From the NCBI GenBank assembly GCA_964016885.1, contig OZ024740.1, positions 304,110,001 through 304,174,000 on the forward strand: 64,000 bases of DNA, written 5' to 3'. This DNA comes from Eledone cirrhosa (Eukaryota). This document shows, one piece after another, positions 1 through 64,000 of the stretch (within the stretch, counting starts at the first letter, position 1; each line of letters opens with the position of its first letter). Below the pieces are notes generated by a model. It was not told the DNA's origin and did no database searches. It was given only the letters and a program-made list of their open reading frames with translations. A program made the position numbers and the translations under genes.

Positions 1-42
1 TTGTATCCCAACAATTTAAATAGAACTTCTACACACACACAC

Positions 43-85
<43 letters not shown>

Positions 86-89
86 AAGA

Positions 90-500
90 AGTAATAGACA
101 CAGATATATACCTATTTTTTCTTCAAAGTCCCGACTGTACAGTTTCGCTGGTCAGTTTGCACAATTCCACATTATAGATGTGTAATATTGTTGTGAGGCA
201 TACCAGCTTTTCAAGGAACTCCTCAGGGAAAGAACACTTTCCAGACACGTTCGTAGCAAGTGAGAACATCTCAAAAGGCGGAGGGAGAAATTACCACGTG
301 ATACGCCGGTCAAGAAAGGGAACTGAATCCCTTTGTAGCAAGTGAGAAATATCTCAAAAGGGGGAGGGAGAAATTAATACATACAGAGGTTACAGGCGGG
401 TAGTAAGGTGGACTGAAAGCGATTACATTGTTTGCTTTAGAAGCAGTTACTATACTTTCGGGTTAACTCAACCATAAGGGAGTTTGAGACAATATCATAA
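90..500 (-). mobile_element. Penelope-like element 3' end / pLTR remnant
   Basis: Abuts (TA)n at 45-81; carries a hammerhead-like motif on - (127-220) and a 41-bp direct repeat (253/335). Family assignment is inferred from architecture. Confidence 0.45.
127..220 (-). ncRNA. Type-I hammerhead ribozyme motif, U3:A8 core variant
   Basis: Minus strand: AGUUCC-UUGAAAA-GCUGGU..(49 nt)..ACCAGC-GAAAC-UGUACA-GUC-GGGACU; 6-bp stem I, 6-bp stem II, palindromic stem III. Confidence 0.65.
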
Positions 501-675
501 TGAGAGACACACACACACATGTGTATACATACATACGTATGTATATATATTTTCACAAGCATGTGAGTGTATGTGGTGTCAACCTTAACCAGTTTTGCTC
601 TATGATTACGAGAGACAAAATAATCGAAATAATTAAATTGACTCGATATCAAAGCTATACAACAATATATATTTG

Positions 676-867
676 ATATAGAAATGGCTTCTACAGGACG
701 AGAACTGTTTCATTCGGGAGAAATCATCAAGGCTTCCTGATGATTTCTCTCGAATGAAACAGTTCTCGTTCTGTAGAAGCCATTTCTATATTAATATTTA
801 TACTCTGTTATCTATTGAGTACCTTACTTACTGTGGTTACCCCCGATTGAACCCGGGATAAACTTAT
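676..867 (+). mobile_element. Fold-back PLE-type fragment with degenerate hammerhead-like core
   Basis: ~55-bp inverted arms over 676-791; CTGATGA 737-743, GAAAC 756-760; a second family member lies at 48001-48194. Confidence 0.6.
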
Positions 868-1009
868 CTAAGAAAATATTTTTTATTATAATATGTATGC
901 ATACGCACCTATATATATATAACTGTTATATTTATATTATGCCTAGATGAAACACTGTGTAAGGAGTAAATTTTGTTTTTGAATGTATCGCTTTCTCCAT
1001 TTATTTTTG

Positions 1010-1011
<2 letters not shown>

Positions 1012-1090
<79 letters not shown>
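1012..1090. repeat. (TA)n microsatellite (representative; others at 1346, 12724, 31270-31430, 43610, 45590, 54843)
   Basis: Direct sequence. Confidence 0.98.
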
Positions 1091-1094
<4 letters not shown>

Positions 1095-1104
1095 GGAAGG
1101 TAAT

Positions 1105-1146
1105 ATGATGCTGACGATAGCTAATAAGCTTGAAACTAGTACATCG
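1105..1146 (+). ncRNA. Minimal type-I hammerhead ribozyme motif
   Basis: AUGAUG-CUGACGA-U-AGCU-AAUA-AGCU-U-GAAAC-UA-GUA-CAUCGU: all core nucleotides present, 6-bp stem I, palindromic ACUAGU stem III. Confidence 0.7.
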
Positions 1147-1342
1147 TTCCTGTGTCAGTGTTGAACAAAAAGGTGAGGTGGTTGCCTAAACACTGTACAG
1201 CGTAATTCGGGCTGTTTGTTTGTTTACAAACAAACCGAGCATTATAATAAATGTTCGGTAAACCGATATGTGTGCATGTATGTATATATATACATACTAC
1301 TGTACGTCTGTATACATATATGTATGTACGTATACATACATA

Positions 1343-1396
<54 letters not shown>

Positions 1397-1397
1397 C

Positions 1398-1531
1398 ATT
1401 CATTTATTATGGTTATTGGTGAGCTTTGTTACTCTAAAGTTTCACCTGCATACTCACAGAATCACCAATCTCGTCTGGTGAATACGCTGGTGAGACTCCA
1501 GAATAACAAGGCTTAGCCATAATAAATGAAT
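1398..1531. mobile_element. Fold-back PLE-type fragment (decayed copy of 12965-13110)
   Basis: Imperfect inverted repeat ATTCATTTATTATGG...CCATAATAAATGAAT directly after (TA)n. Confidence 0.6.
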
Positions 1532-2152
1532 ATTTAAACTTTACTTCGGTATTGAGTTTTCATTCTTACGTCCGTCAATAATTCACGTACTCTCAGGTTT
1601 TGAATAATCGCCCCCATCCTCCGCTTATTGATTTGTCAGATCCTCCCTCCCCCGGTTTTTATCCCACCCCGTTCCCCACACGCTTATCAAATTTTGCTAA
1701 TCTACCTCCTACAACCTCTGCCACGCTCGAATGAACAACAAACTCAAACCAATTCCTTCCATCGTTACATCCACTCCACATTCTATCGCTCGCTACACAA
1801 CTCACCATCAACTTCGCTACACTCAACTCACATGCCTATTCGCTACATATCTAACTATCATTTTAATCTGGATAAGGTCCTTCTGGAAATAGAATCTGAG
1901 TGGCCTCAGACGATTGAAGGTATATCTAAGGAGTACACTAAGTCAAACGCACCTAAACAGCGTGGCAATATTAATTTTTCTTATTACGGCAAAATATGTA
2001 TAATTTGATAATGGGAATTATCAAAACAAACTTTGTGCATTTGACTATAATTTCCTCGACCCTGATACATCAGGTGGTGCAGATGTGTACTATTAACTTG
2101 TTATGGTGTTGGTCTGGATTTCGTTAAGACAGGAATAAAATCTATATAAAGT

Positions 2153-2400
2153 TTGTCACGGAATATACATATCAATCATGTTTACTGGCAACTGCCGATG
2201 GTTACTGAAACTGTTTATAGGAACGATCACCATGGCGTACTACTAATCGTCAACAAAATCGCTGGTATCTTGGCAACCAATCCTGTTATATCATTGTCTA
2301 CAGAGAGCTCCTTCCATGGCCTCAGACTATTCAAGGTATATCTAAGGAGTACAATGAGTCAAACGCATCTAAACAGACTGACAATAATAAATGTTATTTT
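2153..2400 (+). mobile_element. hAT transposase C-terminal dimerization-domain remnant
   Basis: ORF text STESSFHGLRLFKVYLRSTMSQTHLNRLTIINV matches the hATC pattern (ERSFSxLxxxKTYLRSTMxQxRL); a partial duplicate lies at ~1902-1990. Confidence 0.75.
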
Positions 2401-3140
2401 ATTTTTTGATGGCAAAATAAATACAATTTTTATTATTCACAATTGTATAAATAACTGTTTCTACTTTAGGCACAAGGCCAGCAATTACCCACTGCATTAC
2501 TGGTACTTTATTTTATCGACCCCGTAAGGATGAAAGGCAAAGTTAACCTCGGCGGGATTTGAACATTGTATAAATAACGTTACAAATTGTTTATAAACAC
2601 ATAATAAATACAATTAATTATTGACCGGAACCTCACAAATATAATGACAAAAATATATGATCAAGGCGAGAGAAAAAGAAAAAGGAAAAATATATAGATT
2701 GAAAATAAATTTACATGTCAGTTGGCAAAAATCTTGATGAAATAATTGATATTTTTGCTGCTAAGAATAGCAAAAAATGTTTTAAAATGTTGTATGTTGT
2801 GTAATTTATGAAAAATTTGTATTTGCATTTTTATCTGTATAACATTTCTGGCAAGTCAACCTTTCCGCCCTCTTAATCCAAAAGGCCCCATACCCTAAAC
2901 GGCATGCAATGATGGGTTATCTAGTAACTAGATAATCCAGACTTAATCCGTCAACTAGATTCTAGTTGACGGATTAAGTCTGTCACCAATAAAAAAACTG
3001 AACAGTCCATCCAATAAATTTCCACATATTTTCTATCCGCCAAATCTATTATTCAAGGCACTCGCCGAAAATACCGTATAATGGGATTGAATTTTTTCAA
3101 CACAGCCATTCCTGCATTATTATCAGCGACATAGTGGATT

Positions 3141-3321
3141 TGCAGCATCGGTGGAGGGTGGGACGCCATGCTTTGCAGTACAGAGTTATGGCCCTTTACG
3201 TTCTGCGTTCAAATTCCGCCGAGGTTAACTTTGCCTTTCATCCTTAAGGGGTCGATAAAATAAAGTACCAGTAATGCACTGAGATAATTGCTGGCCTTGT
3301 GCCAAAAGTAGAAACAATTAT
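3141..3321 (+). mobile_element. tRNA-derived SINE with Meta-domain-like body (~20 copies in window)
   Basis: B box GTTCAAAT followed by GTTAACTTTGCCTTTCATCCTT..GGGGTCGATAAAATAAAGTACC. Other copies e.g. 2455-2564(-), 15545-15760(-), 17290-17455(-), 28710-28891(+), 35912-36160(-), 37415-37585(+), 40980-41175(-), 46907-47370(+), 51060-51262(-), 57288-57398(-), 60746-61138(+, tandem pair). Confidence 0.85.
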
Positions 3322-3350
3322 TATCAGCAACATAATCTAATTAATAATTA

Positions 3351-3650
3351 GCACTCCGTCGGTTACGACGACGAGTATTCCAGTTGAAACGATCAACGGA
3401 ACAGCCAGCTCGGGAAATTAACGTGCAAGTGACTGAGCATTCCACACACGCGGTCCTTTAATGTAGTTCTCAGGGAGATTCAGCGTGACACGGAATGTGA
3501 CAAGGCTGGTCCTTCAAATTACAGGTAAATAGACTGGAGCAACGTGAAATAAAGTGTCTTACTCAAGGACACAACGTACCGTAGGGAATCGAACTCAAGA
3601 CCTTACGATTGTGAACCGATTACCCTTAGCACAAAGCCACGCGCCTTCAC
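3351..3650 (-). mobile_element. tRNA-derived CORE-type SINE
   Basis: Minus strand has an A box, B box GAGTTCGATTCCC and GTGTCCTTGAGTAAGACACTT core. Other copies at 19552-19880(+), 22418-22722(-), 34235-34365(-), 46345-46620(+), 59010-59450(+). Confidence 0.8.
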
Positions 3651-3803
3651 GTATAATCTAATTAAACACTTCTTTATTACCACATACACACACATATCCA
3701 ACTTGTAGTATAGTGGCTTTCTAAAGCTTCGAAATGTTCACAATATACTATCTCCTTATAATATATAACCAGCAATTTCTCTGTCTGTCTGTCCGACAGT
3801 GGA

Positions 3804-4025
3804 AACACGTGTGCGCGTGCGAATGTTTTTTGCGCACGCGTAGAGAGAGAGCGTGAGAGTGAAAGAAAGAGACAGACTACGAGAGGGGGATAGCGGGAGG
3901 GAGAGAGAGGGAGAGAGTGAATAGACGCTAAAACACGTGCGCGCGTGCGAATGTTTTTTGCGCACGCGTAGAGAGAGAGTGAGAGTGAAAGAGACAGACT
4001 ACAAGAGGGGGATAGCGGGAGGGAG
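3804..4025. repeat. Two tandem ~127-bp CpG/GA-rich units
   Basis: AACACGTG(T/C)GCGCGTGCGAATGTTTTTTGCGCACGCGTAGAGAG at 3804 and 3931. Confidence 0.9.
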
Positions 4026-4052
4026 AAGGGGGGGGGGGGATTGAGGAGTGCT

Positions 4053-4209
4053 ACAGAAACATATATACATTTCTGTGTGTGTGTAATATATATATATATA
4101 CACACACAGAAATATATATATATACACACAGAAATATATATACATTTCTGTGTGTGTAATATATATATATATATACACACAGAAATATATATACATTTCT
4201 GTGTGTGTA

Positions 4210-4240
<31 letters not shown>

Positions 4241-4266
4241 GAAATATATATACATTTCTGTGTGTG

Positions 4267-4313
<47 letters not shown>

Positions 4314-4400
4314 GAAATATATATACATTTCTGTGTGTGTAATATATATATACACACAGAAATATATATACATTTCTGTGTGTTTAATATATATATATAT
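4053..4400. repeat. Array of palindromic units CACACAGAAATATATATACATTTCTGTGTG separated by variable (TA)n
   Basis: About six full units plus partial ones read directly. Confidence 0.9.
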
Positions 4401-4438
4401 ACTAGCAGAAAACCGCCCACCTGGTGGTTTTGTGGTAG

Positions 4439-5024
4439 TCTATATATATATAAAACTGAGGATGTTTATCTGTGTGTGTGTGAGTTTGAATCCCTAAAAC
4501 TAGAGAAGCACCCAACCGACTGTTTTCAAACTTTACACATGTAATACTTATGTTTCAGGGAGTGTTCTGAGCATAAAAATTTAAAATTTTCAATGCCCTA
4601 GGGACCGCATTAGGCGATTTAGCTATCTCTCTCTATAATTCTTAGTCTTTCCCTTTTTAGATAGATACATACATATAACGTCGCACCCTTATAATATGTG
4701 TCTGTATGTCTGGCTGTCTGTATTACGTCACTTCCTACAATTCGCTCTGCGTCCAAAACGCGCCCTTATAATATCTGTCTGTATGTCTGCTGCCCCCGGT
4801 TATTCAGCCACCCTTGCTCAAGACAAATCTCACACTCATTGCCCAAACAGTTGGTAAGTGCACACGACTTCTTCCTCACGTTTTAAGCCACAGAGTTGCT
4901 TAGTTACGTACCACCAGACCCTTACTTCTTTGCCAGCTGTGGTTGTGGCAATACTAAGCTTAGCTAAGGCGGTTATATATTTCACAATACCTTATCCCGT
5001 GCAACGCCGGGAACCACTGCTAGT
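4439..5024 (+). mobile_element. Non-autonomous Helitron-like element
   Basis: 5' TCTATATATATATAAAA then TG-rich tract; 3' hairpin CCCGTGCAACGCCGGG (4996-5011) followed by CTAG-T (5020-5024). Confidence 0.65.
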
Positions 5025-5273
5025 ATGTTAATAAATAAATCTATATTAAATTTTACGTGATGAAGATTTTAGTTAACATAAATAACAACAATTATTATGA
5101 TTATACTTATGAAAGGGCGGTGGGTTGGCAGTAATCGGTAGAGCGTAGGACAACATGCTTTGCAGCATAGAGCTATGATCTTTTACGTTCTGAGTTCAAA
5201 TCCCGCTGAGGATTTTTTTTTCACGTCAAAATATATATACATTTTATTATTCCTAGCAATAATTAATTGGGCA

Positions 5274-5741
5274 TACGTTAAGACGGGCGTTCCGGAAAGT
5301 GAAAGTAAAATTTTTGACAACTGTGAATTTTTTTTTTTTTATAGTGAAAGTTACGATACACACGCGATTATATGGATTTCTTAATATATATATATGTGTG
5401 GGTGTGTATATGTGTGTACACTGTGAATTTGTTTGTTTATTTACAACAGGTCTCTATAGTGATATGGTGTTAATTAGTATTGCGTGTGTGATTATTTTTT
5501 CTTTAGATAGACGTTAAACGATGATGATGACACAAACACATATATATATACAAACACACATATATATATACATACAGACACACATATATACACACATATA
5601 CACACCCACACGTATATATATATTAAGAAATCCATACAATTGCGTGTGTATCGTAACTTTCACTGTAAAAAAAAAAAAAAAAAAAAATTCATAGTTGTCA
5701 AAAAATTTACTTTCACTTTCCGGAACGCCCGTCTTAACGTG
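5274..5741. mobile_element. MITE with ~120-bp terminal inverted repeats
   Basis: ACGTTAAGACGGGCGTTCCGGAAAGTG... is mirrored at ~5612-5740; it interrupts a repeat that is contiguous at 18060-18140. Confidence 0.8.
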
Positions 5742-6291
5742 TTTACATTTTCATTTTGTAAGAATTATAAACAATTTGTAATGTTATTTATACAACTGTG
5801 AATAATTAAAATTATACATATTTTGCATGTCATCCTTACGAGGTCGATAAAATAAAGCACTAGTAATGCACTGGGTCCGATTTAATCGACTTTCCTCTCC
5901 CCAAAATTGTTGGCCTTGAGTCTAAATCAGAAATCATTGTGATAATATTTATGACAACAGTGATAACAATATTAACAAACATAAAACTGATAATGATGAG
6001 GACAATCTTATTCCTATGTTGATATCGAAGATGAATAAGTCTCTAACGTTTAAGAGCAAACGGCATTTCTTAAAGAGCACCAAAAGTAGAGGACGTAGTC
6101 AGCCAGGTAACTGTTACAGTATCGCGATGAAAGGTCCATCGGCATTGCCTGTTTGTGTTCCATGAAATTCTTTTCCTCACTATAATTCAAATCCTCAATA
6201 GACTTGGATTATAGTGAGAGTGGGCTGTGCAAGACAACCAAATCGACTTTTTGGATAAGTGGCAAGGCGTGTCGGAATGACTGGATGTATT

Positions 6292-6633
6292 TTTAGGCGG
6301 GGTGGTCAGACATCCCGTCTAATTGGATATGGTATACTGGCACATAGTCAAACAAGGAAGAAGGAACATACCTCAATTTTATGTTATAGAAACTTTTTTT
6401 TAATAGGAGCAATTACAGAATATATTCAAATACATTAGTGCTCCTAGGTTGGGATATATTTTAGTCGTCATATAAAACCGCATGGTGTGATATCGTCTTT
6501 TGGATCATTGCGTGAGAAAACACGTCTATCGCTTCCGAGTTATCATCGTCCAAGAGCTATTGTCTCAGCTACTGACGTCAGAACTAAGGGCAGTTAATCG
6601 ACTGCCTTCACATAGATGGCGTGATCTTCTACA
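6292..6633 (-). repeat. 3' LTR
   Basis: Direct repeat of 10827-11183; starts TGTAG on -. Confidence 0.95.
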
Positions 6634-6699
6634 TGGCCTCCCACCAGATTTTTAGAAAATTAAATAAAAATCGGTTCATCGAATCATGTATGTAGAAAA

Positions 6700-8014
6700 A
6701 CCGCTTAGCAACCAGCAAAAGAAGCAGGTGTGTGTGCGAAAGAAAAAGTCGGGGGCGTAGCTCAGGTGCGATAGCATCTGTATCCAAATGTGCTCGTTTG
6801 AGTCTATCAATCGAAACCGTCTCTCTGGAACCCTTAATGTCTACAGTGAAATGTTTCTCTGAACGAGCTAATACACGGTAGGGTCCAGAGTATGGTTGTG
6901 TGAGAGGTGGTTTCACAGCATCGTTTCTCACAAACACATAGGTCCACGAGGCAATATCCCTAGGGACTTCAAATTGTATAGTTTGCTTCCTCGTATCAAT
7001 CGGCGGCAGGTCCTGAAAATAAGAACGCAGACGGGATACGTAGGAAAGCGGATCTTGTTCAGCAAGCATTTGCCCGGGAGCAAGCATTTGCCCAGGTAAC
7101 GCTAGAGGAGCACCATATAACAATTCGGCCGGGGAGAACCCAAGGTCCTCCCTTATGGTTGACCGAATCCTCAACAACACAATAGGGAGGTACTCGCTCC
7201 AGCGCGTAGAGTCAGGAGAAGTCCGTAGAGCGGCTTTCAGTTGTCGGTGGAAGCGCTCCACCATTCCATTAGAGGCAGGATGATATGCAGTAGTTCGGAT
7301 GGGTTTAGCGCCGATGATCTTCGTAAATTCATGGAAGAGGTTCGATTCAAACTGCCTTCCACGGTCCGTGGTAATTGACGTTGGTACTCCATATCGAGCG
7401 ATCCATCCAGACACAAGGGCACGCGCTGTGGTCTCAGCAGTGATATCCCTCAAGGGGATGGCTTGGGGCCATCGCGAAAAACGATCGATTACCATCAATA
7501 AGTAATTGTAACCACCGCTGATGGGCCAAGGTCCCACGATGTCCACATGAATGTGGCGAAACCGGGCGTCCGGGTTACTAAAAGTACCAAGAGGAGTCTT
7601 AATATGTCTATTAACTTTCGATTTCGGGCAAGCAACACAGGAACGGCACCAGACAGTAATTTCACGTCTCATATTTGGCCAGAAGAATCTAGCCGTTATG
7701 AGTTTTATTGTGGCAGATCCAGGATGTGAAATGCCGTGCAAAACAAGAAACACAGTTCGACGATGGTTCAACGGAACAAAAGGGCGTGGCGTATCCAAAG
7801 AGACGTCGCAGAGGATCCGTTCGTCTGCGGTCGGTAAAGTTAGGTTTTTCATCCTGCAATTCACAAATTCAGGTGATGTAACATCCAACGATTCGAGGGT
7901 AGGCTGATCGGCTGCCAAGCGATTCAAATCTATGTCATCGGACGACGAGACTGAAGTAATCGGTAAACGAGACAGGGCGTTGAATATCATTTGTAAACTG
8001 AGAGATGAGGTCAA
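6700..8014 (-). pseudogene. Gypsy integrase
   Basis: HHCC ([12 protein letters not shown]), DDE ([23 protein letters not shown]) and GPY/F (PYSGPYRV) motifs; 18-bp in-frame duplication [12 protein letters not shown]. Confidence 0.92.
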
Positions 8015-9625
8015 TATGCCTAGTTTCGCTAGGCGAGTATTTGTCGGCCTTTGCTTGCAAGGCGAATGTCAACGGCTTGTGGTCCGTGAAGATGGTAAAC
8101 GTTCTTCCCTCAAGCATGTGCGAAAAATGTTTCACTGATAAATATATTGCTAGCAACTCCCGTCCAAAGGTGCTGTAGCGGGTTTCGGCAGGTTTCAGCT
8201 TCCTGGAGAAAAATTCCAACGGTTGATCGTTTCTACGTTGCTGCAAAACTGCTCCCACGGCAGTATCCGACGCATCAACACAAAGCGAAAGCTTAGTGTT
8301 GGACACTGGGTGAGCTAGCAAATATGCATTGGCTAGAGCAATTTTCGTACTCTCAAAATCCTGGAGCTGAGTTTCATTCAAAGAAATGTCTCTATTTTTC
8401 TTTCGGCAATTTTTCAAAATTTCCGTCAAAGAGAAGAGTAGCTTAGCACAATTAGGCACAAATTGCCTATAAAAATTAATCAGCCCCAAGAATTGGCGCA
8501 ACTGGCGGAGTGAGGTTGGTGGAGGCAAATCCTCTATAGCTTTAACTCTCTCAGGAATAGGTCGAATACCGTCAGCGTCAATGACGTGACCCAAACAATT
8601 CAAAGATTCGGAACCAAAAACACATTTTGATGGATTAATCCAAACATTGTAATTCTTCAAACGACAAAATAGAAGTTCCAGATGGCGCAAATGCTGTTCT
8701 GGAGAAGAGCTCGCAACAAGAAGGTCATCAATGTAGGTGTATACAAAGTCGAGGCCGCGAGTGACCTCATCCATAAAACGCTGGAAGGTGCTAGCAGCAT
8801 TCCTTAACCCGAAAGGCATGGTGAGAAATTCGAAAGAAACAAATGGCGTTTTCGGGATGTCGTCTCTATTGACAGGAATTTGGTTATAGGCTCGTATCAA
8901 AATCCTGCAAATGAGGGATAGGATACCGATCCGGTACGGTCATCGAGTTCAATCTTCTATAATCTCCAGTGGGTCTCCAATCGCCAGAAGATTTTGGCAC
9001 CATATGTAATGGAGATGCCCACGGGCTCGTGGAAGGACGAATAATTCCGAGCTGTAGCATATGATCGAACTCGGACCGTGCTGCTTTCAGTTTGTCCGCT
9101 GGCAATCGATGGGGACGCGAAAAAATCGGAGCGCCAGTTGTAGTAATAAAATGCTCCGTGGCGTGGCCTGGATCAGTGACTCTAAAATTTTCATGAGTCA
9201 GTTGCGGGAACGATTTCAACAGTCCATGATATGGGTTTCCAGAGTTAGCAATGAAGAAAGTCGGGCTAACTGTAGAAAATTCCGCCGTCCTGCCACAAAG
9301 AGAAAAACCAGTAATATCGTCGATTAGGCGTTGGTGACGAACGTCCACCGTCAAAGAAAAATGGTGCAGGAAGTCCGCGCCCAAAATCGGGTATGGCAGA
9401 TCAGCAACAGTGAAAACTCTTTTGAAATCCCGACGAAGATTTCGGAACTGAAGAGGAAGCGAGATCTGTCCAAAAGTTCTGATTGTTGACAGCTTGCAAT
9501 TCAATCGACGACTCAGGAGGAGTTACTGTCATAGTATTAACAAGCCAAATACTGCACGAAGCTCCTGTGTCCACTAGGAAGGCTCTTCCAGACAGGAGGT
9601 CCTCAATGAAAAAATGGCAGTTCCG
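7935..9625 (-). pseudogene. Gypsy protease-reverse transcriptase-RNase H, frameshifted
   Basis: FLVDTGAS (~9560-9583), [40 protein letters not shown] and FTDHKPL, split over several frames. Confidence 0.93.
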
Positions 9626-9729
9626 TTTTGTCTCGCAGAGTTCACTTGCCGCCTTTAGTGACTCTGATCCATATTTCCCGAGGCCGAATAATTACACGGA
9701 GGCCGGCAATACGCGAAGGTAGCATGGTA

Positions 9730-10405
9730 CCAGCACAATGATGGGTTGCTGGCGGGCGAAGTAGTACGCCGACGTGGAGTCGCGAAAGAACGCGAACGAC
9801 TCCTAGGCCGACGGGAATACGGCCTATTCTCCCTTCATAATCGAGCGACTTGCGTCAAAGCGTCAAAAGCCTTCAACATGGCATCCTAGCGTGTCGAGGC
9901 GGGCTGCAATATGCGAGTCCGAGGCGGTAGCCTTTTTAGAAAATTACACGATTCGATCCGCGGAGGCAGCAATTTGCTCCAAAGAGCTGGTGTCCACTAT
10001 ATTTGCCAAAATAATTTGGACGTTGTTTGGCAGGCGAGAGAAAAATAATTTTTTTATAAAGGAATTATCCTGTTCGGGCGATTCACTGAGGTCCCTAATG
10101 TGGCGCAAAAATTCGGACGGCGACCTATCGCCTAGATACTCATCCTTCAACAATCAACGAAATCTGCTTTCAGCAGAACGACTGTTCCTTCGAAGAATTT
10201 CTTCCCGCAACGAATCATAGGAAATACTGGCCGACGGGATCGTAATCAAATCTTTCACTGTTACAGCGAGTGAAGAAGGAATACCACTTACTAAAAAGTT
10301 GAGCTTTTGCTCGGTTTTCACTTCGTTGGCAGCGAAATAAGCGTCGAGCTGCGCAAACCAGAGCTTAGTATCACCTGAGAACGCAGGCAAACCAGGACCA
10401 CTCAT
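9730..10405 (-). pseudogene. Gypsy gag, interrupted
   Basis: LPAFSGDTKLWFAQLDAYF, LGDRSPSEFLRHIRDL and LFFSRLPNNVQIIL are typical of this gag type; stop at 10154-10156. Confidence 0.85.
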
Positions 10406-10807
10406 CGTAAATCTATTTCCACATGGACGAATAAAAATAAGTAATGATCAAAACGACGGGAAAACAGCACAGTTTTCCCTCAACATCCATAAAGTTGCCG
10501 CAAGCAAAAGAAATTCAGTCACAGTACAAGAAATAGTAGCGAAAGTCCGAAGAGTGGTATCTGTGGATCAAGATAGCCATTATGAAACAAGATGGCGTCG
10601 CCTTTCTTTTCCAAAACAAGAATATGGTCGCGTGACGAGGCTAAGTCAATCAGATGGCTGCATTTGAAGAAGAAAGACAATGTGCGGGAATGTTAGCTGG
10701 CCAGTCAGCCATTTTGAAAAAAACAATTTTTTTTTTTTTTTGTATAAGACGAACAATCTTCAATTTAAAACGAATGGCGAAATTAAGTAGGATTCGTTTT
10801 CATACTT

Positions 10808-10825
10808 AATCGTCGAGAGTCACCA
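10808..10825 (-). other. Primer-binding site, probably tRNA-Trp
   Basis: TGGTGACTCTCGACG one nt after the 5' LTR; resembles the complement of the eukaryotic tRNA-Trp 3' end (TGGTGACCCCGACG). Confidence 0.7.
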
Positions 10826-10826
10826 C

Positions 10827-11183
10827 TTTAGGCGGGGTGGTCAGACATCCCGTCTTATTGGATATGGTATACTGGCACATAGTCAAACAAGGAAGAGGGA
10901 ACATACCTCAATTTTATGTTATAGAAACATTTTTTAATAGGATCAATTACAGAATATATTCAAATACATTAGTGCTCCTAGGTTGGGATATATTTTAGTC
11001 ATCATATAAAACCGCATGGTGTGATATCGTCTTTTGGATCACTGCGTGAGAAAACACGTCTATCGCCTCCGAGTTATCATCTCAGCTATTGTCTCAGCTA
11101 CTGACGTCAGAACGTGACGTCAGAACTAAGGGCAGTTAATCGACTGCCTTCACAATCGACGCTAGATGGCGTGATCTTCTACA
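10827..11183 (-). repeat. 5' LTR
   Basis: Direct repeat of 6292-6633 with ~7 substitutions and ~4 indels by eye. Confidence 0.95.
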
Positions 11184-12407
11184 TATGTTAGAGACACAGT
11201 GTGATGATCAGAGCGTTCTATGTATTTCACTATGATTTGAGGCATGGACTTCACAACGATGTTGCTGGATATCACTTTTCTGCTTGTTAAAACTTAATCA
11301 CTAATAGTTTAACCTTTAGTTACAATATTTCTGATGAAAAATACTTAACTAATGTATTGGTACGCGATGGAGCCCACCCACAGCCCCGGCGGACAGAATG
11401 GAGAAGGTGTTTCCCCGGAGGACGGCAAGGGAGACGCGCTGGAAAAGCCACTCCAACTCGCGGGGCTCACACCTGCGGCTAGCCAGCTCAGCGCCGATGG
11501 TGGTGAGTGTGGGTTTCCATAGTCTGCTGGTAATCTAGTCTTCACATATGTAGGGTAACACATCCTTAAAGATTTAATACAGAGAGTTTAAGACTTGTTG
11601 GCTTTCCTAAAGCTGATTTAACCAGTTTACCAATGTAACACACTTCTGTACTTCTGACAGTTCGTAAAGCCACGGGTAAGAATTGGGTGCCACGTATGAG
11701 GCCAGTGGCAGATAAGATGTCCTGACAAGAATTGGCTGCACCCTTACCCTTTTGAGTATGTGAGGGCGGTTACAATGATGATAGTCGTAATGATGATAAT
11801 TTCAATCCGCATAGCTTGACAGCATGCCACCACAAAACGTCATACATTTGTTTGATATTGGGCACCATACGACCATTTCCTTCTAATAAAGAACGGAGAG
11901 TAATTTTGTTACTGTATCGACTCTCTCAACTACCCATACTCAGCACAAAGGTTTCGTTCTTTTGCAACTTACAACACAACCTTCATGTTTGGCCGCGAAG
12001 AAACGGCCACAGGACAGTCTTGTAATAGCATATCAACTATGTTGCTTTCTCGAAAAGACTATTCCAGCTTCTTAAACACTTTTCTTTTAATTTTATAGTT
12101 TTTACTGTTATTTCCTCGGAGTACGTAACGAATTCTAACATTTCTTGTTAAATCTAACCCATACCTATTATTTACAGCAACGCTATTTCGGTTCTTTATG
12201 GTTAAATCAGTATTGTCAAGCCATACACACCGAGAACGACGGGTTAAACTACCAACATATAAATCGACTATAACAAACATGTTTCAATAACCGACTAAGT
12301 AAAATTTCGTACAATCTGCTGTATTTCGAAACAACCTGATAACATTTTATTTAAATACGATTTGCTTAGACCAGAGATGGGGAACCTGCGGTCTTATATG
12401 TCTTTCT

Positions 12408-12618
12408 GCAGGGGTGGTGGAAGCATTTCTGAATTGGGTGGAGGTGGGGATAAATTTAGACGTTTAGCTGTAGTGATTAGTTTAGCTCTTTACACTCTAA
12501 AATGATCAGAAAACTGTAGCGCATATCCAAATAGATGTGTGTTTTGGTAGTTTGGGGAGAAAACATAATTATTGGCGGAGGAGGGCATGCCCCCACCCCC
12601 CTAATTCCACCGTCACTG
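12408..12618 (+). mobile_element. hAT-like MITE
   Basis: CAGGGGTGGTGGAA...TTCCACCGTCACTG termini; homologues at 29015-29247 and partly 18205-18600. No TSD seen. Confidence 0.6.
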
Positions 12619-12681
12619 TATATATATATATATATAATTATATGCAATTTTGGCAAGAAACTGGTATTATACCCAATTTAT

Positions 12682-12769
<88 letters not shown>

Positions 12770-12845
12770 CGAAGGAAATGTGGTAAGGAACCAGGTGGAC
12801 CATAACGCACCAAAGTACTCAATACTTGGGGTAGTAGAGTGGGTA

Positions 12846-12948
12846 ATAGGAACCAGTAAGACCCCGACAGCTGAGCTCAAGCCGTTTCGTCCAGAATTAG
12901 CCGTCGAAACGGCTTGAGCTCAGCTGTCGGGGTCTTACTGGTTCCTAT
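12846..12948. repeat. Perfect 44-bp inverted repeat in a PLE-type fragment
   Basis: Arms 12846-12889 and 12905-12948, 15-nt loop; element flanked by (TA)n; homologous fragment at ~60195-60292. Confidence 0.9.
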
Positions 12949-12964
12949 ATATATATATATATAT

Positions 12965-13110
12965 ATATTCATTTATTATGGTTATTGGTGAGTTTTGTTA
13001 CTCTAAAGTTTCACCTGCGCACTCACAGGATCATCAGTCTTGTCTGATGATCCTGTGAGTACGTAGGGAAGACTCCAGAGTACAAAGGCTTAGCCATAAT
13101 AAATGAATAT
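12965..13110. mobile_element. Fold-back PLE-type fragment with hammerhead core in both arms
   Basis: + arm TTGT-CTGATGA-TCCTG..TAGG-GAAGAC-TCCAGA-GTA-CAA; - arm CTGATGA-TCCTG..CAGGT-GAAAC-TTTAGA-GTA-ACAA. Confidence 0.7.
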
Positions 13111-13578
13111 TTAAACTCTACTTAGGTATTGTGCTTTCATTCTTACGTCCGTCAATTATTCACGTACTCTCAGGTTTTGAATAATCATCCCCTGCTTATT
13201 AATTTTTCAGACCCCCCCCCCCCCGGTTTTTATTCCACCCCGTTCCCCACACGCTTATCAAATTTTGCTAATCTATCTCCTACAACCTCTGCCACACCCT
13301 CGAATGAACAACAAACTCAAACCAATTCCTTCCATCGTTACATCCACTCCACATTCATCGCTCGCTACACAACTCACCATCAACTTCGCTACACTCAACT
13401 CACATGCCTATTCGCTACATATCTAACTATTATTTTAGTCTGGATAAGGTCCTTGTGGAAATAGAATCTGAGTGGCCTCAGACGATTGAAGGTATATCTG
13501 TAGCGAAATGTGTCGACCCATGTCTTGTGAGTGAACTTGGGTAGACAGAAATTGTTTGGAAGCCTTTCGAAAGGACTA

Positions 13579-13980
13579 TATTCTCGGGTCTCGAATAATC
13601 GTCCCCACCCTCGCTTATTAATTTTTCAGACCCCCCCCCCCCCTTCACCTCGCTCTTATTCCAACACCCCACTTATTAACTTTTCAGAACCCCTGCTTAT
13701 CAAATTTTTCTAATCTAACTCCGGCAAAATTTTATTTTAAGTGGCTGCATTCCTGCGACAATTAATTTTCTTTATACATTAAATGACCAAAAAATACATT
13801 ACAGGAAACCCCATGCGTTATAAAATAAATAGGATGGATTGGGGTCTTAATATGTAAACTGAACGACTAATTCTGGAGTGAAAAAAAAAATAATAATAAT
13901 CAATGGAGACAACCTAGAAAAATTATCGATTTTCCAACCACCCCCGCTTATTCCCCTCTATTATTTGGGACCCGAGAGTA
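13579..13980. mobile_element. TA-flanked Tc1/mariner-pogo-type MITE
   Basis: TIRs TA(C/T)TCTCGGGTC..AATAA / TTATT..GACCCGAGAGTA. Other copies at 14298-14649, 20781-21155, ~21540-21870, 30400-30744, ~37640-37929, ~53130-53495, 61618-61944. Confidence 0.85.
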
Positions 13981-15117
13981 CTGTAAAAGACTAGCCTTGT
14001 CACATACTGTGTCATGTTGAATCATTCTGAGAATTGTCATGGCTACATCTGGCTGTGAAATAATGTTCAACCATTTACTGTTACATTGACTGAAAAACTG
14101 GAACACTCATCGACGAAACCGACGGACATCCATTCCAAACCTTTCCCCGTCTTCCCCAGCTTATAGATGTGCTGTTTCTTCTCAGTCTCTTCTTTTCTAC
14201 TCCCTCGAAGAAACAATTTACCTACCCGATCCACCCAGGTACATCCGATTACTCCCGCTCCTGTTAGTTTTGTCAGCTCTTCTTATTAACTTCCATATAC
14301 TCTCGGGTCCCAAATAATTGAGGGGTTAGGTGGAATAAGCGGTGGGGGCGGGGGTAATTTTTTAGATTGACTCCGTTGAATTTTAAAAAACCCAGAATTA
14401 ATCGTTTTGTTTACATATTGAGACCTCATCCTATTTATTTTATAACGTGTGTATTTTATAACGCAGTGATGTTCTTTGTTTTTTAATGTATACAGAAAAT
14501 TAATCATCGCAGGATTACTACAACTTAAAATAAAATTTCACCGGAGATAGATTTGCAAAATTTAATAAGCGGTGTGTGTGTGTATGTGGGTGGATCTGAA
14601 AAATTAATACGTGGGGGTTGGGTGGACGATTATTCGAGACCCGAGAGTACGCTTTTCTCAATGGCGGCAATGTGTATCTGCAGGTGTTAAACCTGGATAT
14701 CAACAACATTGGTTTGACAATCTGGCTCATTTATTCATTTATTTTTCTGTTTGTGCCAGAAAGTAATATTTTAAATCTACAAGTCTGTTATTACATAAAA
14801 TAGTTTAGAATGAATAAAACCATTTAAGATATATAATAGTGCTATAAAACGTAGAGACATTTGAATGTGGTTCTCACTTGATAAACAAAGCTTCAACTTA
14901 CCTGGTATAATGAGAATTGCTGATTCACTTGACTCAGCGATTTTACAAAGTATAACCTTTATAAAACTCATATGTTGGGGAAAAAAATAAAATAAAAGGA
15001 TTCATTTGATTTACAGAAAGTCACTTCCAGTGGTGAATTGATATGTTTCTATTTTTAACCCTGCTAAATATAATTTATTCAATACAAATTCTTTATAATT
15101 CTAAAAATTGTTTATTC

Positions 15118-15480
15118 TATTTATGGAATATATCATGTAAATATAGTTTAATAGAAAAAGAAAAAAAAAGAACATTTATATAGAGAAGAATGGAATGTAA
15201 AATAGGAAAATATAAAGAAAAAAAACACGAAAAGGGAGGGAATGGCAAGGACTTTAGTGTTATAGAAGAATGGGAGGGAGGATGATTGGGCTCTGGGCCT
15301 AGAGCGCGGCGGTAAAAAGGCTGCGTCCCGCGGACAAGACCGCAAAAACATTCGTGGAGCTAGGGTGCCGGAAGTGCAGGGGACGTCTTGTCAGAAGCGA
15401 GGGGCCAGTGACTTTAACATCAGAAGTTCGCGGGTCTTTTGCACTCTCTTTCGTCAGGAAGCCGTACCGCTTGGACGTGC
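15118..15480 (-). mobile_element. CRE-type non-LTR retrotransposon 3' end, family B
   Basis: Reverse-complement homology to 33320-33715 (CCGCGCTCTAGGCCCAGAGCCCAATCATCCTCC). Confidence 0.7.
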
Positions 15481-15764
15481 ATGTTCATGAGTGCTATGAT
15501 TGAGTATGTAAGACTTGCTAAACACAAATATAAACCCATATAATGGTTTCTGAGTTAGGCACAAGGCCAACAATTTTGGCGAGGAGGGACAAATCGATTA
15601 AATCGACTGCAGTACATTACTGGTGCTTTATTTTATCGACTCCGTAAGGATGAAAGGCAAAGCTAACATCGGCGGAATTTGAACTCAGAATGTAAAAGGA
15701 CGTGACATATACTACAAAGCATGTTGTCCGACGCTCTACCGATACTGCCAATCCACCGTCCTTA

Positions 15765-16560
15765 TAAACACATACAATAAATACAAATAATTTTAGCTAG
15801 AAACCTCACAAATATAATGGACAAAATATATGATCACAGCGAGAGAAAAAAACAAATAAACAAACAAAAACAACCATCAATTCACGACCAAGTGCGACAT
15901 TCGGTTACACACCACAAAGGTCAACGGAAATGTTTGAGGCAAGCCAGTACGCTGGCAGCATTACTGCGGGTGATAGCGAAGCTAAGGCGCTGAAACAACT
16001 AGGCACCCTCACATATCGGTAAAGCGAACCACCAACAATGACAAGAACTTCTCTGTCAGCGGTCCAGCTCCACCAAACGTCTTGAACTCAACAGGCTGGA
16101 AAATTTTTTTTTTTTATAGTTCCTGGTATTTTATGATTTTATTCCGTTCGGCAACGGAAGCAGTAACCCTCACATTTACTGCGGCATCCATGATGTGGGA
16201 AGGAGCAAAAGAGTCACTGACAGTGGCTTCCCAGATGAGACATCTGCCTGTTAACCAGGGACAAAGGGTAAGATCATCTGGTCTCTTCCCATCAATTCTG
16301 GATAGTCCAGCCGGCTCCAGAACTGAGAGGATGTTTACCCGAGCTAGGACTCGCTTAATGATCAGGTTTAGCTCGATGTGGCAGGTGAAGCGACCAGCAT
16401 TTAGGCGGCAGGACAAACGATGAAGGCATGTGGAGTCGAAGGGGCCTACCACAGCGACATCACAGACATCGGCTCCCACTCGGAGTGCAATGGAGATGCG
16501 GAGCCCGTCCAGACTGAGAAGACCACCAAGTCGATTCGAGTAGTGAATTGGTACATTATT
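15765..16560 (-). mobile_element. CRE-type non-LTR retrotransposon fragment with restriction-like endonuclease
   Basis: H-x2-C knuckle, LEPAGLSRIDGKRPDDLTLCPW..LIWEATVSD and FQRLSFAITRSNAAS; related pieces at 17745-18140(+) and 18665-19045(-). Confidence 0.8.
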
Positions 16561-19500
16561 TATCAACCTCAAAAGTCTGAAAGGCAAAGTTAATATCGGC
16601 GAGATTTGAACACAGACCGTAGAGAGCCGAGATTAATACCACAAAGTATTCTATCCGACGTTCTAACGACTTTGCCACTTCGCTGTCTCCTAGGTTAATT
16701 TAGGATGGAAAAGAAATTGTGGTGCTTTTGTTTCATCATTACTGGTATTTTCTGAAAACCAGGATGTGCTGTGATGATCCAAGTCTCCCTCCCTTAAATA
16801 ATTGTTTCTACTTTTGGCACAAGGCCAGCAATTATCCCAGTTGATTAATGGTACTTTATTTTATCGATCCCGTAAGGATGAAAGGCAAAGTTAAAATAAT
16901 GGCATTTAGAAAAGTGTTAAATTGTTGATGTTGGTGAGGTTGGTAGTAGTATATATTTTATTAATGTGCTTCAACTAGTTGGTTTTAATTTTTAATGCAT
17001 GCACTTCTAATATTTAATCACGCCCTATTTATTTTTCGAGTATCTTTTGTGGTATTGAATGTGTGATTTTATGTCAAATTGAATGTTAGGTTTCGTCTAT
17101 GGTGATGATAAATTATTTAGTTCCATAAAAATACACTTTAGGCCATTATGTATGTATGGACCCGTAACTCCTAGGAGAGTCGTACGGGCACCATATTAAC
17201 ATAGGGCATTTTTAAATATGGCGGAACCCATCTCTCCAGGTCCAGAGAAAAATAGAGAGTGAGAGAAAGGAAGTGAAAATGAGATACAGAAGAATCGACT
17301 CCAGTACTTGACTGGTACTTTTTTTTTATCAACCTTGAATGGATGAAAGGCAAAGTTGACCTCGGCGGAATTTGAACACAGAGAATTCAGAGAATTGGAA
17401 CGAATACTGCAAAGCATTCTATTCGACATTCTAACGAATTTGCCAATTTACCGCACTTTGAAAATTTAGATGTAGACATGCTTCCACAGAGTAGCCCATC
17501 TACCACATTTCACTCACAAGGCTGTCAGGCCATTATAGTTTTTAAAAAAAACAACGTTTTTGTGTTATATCCATGAGTGAATTCTGGAGATATTTTTAAA
17601 TGTGCGGAGATGTACCGTTGGGAATGGAGATAATAACATGTGGTTTTGTTTCATAGAGCCAGAAATGATTTTGTGCGGTTTGGTATCAAAAGAATTAAGC
17701 GTGTTTCGTGCAGAATTGTTACCTGCGTCAGTTTCTGGTGGCATTAGTACATGCTAGAAGAAAAACGAAAATATTTCTTGGTGGAGCTGTGCTGCTGACA
17801 GTGAAGTTCTTGCCATCATTGATGGCTCGTCTTACTGGGGTACCAGCTGATGTCCATCGGGATGCCTGGTTGTTTCAGCGCCTTAACCTCGCCATCATCC
17901 ATGGTAATGCTGCCACCGTGTTGGCTTGCCTCAAAATTTTCAAAATTTTCCGTTGACCCTTGTGATGTGGTATGACCGATTGTCGCACTTGGTGGAGAAT
18001 TGATGGTTGATTTTTTTTCTCTCTCTTCCTGTGAATTTTGGTGTATTATATTTGTGAGATTCCTAGCAATAATTAATTGTATCGTATATTTGTGTTTATA
18101 TTTTCATTCTGTAAGAATTATAAACAATTTTTAATGTTATTTTCTCTGTGACGTATCAGCATCGTTCGACCGTCGTTCAAACCATAACTGTTACGTCTTG
18201 GTCAATTTAGTTGTAGTGATTAGTTTAGCTCTTTGCACTCTAAAATGGTCAGAAAATGCAATTTGAGTCCATGCAGGTCATATTACATTTATAGTTTTCA
18301 ATAATTATAAAGTGATTATAGCAAAATGACCTACGAAATCCGTCTCTGAATACACATACTAGCAATTGGCAAATAGTGATATGTGAAGAAAAAGTTATGA
18401 CATGACAAAAAAATTTACTATGAACGTTAAGATAATATATTACACTGTTATTATCAAATATCAACCAAGATATAAAAAACTTTGATATGTGATAAACATA
18501 ACATGTGCTTAAATTGATATAAAAAACTTTGATATGTGATAAACATAACATGTGCTTAAACACAAATAGATGTGTGTTTTGGTAGTTTGGAGAGAGCCAT
18601 GCCTAGGGATAATAAAATAATTTTTTTTAAAGGGTGAGAGAAGAACCTCACACGTTGGAGTTCCTCTTTAATAATTTCTGAAGCAAGCCAACAGACTGGC
18701 AGCATTGCGCGGGTGGTAGCAAAACGAAGACGCTGGAATAACCAATCACCATTGTGGACATCACCTGAAAGGTCGGTAAGGCGAGCCCCTAACAATGTCA
18801 AGAACTTCGTTGTCAGCAGACCAGCTCACCCAAACGTCTCGAACACCACAGGGGAAAAAGAAAATAGTTTGTCGATTATTCCTGGTATTTTAGAATAATA
18901 TATTTTGTTCGGTTACAGATGCAGTGACTCCCAACTTTACCGCAGCATTCATGGTGACATCCCAAATGAAATATTTACCTCTTATCTAGAGGCAAAAGGT
19001 AAGGCCATCAACCCTCGATAATCCAGTGGGCTCCAGAATTGAGGGAATTTTGACTCGAGCCTTGCTATTAACTAGTTTCTTTTCTATTTACTTTTATTTT
19101 GTGTTGTAATGACTCACACACACACTTTCTCTCTCTCTCTCTCTCTCTGCTAAACTGATGACATCACCTTTCATTCTGAATACAGACGTCATCTACAAGC
19201 AATCGACACCACAAACCTACGGAGAAGTCCTTGTATGATTACTCGACCTTCTAGAAATAGCATCCAAATCTCCCTCAAATCAAACCTCATAAAACCTTTG
19301 ATCATAGTCCTGCTCAATGTGGGCCAGCCTAAACAACTATAACTCACGCCAGAATTTCACTCACTCTATGAATGGAGGCTTTGAAAACACTCTCCAATGA
19401 AAACTCTTTACATGACAATTCAACAAAAGACAATTGCTACGCATATCAAAGACAGTCTTGCATTGTTCCTTCTTCCATATGTAACTAAACCCCACAAATG

Positions 19501-22500
19501 TTAGGCTTCACCATATCCATCACTCTTTACGCCGATGTCATATATATAACTGTGAAAGACGCTTGGCATAATTGTTCGGGGTGTTCGGCTCACGATCCCC
19601 AAGATCTTCAGTTCGATTCCCAGCTGTACGTTATATCCATCAGCAAGACACTTTCTTTTACCTTTCTCCACTTCATTCAGCGGGTAAAAATGAATTGTAC
19701 TCGTAATTTAAAGGGCCAGCCTTGATACAACCGGTGTCACACTGAATCTCCCTGAGAACTACGTTAAGGATACACGTGTCTGTGGAATGCTCGGCCACTT
19801 GTACATTAATTCATGTTCCGGCTGTTCTATTGGTCGAACAAATGGAACACTCAATACTAAAACCGCCGAAGGTCCGTTCCATATATAATTTTATCAAAAC
19901 AACACCCTAAAGCCTGAACATTCACTTCAGGACTAGAAAAGACTTTGAGGCTGATCACTTGCTGACTCTATAAAGCTCAAATGTATTCACATTAAAATAT
20001 TGCTCATACACCTAGATTGGTACTGCTGCTACGTCCGAAATTATCTGTCCGCTCCATCGTCTTTTAAGGAACATTAAAAAATAAACTGTGGTATCCTTGC
20101 CCTCTTACAGGGCATTAGCAATATGAATGATGATGTTCTTCCAACTGGAATAGAGACACAGTTGACAATTCTACTCGCCGGTTTCTTACCCACACTTTTC
20201 AAGTGTTCACCTCTCGCTAAAATTATATTACTATATAACATATTTCATTTTTCTTTTTGTTTCCTCTTCTTGTGTTTTTTTCCCGACTGAAACAATGAAA
20301 GAAGAATGAAAAGATGACCTCTTTAATTTAGCTTGTTTACGGCAGAAATTACAACCTAAAAACGTACAATTATGTCAATTTTTTTTCTTCGTTGAATGTG
20401 CGTACGTTTCTCAGAAATAATAACATCCTATACAACATAAGAATAGCAAATAGGCTGTAAATAAATACATTACACCATTTGTATACAAAAAAATGTGAGG
20501 TTACCCTTCAGAATATTTCCTCCTCGTAATCTCTGACATTTGGAAAATGAGAAAAATGCTTTCTCTTTTAGTGAACATCACAATGAATACTAGATGATAT
20601 AATGGTGACAAGGTCATGAGAAAACAAAAAAAAACAACAACTATATTTAAATGACAGAATTATCAAAATAGAAATGTATTTAACAAGTCATGTGTATATC
20701 TGATTATGTGAATCTGTTTAATATGATTGTATGTATGTATTAAATGTGTGTATATGTGTAAGAAAACATCCAAGCATATGTACTCTTTGGTCCCAAATAA
20801 TAGGGGGTCGGGGAGGCGGAGGAATTCGGTTATTTTTCTAGGTTGTCTCCGTTGATTTCTTTTTTAAACCAGAATTAATCGTTTAGTTTACATATTGAGA
20901 CCACAGTCCATCCTGTTTATTTTATAACCTATGAGGATTTCTTGTAATGTTTCTTATTTGCCATGTATAATGTTTTTTAATATCTAAAGAACATTAATTG
21001 TCGCAGGATTGCTGCCACTTAAAATAAAATTTCTCTGGAGATAGACTTTCAAAATTTAATAAGCAGGGTGGTTGGAATAAGAGCATGGGGGTTGGAAACA
21101 TTTGAAAAATTAATAAGCGGCGGTGGGGGTGACGCTTATTCGAGACCCGAGAGTATGTGTCTTTAATTGTCGGCTTGGAGGCATTCGGATTAGGTTCCTC
21201 CAACTCTACCAATTATCGGCTATTAAGTTTATTTTTGATCAACATTAAATAGATGAAGACAACCATTAACAACACCTTCAATATCTCTCCCACTTTAACG
21301 ATCACCGGTACGGCTCTTTTAAAACCAAATTTACTGGAGATCTTACTCTCTTATGTCATTTACTTTCGAGAAATTTGGTGAAAGCAACCAGTATCAGCAA
21401 AACTTTCAACCATGCCTGACCCGCGTATAACATGGGTTCCATCTTTCTCTTGTTCCTTGGAGCTGTGGTTTCCTATTAAATTGTGGTGCGTGTGTTGATG
21501 GAGTTCCTTTTGACTCACTGTCTATCAACTCTAGTGTGAACCTGGGGGTAGAAAATCGGTAATAATTTTTAAAAAAACCCAGTATTAGTTGTTTAGTTTA
21601 CATATTGAGACTCCAACCTATCCTATTTATTTTATAACGTATGAGATTTCTAGTAATGTACTTTTTTTGTCATGTATAATGTTTTTTAATGTCTAAAAAC
21701 ATTGTCACAGGAATGAGGAATGCTATCACTTAAAATAAAATTTCGCTGGAGATAGATTAGCAACATTTGATAAGCGGGGGGGGGGGGGGGGGGTATTTGG
21801 AAAATTAACAACCGGGTGGGAGTGAAAAATTAATAAGCGAGAGGAGACGATGATTCAAGACCCGAGAGTACTTTACAAATGCCACCTGAAAAGGAATGGT
21901 CACCAGAAATACTGAATTCTCATCTTAAATTGTCTTGTAGAAGAAATAATAGGACACTATATATTGAGAAAACTGGGTGTAGATGTCGAAATGGTACAAT
22001 AGAAAAGTAAATACCTTGGAGTATTTCATTACACTCTTTTACGTTTTGAGCTCGAATCCCGCTCTGGTCGACTTTACCTTTCATCCACCTGATGTTAATA
22101 AATACCAAACATTTCACCCTTTCAAGACCGCATTTCTAATGAAATACACTCTATTTTAATTAGCTAATGAAGAATTTCGAGGGATTTACTAAAATGATTA
22201 ATTATTTCATTACTAAGATAGTATCTTAATGTAAGGTTCTTATATAAAGTTATGTTGGAAGATTTTAATTTAAATTGAAAACCTTTAAATTTGGTGATTT
22301 TTATTTCATAAAACCAGGGCATGTTTTGGCTAGGTTGGTAACTAAAGGGTTAAACAAGAAACTTGTGGAAGTAGTACGAAATACATTTTGCCTCTTCAGC
22401 TTTACCTCGTTAAAACTGGCACTCCGTCGGTTACGACGACGAGTGTTCTAGTTGATACGGTCAACGGAACAGTCTGTTCGTGAAATTAACGTGCAAGTCC

Positions 22501-25500
22501 CTGAGCATTCCACAGACACGCTTACTCTTAACGTAGTTCTCAGGGAGATTCAGCGGGACAAGGATGACCCTTTGAATTACAGGTACAACTCATTTTTGCC
22601 AGGAAAGTGGACTGAAGAAACATGAAATAAAGTTTCTTGCTCAAAGGCACAACGCATAACCGGGAATCGAACTCACGACCTTACGATCATGAGCCGAATA
22701 CCCTAACCACAAAGCCTTCACGCTTTACCTCTGATACTACAGAACTCACCATTGCTAAGTTATTATTATTAACTACTGTGTAAAGCTGGTGGAGTGGCGG
22801 AATAGAAAGAGTTGTGTGTTGGATAAATAGATCTTTCTTAAAAGCCGTGGCTTCGTGCCAACGTAAGAAACCATTATTAACTAGTGTAGACATGACTGAC
22901 TACACGCTATATGACAGAGCAAAATCCAAATATTTTCAGAAATGGAGAAAGCTTTGTTACTAGTATGTATTTCTTGACAAATAATGGTGGAACGGTGGAG
23001 ACACCAGAACGCCGAAGTAAACGTGCTGTTTCGTCTCTATACTCTAAGTATAACCCTCATCCAAGTCGATTCTGCCTTTCATACTTCGATATCGGTAAAC
23101 CAGTCATAGACTAAATTGGGGCAATTGGCTTTATTGTAGCCCTCCTCCTCCTCCTTCTTCTTGAGCGGTTCGTGCGGCAGAGTCCCCAAACATTCCTTCC
23201 AGCGGATCCTGCCAGAAGCATCTATTTCCAACCGATCCGGCTGGATCCCCAATCGAAACCAGCCGAGTTCATGAATGTTTTCCAACCATTTTGTAACAAA
23301 TTATTTGCTACTGTTCGGGTTGCGTGTTGGCAGAAACTGTAAAACGCTAGACTAAATGCTTTACAGTGTACAGTGTTTTGAATTCAAATCTTATGCCTTT
23401 TATTTCTCACGTTTTAACAAGTGCCATTAAAATACAGCCAAATCTCCTTCAATTCACACCCTACTTTCTTAGAAAACACACCAAAAAACACATTGGATAA
23501 TGTGGTCATGGGTTCTTTGCAGATAGAAAAAAAGACAGGATGATTACGTCTGAAATGCATCTGATCATAAAGGTCTACTCGATCGGTGTCTATCTAGAAC
23601 TAAAACCCAACAACAACAAAACAACTTATGTGGAACCATAATTTAAGAATTGCTGTATCATTTACTATTGTTGTATTTGTTGTCAGGGATAATAAAGAAA
23701 GACAAGAATGAATGAAGAAAAGAATTGTTTTCTTATTGAGACTTAGGGGTAGGCTATACTGAAAATGGATGAATAGACCATGTGTTTTAATGACACTGGT
23801 TAAAACATGAGAAATAAAAGGCATAAGATTTGAATTCAAAACACTTTCTTCATTCAGTCTTCCCTTTCTTTATTATCCCTGACCACAAATATAACAATAG
23901 TAAATGATACAGCAATTCTTCTTCTTCGCCGCCCACTTTTTCCTAAGAGAGTCGTGAGGGCAGAGTCCTCCAACATTCCTTCCAGTGGATCCTGTCAGAA
24001 GCAACCATTTCCAACTGATCCGGCTGGATCCCCAATCGAAACCAATCGAGTTCACGGATGCTTTCTGACCATTTTGTAACAAATTATTTGCTACTGTTGG
24101 GGTTGCGTGTTGGAAGAAACTGTAAAACGCTAGACTATTTGTGGTCATGGATAATAAAGAAAGGGAAGACTGAATGAAGAAAGGATTTTTTTTTATTGAG
24201 TATCATTTCTAGTTAACGTACGTATTTATTCATTACATTAACCAGTTTTTCTTGATTGTCGCTTTGAAAGGAGTGTCATTTTAGTCAAGCCATCATTTCT
24301 AAGGCTATCATATTATTATTCTCGTCTGGATTTTAAAATGTTCTTCAATTTTATTTTTATAGAACATTTAAAATGTTGTTCTAAATAAGAAGTTTCATCG
24401 AACTGGACGAAAAACTTGTTAATTCTCTAAAAATAAAAATGAAAATACAATTCTTCCTTTTAATGGATTTATTGTTTAATGTTAAACACAACACACTATT
24501 GATATAAACTAATAATAAATATACCAGCAGATCTTTATTTGAAAGCGATTGTTACCAAAGAAGTTCAAATTATTTCAAAAGCTAAAACTATTTTCTCATT
24601 TTCATTTTCCTCGTCAAAAAGGGTGGAGTGAATTTTATTTAGACAAAAAAACAAAACAAACAACAACAAAAAAAACAAAAAAAAAACAACCTAATTTTTT
24701 GTATAAATTTTCCCAAGTATGATATTTAACGACATTGGTGACTAGAGTTATTCACAGTCGCAAACTATGACTCAGCAAGAAAAAAAAAGAACAACAACAA
24801 CAACAACAAAAGGATAATCTAACTTTGAAAACATCATTTTATTCTCTTTATGAAACACATCAATAAGCATCAGACAACAAATATCATATGGCTATATTTA
24901 GAGACATTCTTTTCATCGAGATAACTACATAGAATAAAGGGGAGCAGCAGTGAAGCTACCCCCGACTTAACATGACAGAATAATTTACATAACAAAAATA
25001 CTACACTGAAATACTGTTACAGTCAATTAACTTCGGAAATATCGAACACACACAGCATTGTTTCCAACTAGAAGTTAATTAGGGATCATTGTCCTTGTGG
25101 TAAGGAAGAGAAGGGACCTACCTTTGAGATTCCACTCGAGTCCTGACTAAATTTTCCTGCGCGGGTATAACCCTGTTTTACGTCCGGCCAAAGAGTATAA
25201 CGAGTCTCTCACATGCATGTCCAAACGTTACCGCTTCCTAACCAAAGAGCGCGTGAAATGCCCACGAACTCTGATGTCATGTCACTGGCCCCTCGCTTCC
25301 GGCAAACTAGTCCCACAGTCCTTTACGAAAAAAATCTTACACATCACTTCTCATCCAAGATGATCCTCTTTGCAGCACTCTCGGTGAAAATACCCCTACA
25401 TCACGGCATGTTTTCAACATAGTTCCCTTCACAAATTTCTATCTGTGCTTTCAGTTTCGTCGCACCAGCCGAACAGGGCGATTGGTCTAAACAGCGTCCC

Positions 25501-26499
25501 ATCCATTCCTCTCGAACGGTGTACTACATTCTCGTGATGCTCATGACTTCTACAATCCCTCTGAGACAGTTAAGGTTGATGTGATGCAGCTGATGTTTAG
25601 TTTGGACATCTCTAAATCAGTATCTCCAGGCAAAAAAAAAAAAACGAAAAAAAAAAAACAAAAAAAATACATTCGTGGGATGGGAATTCTAGAAGGATGA
25701 CATTTAGGTGTGGAAGAATTGGAAGTGGTTAGTGGAGAGCCCGGGAAGTAAAACACGGCATGGGTGATGACAACAGTAAAAGACGAGTGTGGCGAGTGGA
25801 TTAGGGTGGAGTTGACATGCAAGATATGTGCTGATGAGTGAGTCGCTGCTAATCAGTCACGTATGTTTATTTTGCGTACGATCTGTGATGTTTGTATGTA
25901 TCGTCAGCGGCTGCAGCGACAGCACGGTTTCAAATATTGGAACTGTATTCCATTGTGGGTCTTAACTTGACATTGTAGATAGTCAGTAGCTGATCAGAGG
26001 TGAAGTATTTTCTGACCCCGAAAAGAAAGGATAGTCTTCGAGATGCAACTGAAAGTGAGATTACAAGGAAAGATCATTTAAAATTATAAGATCTAACATT
26101 CGTAACGTCTTAGAGGGTTTCAGTGTAGTATTATAGTTAACAATACTATATTAAAAGTTTAATGAACAACAGTTATACAATGATGGAAATATTTAAAAAA
26201 TACCCCCCCCCCCCCCCCCCCCAAAAAAAAGAGGATAAAAATAAAATTAAGTAACGAAAAAAGGAGGAAGGGGTAAAGAAGGGCAGATTTGGCTGTATAG
26301 TAAAGGAAAGGACTATAAATGCCATAAATGAGAGGAAAAGGAGGGAAAAAGCAAGGACTATTAGGCAACGGAAGAAAGAGAGAGGTAAGGGAGGGTGACA
26401 GACTACACGGTGACCGGTGCAAAGAGGAAGCGGCCCGACAAGCTCCGGTGTTTGTTTGTCTGACCAAGACTGAGAATCGAGAGCCTTTGTACTGTTGAA

Positions 26500-28000
26500 A
26501 GAAACAAAATTGTCATGACCCTAAAAACGTTTTGCAAGGATTTTCTTTCTCTAAGAGAATATACATTAAACAGATTGCATGCAAACGACTTCGGAGTGAA
26601 GAGTGTTCTCACTTGCATTGAAATGTCCATTATTAGAGTTGATATGAAGCAGGTCGTTATGTTGTTTTATTTTTATTGAACACGACAAAATTTACTGGAC
26701 ATATTAGAATTAATAGCAAAACAGTCATGCATTTCTGCAATCATGTGCAATGGTGTTACTTTGGCCGAACGACTCAATAGCGAGGAGTAATATAGAAGAG
26801 AACTCTATATCTGGTTCTTTGACAGCTCCACCAATGATTACGATTCCTTCCATGACATTTGTGATCGCCTTCTTTGGGATGGGGCATATTATACAATACA
26901 TCCAAAGAGCGGAATAAAACAATGTAGAAAGAAAATAGATGAAGAGTTAGACGAAGATAGGTACTAGCTATGGAGTACAATAGATTAAAGAGTTAGACGA
27001 AGATAGGTACTAGCTATGGAGTACAATAGATTAAAGAGTTAGACGAAGATAGGTACTAGCTATGGAGTACAATAGATTAAAGAGTTAGACGAAGATAGGT
27101 ACTAGCTATGGAGTACAATAGATTAAAGAGTTAGACGAAGATAAGTACTAGCTATGGAGTACAATAGATTAAAGAGTTAGACGAAGATAGGTACTAGCTA
27201 TGGAGTACAATAGATTAAAGAGTTAGACGAAGATAAGTACTAGCTATGGAGTACAATAGATTAAAGAGTTAGACGAAGATAGGTACTAGCTATGGAGTAC
27301 AATAAATTGAGAGTTAGATTAAGACATGTGCTAGCTATAGAGTACAATAGATTAAAGAGTTAGACGAAGATAGGTACTAGCTATGGAGTACAATAAATTG
27401 AGAGTTAGATTAAGACATGTACTAGCTATGGAGTACAATACTTGAGAATACTGGAAGAGATATCAGGGACAATAGCTTCAATGGTTTGAAGCAAACAGGT
27501 GTGCTTTTACACTTGGTGAGATGTAATGGTAAGACTGACGGAGTATAGAATGAAAATTTTGGAGGAGTGTGTGCTGAGGCATTGTGGAGTTAAATGCAAA
27601 ATGGACAGAAAACGATGAGTGGAGCTGAAGGAATACAGGGTCATCTTGGATAAGGAGTACTGGGTAGGAAGATTCGCACAGTTGGTAGAGATCTTGGCGT
27701 GAGAATAGAAGAACCGATTATAATTTGAGAGGCAGGAGAGTTTGCAGGCTGTGGATGTACAAAGGTATATTTTGTTTTCCAGATAGAAATCGTGTAGGAG
27801 TTTCGGTAGATGAGTATCTCCAGGTGTTGTAGCATCGTTCTTCGCCCGTTTATCTGCGGTGCAGATGCCTGTGAACCTCTTAGAGCATCTGGGGTTATAG
27901 GATTTAGTTGTATGAGAGGGGAGAATGGACATGTCTAAGAGGATGGTTTCGGTTAGTGATGAAATACATTCACTGCAATGAACACTCCGACAAGTTAGCT
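26500..28000 (-). mobile_element. Highly decayed CR1/L2-like LINE remnants
   Basis: PIPKK-type RT motif near 26870-26890; similar decayed pieces at ~25550-25900, 29690-29900 and 49380-50740. Confidence 0.45.
26942..27440. repeat. 46-bp minisatellite, ~10.8 copies
   Basis: Unit AAGAGTTAGACGAAGATAGGTACTAGCTATGGAGTACAATAGATTA. Confidence 0.97.
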
Positions 28001-28127
28001 GACATGAAATATCACATTGGACAGTAAGTGAATGCGCGACGAGTAATCTTGACGTGTGGTCAGAAGATTCAATCGAGTATGCGGATCATCATCATCAACA
28101 TCACCTCTCTCTTTCTCTCTCTCTCTC

Positions 28128-28168
<41 letters not shown>

Positions 28169-29391
28169 ATTTCTCTCTCTCACCTCCTCTCCCTTTTTCT
28201 TACTCTCCCCCACCTCTCTCGTTACCTTGACTGTCACTATGGCTTCCACAGAGTCAGATCTACCGGAGATTTACCCCTATGTACCACTCACCAGTGGTCC
28301 GTCGCCATTGAAGGCTTGAGAGAACACAATGTTGTTGCAAAGCCTTCGACTGTATTTGGCATGAACGGGGTTGGCTTAAGACCATCAGAAGCCCTAAGAC
28401 TCTAACTACTGAGAAGATTATAGTACTATTATATTCTGTATATAAAACAACCCTTCCAGACAGTCTATTGGAAAAAAATCACTCTATGGGGCTCTTCTTT
28501 ACTGAAGGATCTAAGCACGGACTTATATTTCTTAATAGGCACGAGAACCTCTTATCAAATATATCCGCGTCTTATTTCTTCGAAGTGGAATCATCAATGC
28601 ACCATTCATAGAATGATTTCTCTGCAACTCGTAGTCTATAGTCTTGTGTAGTCAAGGTTCAGTAATGTATTCCACTCTCCTTCTAACAACAAATATTATT
28701 AGAGTGTTGAATTGGCAGTATCGGTAGAGGGTTGGACGCCATGCTTTCTAGCAAAGTTACGTCCCTTTACAGTCTGAGTTCAAATCCCGCCGAGGTTAAC
28801 TTTGCCTTTCATCCTTACGGGGTCGATAAAATAAAGTACCAGTATTGTACTGGGTAATTGCTGGCCTTGTGCCTAAAGTAGAAACAATTATTAGAGTGCC
28901 AACACTGCCGGACGAATAAGCAGCCTCAGACCAACAGCGGTAAACTACTAGGGGAGACAGAGCAATGAGTGACAGCTGTAGCTTCCAAGAAAACTCTCAC
29001 AGCCCAATGACGTAGCAGAGGCGGTGGAAACATTTCTGAATTGGGGAGCCAAATTTGGACAATTTAGTTAGTTTAGCTTTTTGCACTCGAAAATGGTCAG
29101 AAAACATCGATATGCGATAAACACAATATGTACATAAATTGTAGTGCATATCCAAATAGATGTATTTTGATAGTTTGGGGAGAAAATATAATTATTGGAG
29201 GAGGGGGGGGGGGGGCATGCCCCCTCCCCCTAGTTACACCGCCACTGTATATGTATAATTAAAAAAGAAATATGCTCTGTGCCCTTTCCTAAACCTTAAG
29301 ACCCTCTTCCTGCTACTTCAAGCGTTTACCTAATATATTCCTTCGATATACTGTACCGGTTGTGTTTACCTTTCAAACACACACGCACGCA

Positions 29392-29453
<62 letters not shown>

Positions 29454-31254
29454 TACACAATTACAATTTTGTCATCGGGAGGAGAATTTGTGTTTAAATA
29501 AGAACATATTCAGTTTGACTTGATGAGCGCCACTGTAGGGTAGACACGTGGTCTGGCAAGCCGAATGTGTGATCTGGTTTCGATTGTAGGTTGAAATCAA
29601 TTCCTTTCCTTCACTTTTGATAGAGAAAATTCATTTATTGACCTTCTGTTGAAAAACATTCTCAAAGTAAAAGGATTTTAGGTAATCTAGTTTGGGAAAC
29701 GATTTAGTGTCGAGTTTGTGGAGTTTAAGTGGAGAAGAGGAATGCCAAGTACATCGACGGGATTTGGGTGGAGTGGAGGAAGATTGTTGAGGAACAGAAA
29801 CCATCGTTTTAGCCATAGAAGAGAGAAGGGAACTGAACGCGTGTTAGTCCAGAAATGGAGAACCTGCGACCTTCTATGCAATTCTGTGCTGCCTTTTGAA
29901 AGAATAAAAAATTTCCTACAAACCTTTAATTTTTATTAATGTTTTCGTCTATCTCTTATTATTTTAATTTATACCATAAGAAGAACGTTTTTTAAATACC
30001 AAAGAATAAAAGAAAATTCAACGAAATAATCCATACTGACAGACAGCCAGAATTTAAAGCTTAGTAGATCATAAGGGCCGTTTGTTTCAGCACTTTCTAC
30101 TCTCAATTTTAGTTCTAATGCTATTCTAGAATGTACATTAAATTCCCGATTGACTTCGTTTTTTAGAAAATTAGTACATACTAATTAGATTTTTACAAAA
30201 TAATATAGATTTTAAGAATATATAATTAAAGTTTCTTGAATGCAGCCTTATTATATTACAAGTAACTTAATGCGGCATTTCAACATGAAAAGGTTCCTAA
30301 CCTCTGTTTTAGTGAATAGTTGTAGTCGATTGTCATCATGGATAAAAACACCTCATACATATTCTACACTTATTTTTTATTGATCTGTGTAACTTAAACT
30401 ACTCTCGGGTCTCGAATAATCGTTCCCACCCCACTTATTAATTTTTGAGATATTTTTCTACCCTCAGCCACCCCCATTGATTATATTTTACTAATCTATC
30501 TCCGACGAAATTCTATTTTAAGTGGTAGCATTCCTGCGACAACTAATTTTCTTTAGACATTAAAAATACATTATACATAACAAGAAAGTACATTACAAGA
30601 AATCCCAAACGTTATAAAATATATAGGATGAGTTGGGGGGTCTCAATATGTAAACTAAACGACTAATTCTGGTTTTTAAAAAAAACAAGACAAGCTAGAA
30701 AAATTACCAATTTCCACCACCCTAATATCTGGGACCCGAGAATAACAACAATATATTATTGAACTAGTTTTAACAATGCAATCAAGGCTTACGTTTTAAT
30801 GTCTTCATCATTTTCACTACAGCTTCGCCTGCGCCTAGTAATGATATTTCATAATTTAAGCATAAGGCCATTTGGACGGAGTCGATTATATTAACCCCAG
30901 TACTTTACTGGTACTTAAATTTATCGACCACGAAATAATGAAAGGTAAAATTGACCTCGGTAGGATTTGAAGCTGGAGCCTGGAGAAATACCGCACAACA
31001 CTTTTTCTTGCGCGCTCACGATTCTGCCAATCCACCAACAAGGATTTCCAATATGAGAAATAGGTCAGCTTTCGTAAGACAGAAGTATAATCGATTCAAT
31101 CAATTACAATATATTGCTGGAACCTTACTTTATTGATACCTGAGCAAAGTTGATCCTGGCTACATCTGAAATCAGACGATAGAAAACTAAATCTAAACAT
31201 ATAAGTTATCGAGTGTAACACTTCACCTTTCTTAGAAATTACCATAGTATACAT

Positions 31255-31295
<41 letters not shown>

Positions 31296-31298
31296 CTG

Positions 31299-31379
<81 letters not shown>

Positions 31380-31381
31380 TG

Positions 31382-31427
<46 letters not shown>

Positions 31428-31449
31428 CTTTGTTTTTTAATTTGTTTTG

Positions 31450-32620
31450 CAAGATTTCTTATCTGAAAATGTGTGTTGAAACATATTTTTTATGGAGGGT
31501 CATGCTGCCAATAAAAACACACGCACCTGATGGATTTCACTTCAATTTATTATAAATATCCGGTTGGTAGGTTGGTTGGTTCAATAACCGGATGGTTGTT
31601 TATATATTGTCAAAGCTCTTTTGCCACACATTCTGTGACCTCCTCAGTGACTGGTTTCTTATTTTGTGTCTCTCCTTTGTTCTGTCCTGCACCATCTTGA
31701 TTTTGTGTGTTGTGCTGTTTGTTTGATTTGCGCATGCGTTACATCCGGGTGTGTATGTAATTTTATTTAGTTATTTATGTGTTTATTTACTTTTCACTAA
31801 TTGGTTGTTTGTTCTATCTCTGTGTGTCTGGTTTGTTTTATTAGTTTGGTTTTTGTGTGTTTCTCTATGTTTTCATTTTGTCCTTAATTACTAGTTGTGA
31901 TGTTGCTATTCCACTCATGTTTTCTGTTTAATTTTGGTTGGAGTTCGTTTATGTTTGTCGCCTCTGTAATTTGTCTGATCATTGCATCTTTTCTGTATGT
32001 TGATATAATTTTTATCTCTATGTTCTCTAATGTCCCCCTATGTTCTATTTTGACATGTTGGTGGAGCACTGGTCGGTTTTTCCTACCCCGGAGTTCTCGC
32101 CAGTGTTCATTTATCCTTTCTCCTATGCTACGGATTGTTTCACCTATGTATGTTGTGTTCTTATTCCTACACTGTCCCTCAGTACATCTTATAATATATA
32201 CTACGTTTCTAGTTTTGCAGTTAATTTGTGGGCTTAATTTGCAGACTATGCATTCCCTATCAGTGCAGCACTTTTTTTTTTTTTTTTGAAAATTAATTAG
32301 GGCCTTTATGGGAATACCTGGGCTTTCAACTATGCTAATATTTAATTTTGGTTTGTCTAGAGCATTTATAAATCCGTAAGCTAGTTCGCCTCTGTGGGTT
32401 GCATTGACGAACATTACGCTCTGGTATTTATTGAGTTGACTTTATTGGTCTTCTTAATTCTTTCTATCTTATTCCAAAATTTGCTCCTATATATGGGGCA
32501 AGTTCCATTTGCATCGTTTTTTTACAATCTTTGTCCATTTGGCCTTGACTCCTTTATATACTCTGATCCTATCTCGGTGATTGTAGCCAGAGAACTGCAT
32601 GCGGTGAATGAAGTGTTGTA
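31450..32620 (-). mobile_element. Penelope-like element (Neptune-like), 5'-truncated, with GIY-YIG endonuclease
   Basis: ORF 31884-32414: C-x-C..C linker, NVVYIIRC..YIGETIRSIGERINEH; upstream PIYRSKFW and FVNATHRGELA; hammerhead-like motif 31609-31651; ends next to a (TA)/(CA) tract. Confidence 0.88.
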
Positions 32621-33175
32621 TGTGTCTCTCTAATTGCTGGCGGTGTTAATGCTAGAAAGAATTATTAGCATTCTGTGTAAGACGCCAGCAGTGTTGACTG
32701 AAAGTCTCACCAACTTGGATACTACCGGAAATATTATCTTCCTCCTCCTCCTTTTTTCTTGAGAGGGCCGTGGCGGGGTCAGTCCTCAAACACTCTCAGA
32801 AAGTTAATTGTTGCAGGAATGCTACCACTTAAAATAAAATTTCGCCGGAGATAGATTAGCAAAATTTGATAAGCTAGGATGAGGAGGTTGATTTGAAACA
32901 AATATTAAACGGGAGGAGACGATGATTCGTGACCCGAGAGTACTTTACAAATGTCACCTGAAAAGGAATGGTCACCAGAAATACTAAATTCTTATCTTAA
33001 ATTGTCTTGTACCAGAAATAATAGGACACTATATATTGAGAAAACTGGGTGTAGATGTCGAAACGGTACAATGCAAAAATAAATACCTTGGAGTATTTCA
33101 TTACATGCTACCACCTAAAATAATATTTCACCAGAGATAGATTCGGGGAGAGAGGGGGGGGGGGGGGTGATTATT

Positions 33176-33715
33176 CTAGACACGCCCATTCGAAGGAGGT
33201 AGATCCCTCATCTGGGACGCTTCGGACACAAACCCCGGTACCACGGCCCTCCTCGCAGAGGAACGGAACATAAACAAATACCGGGGATTGTGTGGTCGCT
33301 TCCTCTTCGCACTAGTCACCGTCGAGACCTCTGACGTACTTGGATCCCGTACAGCCGAGCTCCTCCACAAGATCGGAACGTCGGCGGCCTGTCTGAGGAG
33401 GGAGCCCCGCGAGGTGGGGTGGCTGTTGCAGCTGGTGTCGTATGCCATTGTCCGTAGAAATGCTTTTGCGGTCTTGTACGTGGGGCGCAGACCCTTTACC
33501 GCCGCGCTCTAGGCCCAGAGCCCAATCATCCTCCCCTTCCCTCCTTCCCATTCTTCTGTAACACTAGAATCCTTGCTATTCCCCACCTTTCCCGTTTTTT
33601 CTTTCCAATTCTCTTTTTTCTCTATATTTTCCTATTTTACATTCGATTCTTAATCTAAATTTTCTTTTTTCTTTTTCTATTAAACTGTATTTCCGTGATA
33701 TATTCCATAAATAAA
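33176..33715 (+). mobile_element. CRE-type non-LTR retrotransposon 3' fragment, family B
   Basis: RPFEGGRSLIWDAS..KYRGLCGRFLFALVTVETSDVLG..LLQLVSYAIVRRNA; decayed copy at 53995-54195. Confidence 0.8.
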
Positions 33716-34689
33716 ATGTCTCATATACATGTACAAGATTTCAGCAATATATACCTCAGTGTGTTTTGCTGCTGGAAAAATAAATAAAACTAAACTAAAT
33801 TCGACTGATAGTGTGTCGTGTGACATTAGGAAGTATCGTACTTTCAACACATTTTCAATGATACGATCTTGTTATATAATTACGACTATGTTGAATTTAA
33901 TCTTTACACCTTTACGTGTCTTGTACTGAAATTTCAACTCCTTATATTTCTATTCAGTTATGCAATATGATTCACTAGTTTGAAATATCTATTACTGCAA
34001 ATCGACCGAAACGCTTTGTCACGCGCCAGTTTTCAATGTATTGTCACCGTGAAAACAGTCTTTAAGAATTGTCAAGTCATTGCCTTTTAAAAGTTATTTG
34101 AGCACAGCGTTCATATTACACCAGGCCGAAATTGTTATTTAGCTTGCCGTCAGTCATATTATCAAATACCTTTCAGTCATAACCACGCCTTGTTTTTTGT
34201 TTTTGTTTTTTTTTCCAGATAAGGATCGAATGGATTGTTGTCGGTTTCGACGATGAAAGTTCCAATTGTTCGATTGTTCAATCAACGAAACATCCTGCTC
34301 AATAAATTAACGCGCAAGTGATCAAGTATCTATAAACACGTGTACCTTTAACGTAATTCTCAGATAAAGTATAACAAGATTACATTATCCGTCGTATATT
34401 TCTTTATTTAAGACGGAATACTGATTTAAGTAATATTTGGCTGCGATTTCTAGCAGTTTGTGAAACTATTTAAATTCATATGAAGTGTATTTCGTATCAA
34501 GGATATTACAATTTTTAACGAGGATCTACTTAATCCAGTATCAACAACGTTTTAAGACAAAACCGGAGCTTAACTCTAATTTTGTATCGAGTAACCATCT
34601 CAATATATTAGACCTAATTCATTGAACATCAGTGTATGTATATACAAGTAAAAATAATCGCCATCATTTGCAATTACCGTCTGACATCG

Positions 34690-35200
34690 TTTAGGAAGGT
34701 CCATAATTCCATCCACGTAGAATTTTTCTGGCTTCGATGCAAAAAATTCTGTTAGTCACTGATTAGCACCTCTTAGAACCATTGGTGTAGGGTTTACATA
34801 TCTCTGCTATCCTCCAGCTGATGTAATCAGTAGAGTCCTCTTTCAGCTTCCATATATGGCTGGAGAGCTTAGTCGAGTGCTTTTTCTCCTGTTTTCGGAA
34901 CGACACCGCATGGTTGTAGCGTTCTTTAGACTGTCGTTGCGTATGACCGACTTACCGTTTGTGATTGGTGGTGTGGTCTGGGCTTTGTGATTTCACTATT
35001 GCCACGTAAACTATGGGCTCTGTCTTACATGCCCTCTTTAGAGGACACGCATTTCTGATCCTACATGAACAAGTTAGGTAGTGGTGGCTTACTGGTAATA
35101 ATAAATTTAATGTTGGGCATTGTGCTAAAACTGACTTTAAGGTTATGCCTGTTAAATAGTTTCCTGTAAGGGAAAAGGGAGGCGTGAACCAAATTGTTCT
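34690..35200 (-). mobile_element. Penelope-like GIY-YIG remnant of a second clade (Naiad-like)
   Basis: Manual translation: LFNRHNLKVSFSTMPN..CPLKRACKTEPIVYVA..KERYNHAVSF..STKLSSHIWKLK..WRI..KPYTNGSKRC, with stops. Confidence 0.75.
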
Positions 35201-36424
35201 TCGGGCTCTGTTTTTTTTTTCGCCTTTGCTGGCCTAGGGTTAATTCTTCCACACATTTTTTCTTAAACTTAACTAGAAAACACTGTCACATAAATCTGTG
35301 TATACCCTACATATAAACACCACACACACTCTTACTCCCATATACACCACAGAGAAGCGTACTAAACTTCTTTGCGCTTAAATTTGGTGCCAGCAAAACA
35401 GCACTTGTTGAATATCAAAGCTATCACCAACTGGGCCGTAAGTTTACAAAAATAAGAAAAAAATAAATAAATAATTACATTTACTATCCTACATTTATCC
35501 CTTGTAAACGGAATTAGTAACTTGACACTTTTAGACCAGTGACTTACTTTCACCACCTACTACTAACAAGCCGTAATCCCCACCTCTAGCCTGCCTCATG
35601 TCACGTGCCATGGGCACCACTTGGACCAGGAGCACTTTCTATTAAAGTCAGATAGGTTATCGTCGGAGAGTGAAAAAAGAAACTGTCTTTGATTATCATG
35701 GGTGATAAGCACTATGGTGGCTGGATCATTAAACAAACCATTTATATAAATTATGTTTGGACAGGGATGTAATTTCACTGCTTGCCATAGGCGCTAATTT
35801 CTCTAGCTACGACTCTGCTAATGTTATGTTGAACTCATTTTTTCGAATATATTCATTTCCGGAAAAGTTAGACCTGTTCTTCTAGTAAATGTTTTTTCTT
35901 TGTTTTATAGAAATTACCCAGTACATTACTGGTACTTTATTTTATCGACCCCATACGGATGAAAGGCAAAGTTAACCTCGGCGGGATTTGAACTCAGTCT
36001 GTAAAGGGACGTAACTATGCTGGAAAGCATGGCGTCCGACTATCTACCGATACTGCCAATCCCCGTCTTATTAAATAATTGTTTCTACTTTTGGCACAAG
36101 GCCAGCAATTACTCAGTACATTACTGGTACTTTATTTTATCGACCCCGAAAGGATGAAAATTAATAATGCAACTTCTATAGTCATGCTTCTTATTAACTT
36201 TAATTCAGTACTAGCAGAAATGAGGATATAATCTTGATATACTCTGATTCCATTAACCCGTTTCCATACAGTTCTAAAAAGCACCACTTGAACTCTTAAG
36301 GTACATTTGAAGTCTGTTCACAAAGTACAGACCATTAGTTGTATTAATGGAACAAATACACCGTGCATTCTCAGTTAAAGGCATTAACATGCTTTGAATC
36401 AAGAATTAAAAAAATATCTTGCGC

Positions 36425-37395
36425 ATCATCATTTTTTTCTTCTTCGTCCATTTATTCCTGGAAGAGTCGTGGGAGAAGAGTCCTCAGACACGTTTTCCGA
36501 AGGGTTGTATCAGATGTTACCGCTTCCAATTGATCTGGTTTGTTCCCCAAGCGAGATCAACCGAGCTCATGGATGTTATCCAACTATTTTGTACAGGGTC
36601 TGTCTCTGGTTCTTCTGTCGTTTGTCTTTGCCCGTAAAATCTGTCCAGCGATTCTTTCTTTAGACATTCTAATCACATGCCCATAACATCGAAGCTGTGA
36701 TCTTTCAATGCGGAGAAGTAGCGGCTCTATCTGGAGCAACTCCCTAATCTCCGAGCTACGAATCCTAACAAGTAATGTTACTCCAAGGACACCAATTGGC
36801 ACCTTATTATGCCATAGAAAATTATCAATTGCTCGGGGTCTACCTCTGTGTCTCCTGCCGGTTGGTTTTGCCCGTAAAATCTCTTCCAGCGATTCTTTCC
36901 TGAGATATTATAACCACATGCCCATAGTATCGAAGCTGTGACCTCTCAATTCGGAGAAGTAGCGGCTCTACCTGGTGTGACTCTCTGATCTCCGAGCTAC
37001 GCACTTTATCGAGTCCAAAGTCCCTTCGGAGGAATCCCATTTCGGCCGCTTGTATTCGCGATCGTATTTTTTCGGTCATTACCCATGATTCATGACCATA
37101 GGTAAGGGTTGGCACGAAAACCGAATTGAAGACAGCGAGTTTGGCTTTTACACCTACTTCCCTTCTTCTGATTACTGAATGCTGAAACTGGTGCATTACT
37201 GCACCAGCTTTTGCAATTCTTGCAATTAATTCAGCCTCCTGCCTTCCATCACTCGTAAACACGGCCCCGAGGTACTTGAACTTCCCTACCTGCTTCAGTG
37301 GAACTCCATTCACATGTGGAGTGTACTGCTCAGGTTTTCTTGAGGGGACGAGTGTTTCTCCAGCCATGGAACACTCGGCATCAAACCTATCAAGT
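36425..37395 (-). mobile_element. RTE-clade LINE 3' fragments, two in tandem
   Basis: FKYLG, VPTLTYGHESW, AAEMGFLRR, IERSQLRYYGHV; same family at 37990-38660(-), 23150-23290(-), 23920-24070(-) and 50097-50420(+). Confidence 0.85.
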
Positions 37396-38980
37396 ACGAG
37401 TCGAAGTTATATATCTGGCAGTATCAGTAGAGGGTTGGACACCATGATTTCTAGCATAGTTACGTCCCTTTACGGTCTGAGTTCAAATCCCGTCGAGGTT
37501 AACTTTGCCTTTCATCCTTACGGGGTCGATAAAATAAAGTACCAGTAATGTACTGAGTAATGTACCAAAAGTAGAAACAATTAATTAGATTGTATGTTTA
37601 GTCTTCTTAAACACAATATATATTTCTATTATATTGTATTATGAGTTGGAATATCGGTAATTTTTCTAAGTTGCCTTCGTTGATTTTAAATAAAAACAGA
37701 ATTAGTCGTTTAGTTTACATATTGTGACCCCACCCCATCCTATTTATTTTATAACCTATGGAATTTCTACTAATGTTCTTTTTTGTTATGTATAATGTTT
37801 TTTAATGTCTAAAAAAATTAATTATCACAGGAATGTTACCACTTAGAATAAAATTTCGAAGATAGATTAACAAATTTTAATAAGCAGAGCAGGGGGGGGG
37901 GGGGAGGTATTGTTCGAGACCCGAGAATACATATTATTTACAACGAACAGACAAAAAGAAAACGACTCAATACGAGATATACAATATTTTCTTCTTCACC
38001 CACTTATTCCTGAAAGTGTGAGTCCTTATACATGCCTTCTAGAGGGTCATATCAGAAGCAGCCGTTTCCAATGATTCGGCTGGATCACCAGCCGAGCTTA
38101 TGGATGTTATCCAACCATCTGGCTCCTTGTCTACTTCTGGATCTCTGTAGTACCAGAGCTATGTTCTTCTCGATGCAGAGAAGTCACGGCTCTAACTAGA
38201 CTCAGAACTGCGCACTCTATCGAGTAATGATACTCCACGACCCTTCGGAGGAACCCCATTTCGGGCGCTTGTATTTGTCATGGCATTCTTTCTGTCATTA
38301 CCCAAGATTCATGACTACAAGTAAGGGTAGGTACGAGTATCGAATAGAAGATAGCGAGTTTGGCTTTAACACCTATTTCCCTTCTGATGACCGAGTGTGG
38401 GTGTATTATTGCATCAGCTCCATCAATACTTGCATTTAATGAAAACGCCCCCCCCCCCCCCCGATAAATCCCCTCACATGTACAGTACACTGCGGTGGCT
38501 TTCTCGAGAGGACGAATGGCTGTCTTTCCTGCAGCACCCAGCAGTAAACCTATTGAGTGAATGTCGAAGATCACATTCCGATGAGTTAAGTAGCACTATG
38601 TCGTCTGCAAATAGCAGCCGACTGATGCTGCACCCACTGGTTTTGATGCCACTTCCAACCCGGCTGCTCATACGTTGTTTTGGAAAAAGAGAGACACGCA
38701 GAGAGAGTGGGGGGAGGGTGAAAAGGAAAATGAAGTAGAGTAGATAAAAGTAGAAGAAAGCGGCTTATTTAAATTTTGAACTTACCGATATCTGTGTATA
38801 TGGCTAAAACAAACCGAATGAGACATTTATTTATTGAGACAGTTTGTTGCAAAACCCTTATTTAGTAAACTTCTTTGGTAACTTACAATGGCTCCAATTT
38901 CTAAAGAAAATGCCTACAGATTCTATTTTAATCGTCAAATTTTGTAATGTGTGCAAAAATATATTGTAACTTTCTTGAAA

Positions 38981-39011
38981 TACCCGGAAATCGCCGGGTA
39001 CCTCTGCTAGT
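38981..39011 (+). mobile_element. Helitron-like 3' terminus
   Basis: Hairpin TACCCGG-AAATCG-CCGGGTA followed by CCTCTG-CTAG-T. Confidence 0.55.
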
Positions 39012-39780
39012 TTACAATAAATATATGAATAGATAAATAAATAAATACTTTAAATATATTTAAAATGATTAAATCGCTACATCATTTCTGATAATGAATA
39101 TCTGTAATGTATACAAATACACGCGCGGTTCAATGAAGACACTTTCTGTAGTCTTTTGACCCACTCTACAACAAAATCATAATTTATCTATAAAAAAAAC
39201 AAAAAAAAAAACACATTGGATAATGTAGTTCTGAATATACAATGTCTGGAAAGATAAACGATGAGGTCATGGCTGAAACGCCTTTGATAATTGGACTGGC
39301 GCCAAACAACAACAAACACGTCGGTGCGTTTAAGCACACGTGTTAGAAATTAAGTAAAAAAATTTCAAATTCTCCAAAACGTAAACTGATGAAGTTTAAG
39401 GAGTCGGGTCAAATTTTGCTGTTTCACCGTCTTACACTGGACATGCGCATTAGCGAGCAATCATGCGAACAGGCGAGCTGTCAAACATGATTCAGAACTC
39501 GCTTAGGATTTTTTTGGACTTTTATACCTTCCTTCCCCCTTCCTTCGAATGATTTAACTCTTTTTATTGAAGTAAAGAGTAATTGAATTCACTTATCAGC
39601 TATCTATTTATTAAGTGTTGTGGCATCTGCTTCAAGTAAACTCCCACCATTCATTAACAAGCTTATATAAGCTCCACCACTTAACGCCTGTTGGTCCATT
39701 CTACTCCAAGAATCAAAACAACAAACAACTCATTTCATTCAACTTTTTTTATATACATACACCGAGTGTCTGTTTCTGAG

Positions 39781-39781
39781 T

Positions 39782-39821
<40 letters not shown>

Positions 39822-39852
39822 GTATATATATATATATATATATACATACATA
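39781..39852. repeat. (TG)n(TA)n compound microsatellite just upstream of the GCLC ATG
   Basis: Direct sequence. Confidence 0.95.
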
Positions 39853-39895
39853 CATTTTACATTCATCGTACAAATTAACCACAGGCAACAGTGTA

Positions 39896-40045
39896 ATGGG
39901 TCTTCTTACAGAAGGGTCTCCGCTTTCTTGGGAAGAAACGAAAACTTATGCCAACCACGTACGGAAGCATGGGGTGAAACAATTCATTAATCAATATAGT
40001 AAACTTAAGGATCGTCAAAAAGATGTTCTATACTGGGGAGATGAG
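39896..40045 (+). CDS. GCLC: Glutamate-cysteine ligase catalytic subunit, coding exon 1
   Basis: MGLLTEGSPLSWEETKTYANHVRKHGVKQFINQYSKLKDRQKDVLYWGDE is the diagnostic eukaryotic GCLC N-terminus; donor GTAAGT at 40046, phase 0. Confidence 0.97.
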
Positions 40046-41489
40046 GTAAGTACTGTGTTTGTGTACCTAATAACTAGCGTATGTTTGCGTATGAGCCTTA
40101 TTGTATTTTTGTATATCGTGTGAATGTGTGTTTGTGTATATATTTATTTATATAACACTGTTTGTTTACACTATTTGCTTCATTAACTGCATATCAAATT
40201 TAGATTTAATTTTCAATCCATATTTTTAACAAGAACACAATCTATTGAAAACTATCAACAACAGTAGCTGTCAGTCACTTTATTGTTTATCCAGTTAAAA
40301 ACTTTGTCATGCAATTTGTGAGTCTAGAAATGTAATGTAATGAGGTTCTTGGGGACACAAGTTCACCATTATATAACATTAGGTGATGGTCATTCTTTTC
40401 TTAGATGAATTAGTGAAGTCAATTGACTTCAAACGATATGTTCAAAACTATTTATAGATGAAGTCCCAACTGCCGATCGGCATTGGGTGGTTTGCGGACT
40501 TTCTATTATTGTCCAAACAATTCCTTCTTATCCAGCACATACATTGGAAGGTTCTACATAAGTACCATATTGACCCCGGTCCAATTGAGGACATTGGCTC
40601 AACATGGAAGACGGACAATTACGATTCTAAATAGCTGAATTAGAAGGGTTTGTCACAGCTTGTAAAAGCCCCATCATACACATATATACACACACACGCG
40701 TGATTGCTCGACATGCTAGAAATAGCAGCCACATTTCCTCCAAATTCTACCTTTCCGTGATAAAAGGAAACCAGTTCCAGATATGCTAAAAGACAGAATC
40801 ATCGTGGCTGAAACTAACTAATGGATCTAGTATATAAGAGTTGATGTGGGACTAAACAACAGCATAATAAGAAAGACATCCTATTTCCATTCCACAAAAA
40901 TATTAATTCAAATTTAATTGAAATATGCAAGAAATATGAGAGCAAAAACGGGGCCCCCCAATAAATATTTTCTGACATACACACAAAGCCAGAAATTTAG
41001 GGAAAGAGGACAGTCGTTTAAATCGACCTAGTACTTGACTGGTACTTTATCAACTTCGGTAGGATGTAAGGTAAAGTTGACCTCGGTGGAATTTGAACTC
41101 AGAACATAAATAGTCAGAGCTAATACCACAAAGCATTTTATCCGACGCTATTATAATTCTACCAATCTACCGCATATAAGATTTATAATAGATAATGTGA
41201 ACAAAAACACCAGAACTAGCAACTTTACACATAGCGATCCAACTCTTACGTGGTTGATCGCTTTGCTAGAAATAGCAGCCAAATCTTTATCAAATGATTT
41301 TTGTTTTAAAAAGCTAGGACAGGTCTGGGGGAAAAACATGGTTTAGACATAACTGGAACGTCAACAACAAATTTACACAATAAAAAAAATTAAAAAAACC
41401 ATACAGAGTACAGCATATATTCTACACAATACATTTTCAATTCAGATTCAAGCTCACACAGTACATATTCTACAAAATTATCTTAATCA

Positions 41490-42240
41490 TCATCATTATC
41501 GTTATCATCATTTTACGCCCCCTTTCTACGTTGGCATGGGCTGGACTGGTTGTCACGGTTCGAGACGAAACGGACATGCTTGTTACGTTCCATATTTGGC
41601 ACGGTTACAGGGTGTGCTGGGGGCATTTTTCGTGACACTAGCACCACCACTTTGCAAAATGGTGTACTTTATCATGGTACCAACACTAGTTCTTTATAGA
41701 ATGTGATGGGTGCATTTTATTGTGACACTAGCACAAGAGAGGTTGTCACATGCTAGACCAAACTGCAGAGTCCTCTCTTACTCTATGTCTCCGTTCGATT
41801 CTAATTGCCAAACACTTTAGTTTCCGATCTGTCAGTACGTTTAATTTTAGTGTCGCAGTGCTTGTACTGGTGGACGGATCTTTTGCATTATCGGTCCTGT
41901 GTCTTCCACGAGGTTTACTTTCTTGAGGTCGTACATTATAATTTCGTCTCCATCTTCCACGTGTTCCATTCACCTTTAAGTGCTCGGATTTTTTAAAATA
42001 CAACTTTACCACATCAGCGCAATCAATTCCTCTTATACTCAACTTTTCTCTCACTTCACCCGTGCTTTGTTCACATTAGCAATACATGTCTAGCGAAACA
42101 TGCGTGTCTCATTTCTTTTTAGCCATTGAAAATCCTTTGCATTCAGGGCCCACGCTTTGCTGCCATGCAACATTGCTGTTCAAACACATGCCTCGTATAG
42201 TCAATCTTTCACTCTCTCACGGTTGAGTAGTTAGAGTTTA
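41490..42240 (-). mobile_element. Decayed RTE LINE 3' end with 3'UTR
   Basis: REKLSIRGIDC, AMLHGS remnants and (CAT)n tail; homologous to 43835-44990. Confidence 0.65.
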
Positions 42241-42856
42241 CTTTCTCTTCTGCAGTCTCCTTTCATTTGGATATCTTACTCAACTGTCATCCTCCATACA
42301 CATCACATGTCTGTACCAGCACAGTTTTCTCTTTTGAAACTGATTCCTTATATACCCAATATTTGTTTCAACTCATTCCTACTCTGTCATGTAAACTAAT
42401 ATTACACATCCAGACGAATATGTTTGCTATATTTCCACATTTCACAAATACTCTGTTGCATTGAATGCCCATGTTTTGCTATTATGTTTGTGTGGGCATA
42501 TATGTATGTGTGTGTGTGAATAGTAAAGTCCCAACCGAAGGCCTACTTTGGAATTTTACTAATTACTATACCAACACTGCATCTAAACATGCATTGAATA
42601 CTACCTTAATCTGTGGTTATCTCAGTTTCTATACCATGAACACTTCATATATATATGAGTTTAAAAAGAAAATTTCATAGCTTTGGTATAATTGGTAACA
42701 GGGTTAGTCAGAATATGACAGATATGGGAGCCCTGTTCACTTTTGACATCATAAGCTATGTTTATTAATGTATAATTTAAAGTTAATATTATATTATAAA
42801 ATCTTAGTCATATAGAATACACACACACAAATGCATGTGTGTAATATATATATAAA

Positions 42857-43252
42857 GATATGAAGACAGGCAAATCAGTTGGACCATTGGGGGGTAGTTG
42901 CTGAGATGCTGAAAGCATCTGAGAGAACAGGTCACAACATAACCATCGGTTATGGCTTGTGAGGGCAGTTCAAGCCATGTATAGAGGAGCAGTCAGCAAT
43001 GTTTATAGTGAGGAACTTAGGTTGCAAGTGGGGGTTTATCAGGATTCTGTTATTTGCCCCCTCCTGCTTATTATTGTCCTGCAAGCCATAACAGAAGAGT
43101 TTAAAACTGGCTGCCATGGGAACTCCTATATACCAGTGATCTAATCCACATAGCTGAATCCATAGCACAATTAGAGAAGAAATTCCTGGCCTGCAAGCAT
43201 AGCTTGGAATCAAAAGGCCTTTAAGTCAACTTGGCAAAGACTAAAGTCCTAG
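42857..43252 (+). mobile_element. Internally deleted RTE RT fragment
   Basis: Aligns to 62902-62990 and 63377-63692 (AVQAMYRGAVS, LQAITEEFKTGC). Confidence 0.8.
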
Positions 43253-43263
43253 TATATTCATTT

Positions 43264-43600
43264 CATCATTTCATTTCATTTTACGTCCGCTTTTCCCTGC
43301 TTGCAAGGGTGGGATGGGAACTGATTCTGGCTTGATTTCTACAGCTGGATGCCCTTCCTAACACCAACCTCATTTACAGTGAGTGCTGGGTGCTTTTTTG
43401 CCGTGGCACCTCCACGACCACTTTACAGTGGAATGATATGGACCCCAGTCCCTATCATCTCATTTCTACAACTGAGTAAACTGGAGCAATGTGAATAAAG
43501 TGTCTTGCTCAAGGAAACAACACATCACCAGGTCTGAGAATTGAACTCACAACCTTTCGATTGCAAGGCCAATGCTCTAACCACTAAGCCATGTGCCTCC
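43264..43600 (-). mobile_element. Young CORE-type SINE with RTE-derived tail
   Basis: tRNA-like head, CCTTGAGCAAGACACTT core, tail AGGAAGGGCATCCAGCTGTAGAAA..GGACGTAAAATGA; near-identical inverted copy at 60315-60646. Confidence 0.88.
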
Positions 43601-43603
43601 ATG

Positions 43604-43644
<41 letters not shown>

Positions 43645-43768
43645 AGGGGTATTTAATTTGTTGGAAGTCCGACAAATATAAATGTTTATAACTGATTTAG
43701 AGCACTCAACAGATTCCTGGAGTAAATATACAATGATATTAAAGAAACTATATTTATAAAACCATATT

Positions 43769-43831
43769 TATTTTATTATATATATTTCAAGGGTACCAAA
43801 ACACATTGGTATGCTTACCTCAGATAAAATA
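43769..43831 (-). ncRNA. Hammerhead-like motif (A9 to U variant)
   Basis: UAUUUUAU-CUGAGGU-AAG..UACCAA..UUGGUA..CUU-GAAA-UAUAUA-UA-AUAAAAUA; 8-bp stem I. Confidence 0.5.
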
Positions 43832-43834
43832 CAA

Positions 43835-44990
43835 TCATCATCATCATCATCATCATCAACGTTTAACGTCCGTGTTCCACGCTTGCATGGGTTTGGACGG
43901 GGGTAGTCCCACTTGAGGCAAGAGTGATTGTCTTGCTCGCATAGGACTGTCTGGCAGGTTTTCTACAGTTGGATGCCCTTCCTAACACCAACCACATTTA
44001 CAGTGTGGGTCTGGGAGGTTTTTACCGTGTTGCCTACACGGCCACATTACAGCGTGGACTGTGTGTTTTTTTGTCGTGACACCTACACGATCTCATTTGT
44101 TTCGGCCTCGATGGCGCGGCACCAACATAACTTTACATAGAACGGGGTGGTGTGGATGGGGTGGGGGTGGTGGTGGTGGGACGGGGTGTATTTTGTTAGA
44201 GATGCCTACTGGCTGGAGTAGGTTTTACTATATATTTAGGTAAGGCGGGTCTTCTCTGTTACTGAGTACCGCCAAAGGTCTCGGTCCAGTGACATTGTCT
44301 TGGAGAGGTGTAAGTGTGTGATGTCGGAGTTTATCAGCTCGTCCCAGGTTTTTCTAGGTCTGCCTATTCCGTGACTACTGTCTATCTTTATTGCCCTGCA
44401 CTTTGTTATACAGCTATCGACTTTCATGCGCATCACGTGTCCATACCAACGTAGCCTTCTCTCGAGTAAACAACATCTGATCCCTCTTATCTCTAATTTT
44501 TTCCTTAGTTCGTTTATGCTTTGCCGTTCACGTATATTACTGTTACACATCCAGCGGAGCATGCAAGCTTCGTTCCTCTCTAGTCTGCGTATATCCTCTG
44601 CACACAATGCCCAGGTCTCACTGCCATGCAGCATTGCTGTTCGTATGCAGGCATCGTACAACCTGCCTTTCATTTTTAGGGAGAACCCTTTAGCAGCTAA
44701 TAGTGGTATAAGCTCTCTGAACTTTTTCCAACCAGTTCTGACTCTAGCTACAGTACTTTCAGAGCACCCTCCCCCACTGCTGATTTTATCGCCCAGGTAA
44801 CGGAAGCTGTCCACTATTTCTATAGAACCCTCTGCGCAATTGAAAGAGCTAGTATTTTGTGGGCACTTGCTGCTACTTATTGCACCAGAGCACCGGCCAC
44901 ATGTAAAATCTATGTTCTTAGTTAGCTTACCTGTGATCCCACTACATCTTTTATGCACCCATACTTTGCATTTAGGACATAAAATGCAAT
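43835..44990 (-). mobile_element. RTE LINE 3' end: ORF C-terminus, 3'UTR and (ATG)n tail
   Basis: ORF 44236-44958: FRYLGD, AMLHGSETW, RRLRWYGHVMRM, GRPRKTW. Confidence 0.92.
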
Positions 44991-45002
44991 ATATATATAT
45001 AT

Positions 45003-45325
45003 ATAGTTATATTTGGGAATGGTCATTTTAACAATTGAACACATACACCACATAACTTTCACTTTATTTTTATTCTTCCCTCAAAGCTCTTTTGTCACAC
45101 CAATCTGTGACCTCCCCAATGACTATCGATTTTTGAGCTTCAAACAACAAAATGAAATAGAAATGTAAGACCAGAAAAAGGAGAGGCACAAAAAAATCGA
45201 TAATCATTGAGGAGGTCACAGATTGGTGGGGTGAAAGAGCTTTGATGGAAGAATAAAGATAAAGTGAAAGTTATATGGTGCATGTGTTCAATTGGCAAAA
45301 TGACCATCTCCAAATATAACAATAT
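45003..45325. mobile_element. Inverted pLTR pair of a Neptune-like PLE with decayed hammerhead motifs
   Basis: Arms ~45003-45136 and ~45188-45325; ATCA-TTGAGGA-GGTCACAG..GAAA-GAGC-TT-TGAT at 45203-45246 is homologous to 31609-31651. Confidence 0.8.
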
Positions 45326-45588
45326 CGGTTTCAATACTCGATTTCAAATCAAGATTCCTGCTTAACAAATACACATATATATATATGTGTGTGTAAAAGG
45401 TAAACAAATAACAACACAATCTGTACAGTATATGGAAGGAATAATATATATATATTTATATATGTCAATGATATCTACATATGACATATGTATAATATGG
45501 GCGCGTGTTATATGTATATGAAAAGCAAAGTGAAATAAAGCATCTTGACCAGGAATTGAATATGGTTAAGAGTCCAACACCCTAACCG

Positions 45589-45627
<39 letters not shown>

Positions 45628-48000
45628 CACACAAACACACTCAAAAATATAGATGGAAAAATTAGCTTTTAAATGTAATTTTCCCATCTATATTTTTATT
45701 TTTTATTTTTTTAAAATTATATTTCCAACTTTTTCTCCTTAAAAAAAAATCTACCTTTTCTTCAGACCAATAATATATAAACACATTGAGCTAATTCTGA
45801 AACTACGTGGGCAATTATATATACATTTGAGCTTTGTATATATATTTTCACCTTTGCTATATATATATATATATATATAGTATACATGTGTTATATATAA
45901 AATATGTATGTAATTAGTATATTCAGTATGCTTGTTTTTAATACCACCACCACCCCTAGCTGACTCCACCCATAACCCTATCATTGCTACCTTGGAACAA
46001 TAATACCATGTATATTTGTGTACGCCCACATTTCCAACCCCGTCATTGATGCCTGAACATTTAACGCTCAGCCTCTACACATACACATCAACCAACACAA
46101 ACTGGACTTGCTCTATTAAACAAATACTTGCTATCACCAGTAACCCATACTACCTCCAGGCACTTCATATTCCCCGACAAACAACATTTTAAATAGAATT
46201 TGGAGCTCTGTCTGTTAGGTTCCCAATATGTTTTTTTATTTTTTTTTATTTCTGGCCTGTGCTTAATTTTCCCTGGCTTTTGTCATTGTTAGTGTTGTGG
46301 TTGTTAGTGTTTGTGTTGTCTGCCTCGGTGTCTTTATTATGGAGCAGCATGGTTTCAATGGTTATGAAGTTCACTTTGCAATCATTAGGTCCCAGGATCA
46401 ATCATTCTGTATGGCATCTTGGGCAAGTGTCATTTATCATATTCTTGGGTTTGTTAGTGAAATTGGTTAGATGGAAACTGTAATTCAAAGAGCCAGCTTT
46501 GTCACACTGAAGTACATGTGTCTGTGGAATGCTCAGCCTCTTACATGTTAATTTTGTTAACAAGCTATTGTTTCATTGCTGGAACAACTGGAACACTATC
46601 ATCAAAACTGATGGAGATCCACTAGTCTCTTCCTTATTCACAAAGTTAACTGTACCGACCATTCTGGAATTCTAATGAATTTATGAGATGTTAAGCTAGT
46701 AACTTCTATGATTATGTTTTAACCTTCTTTACCTTTCATAATACCATCTAATAGGTACAGAACAGGTTGATAAAGGCATAAAAAACAAGTAAATTTACTC
46801 TTTATTTTCTCTCTGTTTGTTCCATTGATCTTTTGGATGGTGATTGTTTAGCCATTAGAAAAAGACACATCTATTCCATCCACCAGTTTTGTAACAACAT
46901 TTTGTTACTCTGAGTTCAAATCCCGCTGAGGTTAACTTTGCCTATCATCCATACGGAGTCGATAAAATAAAGTACCAGTAATGTACTGAGTAATTGCTGG
47001 CTTTGTGCCAAAAGTAGAAACAATTATTTGTCATAGGGCGATGGATTGGCAGTATTGGTAGAGCGTCGGACAACATACGTTGTGGCATATAGTTACAGCC
47101 CTTTTACGTTCTGAGTTCAAATCTTGCCAAAGTCAACTTTGCATTTTATTATTACAAGTTTGATAAAATAAAGTACCAGTAACACACTAGGTTGATTTAA
47201 TCGACTTTCCCCTCCCCTCAAAATTGTTGGCCTTGTGCCTAAATCAGAAACCATTATTAATCCTTAAAGGGTTGATAAAATAAAGTACCAGTAACACACT
47301 AGGTTGATTTAATCGACTCTCCCCTTCCCTAAAATTGTTGGCTATGTGCCTAAATCAGAAACCATTATTATTATTTGTCATCTTTATATGCCCTACTTGT
47401 AGAAAACAAAATAGCTATAGGGTTTTCAGGATAATACTATTACAATATTTATATCTAATGTAGAAAACAAGATAGTTATAGAGTTTTCAGGATAGTACTA
47501 TTAAAATATTTATATCTAATATTTGTCATCCACCACAGGTGTAATGAAGAAGAGTTAAATCTCTGTGTTCTGCGATGCAAATAAATTTCCCTTGTAACAC
47601 TAACCTAGTTAATGTTAAGTTGTTCATGTTATTGATTAGTCCCATGTCAGTCATGATCCACCAGTCCAGCAGATCTATATATGATCAAATCTGTTGCAGT
47701 TATGACCATTCTGTTTTTATTTTGAAACATAATTTAGCTAGGACTACATTATCCAATTCACCTTTGCTCTTGTAAAATGATAGAGTTGTTTCTGATAGGG
47801 CCTTCTGGAAGGCATCTCTGAGAACTTGGACTCTCCGACTGAAGGAAGAGGAGGAGGAAGATGTTCTGCTGAACTTCATACTTTTATCCACTGAGTTGAG
47901 GGATATTGTTTATGTTGGACATCAGCCTCATCAATTTCTGAAGCAGTGCCAAAAAGACATGCACACATAAAAAAAGAAAAACAAACATATATATATTTAT

Positions 48001-48194
48001 ATAAGTTTATCCCGGGTTCAATCGGGGGTAACCATAGTAAGTAAGGTACTCAATACATAGTGGAGTATAAACATTTAATATAGAAATGGCTTCTACAGGA
48101 CGAGAACTGTTTCATTCGGGAGAAATCATCAGGGCTTCCTGATGATTTCTCCCGAATTAAACAGTTCTAGTCCTGTAGAAGCCATTTCTATATT
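48001..48194. mobile_element. Fold-back PLE-type fragment, same family as 676-867
   Basis: Hairpin 48077-48194; the tail is on the left in inverted orientation. Confidence 0.7.
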
Positions 48195-51100
48195 TTATAT
48201 AGAAGCAGACGTAAAATGATGATGATGAAATGCACACACGTATGTATGCTCTGCTTATAGCCCTACACTCCCCAGTTATACCCCAAAGAACCTATATTTG
48301 ATTATTCTAGCAGGTGTTCTCACCTTCCCTTGACTCTTCACTTCCAGCACCTAATTATTTTATGTATGCCTCTAACATCACATGATCTGAGACTAATTAA
48401 CTATAATAGAGGAGGGCGAGTAAGATTGTCATAGGGAGATGGATTTTATAATTTAGTCCTAGAAGGTGGAGCCATGCTCATTAGCTTTGTAGACAAATGC
48501 AAATTTGTGGGACATACTCATAGTTAGTGAAGCGTTAACACAAACACCTGCTGACCTCCATCTATTCAATGTTTTAAATAGAAAACCGTTTTCTTTATTT
48601 ATGTGTCAAAATAATATTGCATATATAAATAATATTATATATATATTCAAAAAGGCTAAAAACTTAATAGCTAAGTGTGTGTATTTAGTGAGTCTAAAAC
48701 TATGAAAACATGTAAATGTATGGATGTATAGAGAAATAGAGATACACATCTCTCTAAAAATATGTATGTGTGGCTACATACATAATCAGCTAAGATACAT
48801 GTTTGTCCTTGTGTATATGCATGTTTTATTACCAGCATTGTCATGTCATCTATGACTAGATATTTGTGTTCACCTAGATAAAACTTTGTTTAATTACTGT
48901 ACTGTTAAAATATCACAGGCAAATAAAAGTTGTAAGTTTTTTATTTTTTATTGTAAGTGATAGGAATCAAAATAATTCAACTAATCTGCTTTAGAGGGAG
49001 AGTGGGGAATCACCATTAATACCCCGGACCTCTTGAATATTTATGTAATTTTCTGAAATGACTTCACCTGCATAACAATATGTGTATACATGTATCGCTA
49101 TATATGCAAAAATTATCATTTGTTCCCAATGGAGGTGCCCTCCTAGTAGACAACAAGGCAGCTGGCTTCTAATATTTACTATCAGACTGACACACACAAA
49201 TAGTTTCTGCAACTGTTGAAAGCTTAACTGTTGTTACTTTTCACAGTAGTCATGCCTGAACTTAGCACAAATACAAAATTATAAAATGTCTTTCTTGTGC
49301 AATAAAACATGATCAACCGCTAAAATTGAAACCCTCCTCCTTTTTTTCTTTTTTACAATTTAGTCTGAAAAGGAGGTGCAGTGCCCATAGCCTTTCAATG
49401 CCCCTATAGACTGGAGTGTAAGTAGAGCTGAGTATAGTTAATTGTGGAGTAGGAACAGAGACAGGAAGGAGTTCTAGTTAGTTAGATCTAATTCAAAGAA
49501 TAGAGGACCAAGAAATTATTTAATGTATATTTGAGGGAGCAGTGAAGAAGAAACAAATGAAATGAAAAAGTTTAGGAAGGAATGTCATACAGTGAGTAAG
49601 TTTAGATCAGGTATGGGCAACCTTTATTGAACAGTAGGGCAAATAGGAGAGGGCTCATCATAAGGTGGCCTGCACTACTAAAAAATTCAAGGTATTTTTG
49701 AATTTAGACATGACATTCAGAAAGCCAAACAGGCTGCAGTTTTGCCCATGACTGATTTAGAGGCAGAGATGATAAGTAAAAGCTTGTCTATCAAACCGAT
49801 GGCCTTCAATGGTTGCAGTCCAGAATGTGAGTGTTGAGTGGTGGAAGTATTTCAGATGCATGAGTGATATTTAAGTGGAAGTAAAACATGTCCCTTGTAT
49901 AAAGTGAGAAGGTATTTGAAGATATAATATGTTTTGGTTCTGAATATTAACCAGAAACATTGTGATGCAACTTTGGTCTATGTAGTTTACATGTGATCAG
50001 TGATAGAACCCACTCTAAGGAGAAGGGACTGTGCTCTACTAGATTTGTAGGGTTGAAATGGTTGGTGTTTATCTTCAATTTATGCATGTTGACTGTAAAG
50101 TGCGTAGCTCAGAGATCAGAGAGTCGCTCCAAGTAGAGCCGCCACTTCTCCGAATTGAGAGATCACAGCTCCAATATTATGGGCATGTGGTTAGAATGTT
50201 TCAGGAAAGAATTGCCGGACAAATTTTATGGGCAAAACCAACTGGCAGGAGACCCAGAGGCAAGATGGTTGGATAACATCCATGAGCTTGGCTGGTCTTG
50301 CTTGGCGATCCAGCCGGATCGGTTGGAGACAGTTACTTCTGACATGACCCACTGAATGGAGTGTTTAAAGACTCTGCCCCCACGACCCTCTTAGGAATAA
50401 GTGGGCGAAGACGAGAAGACTGAATAGAAAATATTGGTTTGAGGAGGGTGGGTTTCCAGGGAGCTGGAATTCTGGGCGTAATGTTTTGAATGGAGTGTTT
50501 GATCTGGTATTTAGGGAGGATGAGAGGAAATGAAGCAAGTAAATCAAATGAGCTTTAGTGGTACTCAGTGTGTTTTTTTTAGAAGAGCTAGGTTTAAAAT
50601 TACTACTTGATCCTTGAGTGTCTTTATCAGAGTCCAGTCTGTTGCAAGTATTCAGTCCAGGTGTCTAGTTTGAGAATAGCTTTCTCTCCTGCAACCATTT
50701 TCAGAGGCCCTGAAAACAGTCATGGGCACCTCTCTTCCCTCCGTGACTAAACAGTAAAATAATAAAAACAAAAATAGAGGAAACAAAGGATGGTCACAGT
50801 GCATAGGTATATTAGTGTGTGAGTCTTGCCAATCAATCAAATGGCAGTTTTGGGGAGTGTTACATCTAGAATGTAACACCCTACATGAAAATATTACACA
50901 GGAAGTCTCAGAACAGACAAATAACTCATCTAGTGTAGTATATCTATCTTCAGTCTATATATAAACATAATTGTCTCTAATGACCTTTCTCTAAAATAAC
51001 AGATGTTGAAACATAATCAATGTAGCTTCCTCTTTAGAACCAGGCTAAAATATAATAAAGATTTCTAATTTAGGTACAAGGCCAGAAATTATGGAGAAGG

Positions 51101-54100
51101 GGAAAGTCGATTATATCGACCCCAGTACTTAACTGCTACTTTATTTTATCAACCTTGCAAGGATGATAGGCAAAGTTGGTTTGACCCCAGAATGTAGAAA
51201 GTCATATCAATACTGTAAAGAATTTTGTCCGATGTTCTACTGATTCTGGCAATCCACTGCCCTAGGCTGAAATGTAATAATAGATATAGTTTTTGCAGCT
51301 GGAATACTTTTGATCATTAGTCTACACAAGGGATGACTTGGGGTTAAACAACTACAATAGGTATCAGTTTAATTGTCTGTATCTCTCCCTTACAAAATCG
51401 AGTTCTTCAAATGGTATAAGACTTGGTTTGTAGATAACTTTCTTTAGCATCCGTAGCTATGAGAGATCATTAGATTTATGCCAATCTGTTTGAATAGAGC
51501 TGAATATCATATTGTAATTGTAAGCACTGTTTTGAAAATTTTAATACTTTTTACAAGCTGTCCTAAAGAATATTAGGTAAAACAAATGCTGAGGGCAAAT
51601 CCTAGGTTATTTTTTTTTGGGGGGGGGGGGGGGGGGGCTGTTTATTGTAGAACCTTGAAATGCAATTGATAAAAAAGAAACAAAATTAGGTTTTAGAATC
51701 AAAAACTAAATATATTTTCATAAGCAACACAAGAGAAATTCAATTATTAACAACTTTATTTGAAATTGTATCATCCTGTACACACGTGTGTATGTGTTGT
51801 TGTTATGGTTCACACCTGCATAGATTTTGTCAGCCTACTATGGGGCTGTATCTCATAGATGTCTTCTGGTATGTTTTAATGGTATGGGGAGGGGGCATTC
51901 CTATCATGTCACCATTTCTCCAGTGACAAGCAGCACAATTTGAACTCAGAATGTACAGAGTCAGAACAGATATTGGAAGGCATCTTGTCCAATATTCTAA
52001 CAATTCCACCAATCCACTACCCTGGACTGTCTCTTTATTTACTGACCTTTATAGAATAGCAGATAAGGCGGTGACTTGGCAGAGTCATTAGAATATCGGA
52101 TAGAATGCTTTATGGTATTTGTTCTCAGTCTCTATCTGAGTTCAAACCCTGCTACGGTCAACTTTGTCATTCATGTTTTCGGGGTCAATAAAAGAAGTAC
52201 CAATCTAGTATAAGGGGTTGATTCTACTTCCATTCCTTCGCTCATTATTCTTCTCTGGAAGAAATCTGGCATGTTCATCCCTGGAAAGGAGATGGGCTCT
52301 GCCAGACATAAAATACCCTAGAAATGCTGTATGCCAAAATGCTGCCCCGACGACTCCATCGGCAGTTACAGGATGAAGCATGCATGCATGTTTAGGATGA
52401 CAGGCAAAGTTGATCTTGGTGGGATCTGAATTCAGTGCACAAAGAGTCAGAACAACTATTGCAAGGCTTTTAATCTAATGCTTTCATGGAGCTTGTTAAT
52501 TCACCATTTGTGTTTGTATAATGGTGGTGATGGGGGAGGGTATATATAAGATGAAGTAGTGACAATATTATTTCAAAAGTGCAATGTTAGTGGAACAACA
52601 GAGTGCCCTTGTCACTATTGTTCTTATTTAAAAGCAGTGAAATTGACAACTTTCCACTTTACCATTTAAAACTATTGTGTTAACATATTTAAACTATTTT
52701 TTCTCCCTGGGTCACTTTAACTGTGTACTTTAGTATTTGTGAAACAGTTATCTGTATTTAGTTATATCTTTATAGACCAAATATTTCTTATAATTAGGTT
52801 ATCATTTAGGCATATTTTAGAAGCTTCTTTACATTAGTTGTTTGTGTGTTTTTACAGTCAGTTTTCTTTGTTGTTTTTGACTGTTAGTTTGAGATTGTAG
52901 TCCTACAATAAAAGTTGTATGGCCAAATGCTTATAATTAGATTATCATTTTGGCTTTGTTTTAGTAACTTATTTGAATAAATTCATTGAGAAGAGGATTT
53001 TATTTGTTGTTAGTCAATGTTAGGTTGTGCTTATAATCCTACTACTTACATTTATACTTAATTGGTACCACAAATAACTTATATTAGAGTGAACATAAAT
53101 GTTCTCAAATCAATATCTTTTTTATTATGTAATACAAAGGTACAAAGGGGATTGGAATAATTGGGGAAGGGGCTGGAATAAGCAGGGAAGTTGGAATAAT
53201 TGGGGAGGGGGGGGGGTGGAAAATGAGTAATTTTTTTAGTTTGTTTCTGCTGAATTTTTTTTTTTAAACCAGAATTAGTCATTTAGTTTACATATTGAGA
53301 TCCTAACTCATCCTATTTATTTTATAACATATGGGATTTCTTGTAATGTTCTTGTTTTGTTATGTATAATCTTTTTTAATGTATAATGAAAATTAATTGT
53401 TGCAGGAATGCTACCACTTAAAATACTACTTGCCAGAGACAGATTAGCAAACTTTAATAAGTGTGGGAAGGGGGATTATTTAAGACCTGAGACTAGTTAA
53501 TCCAGAAAGTAGAAACCTCTGTACTAGTTAGAGAAGGGACAGTCTATCTGTGAAGCAGATGGAAACCAAAAAGCTTTTCAACAGGAACATTTAAAATAAT
53601 TGACACTACTCCTATCCCGACTGATAGCAATTACATCTTAAAACACCTGGAAGAATATTTCTGCACACTCCTACATAGGAATTCTATTGCTGTTTTCAAA
53701 ATATGCCCCAACATGTTAGCAGGGAAAACAGACATTAAATGATGATGATCCTCCATGAATTTGGATGTCAGCCCCACTAACTTATCTTAAACTTACACCA
53801 TATAAGTAACACCAGATCCTTTAGAGTGAACTCAGTAGTGGTTACATATCCCATGGATGCCATCTGCAACATTACAAAGATCAAATCGAATCAAACAGAC
53901 TATTACAAAGACCAACACAATCCAATTCATGCCGTGACACATTCTCTAGTGGCAATTTGGTGAGAAGAAGACAAACTGTCCATGTATCAGCTATTCACTA
54001 ATAGGTTTGTGATAGAGCTTGTAACAGTGGAGACTTCTGGCATTCTTGGCTCTTGGACCACATCCCTACGTACTGCTATTGGAGCAGAGTTGGCTGCCCA

Positions 54101-54837
54101 CGAGGTGGAGTGGCTTTTCCAACACATCTTCCTCTCCTTATCCTCTAGGGAAATGCATTCTCCATCCTGTCGGCCAGGACCCAGAGGCAGATGGTAAGTT
54201 AGTTGGAGGTGGAGGATACTTGTTCAGACGTCACACATTTACATATACTTATATACTTCATATGAAAATAGATAGCTTTTTCATGATTTCATAGAAGACT
54301 TACTATATATATATATATATATATATATATCATATCATCGTTGTTTTAATGTCCACTTATCTAAAACCCTAGGAAGAAGAAGCAGCTTGATCACAAACTC
54401 TTGCATGAAACCATCTCAATAAATGTAGATCTGTTTGAATAAGAATGTCACAGAAATGAAGAGGACAAATGACAATGGTGAAAAAACTCTGCCAATTCCA
54501 ACCAGAATTAACTAGTGTAGATGTTTTTGTTTTTGTCATCAGAAATAGAAGCATAACAAATAAGAAAAACTTGAAAAGTAGGAACAGCCATTTGACAATT
54601 GGTACAAAAGAACAGGTTAAGTAAGTTTGATGAGAATATAAGTTAAGATAGTAATAAAGCTATGTAAAGTTGGTTAGAGGTAGTTGGAAGTAGATTAAGA
54701 TGTGTTGGGTTAAACTATATTTTAAACAAAGAAAAATATGCCTTACAGTTGACATAAATATATGTGTATGTAGATCAGTCCAACCCATTAAAGATCTATC
54801 AATGAGGTGATTATTGATTTGTTGAGTCAGATTTTTG

Positions 54838-54893
<56 letters not shown>

Positions 54894-54902
<9 letters not shown>

Positions 54903-55567
54903 ATACTTGGGGAGGGTCATATTTGTGTAATATTGCCAGAATTAATAACAGAACACACTCACTGTTTGGTTGGTTTTCGCTTTTCGCTTCTGTGTCTTTT
55001 ATATCGGTAATCTAATTTATTCGGTCCTCAATGTTGCCATTGACTGACCAACGGTCAAAAATAATACAGATACAATATAGACACAAACACATATATATAG
55101 TTTATCAAAGTTCTTTCGTTGCACATCTGCAACATCGTCAAATATAGAATACATTAACCAATACACAGTCACCCAATCACGAACACACATCAAACAAAAC
55201 ACTATACACACACGCAAACGCATGCGCAAAGAAGACAAAATAAAATAAACAAATAAATAAATATATAAACAGACTAAATAAAGATGGCGTAGAAAATACA
55301 ATGTAACGGGAGGAAACAATAGCACCACTGACGATGTTGCAGATGTGCAACGAAAGAACTTTGATAAACTATATATATGTGTTTGTGTCTATATTGTATC
55401 TGTATTATTTTTGACCGTTAGTCAGTCAATGGCAACATTGAGGACCGAATAAATTAGATTACCAATATAAAAGACACAGAAGCGAAAACCAACCAAACAG
55501 TGAGTGTGTTCTGTTATTAATTCTGGCAATATTACACAAATATGACCCTCCCCAAGTATAACAATAT
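54894..55567 (+). mobile_element. 5'-truncated PLE: inverted pLTR, 3'UTR and pLTR with hammerhead motif
   Basis: ~240-bp near-perfect arms 54894-55140 and 55329-55567; spacer shares ACGCATGCGCAAA and AAGATGG with the PLE UTR at ~31690-31742; CTGACGA-T-GTTGCA-GATG-TGCAAC-GAAA-GAAC-TT at 55328-55361. Confidence 0.85.
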
Positions 55568-58163
55568 TTGTTTTGACACACGATTTCATATAAAAAACCT
55601 CGCAAAGCTATATATATATATATTTCTTTTTGCATATACAGGAGATTACCTTTATGTGATCTGACATATGTTTGCATCTAAAGTACATTTACTTTTATAG
55701 CCTGTGACCTTAGATAATAAAGGTCAGGGGAAATGAGTGAGAATGAGGTGATTATAAATGATATGGCAATTGATATGAAGTTTTTAAAGAAGGACTGGGG
55801 TGGGTATCTTTGTGTTTGAAGAAGTAATAGAATTTATATAGAGGTGTTTGGGATATATGAAATTAGGGAGGAGTGTGGGTTTAGTGTGTGTGGGGGGAGT
55901 ATAAGAGCTATCATTATGGGAGATAAGAGAAAAAAAGTTTGTTTAATCAAGAAACTTGTAAACCTGTAGTAGTATCAAAGAAACAAGAATAATCACCCCA
56001 TCCCACCCGTCACATTTTTACTTGAAAAAAACCTAGTTAATATGACAGTTGTGTCTTATTTTATTTTTTAAAGATAAAAAAATCTGTACTTTTTTATGTA
56101 GTAGTGCTGGTGGTAGTAGTATCAGTAGTAGTAGTAGTAGTAGCTACTGTTGTTTAACCCCAAGACAACCCTGATCCCACAGTGACCATTCCATCCAATG
56201 CTTTTTCCTCTGTGCAAGAAACCACATTATTCAATAGGGTTTTTGTTTTTAATTGTAGCATGTGGTTTGAGGAAGATTTAGCTACTATTTACAGCAATTT
56301 GAGCAACCATGAAGAGGCTCCTTCATTGGCTCAGGGTATGTTGTAATGGCCATGACTGGTGTGATAAGCTGTCTCCTATCTTATAAAAGAGACACAATTT
56401 TCCCCACTTTAATTGTTATATACAGCTACTAAGTGACACCACTCACTTAACTTCTTTCTTTCTTTTTCATTTAGTATTTTGCCAAATAACCTATTTTCCT
56501 CTTTCACCCCCACCCACACTTGTGCTGTAACCTGGAGCAGTTCAAGCTACTTACATCACAGTGGTTATCTGTTTTATGAAATAATTACTCAAGTCACTAG
56601 GCTTGTCATGGTCATAGAAGAATAAAGAAGAAAGTAGAATAGAGTTCTAGGTTGACAGACATAACAAATACTGTATTGTTATTCTATTCTTTAACTCTTT
56701 TGAGACCACCTCTGCTGTTCTGATACAAAATCATGCATTTTAAAATGTTCTTGTGAAGTCACATGGCTTGGTGGTGAGGCTGTTGTGCTCATGAATTGAA
56801 TACCTGAACTAATCAGTTCATTGTGTACTTCAGCCAAACACTATTTCACATTGTTCCAGTTCACTTGGCTGGAAAAGAGGAATTGCAATGACACGTGTTC
56901 CCAGCTATATCGACCTCTGCTTTTCCCTTGATCAGCAATGATAAAAGAAGACCATCCTTCTAAAATGTTCTTATTTAAATTAAAACCTCACACCATAATT
57001 TAATGTAAGAACCTATTTGTTCAGGTTTGTTCCGAAAAGCAATTTTTTTTTTTTTTCAAACCACCTCATTCGTCATTCAAATTTTATTTATATAAATGCT
57101 TCATATAATAAACAGGATGAAAGTAAAAAAAAAAAAACAATAATGAATGGGGAGGGGAGGGTTAGACTGCACCTCAGTCAAGGTTGTATATCTTAGCTGT
57201 GTCCTGCAGCAGACAAAATGGGGACAACATTGCCACAAAAAACAACCAGTGACACCTACTGCTTCAGCCACTCAAACACCAGATTAATAATTGTTTCTAC
57301 TTTTTGGCACAAGGCCAGCAATTACCCAGTGCATTACTGGTACTTTATTTTATCGACCCCCGTAAGGATGAAAGGCAAAGTTAACCTTGGTGGGATGAAG
57401 TCCAACACCTTTACCAACTAAACCACACACCTCCACAAGGTTTTATAGGTCCAGTACATATGCCTCATACTAGTTTTTCCATCATATTTTTCATGAAATA
57501 AAGTTGCAACATACATTATATTTCATTAAAAATATCGTTATAAAAGGGTGAAATGTTTAAAATGTTCTTTTGAAGTGAGAAGATTGAATATACCACCTTT
57601 CTTTCTGTTTGTCTGTCTGTCTTTCATGGACTTTAGACTGTATTCCATTCATTGTGTTGTACCTTTTTAAGTCACATAGTCTCAGTCATTTAACTCTTTT
57701 GTTATCATATTTCTAATTTTAAAAATAATCAAGAATTTTGAGGGATTTGGTAATATAGCTAATTTTCTCATTAAGCTGGTGTTTGGAACATAACTTCACA
57801 AAAGTTACTCCCATAAAATTATGATGGAAGATTTATCAATACTTTAAAATAAACAGTCTTGTACCATAGAACCAGGGGTGGTTTCAGACTGTTTGGTATC
57901 AAAAGGGTTAATTATTTATGGCTTAATGAGAGGGAGAAGGGCAATGCTTATGACTCTTTTCAGGAAGTCTCTTATCTCTAGATGTGTGGAAGGAAGGAAG
58001 TTAACTAGTTTACTTGGTTGATAACTGGTCCCACTTGCATCACAGCCGTATGTTTAGTAATAGGTGAGATTCTAGATGAGAGTCGATGAAACAGTAGTAG
58101 GTAGCTCAGCTAACATTGAGTTAAAATGCAGATTGCTTTTGTATCAAAATACGTCACTAAAAC

Positions 58164-58257
58164 TGTATTTCTCATGTGTAAGTTGTATTTCTCATGTGTA
58201 AGTTGTATTCTCATGTGTAAGTTGTATTTCTCATGTGAAAGTTGTATTTCTCATGTA
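58164..58257. repeat. 20-bp minisatellite, ~4.7 copies
   Basis: Unit TGTATTTCTCATGTGTAAGT. Confidence 0.9.
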
Positions 58258-59047
58258 ACAGTGTACTACAAATATAAAAGTTAAATTCAATCCATCAGTT
58301 AAGAAAACATTTTCTATAAGAAAAAACAAAAACGTTGGAAAAGGGGTTATGGGTAATTAGTATTTTTTTAGGCTTAATGAAAATGGATGGTGTAAATTTA
58401 CACTAAAAAATGTTTTATATTTGATACGTATATAAATTTGAATCTTATGTAAGCAATTTGAGATACATTAAAAAAATTAACCAAAATATAGACAGCTGGA
58501 TAAATATTGTTGCTGATAAAGAAAAAAAAAGCAAGGAGAAAAAGGATGAAGCTGAAAATGATTTTTAAAACAGTCACAAGCCACAAATTTTGGGGAAAGA
58601 GTAGGGTTGACCACATTACATGACTGAAGGCATAAAAGGAAACATTTGATCTCAGAATGAAACTAGATACTGTGAGGCATTTAGTCTGGCATTCTACCAA
58701 TAATAAGAATAATGATGGTGGACTATTTACAACAGAAAACTGAAGTTGTTGTTTAGTTTCAGTTCAATCATGAACAACTAACACCTATAATCAAAGGTAT
58801 TCCAGCAGTTTTTTTTATATTGTTTGCAACCATAGTGTATCTAGGATTAAACTATCCAATGCAGCCTCCTCTTTTTTAAAGACAGTAGAGTGTGATATTA
58901 GGAAGCTTTAACTACTATTGAATGAATGACCATGTAGAGGTGTCCTCATTGGAAAAGCTTTTTTCAAAGCTGTATAATCATGTGTAGTGTATAAATATAG
59001 TGTGGCTGCAGCGTGGTTGAGTGGTTAAGAAGTTTGTTTTGTAATCA

Positions 59048-59237
59048 TTAGGTCCTGGGTTCAGCCCCACCATGCGGCATCTTGACCCAAGCCTTGTGAT
59101 TGATACTGGTGTTAGGTCCTGGGTTCAGCCCCACTGTGTGACATCTTGCCCCAAGCCTTGTGATTGATACTGGTGTTAGGTCCTGGGTTCAGCCCCACTG
59201 TGTGGCATCTTGCCCCAAGCCTTGTGATTGATACTGG
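59048..59237 (+). repeat. 64-bp tandem triplication inside a SINE head
   Basis: Units start at 59048, 59112 and 59176. Confidence 0.92.
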
Positions 59238-59559
59238 GTTGACAGAAACTGTTTGGAAGCCCATCAGATTGACTGTACCTGTAAATAATAGGCCCAGCCT
59301 TGTCACACACTGTCATGCTGAATCTCCCTGAGGATTATGTTATGGGTCTGTGTAATGCTCGACCACTTACATATTAGTTTCAAGAGCTGATGTTCCATAG
59401 ATTGAACAACTGGGACAGTCATCATCAAAACCAACAGATGATCACCATTCATTCATACAGAGATTAGGTAGAGAAAGGAAAGTTGTATACTGTATAAAAT
59501 GAAAATGAATTATGACAGTGGCGTTTCTAAACAATATCATCTGTTCTCTTTCTATACAC

Positions 59560-59992
59560 ACATGAGTCATGGGCCTTGATCACTGAACTGCAAAGAAAGA
59601 TCCAAACAAAGGAGATAAAATGTGCTATAGAAGAATCCTAGATAATCTACACAGAACACACGACAAACAAGGAGGATCACAAAAGAATCACCCAATATGT
59701 GACTCACTTTGAAGATCTGCTGACTACGGTGAAGAGGAGGAAGCTGAGGTGGTTTGGGCATGTAACAAGATCGAACGGACTCTGCAAGACAATTCTCCAA
59801 CGAAAGAGACGAAAGAGGTGGGGCAGACAGAATAAGCGGTGAACAGACAACGTAGCTGAGTGAACAGGAAAGAACTTTGCCACAACCCAAGCACTCACCC
59901 ATGACCGCCAGAACTGGAGGCAGTTGGTGCAGCATTCAACACTGCGGTGTCTCAATGACTTTAAAAAGGGTTAAGGGACCATGATGATGATC
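59560..59992 (+). mobile_element. RTE (BovB-like) LINE 3' fragment
   Basis: EDLLTTVKRRKLRWFGHVTRSNGLCKTILQ; (ATG)n tail. Confidence 0.75.
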
Positions 59993-60314
59993 ATTTGTTC
60001 AGAATGTAACTATTTGACTATTGAAATTATCAATTCTGCTATGTATCTTCTTTATTCTTGACATCATCTATATTTCTGAAGTGAAACTTCATTGATATAT
60101 AATGTTTATGTGCTATATATGCTTTAGCTGACCGGTTTCTTTCAATAATGCATATATATATATAAATCAGGGTGGATTTAGTTTGAAACTGGTTAGACCA
60201 TTACTCAACAGTGTACTTGGTACTTGGGGTAGTAGAGTATGGTTATATCATAAAGAGTCAGGACCCAGATGGCTGAGCTCCTGCTGTTTCAACAGCTTGT
60301 TCCATATATATATA

Positions 60315-60646
60315 GCTGAGTGGTTAGAGCATTGGCCTTGCAATCGAAAGGTTGTGAGTTCAATTCTCAGACTGGGTGATGTGTTGTTTCCTTGAGCAAG
60401 ACACTTTATTTCACATTGCTCCAGTTTACTCAGCTGTAGAAATGAGATGATAGGGACTGGGGTCCCTATCATTCCACTGCAAAGTGGTCGTGGAGGTGCC
60501 ACGGCAAAAAAGCACCCAGCACTCACTGTAAATGAGGTTGGTGTTAGGAAGGGCATCCAGCTGTAGAAATCAAGCCAGAATCAGTTCCCGTCCCACCCTT
60601 GCAAGCAGGGAAAAGCGGACGTAAAATGAAATGATGATGATGATGA
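60315..60646 (+). mobile_element. Young CORE-type SINE with RTE-derived tail
   Basis: Reverse complement of 43272-43589. Confidence 0.88.
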
Positions 60647-61144
60647 TATATATATATAAACGATGATGATGATGTATATATATATTAATTCATTATAAGT
60701 ACAGATTAAAGTTTAAGCAAAAAATCGCTGCTTTCACCCTTTTACAGGATGGATTGGCAGCATTGGTAGAGGGTTGGACGCCATGCTTTCCAGCATAGTT
60801 ACGTCCCTTTACGATCTGAGTTCAAATCCCGGTGAGGTTGACTTTGCCTTTCATCCTTACGGGGTCGATAAAATAAAGTACCAGTAATGCACTGCATAAT
60901 TGCTGGCCTTGTGCCTAAAGTAGAAACAATTATTATATATATATAGAGCGGTGGATTGGCAGTATCAGTAGAGGGTCGGACGTCATGCTTTGACGCATAG
61001 AGTTACGGCCCTTGTCATTCTGAGTTCAAATCCCACTGAGGTCAACTTTGCCTTTCATCCTTACGGGGTCGATAAAATAAAGTACCAGTAATACACTGGG
61101 TAATTGCTGGCCTTGTGCCAAAAGTAGAAACAATTATATATATA

Positions 61145-61390
61145 TAGTATAAACAAAGTTTCATACACTTAATATGTATGTGCAACCGTTAGTTTTGGGG
61201 TCAGGTTATGGTCACCAATGTGGACAGATATATGAAAAGGGAAATAGTCCCTTTTTCATAAATCTGTCCACGTGCCCGAGGAAGGACCAGTTTAAAAGTG
61301 CCTACTCCAATATACAGTGTTGGCCATAACTGGACTCTGAAACCAATGGTCACATATACATGTTAAGTGCATGAAACTTTGTTTATACTA
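61145..61390. mobile_element. Fold-back PLE-type fragment with nested hairpin and decayed hammerhead motif
   Basis: Arms 61145-61213 and 61321-61390; inner hairpin 61220-61271; CCGAGGA (61276)..GAAAC-CAATG-GTC. Confidence 0.65.
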
Positions 61391-61486
61391 AATAAGCTCT
61401 CTTGCTACAGATTGAGCACTGTTTTCCTTGATCTTTCATCTATGGATTTCTACACACATTTGATGTTTGTTTTTCTTCTCTTTTAG

Positions 61487-61596
61487 GTGGAGTACATGTT
61501 AATAAGATTTGATCATGAAAATGAGGTGGTTCAGTTACTGTTAAACTCTACAGAATTACTTCTATCTCTTCAGAAACAGGAACTTGAATCAAAAGA
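61487..61596 (+). CDS. GCLC: Glutamate-cysteine ligase catalytic subunit, coding exon 2
   Basis: Polypyrimidine-TTTTAG acceptor; VEYMLIRFDHENEVVQLLLNSTELLLSLQKQELESK continues WGDE|VEYM in frame; GTAAGT donor at 61597, phase 2. Confidence 0.95.
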
Positions 61597-62359
61597 GTAA
61601 GTTTGCACCTTTTCATATATTCTCAGGTCCCCAGTTATAGGGGTGGGGGTGGGGAATTGGTAATTTTTTCTAGATTGTCTCCCTTGAATTTTTTTAAAAG
61701 CCAGAATTATTTTATAACGTATGGGAATTCTAGTAATGTACTCTGTTGTCATGTATAATGTTTTTTAATGAACAAAGAAAATTAATTGTTGCAGGAATCT
61801 GCCACTTAAAATAAAATTTCGCCAGAGATGATTAGTAAAATTTAATAAATGGGAATGGTTATGAGTGTGGGTGGGTGGGAGGGAATCTGGAAAATTAAAA
61901 TTAATAAGTGTGGTGGGGGTGAGAATATTTGAGACCCAAGAATACGTACTGCCCCTCCCCACATGCTGTCTTAAGCTGACAAAATGGAAATGTCAGTTAC
62001 ATCTAAGTCTTCTGTATTTCATAGCTCACTAAGGCGTGAAACGGTTGTTGTTTAATCCTCTATCAATTTTGATCCAGATGGCCCATGATCAGAGGCTTTC
62101 CAGCCATGACCATCCCATCTTATTTTTTAGGCACAATGTATTTAGGAACTACATTTTCCAATATGTTCTTTGTTTTTTTTAAAGACGTGATTTAAGGGAG
62201 ATTTTACTATTATTTCTAGCATTATCAAGAAAATATTGTCTTGTCTATCTCAACACCAACACACAACTAGAACCCATGAGGTTGCTACAAATACTAGGCC
62301 TTACCATCAATGTGTGTCTCTCCTGGAAAATACACATCCTCAACATACCTAAAACTGCA

Positions 62360-64000
62360 TTATAAAGACTGGTTAGAAAATACTTCAGCACTAAAAAATA
62401 ACTTACTAGAGGCGACGGATGAGGTTTGTGGCTGGAGTAAGACCTCAAGCAGGAGGAGAGTGACTTGGTGGTGGAACAATAAGGTAGATGAAGCAGTCAA
62501 GGCCAAGAGACAGGCATGGAAAGAATGGAAGAACGGGGGGAGCAGGGTACATTACATAGAGACCAAGAGGGAAGCTAGGCGACAAGTATACTTAGCTAGG
62601 AGGGAAGCAGAGGATAGAAAATTCAAGCATGTTTTACAACGTGAGGACCAGAAACAGGAGGTATTCAAGATTGCGAGGCAGTGTGTCAGAGATAGTTGTG
62701 ATGTCATTGGAGAGAAGTGTATCCGGAATGATAAAGGTGAGCTTGCCCTCACAAGTGCTGAGAAGAAAGATGCATGGAAGAGTCATTATGATAGATTACT
62801 AAATGAGGAGAATGCATGGGAAGAAGAGACCCTACCCCACGTAGACCCTATAGAGGGACCAGCAGTACAAGTCAGCGGCAGCGTAGTAAGTAAGGCAATC
62901 AGAGATATGAAGATAGGGAAGGCAACCGGTCCATCGGGTATAGCTGCCGAGATGCTGAAGGCATCTGGGTCTATAGGTCACACTATAACCACACGTATCG
63001 TTAACCAGGTAATACTAGAGGGGGCCATACCAAAAGATTGGTGCAGTAGCATCATTGTCAACTGCTACAAAGGTAAAGGCGATGCACTAGATAGAGGAAA
63101 CTATAGAGGTATAAAGTTGATGGACCAGGTCATGAAAGTAACAGAAAGAGTTATAGCACAGCTGATTAGGGACCGGGTGAATATAGACGAGATGCAATTT
63201 GGGTTTGTTCCAGGGAAAGGCACCACTGATGCGCTCTTCCTTGTGAGGCAATTACAGGAAAAGTACCTAGCTAAAAGTAAGCCACTCTACTTGGCATTTG
63301 TCGACCTTGAGAAAGCCTTTGACAGAGTTCCACGTGCAGTAATCTGGTGGGCTCTTAGAAAACTAGGAGTAGATGAATGGCTTGTGAAAGCGGTACAAGC
63401 CATGTATAGGGGAGCAGTCAGCAAAGTTAGGATTGGCAATGAGTATAGCGAGGAATTTAGCGTACAGGTTGGGGTCCACCAGGGCTCTGTTCTTAGCCCT
63501 CTCCTGTTCATCATAGTCCTGCAGGCAATAACGGAGGAGTTTAAGACCGGATGCCCATGGGAACTCCTGTATGCTGATGACCTCGCACTCATAGCTGAAT
63601 CTATGGTAGAACTAGAGAATAAATTCCAAACCTGGAAGCAGGGACTAGAGAGAAAGGGCCTCAAAGTCAACATGACAAAGACTAAGGTCCTTATAAGTAG
63701 ACGAGAAAACAGAACCCAGATCCCCTCAGGGAAATGGCCTTGCTCAGTATGTAGGAAAGGTGTAGGTAGGAACTCCATTCTTTGCCCCAAATGCAAACAA
63801 TGGGTACACAAGAGATGTAGCGGGATCTCAGGAAGCTTAATTAAGAATGTAGGATTCACATGCAGCAGCTGTGCTGAAACAGCAAGCAAACAGCCACAGG
63901 AAACAAGTACCACCAATCTCTGGGAGGGCCCTGTAGAAACAGTAGACAGCTTCTGCTACCTAGGTGACTGAATTAGCAACGGAGGTGGGTGCTCAGAAAG
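62360..64000 (+). mobile_element. RTE-clade LINE, 5'-truncated, RT domain, in GCLC intron 2; runs off the window
   Basis: TWWWN, YKGKGD..NYRGIKL, QFGF, FVDLEKAFDRV, GVHQGSVLSPLLF, LYADD; in-frame TGA at 63969-63971 with homology continuing (ISNGGGCSE). Confidence 0.95.

Follow-up and report, generated by a model that had tools for sequence, protein, structure and literature searches.

Hammerhead-bearing repeats of eight families in a 64-kb window of the Eledone cirrhosa genome: probable truncated ends of Penelope-like elements

Minimal hammerhead ribozymes have been described in many heterogeneous families per genome, mostly as solo motifs, with opposite-strand pairs 100 to 700 bp apart, a palindromic stem/loop III, an occasional additional nucleotide that separates position 9 from 10.1, and a U3-A8 covariant of the core (Cervera and de la Pena 2014, PMC4209133, in the text available). 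The accessible accounts of EN+ Penelope-like element (PLE) insertions (PMC8557442, PMC3846280, PMC11167929) describe 5' truncation, a head-to-head inverted copy with a palindromic junction, an optional one-sided tail, (TA)n targets, a GIY-YIG endonuclease at the C-terminus, and solo pLTRs moved in trans. The role of the hammerhead in PLEs is stated to be unclear in the available part of PMC8557442, and cleavage was dispensable for insertion in one reconstituted system (PMC11167929). Non-LTR retrozymes, in the excerpts at hand (PMC7229834; Li et al. 2026, bioRxiv 10.64898/2026.07.22.740005), are non-coding, PLE-derived, sometimes very abundant units with a type I hammerhead, and are defined by tandem arrays and circular RNAs.

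The window analyzed here, a 64-kb stretch of E. cirrhosa DNA, contains 13 short element remnants from eight unrelated families (A to H), each with a whole or partial predicted hammerhead and a TA microsatellite end. The overall pattern is that of PMC4209133, as far as its available text goes, in a new host; every feature listed above for that system recurs, with the extra nucleotide in family E and the U3-A8 covariant in family A. The differences, limited to the same text, are that stem II is 7 to 8 bp there and 57 to 61 nt in families A and G here, that U10.1-U11.1 occurs here in three unrelated families (B, C, and D), that copy ends are heaped at the ribozyme here while that text gives no account of such ends, and that it does not mention this host group. 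We estimate a probability of roughly 85% that the loci are 5'-truncated 3' ends (pLTRs) of eight PLE families, pasted by target-primed reverse transcription of uncleaved RNA. Two leads may be new relative to the portions of the literature available: a mini-element of 130 bases that is very abundant, and a parent lineage whose reverse transcriptase (RT) carries an unusually long insert. Without them, the finding would be expected for an invertebrate genome.

A strict type I hammerhead descriptor matched the window three times (cores 737 +, 1111 +, and 226 −), compared with 0.025 matches on average, and never more than 1, across 40 local dinucleotide shuffles, and a scored scan that allowed one core mismatch gave seven matches at a score of at least 26, compared with 0.15 in 20 shuffles. 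Six of these seven lie at loci that the first-pass annotation had named; the seventh, 3126 −, looks like chance. Because the best single shuffle score was 30.3, one mid-scoring match is not proof. Five scan matches (3126, 13479, 22612, 46605, and 24174; scores 21 to 26, partly inside the shuffled range) were taken as chance and excluded from every count. The annotation had listed 11 positions with hammerhead topology (stem I, CUGANGA, stem II, GAAA, stem III, NUH, stem I, in that order), and this arrangement can be recognized at all 11, either complete or in a decayed or halved version. Most cores are decayed: only three loci (737 of family B, 1111 of family C, and family A) keep an intact core and all stems, and the other eight are defective. 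Six have single core defects (48139, G12U; 31647, G12A; 45207, C3U; 43823, A9U; 61276, U4C; 13044, GAAGA), 55328 has a stem I mismatch, and 1398 is heavily decayed. Most of the copies in the window are dead.

An Rfam scan of the window (111 matches, up to E 10) returned no hammerhead or other ribozyme family, which does not exclude hammerhead membership because the cited work defines minimal variants by descriptor. The best Rfam matches were of microsatellite to miRNA models. Monomer folding was weak, with z-scores of −0.9 to −2.2 for four folds, barely above shuffles, and the minimum-energy fold of families B and C differs from the hammerhead fold. In family E, two of the five stem II pairs changed on both sides (three of all 11 pairs tested), and 94% of 51 stem II cells pair, compared with 27 to 51% for slid partners, in an alignment of five rows from three loci from which the tested structure had itself been derived. 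A sequence-only model of family E recovered just its own five input rows. Stem III had been called often palindromic, and by direct reading it is perfectly so in families A, C, and F, has a CUAG center in B, and is imperfect in E, G, and D.

The family A hammerhead (125–222, minus strand), whose 3' end lies at a (TA)19 run (45–82), has an 8-bp stem I, a U3-A8 core (214–208), G10.1-C11.1, a 61-nt stem II hairpin, a perfectly palindromic stem III, and a GUC site. A second heptamer, CUGAGGA with C3-G8, lies 12 nt upstream (226–220), so that a 12-nt duplication offers two registers. The minimum-energy fold of 127–220 uses the core at 214 with the 8-bp stem I and leaves the heptamer at 226 unused, and on this basis we prefer U3-A8 to the C3-G8 register; the read records fit both a true U3-A8 family covariant and a decayed 12-nt duplicate. 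Family C is a solo unit (1091–1265, plus strand) between two TA-rich microsatellites, with an intact hammerhead at 1105–1147, an extended stem I from 1092, and ACUAGU as stem III; the unit starts with the 5' strand of stem I. The family F solo unit (43640–43834, minus strand; 3' end at (TA)14) carries a hammerhead at 43769–43831 with an 8-bp stem I, A9U, and AUAUAUAU as stem III. Several unrelated families had been proposed, and the count of eight includes family H, added here from two overlooked loci with half hammerheads. One is a solo remnant (60165–60303, minus strand) between two TA runs that begins 13 nt before GAAA; the other is a fold-back (12769–12946) with (TA)n on both ends and a tail on its left arm, in which each arm retains no more of a hammerhead than its 3' half (C-GAAA, a long near-palindromic stem III, UC, and the 3' strand of stem I).

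The remaining loci are mostly fold-backs. The family B fold-back at 666–866 (plus strand) consists of an inverted short arm (673–729), an intact hammerhead (731–781) with U10.1-U11.1, a 4-bp stem III, and a GUA site, and a tail at about 795–866. The second copy of this family (47985–48194) has a long tailed arm on the minus strand that begins at C3 (48132) and a short arm on the plus strand that begins at stem I (48133), and its loop has the opposite orientation to that of the copy at 737. Family D forms a fold-back at 12961–13113, with cores at 13037 (−) and 13044 (+), a loop that is the 5' strand of stem I, and a tail of about 50 nt on the right; a decayed copy (1392–1536) lies within a 536-bp direct duplication (1392–1927 and 12961–13499, 90.7% identical) that includes the whole fold-back. 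Family E, beyond the pLTR discussed below, has one fold-back with two decayed cores (45001–45374; cores 45118 (−) and 45207 (+)) in which just the right arm has a tail, of about 45 nt, and another (54895–55608) with arms 96 to 99% identical, in which the inverted arm stops at U4 of the core (55140) and the direct arm has the core at 55328 and a 41-nt tail. In the family G fold-back (61141–61394), the direct hammerhead (core 61276, U4C) has a 57-nt stem II, the inverted arm stops within stem II, and the tail is on the right.

Most loci were said to lie near (TA)n and many in inverted repeats, and both statements hold. At all 11 named loci, one arm or both have a (TA)4 or longer run no more than 221 nt downstream, compared with 15% of random positions in one direction and 24% in either, and 10 of the 11 have (TA)6 or longer within 260 nt, compared with 10% or 16%, although these comparisons are not blind because the TA runs were visible to the reader who chose the loci. 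Target-site duplications are unreadable within (TA)n. Inverted repeats are found at seven of the 11 loci, which suits an explanation of the fold-backs as MITEs or other DNA-level palindromes whose hammerhead look comes from an old PLE piece or from chance. The whole-structure duplication of family D as DNA and the flipped loop of family B also fit such an origin, as do hammerhead-free MITE-like inverted repeats in the same window (those at 5248–5767, 13695–14570, 23372–24189, and 45643–45697 contained no hammerhead and were left out). However, MITEs have equal terminal inverted repeats and fixed ends, whereas here the arms are unequal, all six fold-back structures (B, D, both of family E, G, and H) have a tail on one arm only, and solo copies exist (A, C, the family E pLTR, F, and the remnant of H). 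The motif excess over shuffles, the covariation in family E, and a read depth under which two-armed family B copies look like a minority also speak against it, and we regard it as very improbable. The tails run about 40 to 70 nt, longest in B and H, compared with 30 to 40 bp in the available accounts of EN+ PLEs, and family B has shrunk to about 130 nt.

Of 19 copy ends, 13 lie in or at the ribozyme and none at the cut site, in a post hoc, small tally that is biased to copies still showing a ribozyme. The absence of cut-site ends agrees with uncleaved RNA as the PAc substrate (PMC11167929). The ends clustered at the ribozyme might alternatively mark the true 5' end of the RNA, if transcripts start, or a 3' splice site lies, at stem I and perfect palindromes later lost their centers. 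B, C, D, and F do begin at the 5' strand of stem I, the junctions of B and D are only 6 to 7 nt short of a perfect palindrome, and an intron in D. virilis Penelope stops where helix I has its 5' end, according to the available text of PMC4209133. Against this, arms in the family E fold-back at 54895–55608 and in G and H stop inside the core or stem II although family E RNA reaches far upstream. We regard a true RNA 5' end as a serious possibility, if somewhat short of even odds. Under our preferred reading of truncated PLE ends, the template would be uncut at NUH, and the positions of the copy ends suggest that copying tends to halt inside the folded ribozyme or on reaching the ribozyme's 5' edge.

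The link to PLEs comes from family E. Its pLTR (31428–31883, minus strand) carries a hammerhead at 31609–31651, with G12A and an extra nucleotide after A9, followed by a tail and then (TA)n/(TG)n. The pLTR itself follows the broken 3' end of a PLE ORF (31884–32650, minus strand), which comprises the RT thumb region plus, at the C-terminus, a GIY-YIG endonuclease (PF01541, E 4.6e-6) with a CX4CxxC linker and a CCHH motif; the RT core is absent, and the hammerhead core comes 237 nt after the GIY-YIG stop. The first-pass annotation had overlooked this remnant when it described most loci as lacking an ORF, a description that stands for 10 of the 11 loci and fails at 31647. Only family E of the eight is tied to a coding remnant within the window, and it alone combines a C-terminal GIY-YIG with CCHH and a hammerhead in the pLTR; a six-frame search with a profile of its lineage found no second PLE ORF of that lineage in the window. 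Because family E is joined to the GIY-YIG remnant and the fold-backs have one-sided tails, we take the loci to be mostly truncated PLE ends.

Querying proteins with the GIY-YIG remnant gave no match in two word-based searches and 1442 relatives at E ≤ 0.001 in a full HMMER search. GIY-YIG is C-terminal to the RT in 95 of the 99 longer relatives with the linker motif, and the RT core missing from the remnant is present in relatives. Eight of 10 related loci have room after the ORF for a hammerhead check: the descriptor passed at three, +132 to +162 after the ORF, and two more had a one-letter variant, while two had no hammerhead and one was doubtful; two of the eight have a (TA)n end. These hammerheads behind the ORFs of relatives, together with the family E remnant and the one-sided tails of the six fold-backs, bear out the PLE origin and TA targeting that the annotation had proposed.

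The lineage may not correspond to a described clade in the literature portions available. With Nematis (Craig et al. 2021, PMC8557442) it shares a short CX2-5CxxC linker and CCHH, judged against the rows of Craig Fig. S2; CxxC and the next C are 7 aa apart in the remnant and, in 121 of 150 relatives, 6 to 12 aa apart. The Nematis motif is KTHK, and its RT motifs 3 and 4 are separated by about 60 aa (a figure for canonical PLEs and Nematis that we counted from Craig Fig. S1), whereas 103 of 118 relatives here have 129 to 138 aa. With Hydra, the relatives share the KDHK, RW, and DK[S/T] motifs, but Hydra is described in the same available text as lacking CCHH and having a CxCX5C linker and a divergent RT4, compared with CCHH and an RT4 of the GG[AP]IG type here. 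Both Nematis and Hydra resemble the present loci in TA targeting and a hammerhead in the pLTR. Neptune as the parent (CX2-5CxxC linker) was dropped on seeing the short linker, and the Naiad clade was rejected since it has an N-terminal GIY-YIG and no canonical hammerhead, whereas here the endonuclease is C-terminal and followed by hammerheads. The extra residues of the relatives sit at the IFD position, where, according to the part of PMC8557442 available, an insert occurs only in Naiad/Chlamys, TERT, and some Coprina. An RT-lineage profile did not match TERT by sequence in the PDB (best match DRT1, E 5e-4), so the comparison with the TERT IFD is one of position and length only. If correct, a lineage with a C-terminal endonuclease and an IFD-length insert would bear on the kinship of PLE and telomerase RTs.

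Family B is a unit of about 130 nt that, in sequencing reads, is very abundant in two organisms and begins at the 5' edge of the ribozyme. In the reads, the unit starts sharply near 731 to 734 with mixed flanks in four of four runs, and its 3' ends lie at 858 to 867 into (CA)n/(TA)n, with a second end near 794. The loop III consensus is CUAG in 94 to 98% of depth, and stem III is predicted at −12.8 kcal/mol as a self-duplex, compared with −1.4 kcal/mol as a hairpin. Depth over the ribozyme part was 1.19 million, compared with 0.90 to 1.02 million over the tail, in X1, and 0.52 to 0.75 million, compared with 0.37 to 0.44 million, in X4; because the ribozyme depth is only modestly above the tail depth, two-armed copies seem to be in the minority. 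No metagenome or viral contig matched a DNA pattern for family B. The family is probably a short, non-autonomous derivative that is mobilized in trans. The earlier label of non-autonomous units suits family B, whose copies share start and end; the other seven families need nothing beyond 5' truncation of coding PLEs.

The units had also been called retrozyme-like, a label that finds no support in the window, which contains no head-to-tail hammerhead repeats. The loci could still be solo offspring of non-LTR retrozymes, from tandem arrays elsewhere that are transcribed, cut by the hammerhead to monomers, circularized, and reinserted by a PLE protein. Families B and A may have head-to-tail units, as hinted by joints in the reads of two RAD runs: one 45 nt back (778 to 734; 39 and 18 reads, 9 and 6 starts) and one 564 nt back (658 to 95; 112 and 130 reads, 5 and 3 starts). 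The literature describes monomers derived from retrozymes, the 4-bp stem III of family B could function as a monomer, and axolotl HHR_Amex2 also has a U-U where helix II begins at its base, according to the retrozyme sources available. These backward joints are weak, however, being found in two of four runs and missing from both contig sets, and none of the 56 tandem-repeat rows of the window is a tandem hammerhead unit. The copies are dispersed, solo or inverted, where retrozymes are defined by arrays and circles; they retain the whole ribozyme at the 5' end with no start at the cut site, and their tails and fold-backs are marks of PLE insertion. We consider descent from retrozymes unlikely.

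In the insertion route that we favor, published PLE biochemistry suggests that a GIY-YIG protein would nick both strands in TA-rich DNA, that reverse transcription would begin at either of two RNA sites and so produce the optional tail, and that priming from both nicks, or self-priming, would give the head-to-head fold-backs. The ribozymes are predicted to cleave weakly, mainly as dimers via the palindromic stem III, and to be masked when a fold-back is transcribed through. Dimer cleavage was reportedly treated by Lunse et al. in 2017. In a cited test, eight of nine predicted retrozyme dimers did not cleave. A broader reading joins these points: the hammerhead would serve to set a boundary and not to cut, with uncleaved RNA being copied until the RT stalls in or just past the ribozyme; this would have bred a 130-nt, hammerhead-headed, TA-tailed SINE-like family, whose copies in octopus-like genomes perhaps number in the tens of thousands or above; and at least one enzyme behind the insertions would come from an undescribed, widespread Penelope lineage with a C-terminal GIY-YIG and an RT with a telomerase-length fingers insertion. 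Taken as a whole, this joint reading is tentative, and we would put it on the doubtful side. With an intact consensus ribozyme, family B offers thousands of natural insertion ends at which to ask whether the boundary is the cut site or the ribozyme edge. Such ends are easily mistaken for MITEs or for SINEs of no known class; an annotation of octopus repeats from 2026 contains 893 SINE families that are recently active and unclassified, and the word ribozyme does not occur in it.

The window also includes the first coding exon of a glutamate-cysteine ligase gene (39896–40045, plus strand; E 5.9e-9 to 3ig5). By splice signal and frame, another exon appears to start at 61487, and the family G fold-back ends about 90 nt before the host 3' splice site. 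We take the exon at 61487 to be the next exon of the glutamate-cysteine ligase gene, so that F, the family E fold-back at 45001, the family B copy at 47985, the family E fold-back at 54895, the family H remnant at 60165, and G would share one 21-kb intron.

The hammerhead loci in this window are real. A strict type I descriptor returned three cores (737 +, 1111 + and 226 -) against a mean of 0.025 matches in 40 local dinucleotide shuffles, and a scored scan tolerating one core mismatch returned seven motifs at a score of at least 26 against 0.15 in 20 shuffles, whose top score was 30.3. Six of these seven were loci named in the first-pass annotation, and the hammerhead layout of the other named loci was recognised by direct reading, which upholds its claim that loci of this topology are present. 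Complete hammerheads were found at 3 of the 11 named loci, and the remaining 8 were defective. An Rfam search of the window gave no hammerhead among 111 matches and monomer folding z-scores were weak, which argues against a strong canonical ribozyme and is compatible with minimal variants. The claimed proximity to (TA)n was also borne out: at 11/11 loci, one arm or both had a run of (TA)4 or longer no more than 221 nt downstream, compared with 15-24% of random positions, in a test that was not blind because the loci had been picked with the TA runs known.

Self-BLAST grouped the named loci into families A, B (two loci), C, D (two loci, representing one 536-bp duplication), E (three loci), F, and G. 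An eighth family, H, was found beyond them: two half-hammerheads form a fold-back (a head-to-head inverted copy pair) at 12769-12946, and a solo remnant lies at 60165-60303, which brings the total to 13 loci. The families differed in their ribozymes: B, C, and D carried U10.1-U11.1, E had an extra nucleotide after A9, the stem II hairpins of A and G measured 61 and 57 nt, and the best predicted fold of A uses a U3-A8 core. In family E, both sides of stem II were changed in two of five pairs, and 94% of 51 cells paired compared with 27-51% with slid partners (five rows from three loci). Passages of PMC3088659 and PMC7229834 already describe U-U at 10.1-11.1, and passages of PMC4209133 the extra nucleotide, U3-A8, and the palindromic loop III.

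At 196-230 (-), a 12-nt tandem duplication in family A yields two core-like heptamers, C3-G8 and U3-A8; some contigs may have a single unit. The decayed D copy (1452-1490 versus 13022-13060) has an identical core change in both arms beside the loop, and its distal arms remain ~70% alike; the shared change near the loop suggests arm-to-arm conversion. Between the family B fold-backs at 666-866 and 47985-48194, the short loop is flipped relative to the tailed arm (flip-flop). A 10-nt word is common to the tails of the unrelated H (12790-12845) and B (810-830) and could be a motif recognised by a protein or one at which the RT starts. The intervals 12969-13113 to 13499, 13578-14650, and 1901-2527 hold a MITE-like family whose terminal inverted repeats recur in at least eight places, and a hAT dimerisation-domain-like remnant beside the D duplication.

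The family E unit is a Penelope-like element (PLE) terminal repeat (pLTR) with a minimal hammerhead. An ORF remnant at 31884-32441 (-) encodes a GIY-YIG domain with 1442 relatives, and its homology runs on through a broken thumb region to ~32650. The E core is found 237 nt past the stop of this ORF, and after the core come a tail and then (TA)n/(TG)n. Among 10 related loci taken from metagenome contigs, eight had room behind the ORF; three of these carried an intact minimal hammerhead there (+132 to +162), two a one-letter variant, one a doubtful motif, and two none, with a (TA)n end in 2/8. Between stop codon and hammerhead, seven loci (L001, L002, L003, L005, L006, L007, and L010) contained repeated TGACGTCA (CRE-like) words, a candidate pLTR promoter. 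No second ORF of this PLE lineage was found anywhere in the window, so the other seven families are assigned by structure rather than coding linkage, and the proposed PLE derivation stands on coding evidence for E and on structure for the rest. All six fold-back structures were head-to-head, and in each a single arm was extended at its 3' end; such an optional one-sided tail is described for PLEs in sections of PMC8557442 and PMC3846280 and has been explained by two RT start sites (PMC11167929). Judged from sequence, the loci of the other families would work like a PLE pLTR carrying a minimal hammerhead. Further fold-backs at 23372-24189 and 45643-45697, nested or TA-flanked, had no recognisable hammerhead and could be ends of PLEs that lack one, e.g., Naiad. 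A complex array of short palindromic units among TA runs at 4053-4452 gave no hammerhead fold, and a CUGAGGA stands just after it, at 4456.

The first-pass annotation had also offered retrozyme-like units as a reading of the loci. Within the window, the loci differ from non-LTR retrozymes in lacking the tandem arrangement. RAD reads linked repeated sequence at 560-660 to the 3' end of family A (joint 658 to 95), a hint of a tandem A unit of ~600 nt.

In a small, post hoc tally of the 19 copy 5' ends that could be defined in the window, with D entered once, 13 lay from the stem I 5' strand to GAAA, 6 lay upstream (2 at a distance of 17-30 nt, 4 much farther off), and 0/19 fell at the cut site; BLAST with downstream parts gave no additional copies without the ribozyme in the window. 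This tally fits an uncleaved RNA template, as shown for PAc, a reconstituted PLE system (PMC11167929). The ends suggest one of two causes: the RT stalls on the folded ribozyme (E at 55 kb, G, H), or the RNA itself begins at stem I (B, C, D, F). Once transcribed, fold-backs are predicted to adopt hairpins of -92 and -81 kcal/mol in which the ribozyme is masked.

For family B, four of seven listed sequencing runs were compared with window positions 83-1005. Summed depth over the B unit was ~4,500 times the depth of bins 393-454 in run X1 and ~25,000 times in run X4, which comes from a second organism. This relative depth does not equal copy number; with individual contigs standing at depth 5-26, a rough inference is on the order of 10^4-10^5 copies. 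Depth fell ~30-fold or more immediately outside the unit. In every one of the four runs, loose ends accumulated ahead of 734 (159 and 188 in the contig sets, 1448 and 1693 in the read sets). Agreement among them was low (0.42-0.52), and their consensus ended in the first stem I letters in both contig sets. At 858-867 the 3' ends gave way to (CA)n/(TA)n, and another end lay near 794. Many B copies are therefore a ~130-nt unit starting at the ribozyme 5' edge, and a minority may run on into a PLE body. No pile appeared at the cut site (776) among the loose ends listed (24 of 1451 rows; 40 of 310 for variants).

Relatives of the window GIY-YIG protein shared a short linker with Nematis and KDHK and RW motifs with Hydra, and had CCHH. 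Their RT motif 3-4 spacing was 129-138 aa in 103 of 118 proteins, and likewise long in 8/8 relatives and 4/4 loci checked separately. Counts from Fig. S1 of PMC8557442 gave about 60 aa for canonical PLEs and about 118 for human telomerase RT (TERT); sections of that paper report regions resembling the insertion in fingers domain for no groups other than Naiad/Chlamys, TERT, and some Coprina. P0072, P0058, and P0243, with more than 100 relatives and L001-L004, appear to form a large PLE lineage with a C-terminal GIY-YIG and this long insert. The window copy is without an RT core and would belong to it by thumb and endonuclease homology; the closest of the 118 proteins was an Octopus vulgaris protein with the long insert (47%), a match that, together with a SINE, suggests that the host is octopus-like. 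Pfam RVT_1 missed 5/5 tested lineage proteins, so the lineage may escape annotation. No description of it emerged from the part of the literature that was searched, or from motif searches of portions of the PMC8557442 supplement.

The core of the finding is already published: heterogeneous, mostly solo minimal hammerhead families tied to truncated PLEs (in passages of PMC4209133), inverted copies and tails of PLEs (in sections of PMC3846280 and PMC8557442), and the PLE origin of retrozymes (in parts of Li et al. 2026). Families A-H were not reported in the literature searched on hammerhead ribozymes in octopus or in the portions consulted of a 2026 octopus repeat annotation; part of the PMC8557442 supplement has Naiad and Hydra entries for octopus. 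Three leads merit genome-wide examination: the B mini-element, the accumulation of copy ends, and the long-insert lineage.

The window also contains a glutamate-cysteine ligase gene (39896-40045 and, from 61487 onward (+), what appears to be its next exon) with a 21-kb first intron. Four long fold-backs (E at 45 kb, B at 48 kb, E at 55 kb, and G) lie inside this intron; speculatively, they could make the pre-mRNA double-stranded and thereby open to A-to-I editing. On the sense strand, the G hammerhead has a mutated core and stops ~90 nt short of the 3' splice site. Elsewhere, 6629-10220 (-) holds a frameshifted Ty3/gypsy-type pol remnant (RT and RNase H by Pfam, integrase by reading), and remnants of LINE RTs, in which a PHD-like finger follows the RT, occur at 62298-63971 (+) and 44236-45006 (-).

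Follow-up and report, generated by a model that had tools for sequence, protein, structure and literature searches.

The window (the whole stretch of 64,000 nt of Eledone cirrhosa DNA analysed in this study) consists of repeat-rich animal DNA with SINEs, which we take to resemble those of octopus, MITEs, and LINE and LTR-retrotransposon remnants. At positions 12725-13499 it contains two neighbouring hairpins, A and B, and the sequence duplicated together with B:

12725..12768, no strand: (TA)n target tract to the left of A, preceded by (TC)n at 12685-12725
12769..12845, minus strand: tail of A, 77 nt, on the long arm only, homologous to A' (a solo relative of A, see below)
12846..12889, minus strand: long arm of A, with the stem I 3' strand, GTC, a palindromic stem III and CGAA
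12890..12904, plus strand: spacer of A, 15 nt, likely from the short arm (its native loop and the 3' strand of its stem II)
12905..12948, plus strand: short (tail-less) arm of A, with cleavage predicted after 12928
12946..12968, no strand: (TA)n tract between A and B
12968..13037, minus strand: short (inverted, tail-less) arm of B, with the full core CTGATGA...TGAAAC
13038..13043, plus strand: spacer of B, 6 nt, predicted to form the 5' strand of stem I in the long arm
13044..13163, plus strand: long arm of B, with hammerhead core, stem I 3' strand and tail
13164..13499, plus strand: non-PLE sequence (MITE remnant 13164-13280 and other sequence), duplicated with B at 1377-1927

Both hairpins are head-to-head 3' ends, at (TA)n targets, of what are probably Penelope-like retroelements (PLEs), with the Hydra clade as the likely source. 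A preliminary description of this DNA had reported a 44-bp perfect repeat turning around at CGAAAC, and we found exactly this in A, whose arms (12846-12889 and 12905-12948) form 44 of 44 pairs across the 15-nt spacer; the probability of such a repeat arising by chance is about 6e-19. The long arm ends at the predicted C11.1, the base of stem II, and the short arm stops 5 nt short of the position of the conserved ACTCT...TATTGAGTAC stem-loop, which starts at 12840 in the tail. CUGANGA is absent from both arms and from A', all of which start downstream of it, and A has no full stem II. The earlier reading of A as a half-hammerhead stands as far as the 3' half and its palindromic stem III are concerned; with CUGANGA missing, we infer the status itself from the layout and the shared tail. 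Compared with the 14 nt upstream of GAAAC in A', the spacer matches at 8/14 positions in the plus reading and at 3/14 in the minus reading, which suggests that it belongs to the tail-less arm. Both A (12894-12915) and A' (60282-60297) can form a 5-6-bp hairpin that encloses the core GAA by pairing the stem II 3' strand with the stem III 5' strand; the differences between the two could reflect CpG decay instead of compensation. A mir-127 match in Rfam over A (34.5 bits against a cut-off of 60) was taken as chance, and a supplement search with four short motifs revealed no parent of A.

The second element described earlier as turning at CTGATGA is B, with a 6-nt spacer between arms (about 12962-13037 and 13044-13113) that are 73% alike. 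Its short arm ends exactly at C3 and has no stem I 5' strand, and its long arm carries GAAG in place of GAAA and a degenerate tail stem-loop at 13115, so that a complete hammerhead is obtained only by combining the two arms. The claim that two fold-backs are stacked in one (TA)n tract needs to be amended: both hairpins are real, but (TA)n encloses A only (12725-12768 and 12946-12968), whereas the right side of B runs into a MITE remnant. Stacking in (TA)n is in any case expected from the target preference of PLEs.

The segment 12946-13499, starting at the (TA)n end of B, occurs again at 1377-1927 (approximately 550 bp; 321/334 identical positions over the part 13164-13499). The second copy lacks A, so A was likely inserted after B, into the (TA)n flank of the latter. 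The duplicated sequence includes the MITE remnant and a possible exon (repeat 1901-2006 / 2317-2429), which we presume to be hemopexin-like; Pfam gave this exon no support. The event could have been a DNA duplication or a 3' transduction reading through the hairpin. An origin of the arms of B from two templates found no support (52/64 identities arm to arm versus 64/70 and 46/56 copy to copy), and the identities fit B as an old insertion that was duplicated afterwards.

Related elements were identified elsewhere in the window (end positions relative to C3 of the hammerhead core). Five of them (G, I, A', F and H) had not been named in the preliminary description:

676..867, plus strand: hairpin C, with a C3/-6 junction and a 77-nt tail (arms 676-791)
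1091..1257, plus strand: F, a solo complete hammerhead that begins at -20, where a predicted extended stem I has its edge
31430..32797, minus strand: H, a broken coding PLE remnant with a CX4CxxC linker, a GIY-YIG ORF (31884-32441) and a 3'UTR
45001..45370, plus strand: hairpin G, with a minimal hammerhead and ends at -15 and -72
47999..48194, minus strand: hairpin D, of the same family and with the same junction as C (arms 48077-48194)
54895..55610, plus strand: hairpin E, with a minimal hammerhead and a junction at 55140/55329
60165..60303, minus strand: A', a solo relative of A (85/119 positions identical)
61141..61440, plus strand: I, a decayed Hydra-type hairpin whose long arm alone carries the tail stem-loop (at 61396)

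All seven hairpin loci have the same architecture, i.e. a 5'-truncated inverted copy lying head to head with a direct copy, and in all seven the tail is found on one end only (77 nt in A and C). A tail stem-loop is common to A, A', B, C, D and I. The (TA)n sequence adjoins A, A', F and the short arms of B and I, the flanks of C and D are AT-rich, and C, F and the second copy of B are stacked between (TA)n tracts at 668-1590; the (TA)n flanks mask any target-site duplication. No ORF is present in A, A', B, C, D, F or I.

As had been reported, C and D both turn at the CTGATGA core. Their hammerhead is complete on the spacer-carrying arm, the intact stem I 5' strand lying on the tail-bearing arm of C and on the tail-less arm of D; because they represent a single family with a single junction sequence, they are not fully independent. 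The inverted arm of I ends at about C3, beside a nested 52-nt palindrome (61220-61271), and the 5' end of A', which has (TA)n tracts on both sides, lies inside the predicted stem II. F is solo; its type I hammerhead is minimal, and stem I is predicted to be extended.

E and G share homology with H in its 3'UTR and its minimal hammerhead (at 31647), and both have approximately 45 nt of extra tail on one arm only. The junction of E had been listed among those breaking at (C)TGANGA, which is correct for the inverted arm, ending at TGACGA (C3/U4); the direct arm is longer by 187 nt of upstream 3'UTR-like sequence and has a longer tail. The H ORF encodes CX4CxxC followed by GIY-YIG (Pfam PF01541, E 4.5e-6), and H (E and G by homology) thus shows the CX2-5CxxC linker and C-terminal GIY-YIG of the Neptune/Nematis type. 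H has kept more than 1.1 kb upstream of its hammerhead; ahead of the ORF, where the telomerase-like RT would lie, the frame is broken and a MITE cuts the element. Searches revealed 1439 relatives of H at E up to 0.001; in 8 of these, taken from 150 listed and scanned in Pfam, no RT family and one weak GIY-YIG were found, and searches of the named protein set yielded no homologs of the H ORF.

Ribozymes were called with motif descriptors and by comparison with a published table, Rfam having given no hammerhead in the window either at the gathering score or among 111 matches at E up to 10. A strict core-plus-stem-II descriptor produced 8 matches in the window against 0.98 in shuffled sequences (5 were not taken as elements), and a full-motif descriptor at a score of at least 10 produced 5 against 0.07 (2 were dropped), although it missed C/D, G and the short arm of B. 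Another descriptor scan was too strict (4 matches), and a scan for half-hammerheads served only as a list of leads, since its 34 matches compare with 22.5 in shuffles. Full-motif matches at 43823(-) and 3126(-), with a changed core base and no tail match, were rejected, as were those at 10176(-) and 46605(-). Half-hammerhead-like motifs at 948(+) and 52740(+) were not above chance and were excluded from all counts.

Motifs of the complete type I hammerhead occur in B, C/D, E, F and H, and CUGANGA, the GAAA core, NUH and three stems were recognised in B, C/D and F; self-cleavage is a prediction from these motifs. By eye, B, C/D and F match the Hydra-clade layout, A and A' contain its 3' half only, and I is decayed, whereas E, G and H fit the minimal-hammerhead consensus. 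As monomers the ribozymes fold no better than shuffles (z from +0.06 to -1.29 in 9 sequences). Dimers cofold at 1.9-13.3 kcal/mol below two monomers, but these energies were not used as evidence, because symmetric cofolding trivially favours them.

Several other identities of the elements were considered and rejected. Non-LTR retrozymes require head-to-tail tandem units, and no tandem array in the window overlaps any hammerhead element; the 46-nt array at 26934-27440 (11 copies, 93% matches) was found to contain no hammerhead core. The elements are not class II MITEs: their arms abut centrally, a unique tail forms one terminus, and terminal inverted repeats are not present at both ends. In L1-type twin priming the inverted part and the direct part come from two separate stretches of one RNA, while here both arms represent the same stretch. 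An assembly artefact was dismissed in view of the divergence of the arms and the existence of a second family copy.

The census comprised 17 hammerhead-bearing arms in 10 insertions, the second copy of B having been dropped as a duplication, and provided 16 informative 5' ends (H is cut by a MITE). Relative to C3, the ends lie at 0 and -6 in each of B, C and D, whose common geometry is C3 joined to -6, at +1 and -187 in E, at -1 (bounded between 0 and -4 by the decayed core) and -45 in I, at -15 and -72 in G, and at -20 in F. The ends of A lie 1 and 16 nt upstream of G12, and that of A' 13 nt upstream. Eleven of the 16 ends fall inside the ribozyme footprint (from the stem I edge to G12, approximately 32 nt), whereas the 1224 nt exposed downstream contain none and the 1447 nt exposed upstream contain 5, and one arm stops at about C3 in 5/7 hairpins. 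Every arm retains stem III and the GAAA position.

Under a memoryless null, which treats paired arms and C/D as independent, this concentration has a probability of approximately 5e-7 (5e-5 without the upstream exposure of H). Counted by event, 6/9 have an end inside the footprint, and P is 0.18, 0.035, 0.0024 and 7e-5 if the upstream length is set to 100, 150, 260 and 500 nt, respectively, so that the all-event test is not significant if only 100 nt lay upstream. One arm in a 5-nt window at C3, found in 4/6 hairpin families, has P from 7e-3 to 1e-5 across the lengths L assumed, with a 6-fold correction applied because the landmark was chosen afterwards. The five previously unnamed elements taken alone gave 2/5 inside the footprint, which is not significant (P 0.06-0.68); I, with one arm at about C3, agrees with the pattern, and G, with both ends outside the footprint, is a counter-example. 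Each Hydra-type stub has an end in the footprint or, in the case of F, at the edge of the extended stem I, and among the minimal type 1/4 informative ends is inside. The pattern is therefore suggestive, strongest in Hydra-type stubs and weak in the minimal type: the non-random breakpoints proposed earlier are supported within this window.

Tail-only searches of the window found no stub without a hammerhead at E <0.01. Planted tails were recovered at 90%/80% identity in 20/20 and 11/20 trials for 30 nt, 20/20 and 15/20 for 40 nt, and 20/20 and 19/20 for 60 nt, i.e. in 74/80 trials with tails of 40-60 nt at 80-90% identity. A tail profile detected nothing beyond its 7 training copies below E 1.5, and a looser regular expression was no better than chance (7 matches versus 6.3). 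A tail-motif match at 26788(-), with no hammerhead upstream and no (TA)n, was not above chance and was not recovered by the profile; if real, it would represent a tail without a hammerhead, contrary to the reading that we favour.

Starting from the arm limits, the junction positions, the one-arm tail and the AT-rich or (TA)n flanks, which can be read directly, we infer all the steps from RNA to junction. The reading we favour, at roughly even confidence, is two-ended priming in (TA)n of cDNAs which stop at helix boundaries of the uncleaved ribozyme and are then joined. Both ends of a cut (TA)n target would prime reverse transcription, one cDNA starting at a distal site and including the tail, and the other starting 4-10 nt before the tail stem-loop and hence being tail-less. 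Synthesis would preferentially end where the template passes from an unpaired core segment into a strand of a helix (for stem I this is C3 and, in A, C11.1 for stem II), with the 5' edge of stem I as an alternative stop (-6 in B, C and D; -20 in F). The 3' ends of the cDNAs would then be joined, with 0-1 nt of visible microhomology.

In A, B, C, D and I the short arm stops 4-10 nt short of the shared tail stem-loop. Such fixed outer ends, together with the one-arm tails, fit a process in which both target strands are extended and two start sites flank the tail. The PLE protein PAc cleaves and extends both strands in vitro from two start sites bounding the tail; it is a predicted dimer, and hammerhead cleavage is dispensable in vitro (PMC11167929). 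The additional upstream bases belong to the tail-bearing arm of B, C, E, G and I, but in D and probably in A they are found on the arm without the tail; two cDNAs made independently would permit this. Two-ended priming is weakened by the small sample from a single window, by C/D being one family, by G lying outside the footprint, by the lack of significance of the unnamed elements and by monomer folds no better than shuffles. Moreover, since the stem I 5' strand of a monomer should be free once its partner strand has been copied, a stop at C3 would need pairing in trans or a bound protein. Dimeric hammerheads have been proposed for PLEs (PMC4209133), and their trans pairing would supply the necessary hold. 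Stopping at the ribozyme is not obligatory, since the inverted arm of one published copy from the Hydra clade measures 966 nt (PMC8557442, File S1).

A more elaborate version, which we regard as rather unlikely, assumes that two RNAs pair as a double hammerhead and position a dimeric RT, with stalling at C3 followed by joining of the cDNAs. The hammerhead would then act in transposition as a structural coupling device instead of a cutter, and reverse transcription primed from both target ends would converge on a ribozyme whose stem I is held by the other RNA. If true, this would explain the inverted pLTRs of PLEs, the dispensability of cleavage and the many solo stubs.

The strongest competitor, possible but in our opinion doubtful, is snap-back self-priming, in which a cDNA ends by run-off at stem I's 5' edge and its last 4-15 nt form a loop from which it copies itself, C3 being a by-product of loop size and the spacers later flipping between arms. 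The spacers of 4-15 nt in A-D and the nested palindrome at the junction of I agree with this, the cDNA of A can form a 6-bp hairpin exactly at CGAA/TTCG (present in A' too), and self-priming has already been proposed for palindromes at inverted PLE junctions (PMC3846280). A tail-less cDNA, however, cannot template a tail-bearing arm, so that D and probably A need the later flip, and the fixed outer end of the short arm requires an extra rule. In addition, arms with lengths between 55 and 246 nt terminate at about C3 even where the partner is 45-187 nt longer (E and I), despite the long spacers; because these partners run far upstream, C3 appears to be a stop in its own right and not a mere effect of loop size. 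In another rival reading the template RNA itself starts near the ribozyme, at a promoter, a splice junction or a nuclease-protected edge, and reverse transcriptase runs off its end without being stalled by the fold. The ends at -6 (B, C and D) and -20 (F) do coincide with stem I edges, and a Penelope intron of Drosophila virilis ends at the 5' end of helix I (PMC4209133); we nevertheless consider such run-off improbable, as it leaves the core-internal ends unexplained (C3; C11.1 and stem II in A and A') and as E, G, H and I keep from 15 to >1100 nt of upstream sequence.

The pattern might also have arisen by a founder effect, selection or chance, a few short non-autonomous hairpin masters having been amplified, long palindromes lost, and only hammerhead-bearing pieces recognised. 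C and D share their junction, B is duplicated, the test on the unnamed elements is weak, and families unlike our queries and without a hammerhead would be invisible; but the same C3 geometry is found in four families, hammerhead-less tails are missing in spite of the recovery of planted ones, and A and A' lack CUGANGA and so were not selected for a working ribozyme. We think this explanation unlikely. Still less credence, indeed very little, can be given to the proposal, one of two in the preliminary description, that ribozyme cleavage fixes the 5' end of the RNA and hence the breakpoint. Complete motifs in B, C/D, E, F and H would permit it, but 0/16 ends lie at the predicted NUH cleavage site, all being approximately 23 nt or more upstream. 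Catalytic mutants leave insertion in vitro unchanged, and in Anolis RNA-seq yielded no reads with an end at the site (PMC11167929). The companion proposal, that the ribozyme structure determines the template switch, is plausible but unproven, with G and the unnamed elements against it.

Hydra-clade PLEs (Craig et al. 2021, PMC8557442) resemble B, C/D and F in the order stem I - ctgatgat - short stem II - tgaa/cgaa - near-palindromic 4-bp stem III (File S2), and also prefer (TA)n for insertion. A similar CTC...GAGCAC/GTGCAC tail stem-loop was recognised by eye in 3/5 Hydra consensus 3' ends compared (Hydra-2_Amil, Hydra-2_Ajap and Hydra-1_Crog); the other two end approximately 30-40 nt past the cleavage site, like the short arms described here. 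The hammerhead listed for Hydra-1_Obim has no match here except, in part, stem III of I, and the tail of approximately 77 nt in A and C exceeds the 30-40 bp given for PLEs (PMC8557442). The Hydra-like elements here have no ORF that could show the protein features defining the clade, a C-terminal GIY-YIG without CCHH and the motifs RWK, DKT and CxCX5C.

The inverted pLTRs of EN+ PLEs share the head-to-head arms, the one-arm tail and the junction palindromes (PMC3846280; PMC8557442, Fig. 2), and differ from the present elements, which are non-coding stubs of 50-250 nt with junctions at fixed ribozyme positions. In Schistosoma, dual minimal hammerheads likewise form opposite-strand pairs, and many solo motifs derive from truncated PLEs (Cervera and de la Pena 2014, PMC4209133); these pairs are 100-700 bp apart, with no junction mapping in the part of the paper available, whereas here the cores lie within 6-15 nt, and A and A', unlike the Schistosoma hammerheads, are putative half-ribozymes. 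The Poseidon PAc studied in vitro (Frangieh et al. 2024, PMC11167929) uses an AT-rich target, as here, and belongs to a different clade; the available part of that report contains no treatment of cDNA termination or inverted joining. Non-LTR retrozymes (bioRxiv 10.64898/2026.07.22.740005) are also short, non-autonomous and PLE-derived, with type I hammerheads, but form head-to-tail tandems with a hammerhead per unit, in contrast to the head-to-head or solo elements of this window.

Inverted 5'-truncated copies with one-sided tails (PMC8557442, PMC3846280) and palindromic head-to-head junctions with proposed self-priming (PMC3846280) were thus already known, and the hairpins and their (TA)n stacking are ordinary PLE features. 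In the titles, openings of abstracts and text passages covered, mostly from non-subscription papers, we found no mapping of PLE inversion points to hammerhead positions, and the breakpoint bias at ribozyme landmarks is apparently undescribed so far. The function of the hammerhead in PLEs has been termed unclear (PMC8557442). A true nucleotide-level clustering of inversion points, both at C3 and along the edge of stem I, would assign the ribozyme fold a role in ending cDNA synthesis; the hairpins suggest that reverse transcription likely halts when it meets the folded RNA, and the bias bears on the formation of inverted pLTRs.

The stubs amount to 10 separate insertions in 64 kb. Two segments (about 39990-40090 and 61490-61600) are likely exons, presumably of the gene for the catalytic subunit of glutamate-cysteine ligase (a short putative exon piece had no Pfam match); if they are real, G, D, E, A' and I would be intronic, and I sits just upstream of one likely host exon. 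The window also contains an LTR retrotransposon at 6292-11184 (terminal repeats 91% identical, split pol frames), which we take to be Ty3/gypsy-like from its ORF motifs, and LINE-type ORFs at 62298-63971, with RT and PHD-finger domains, and at 44236-45006, with a weak PHD match. Fold-backs without a hammerhead motif occur at 5275-5740, 23645-23920, 2938-2982 and 45643-45697, the first of which looks like a MITE with long terminal inverted repeats.
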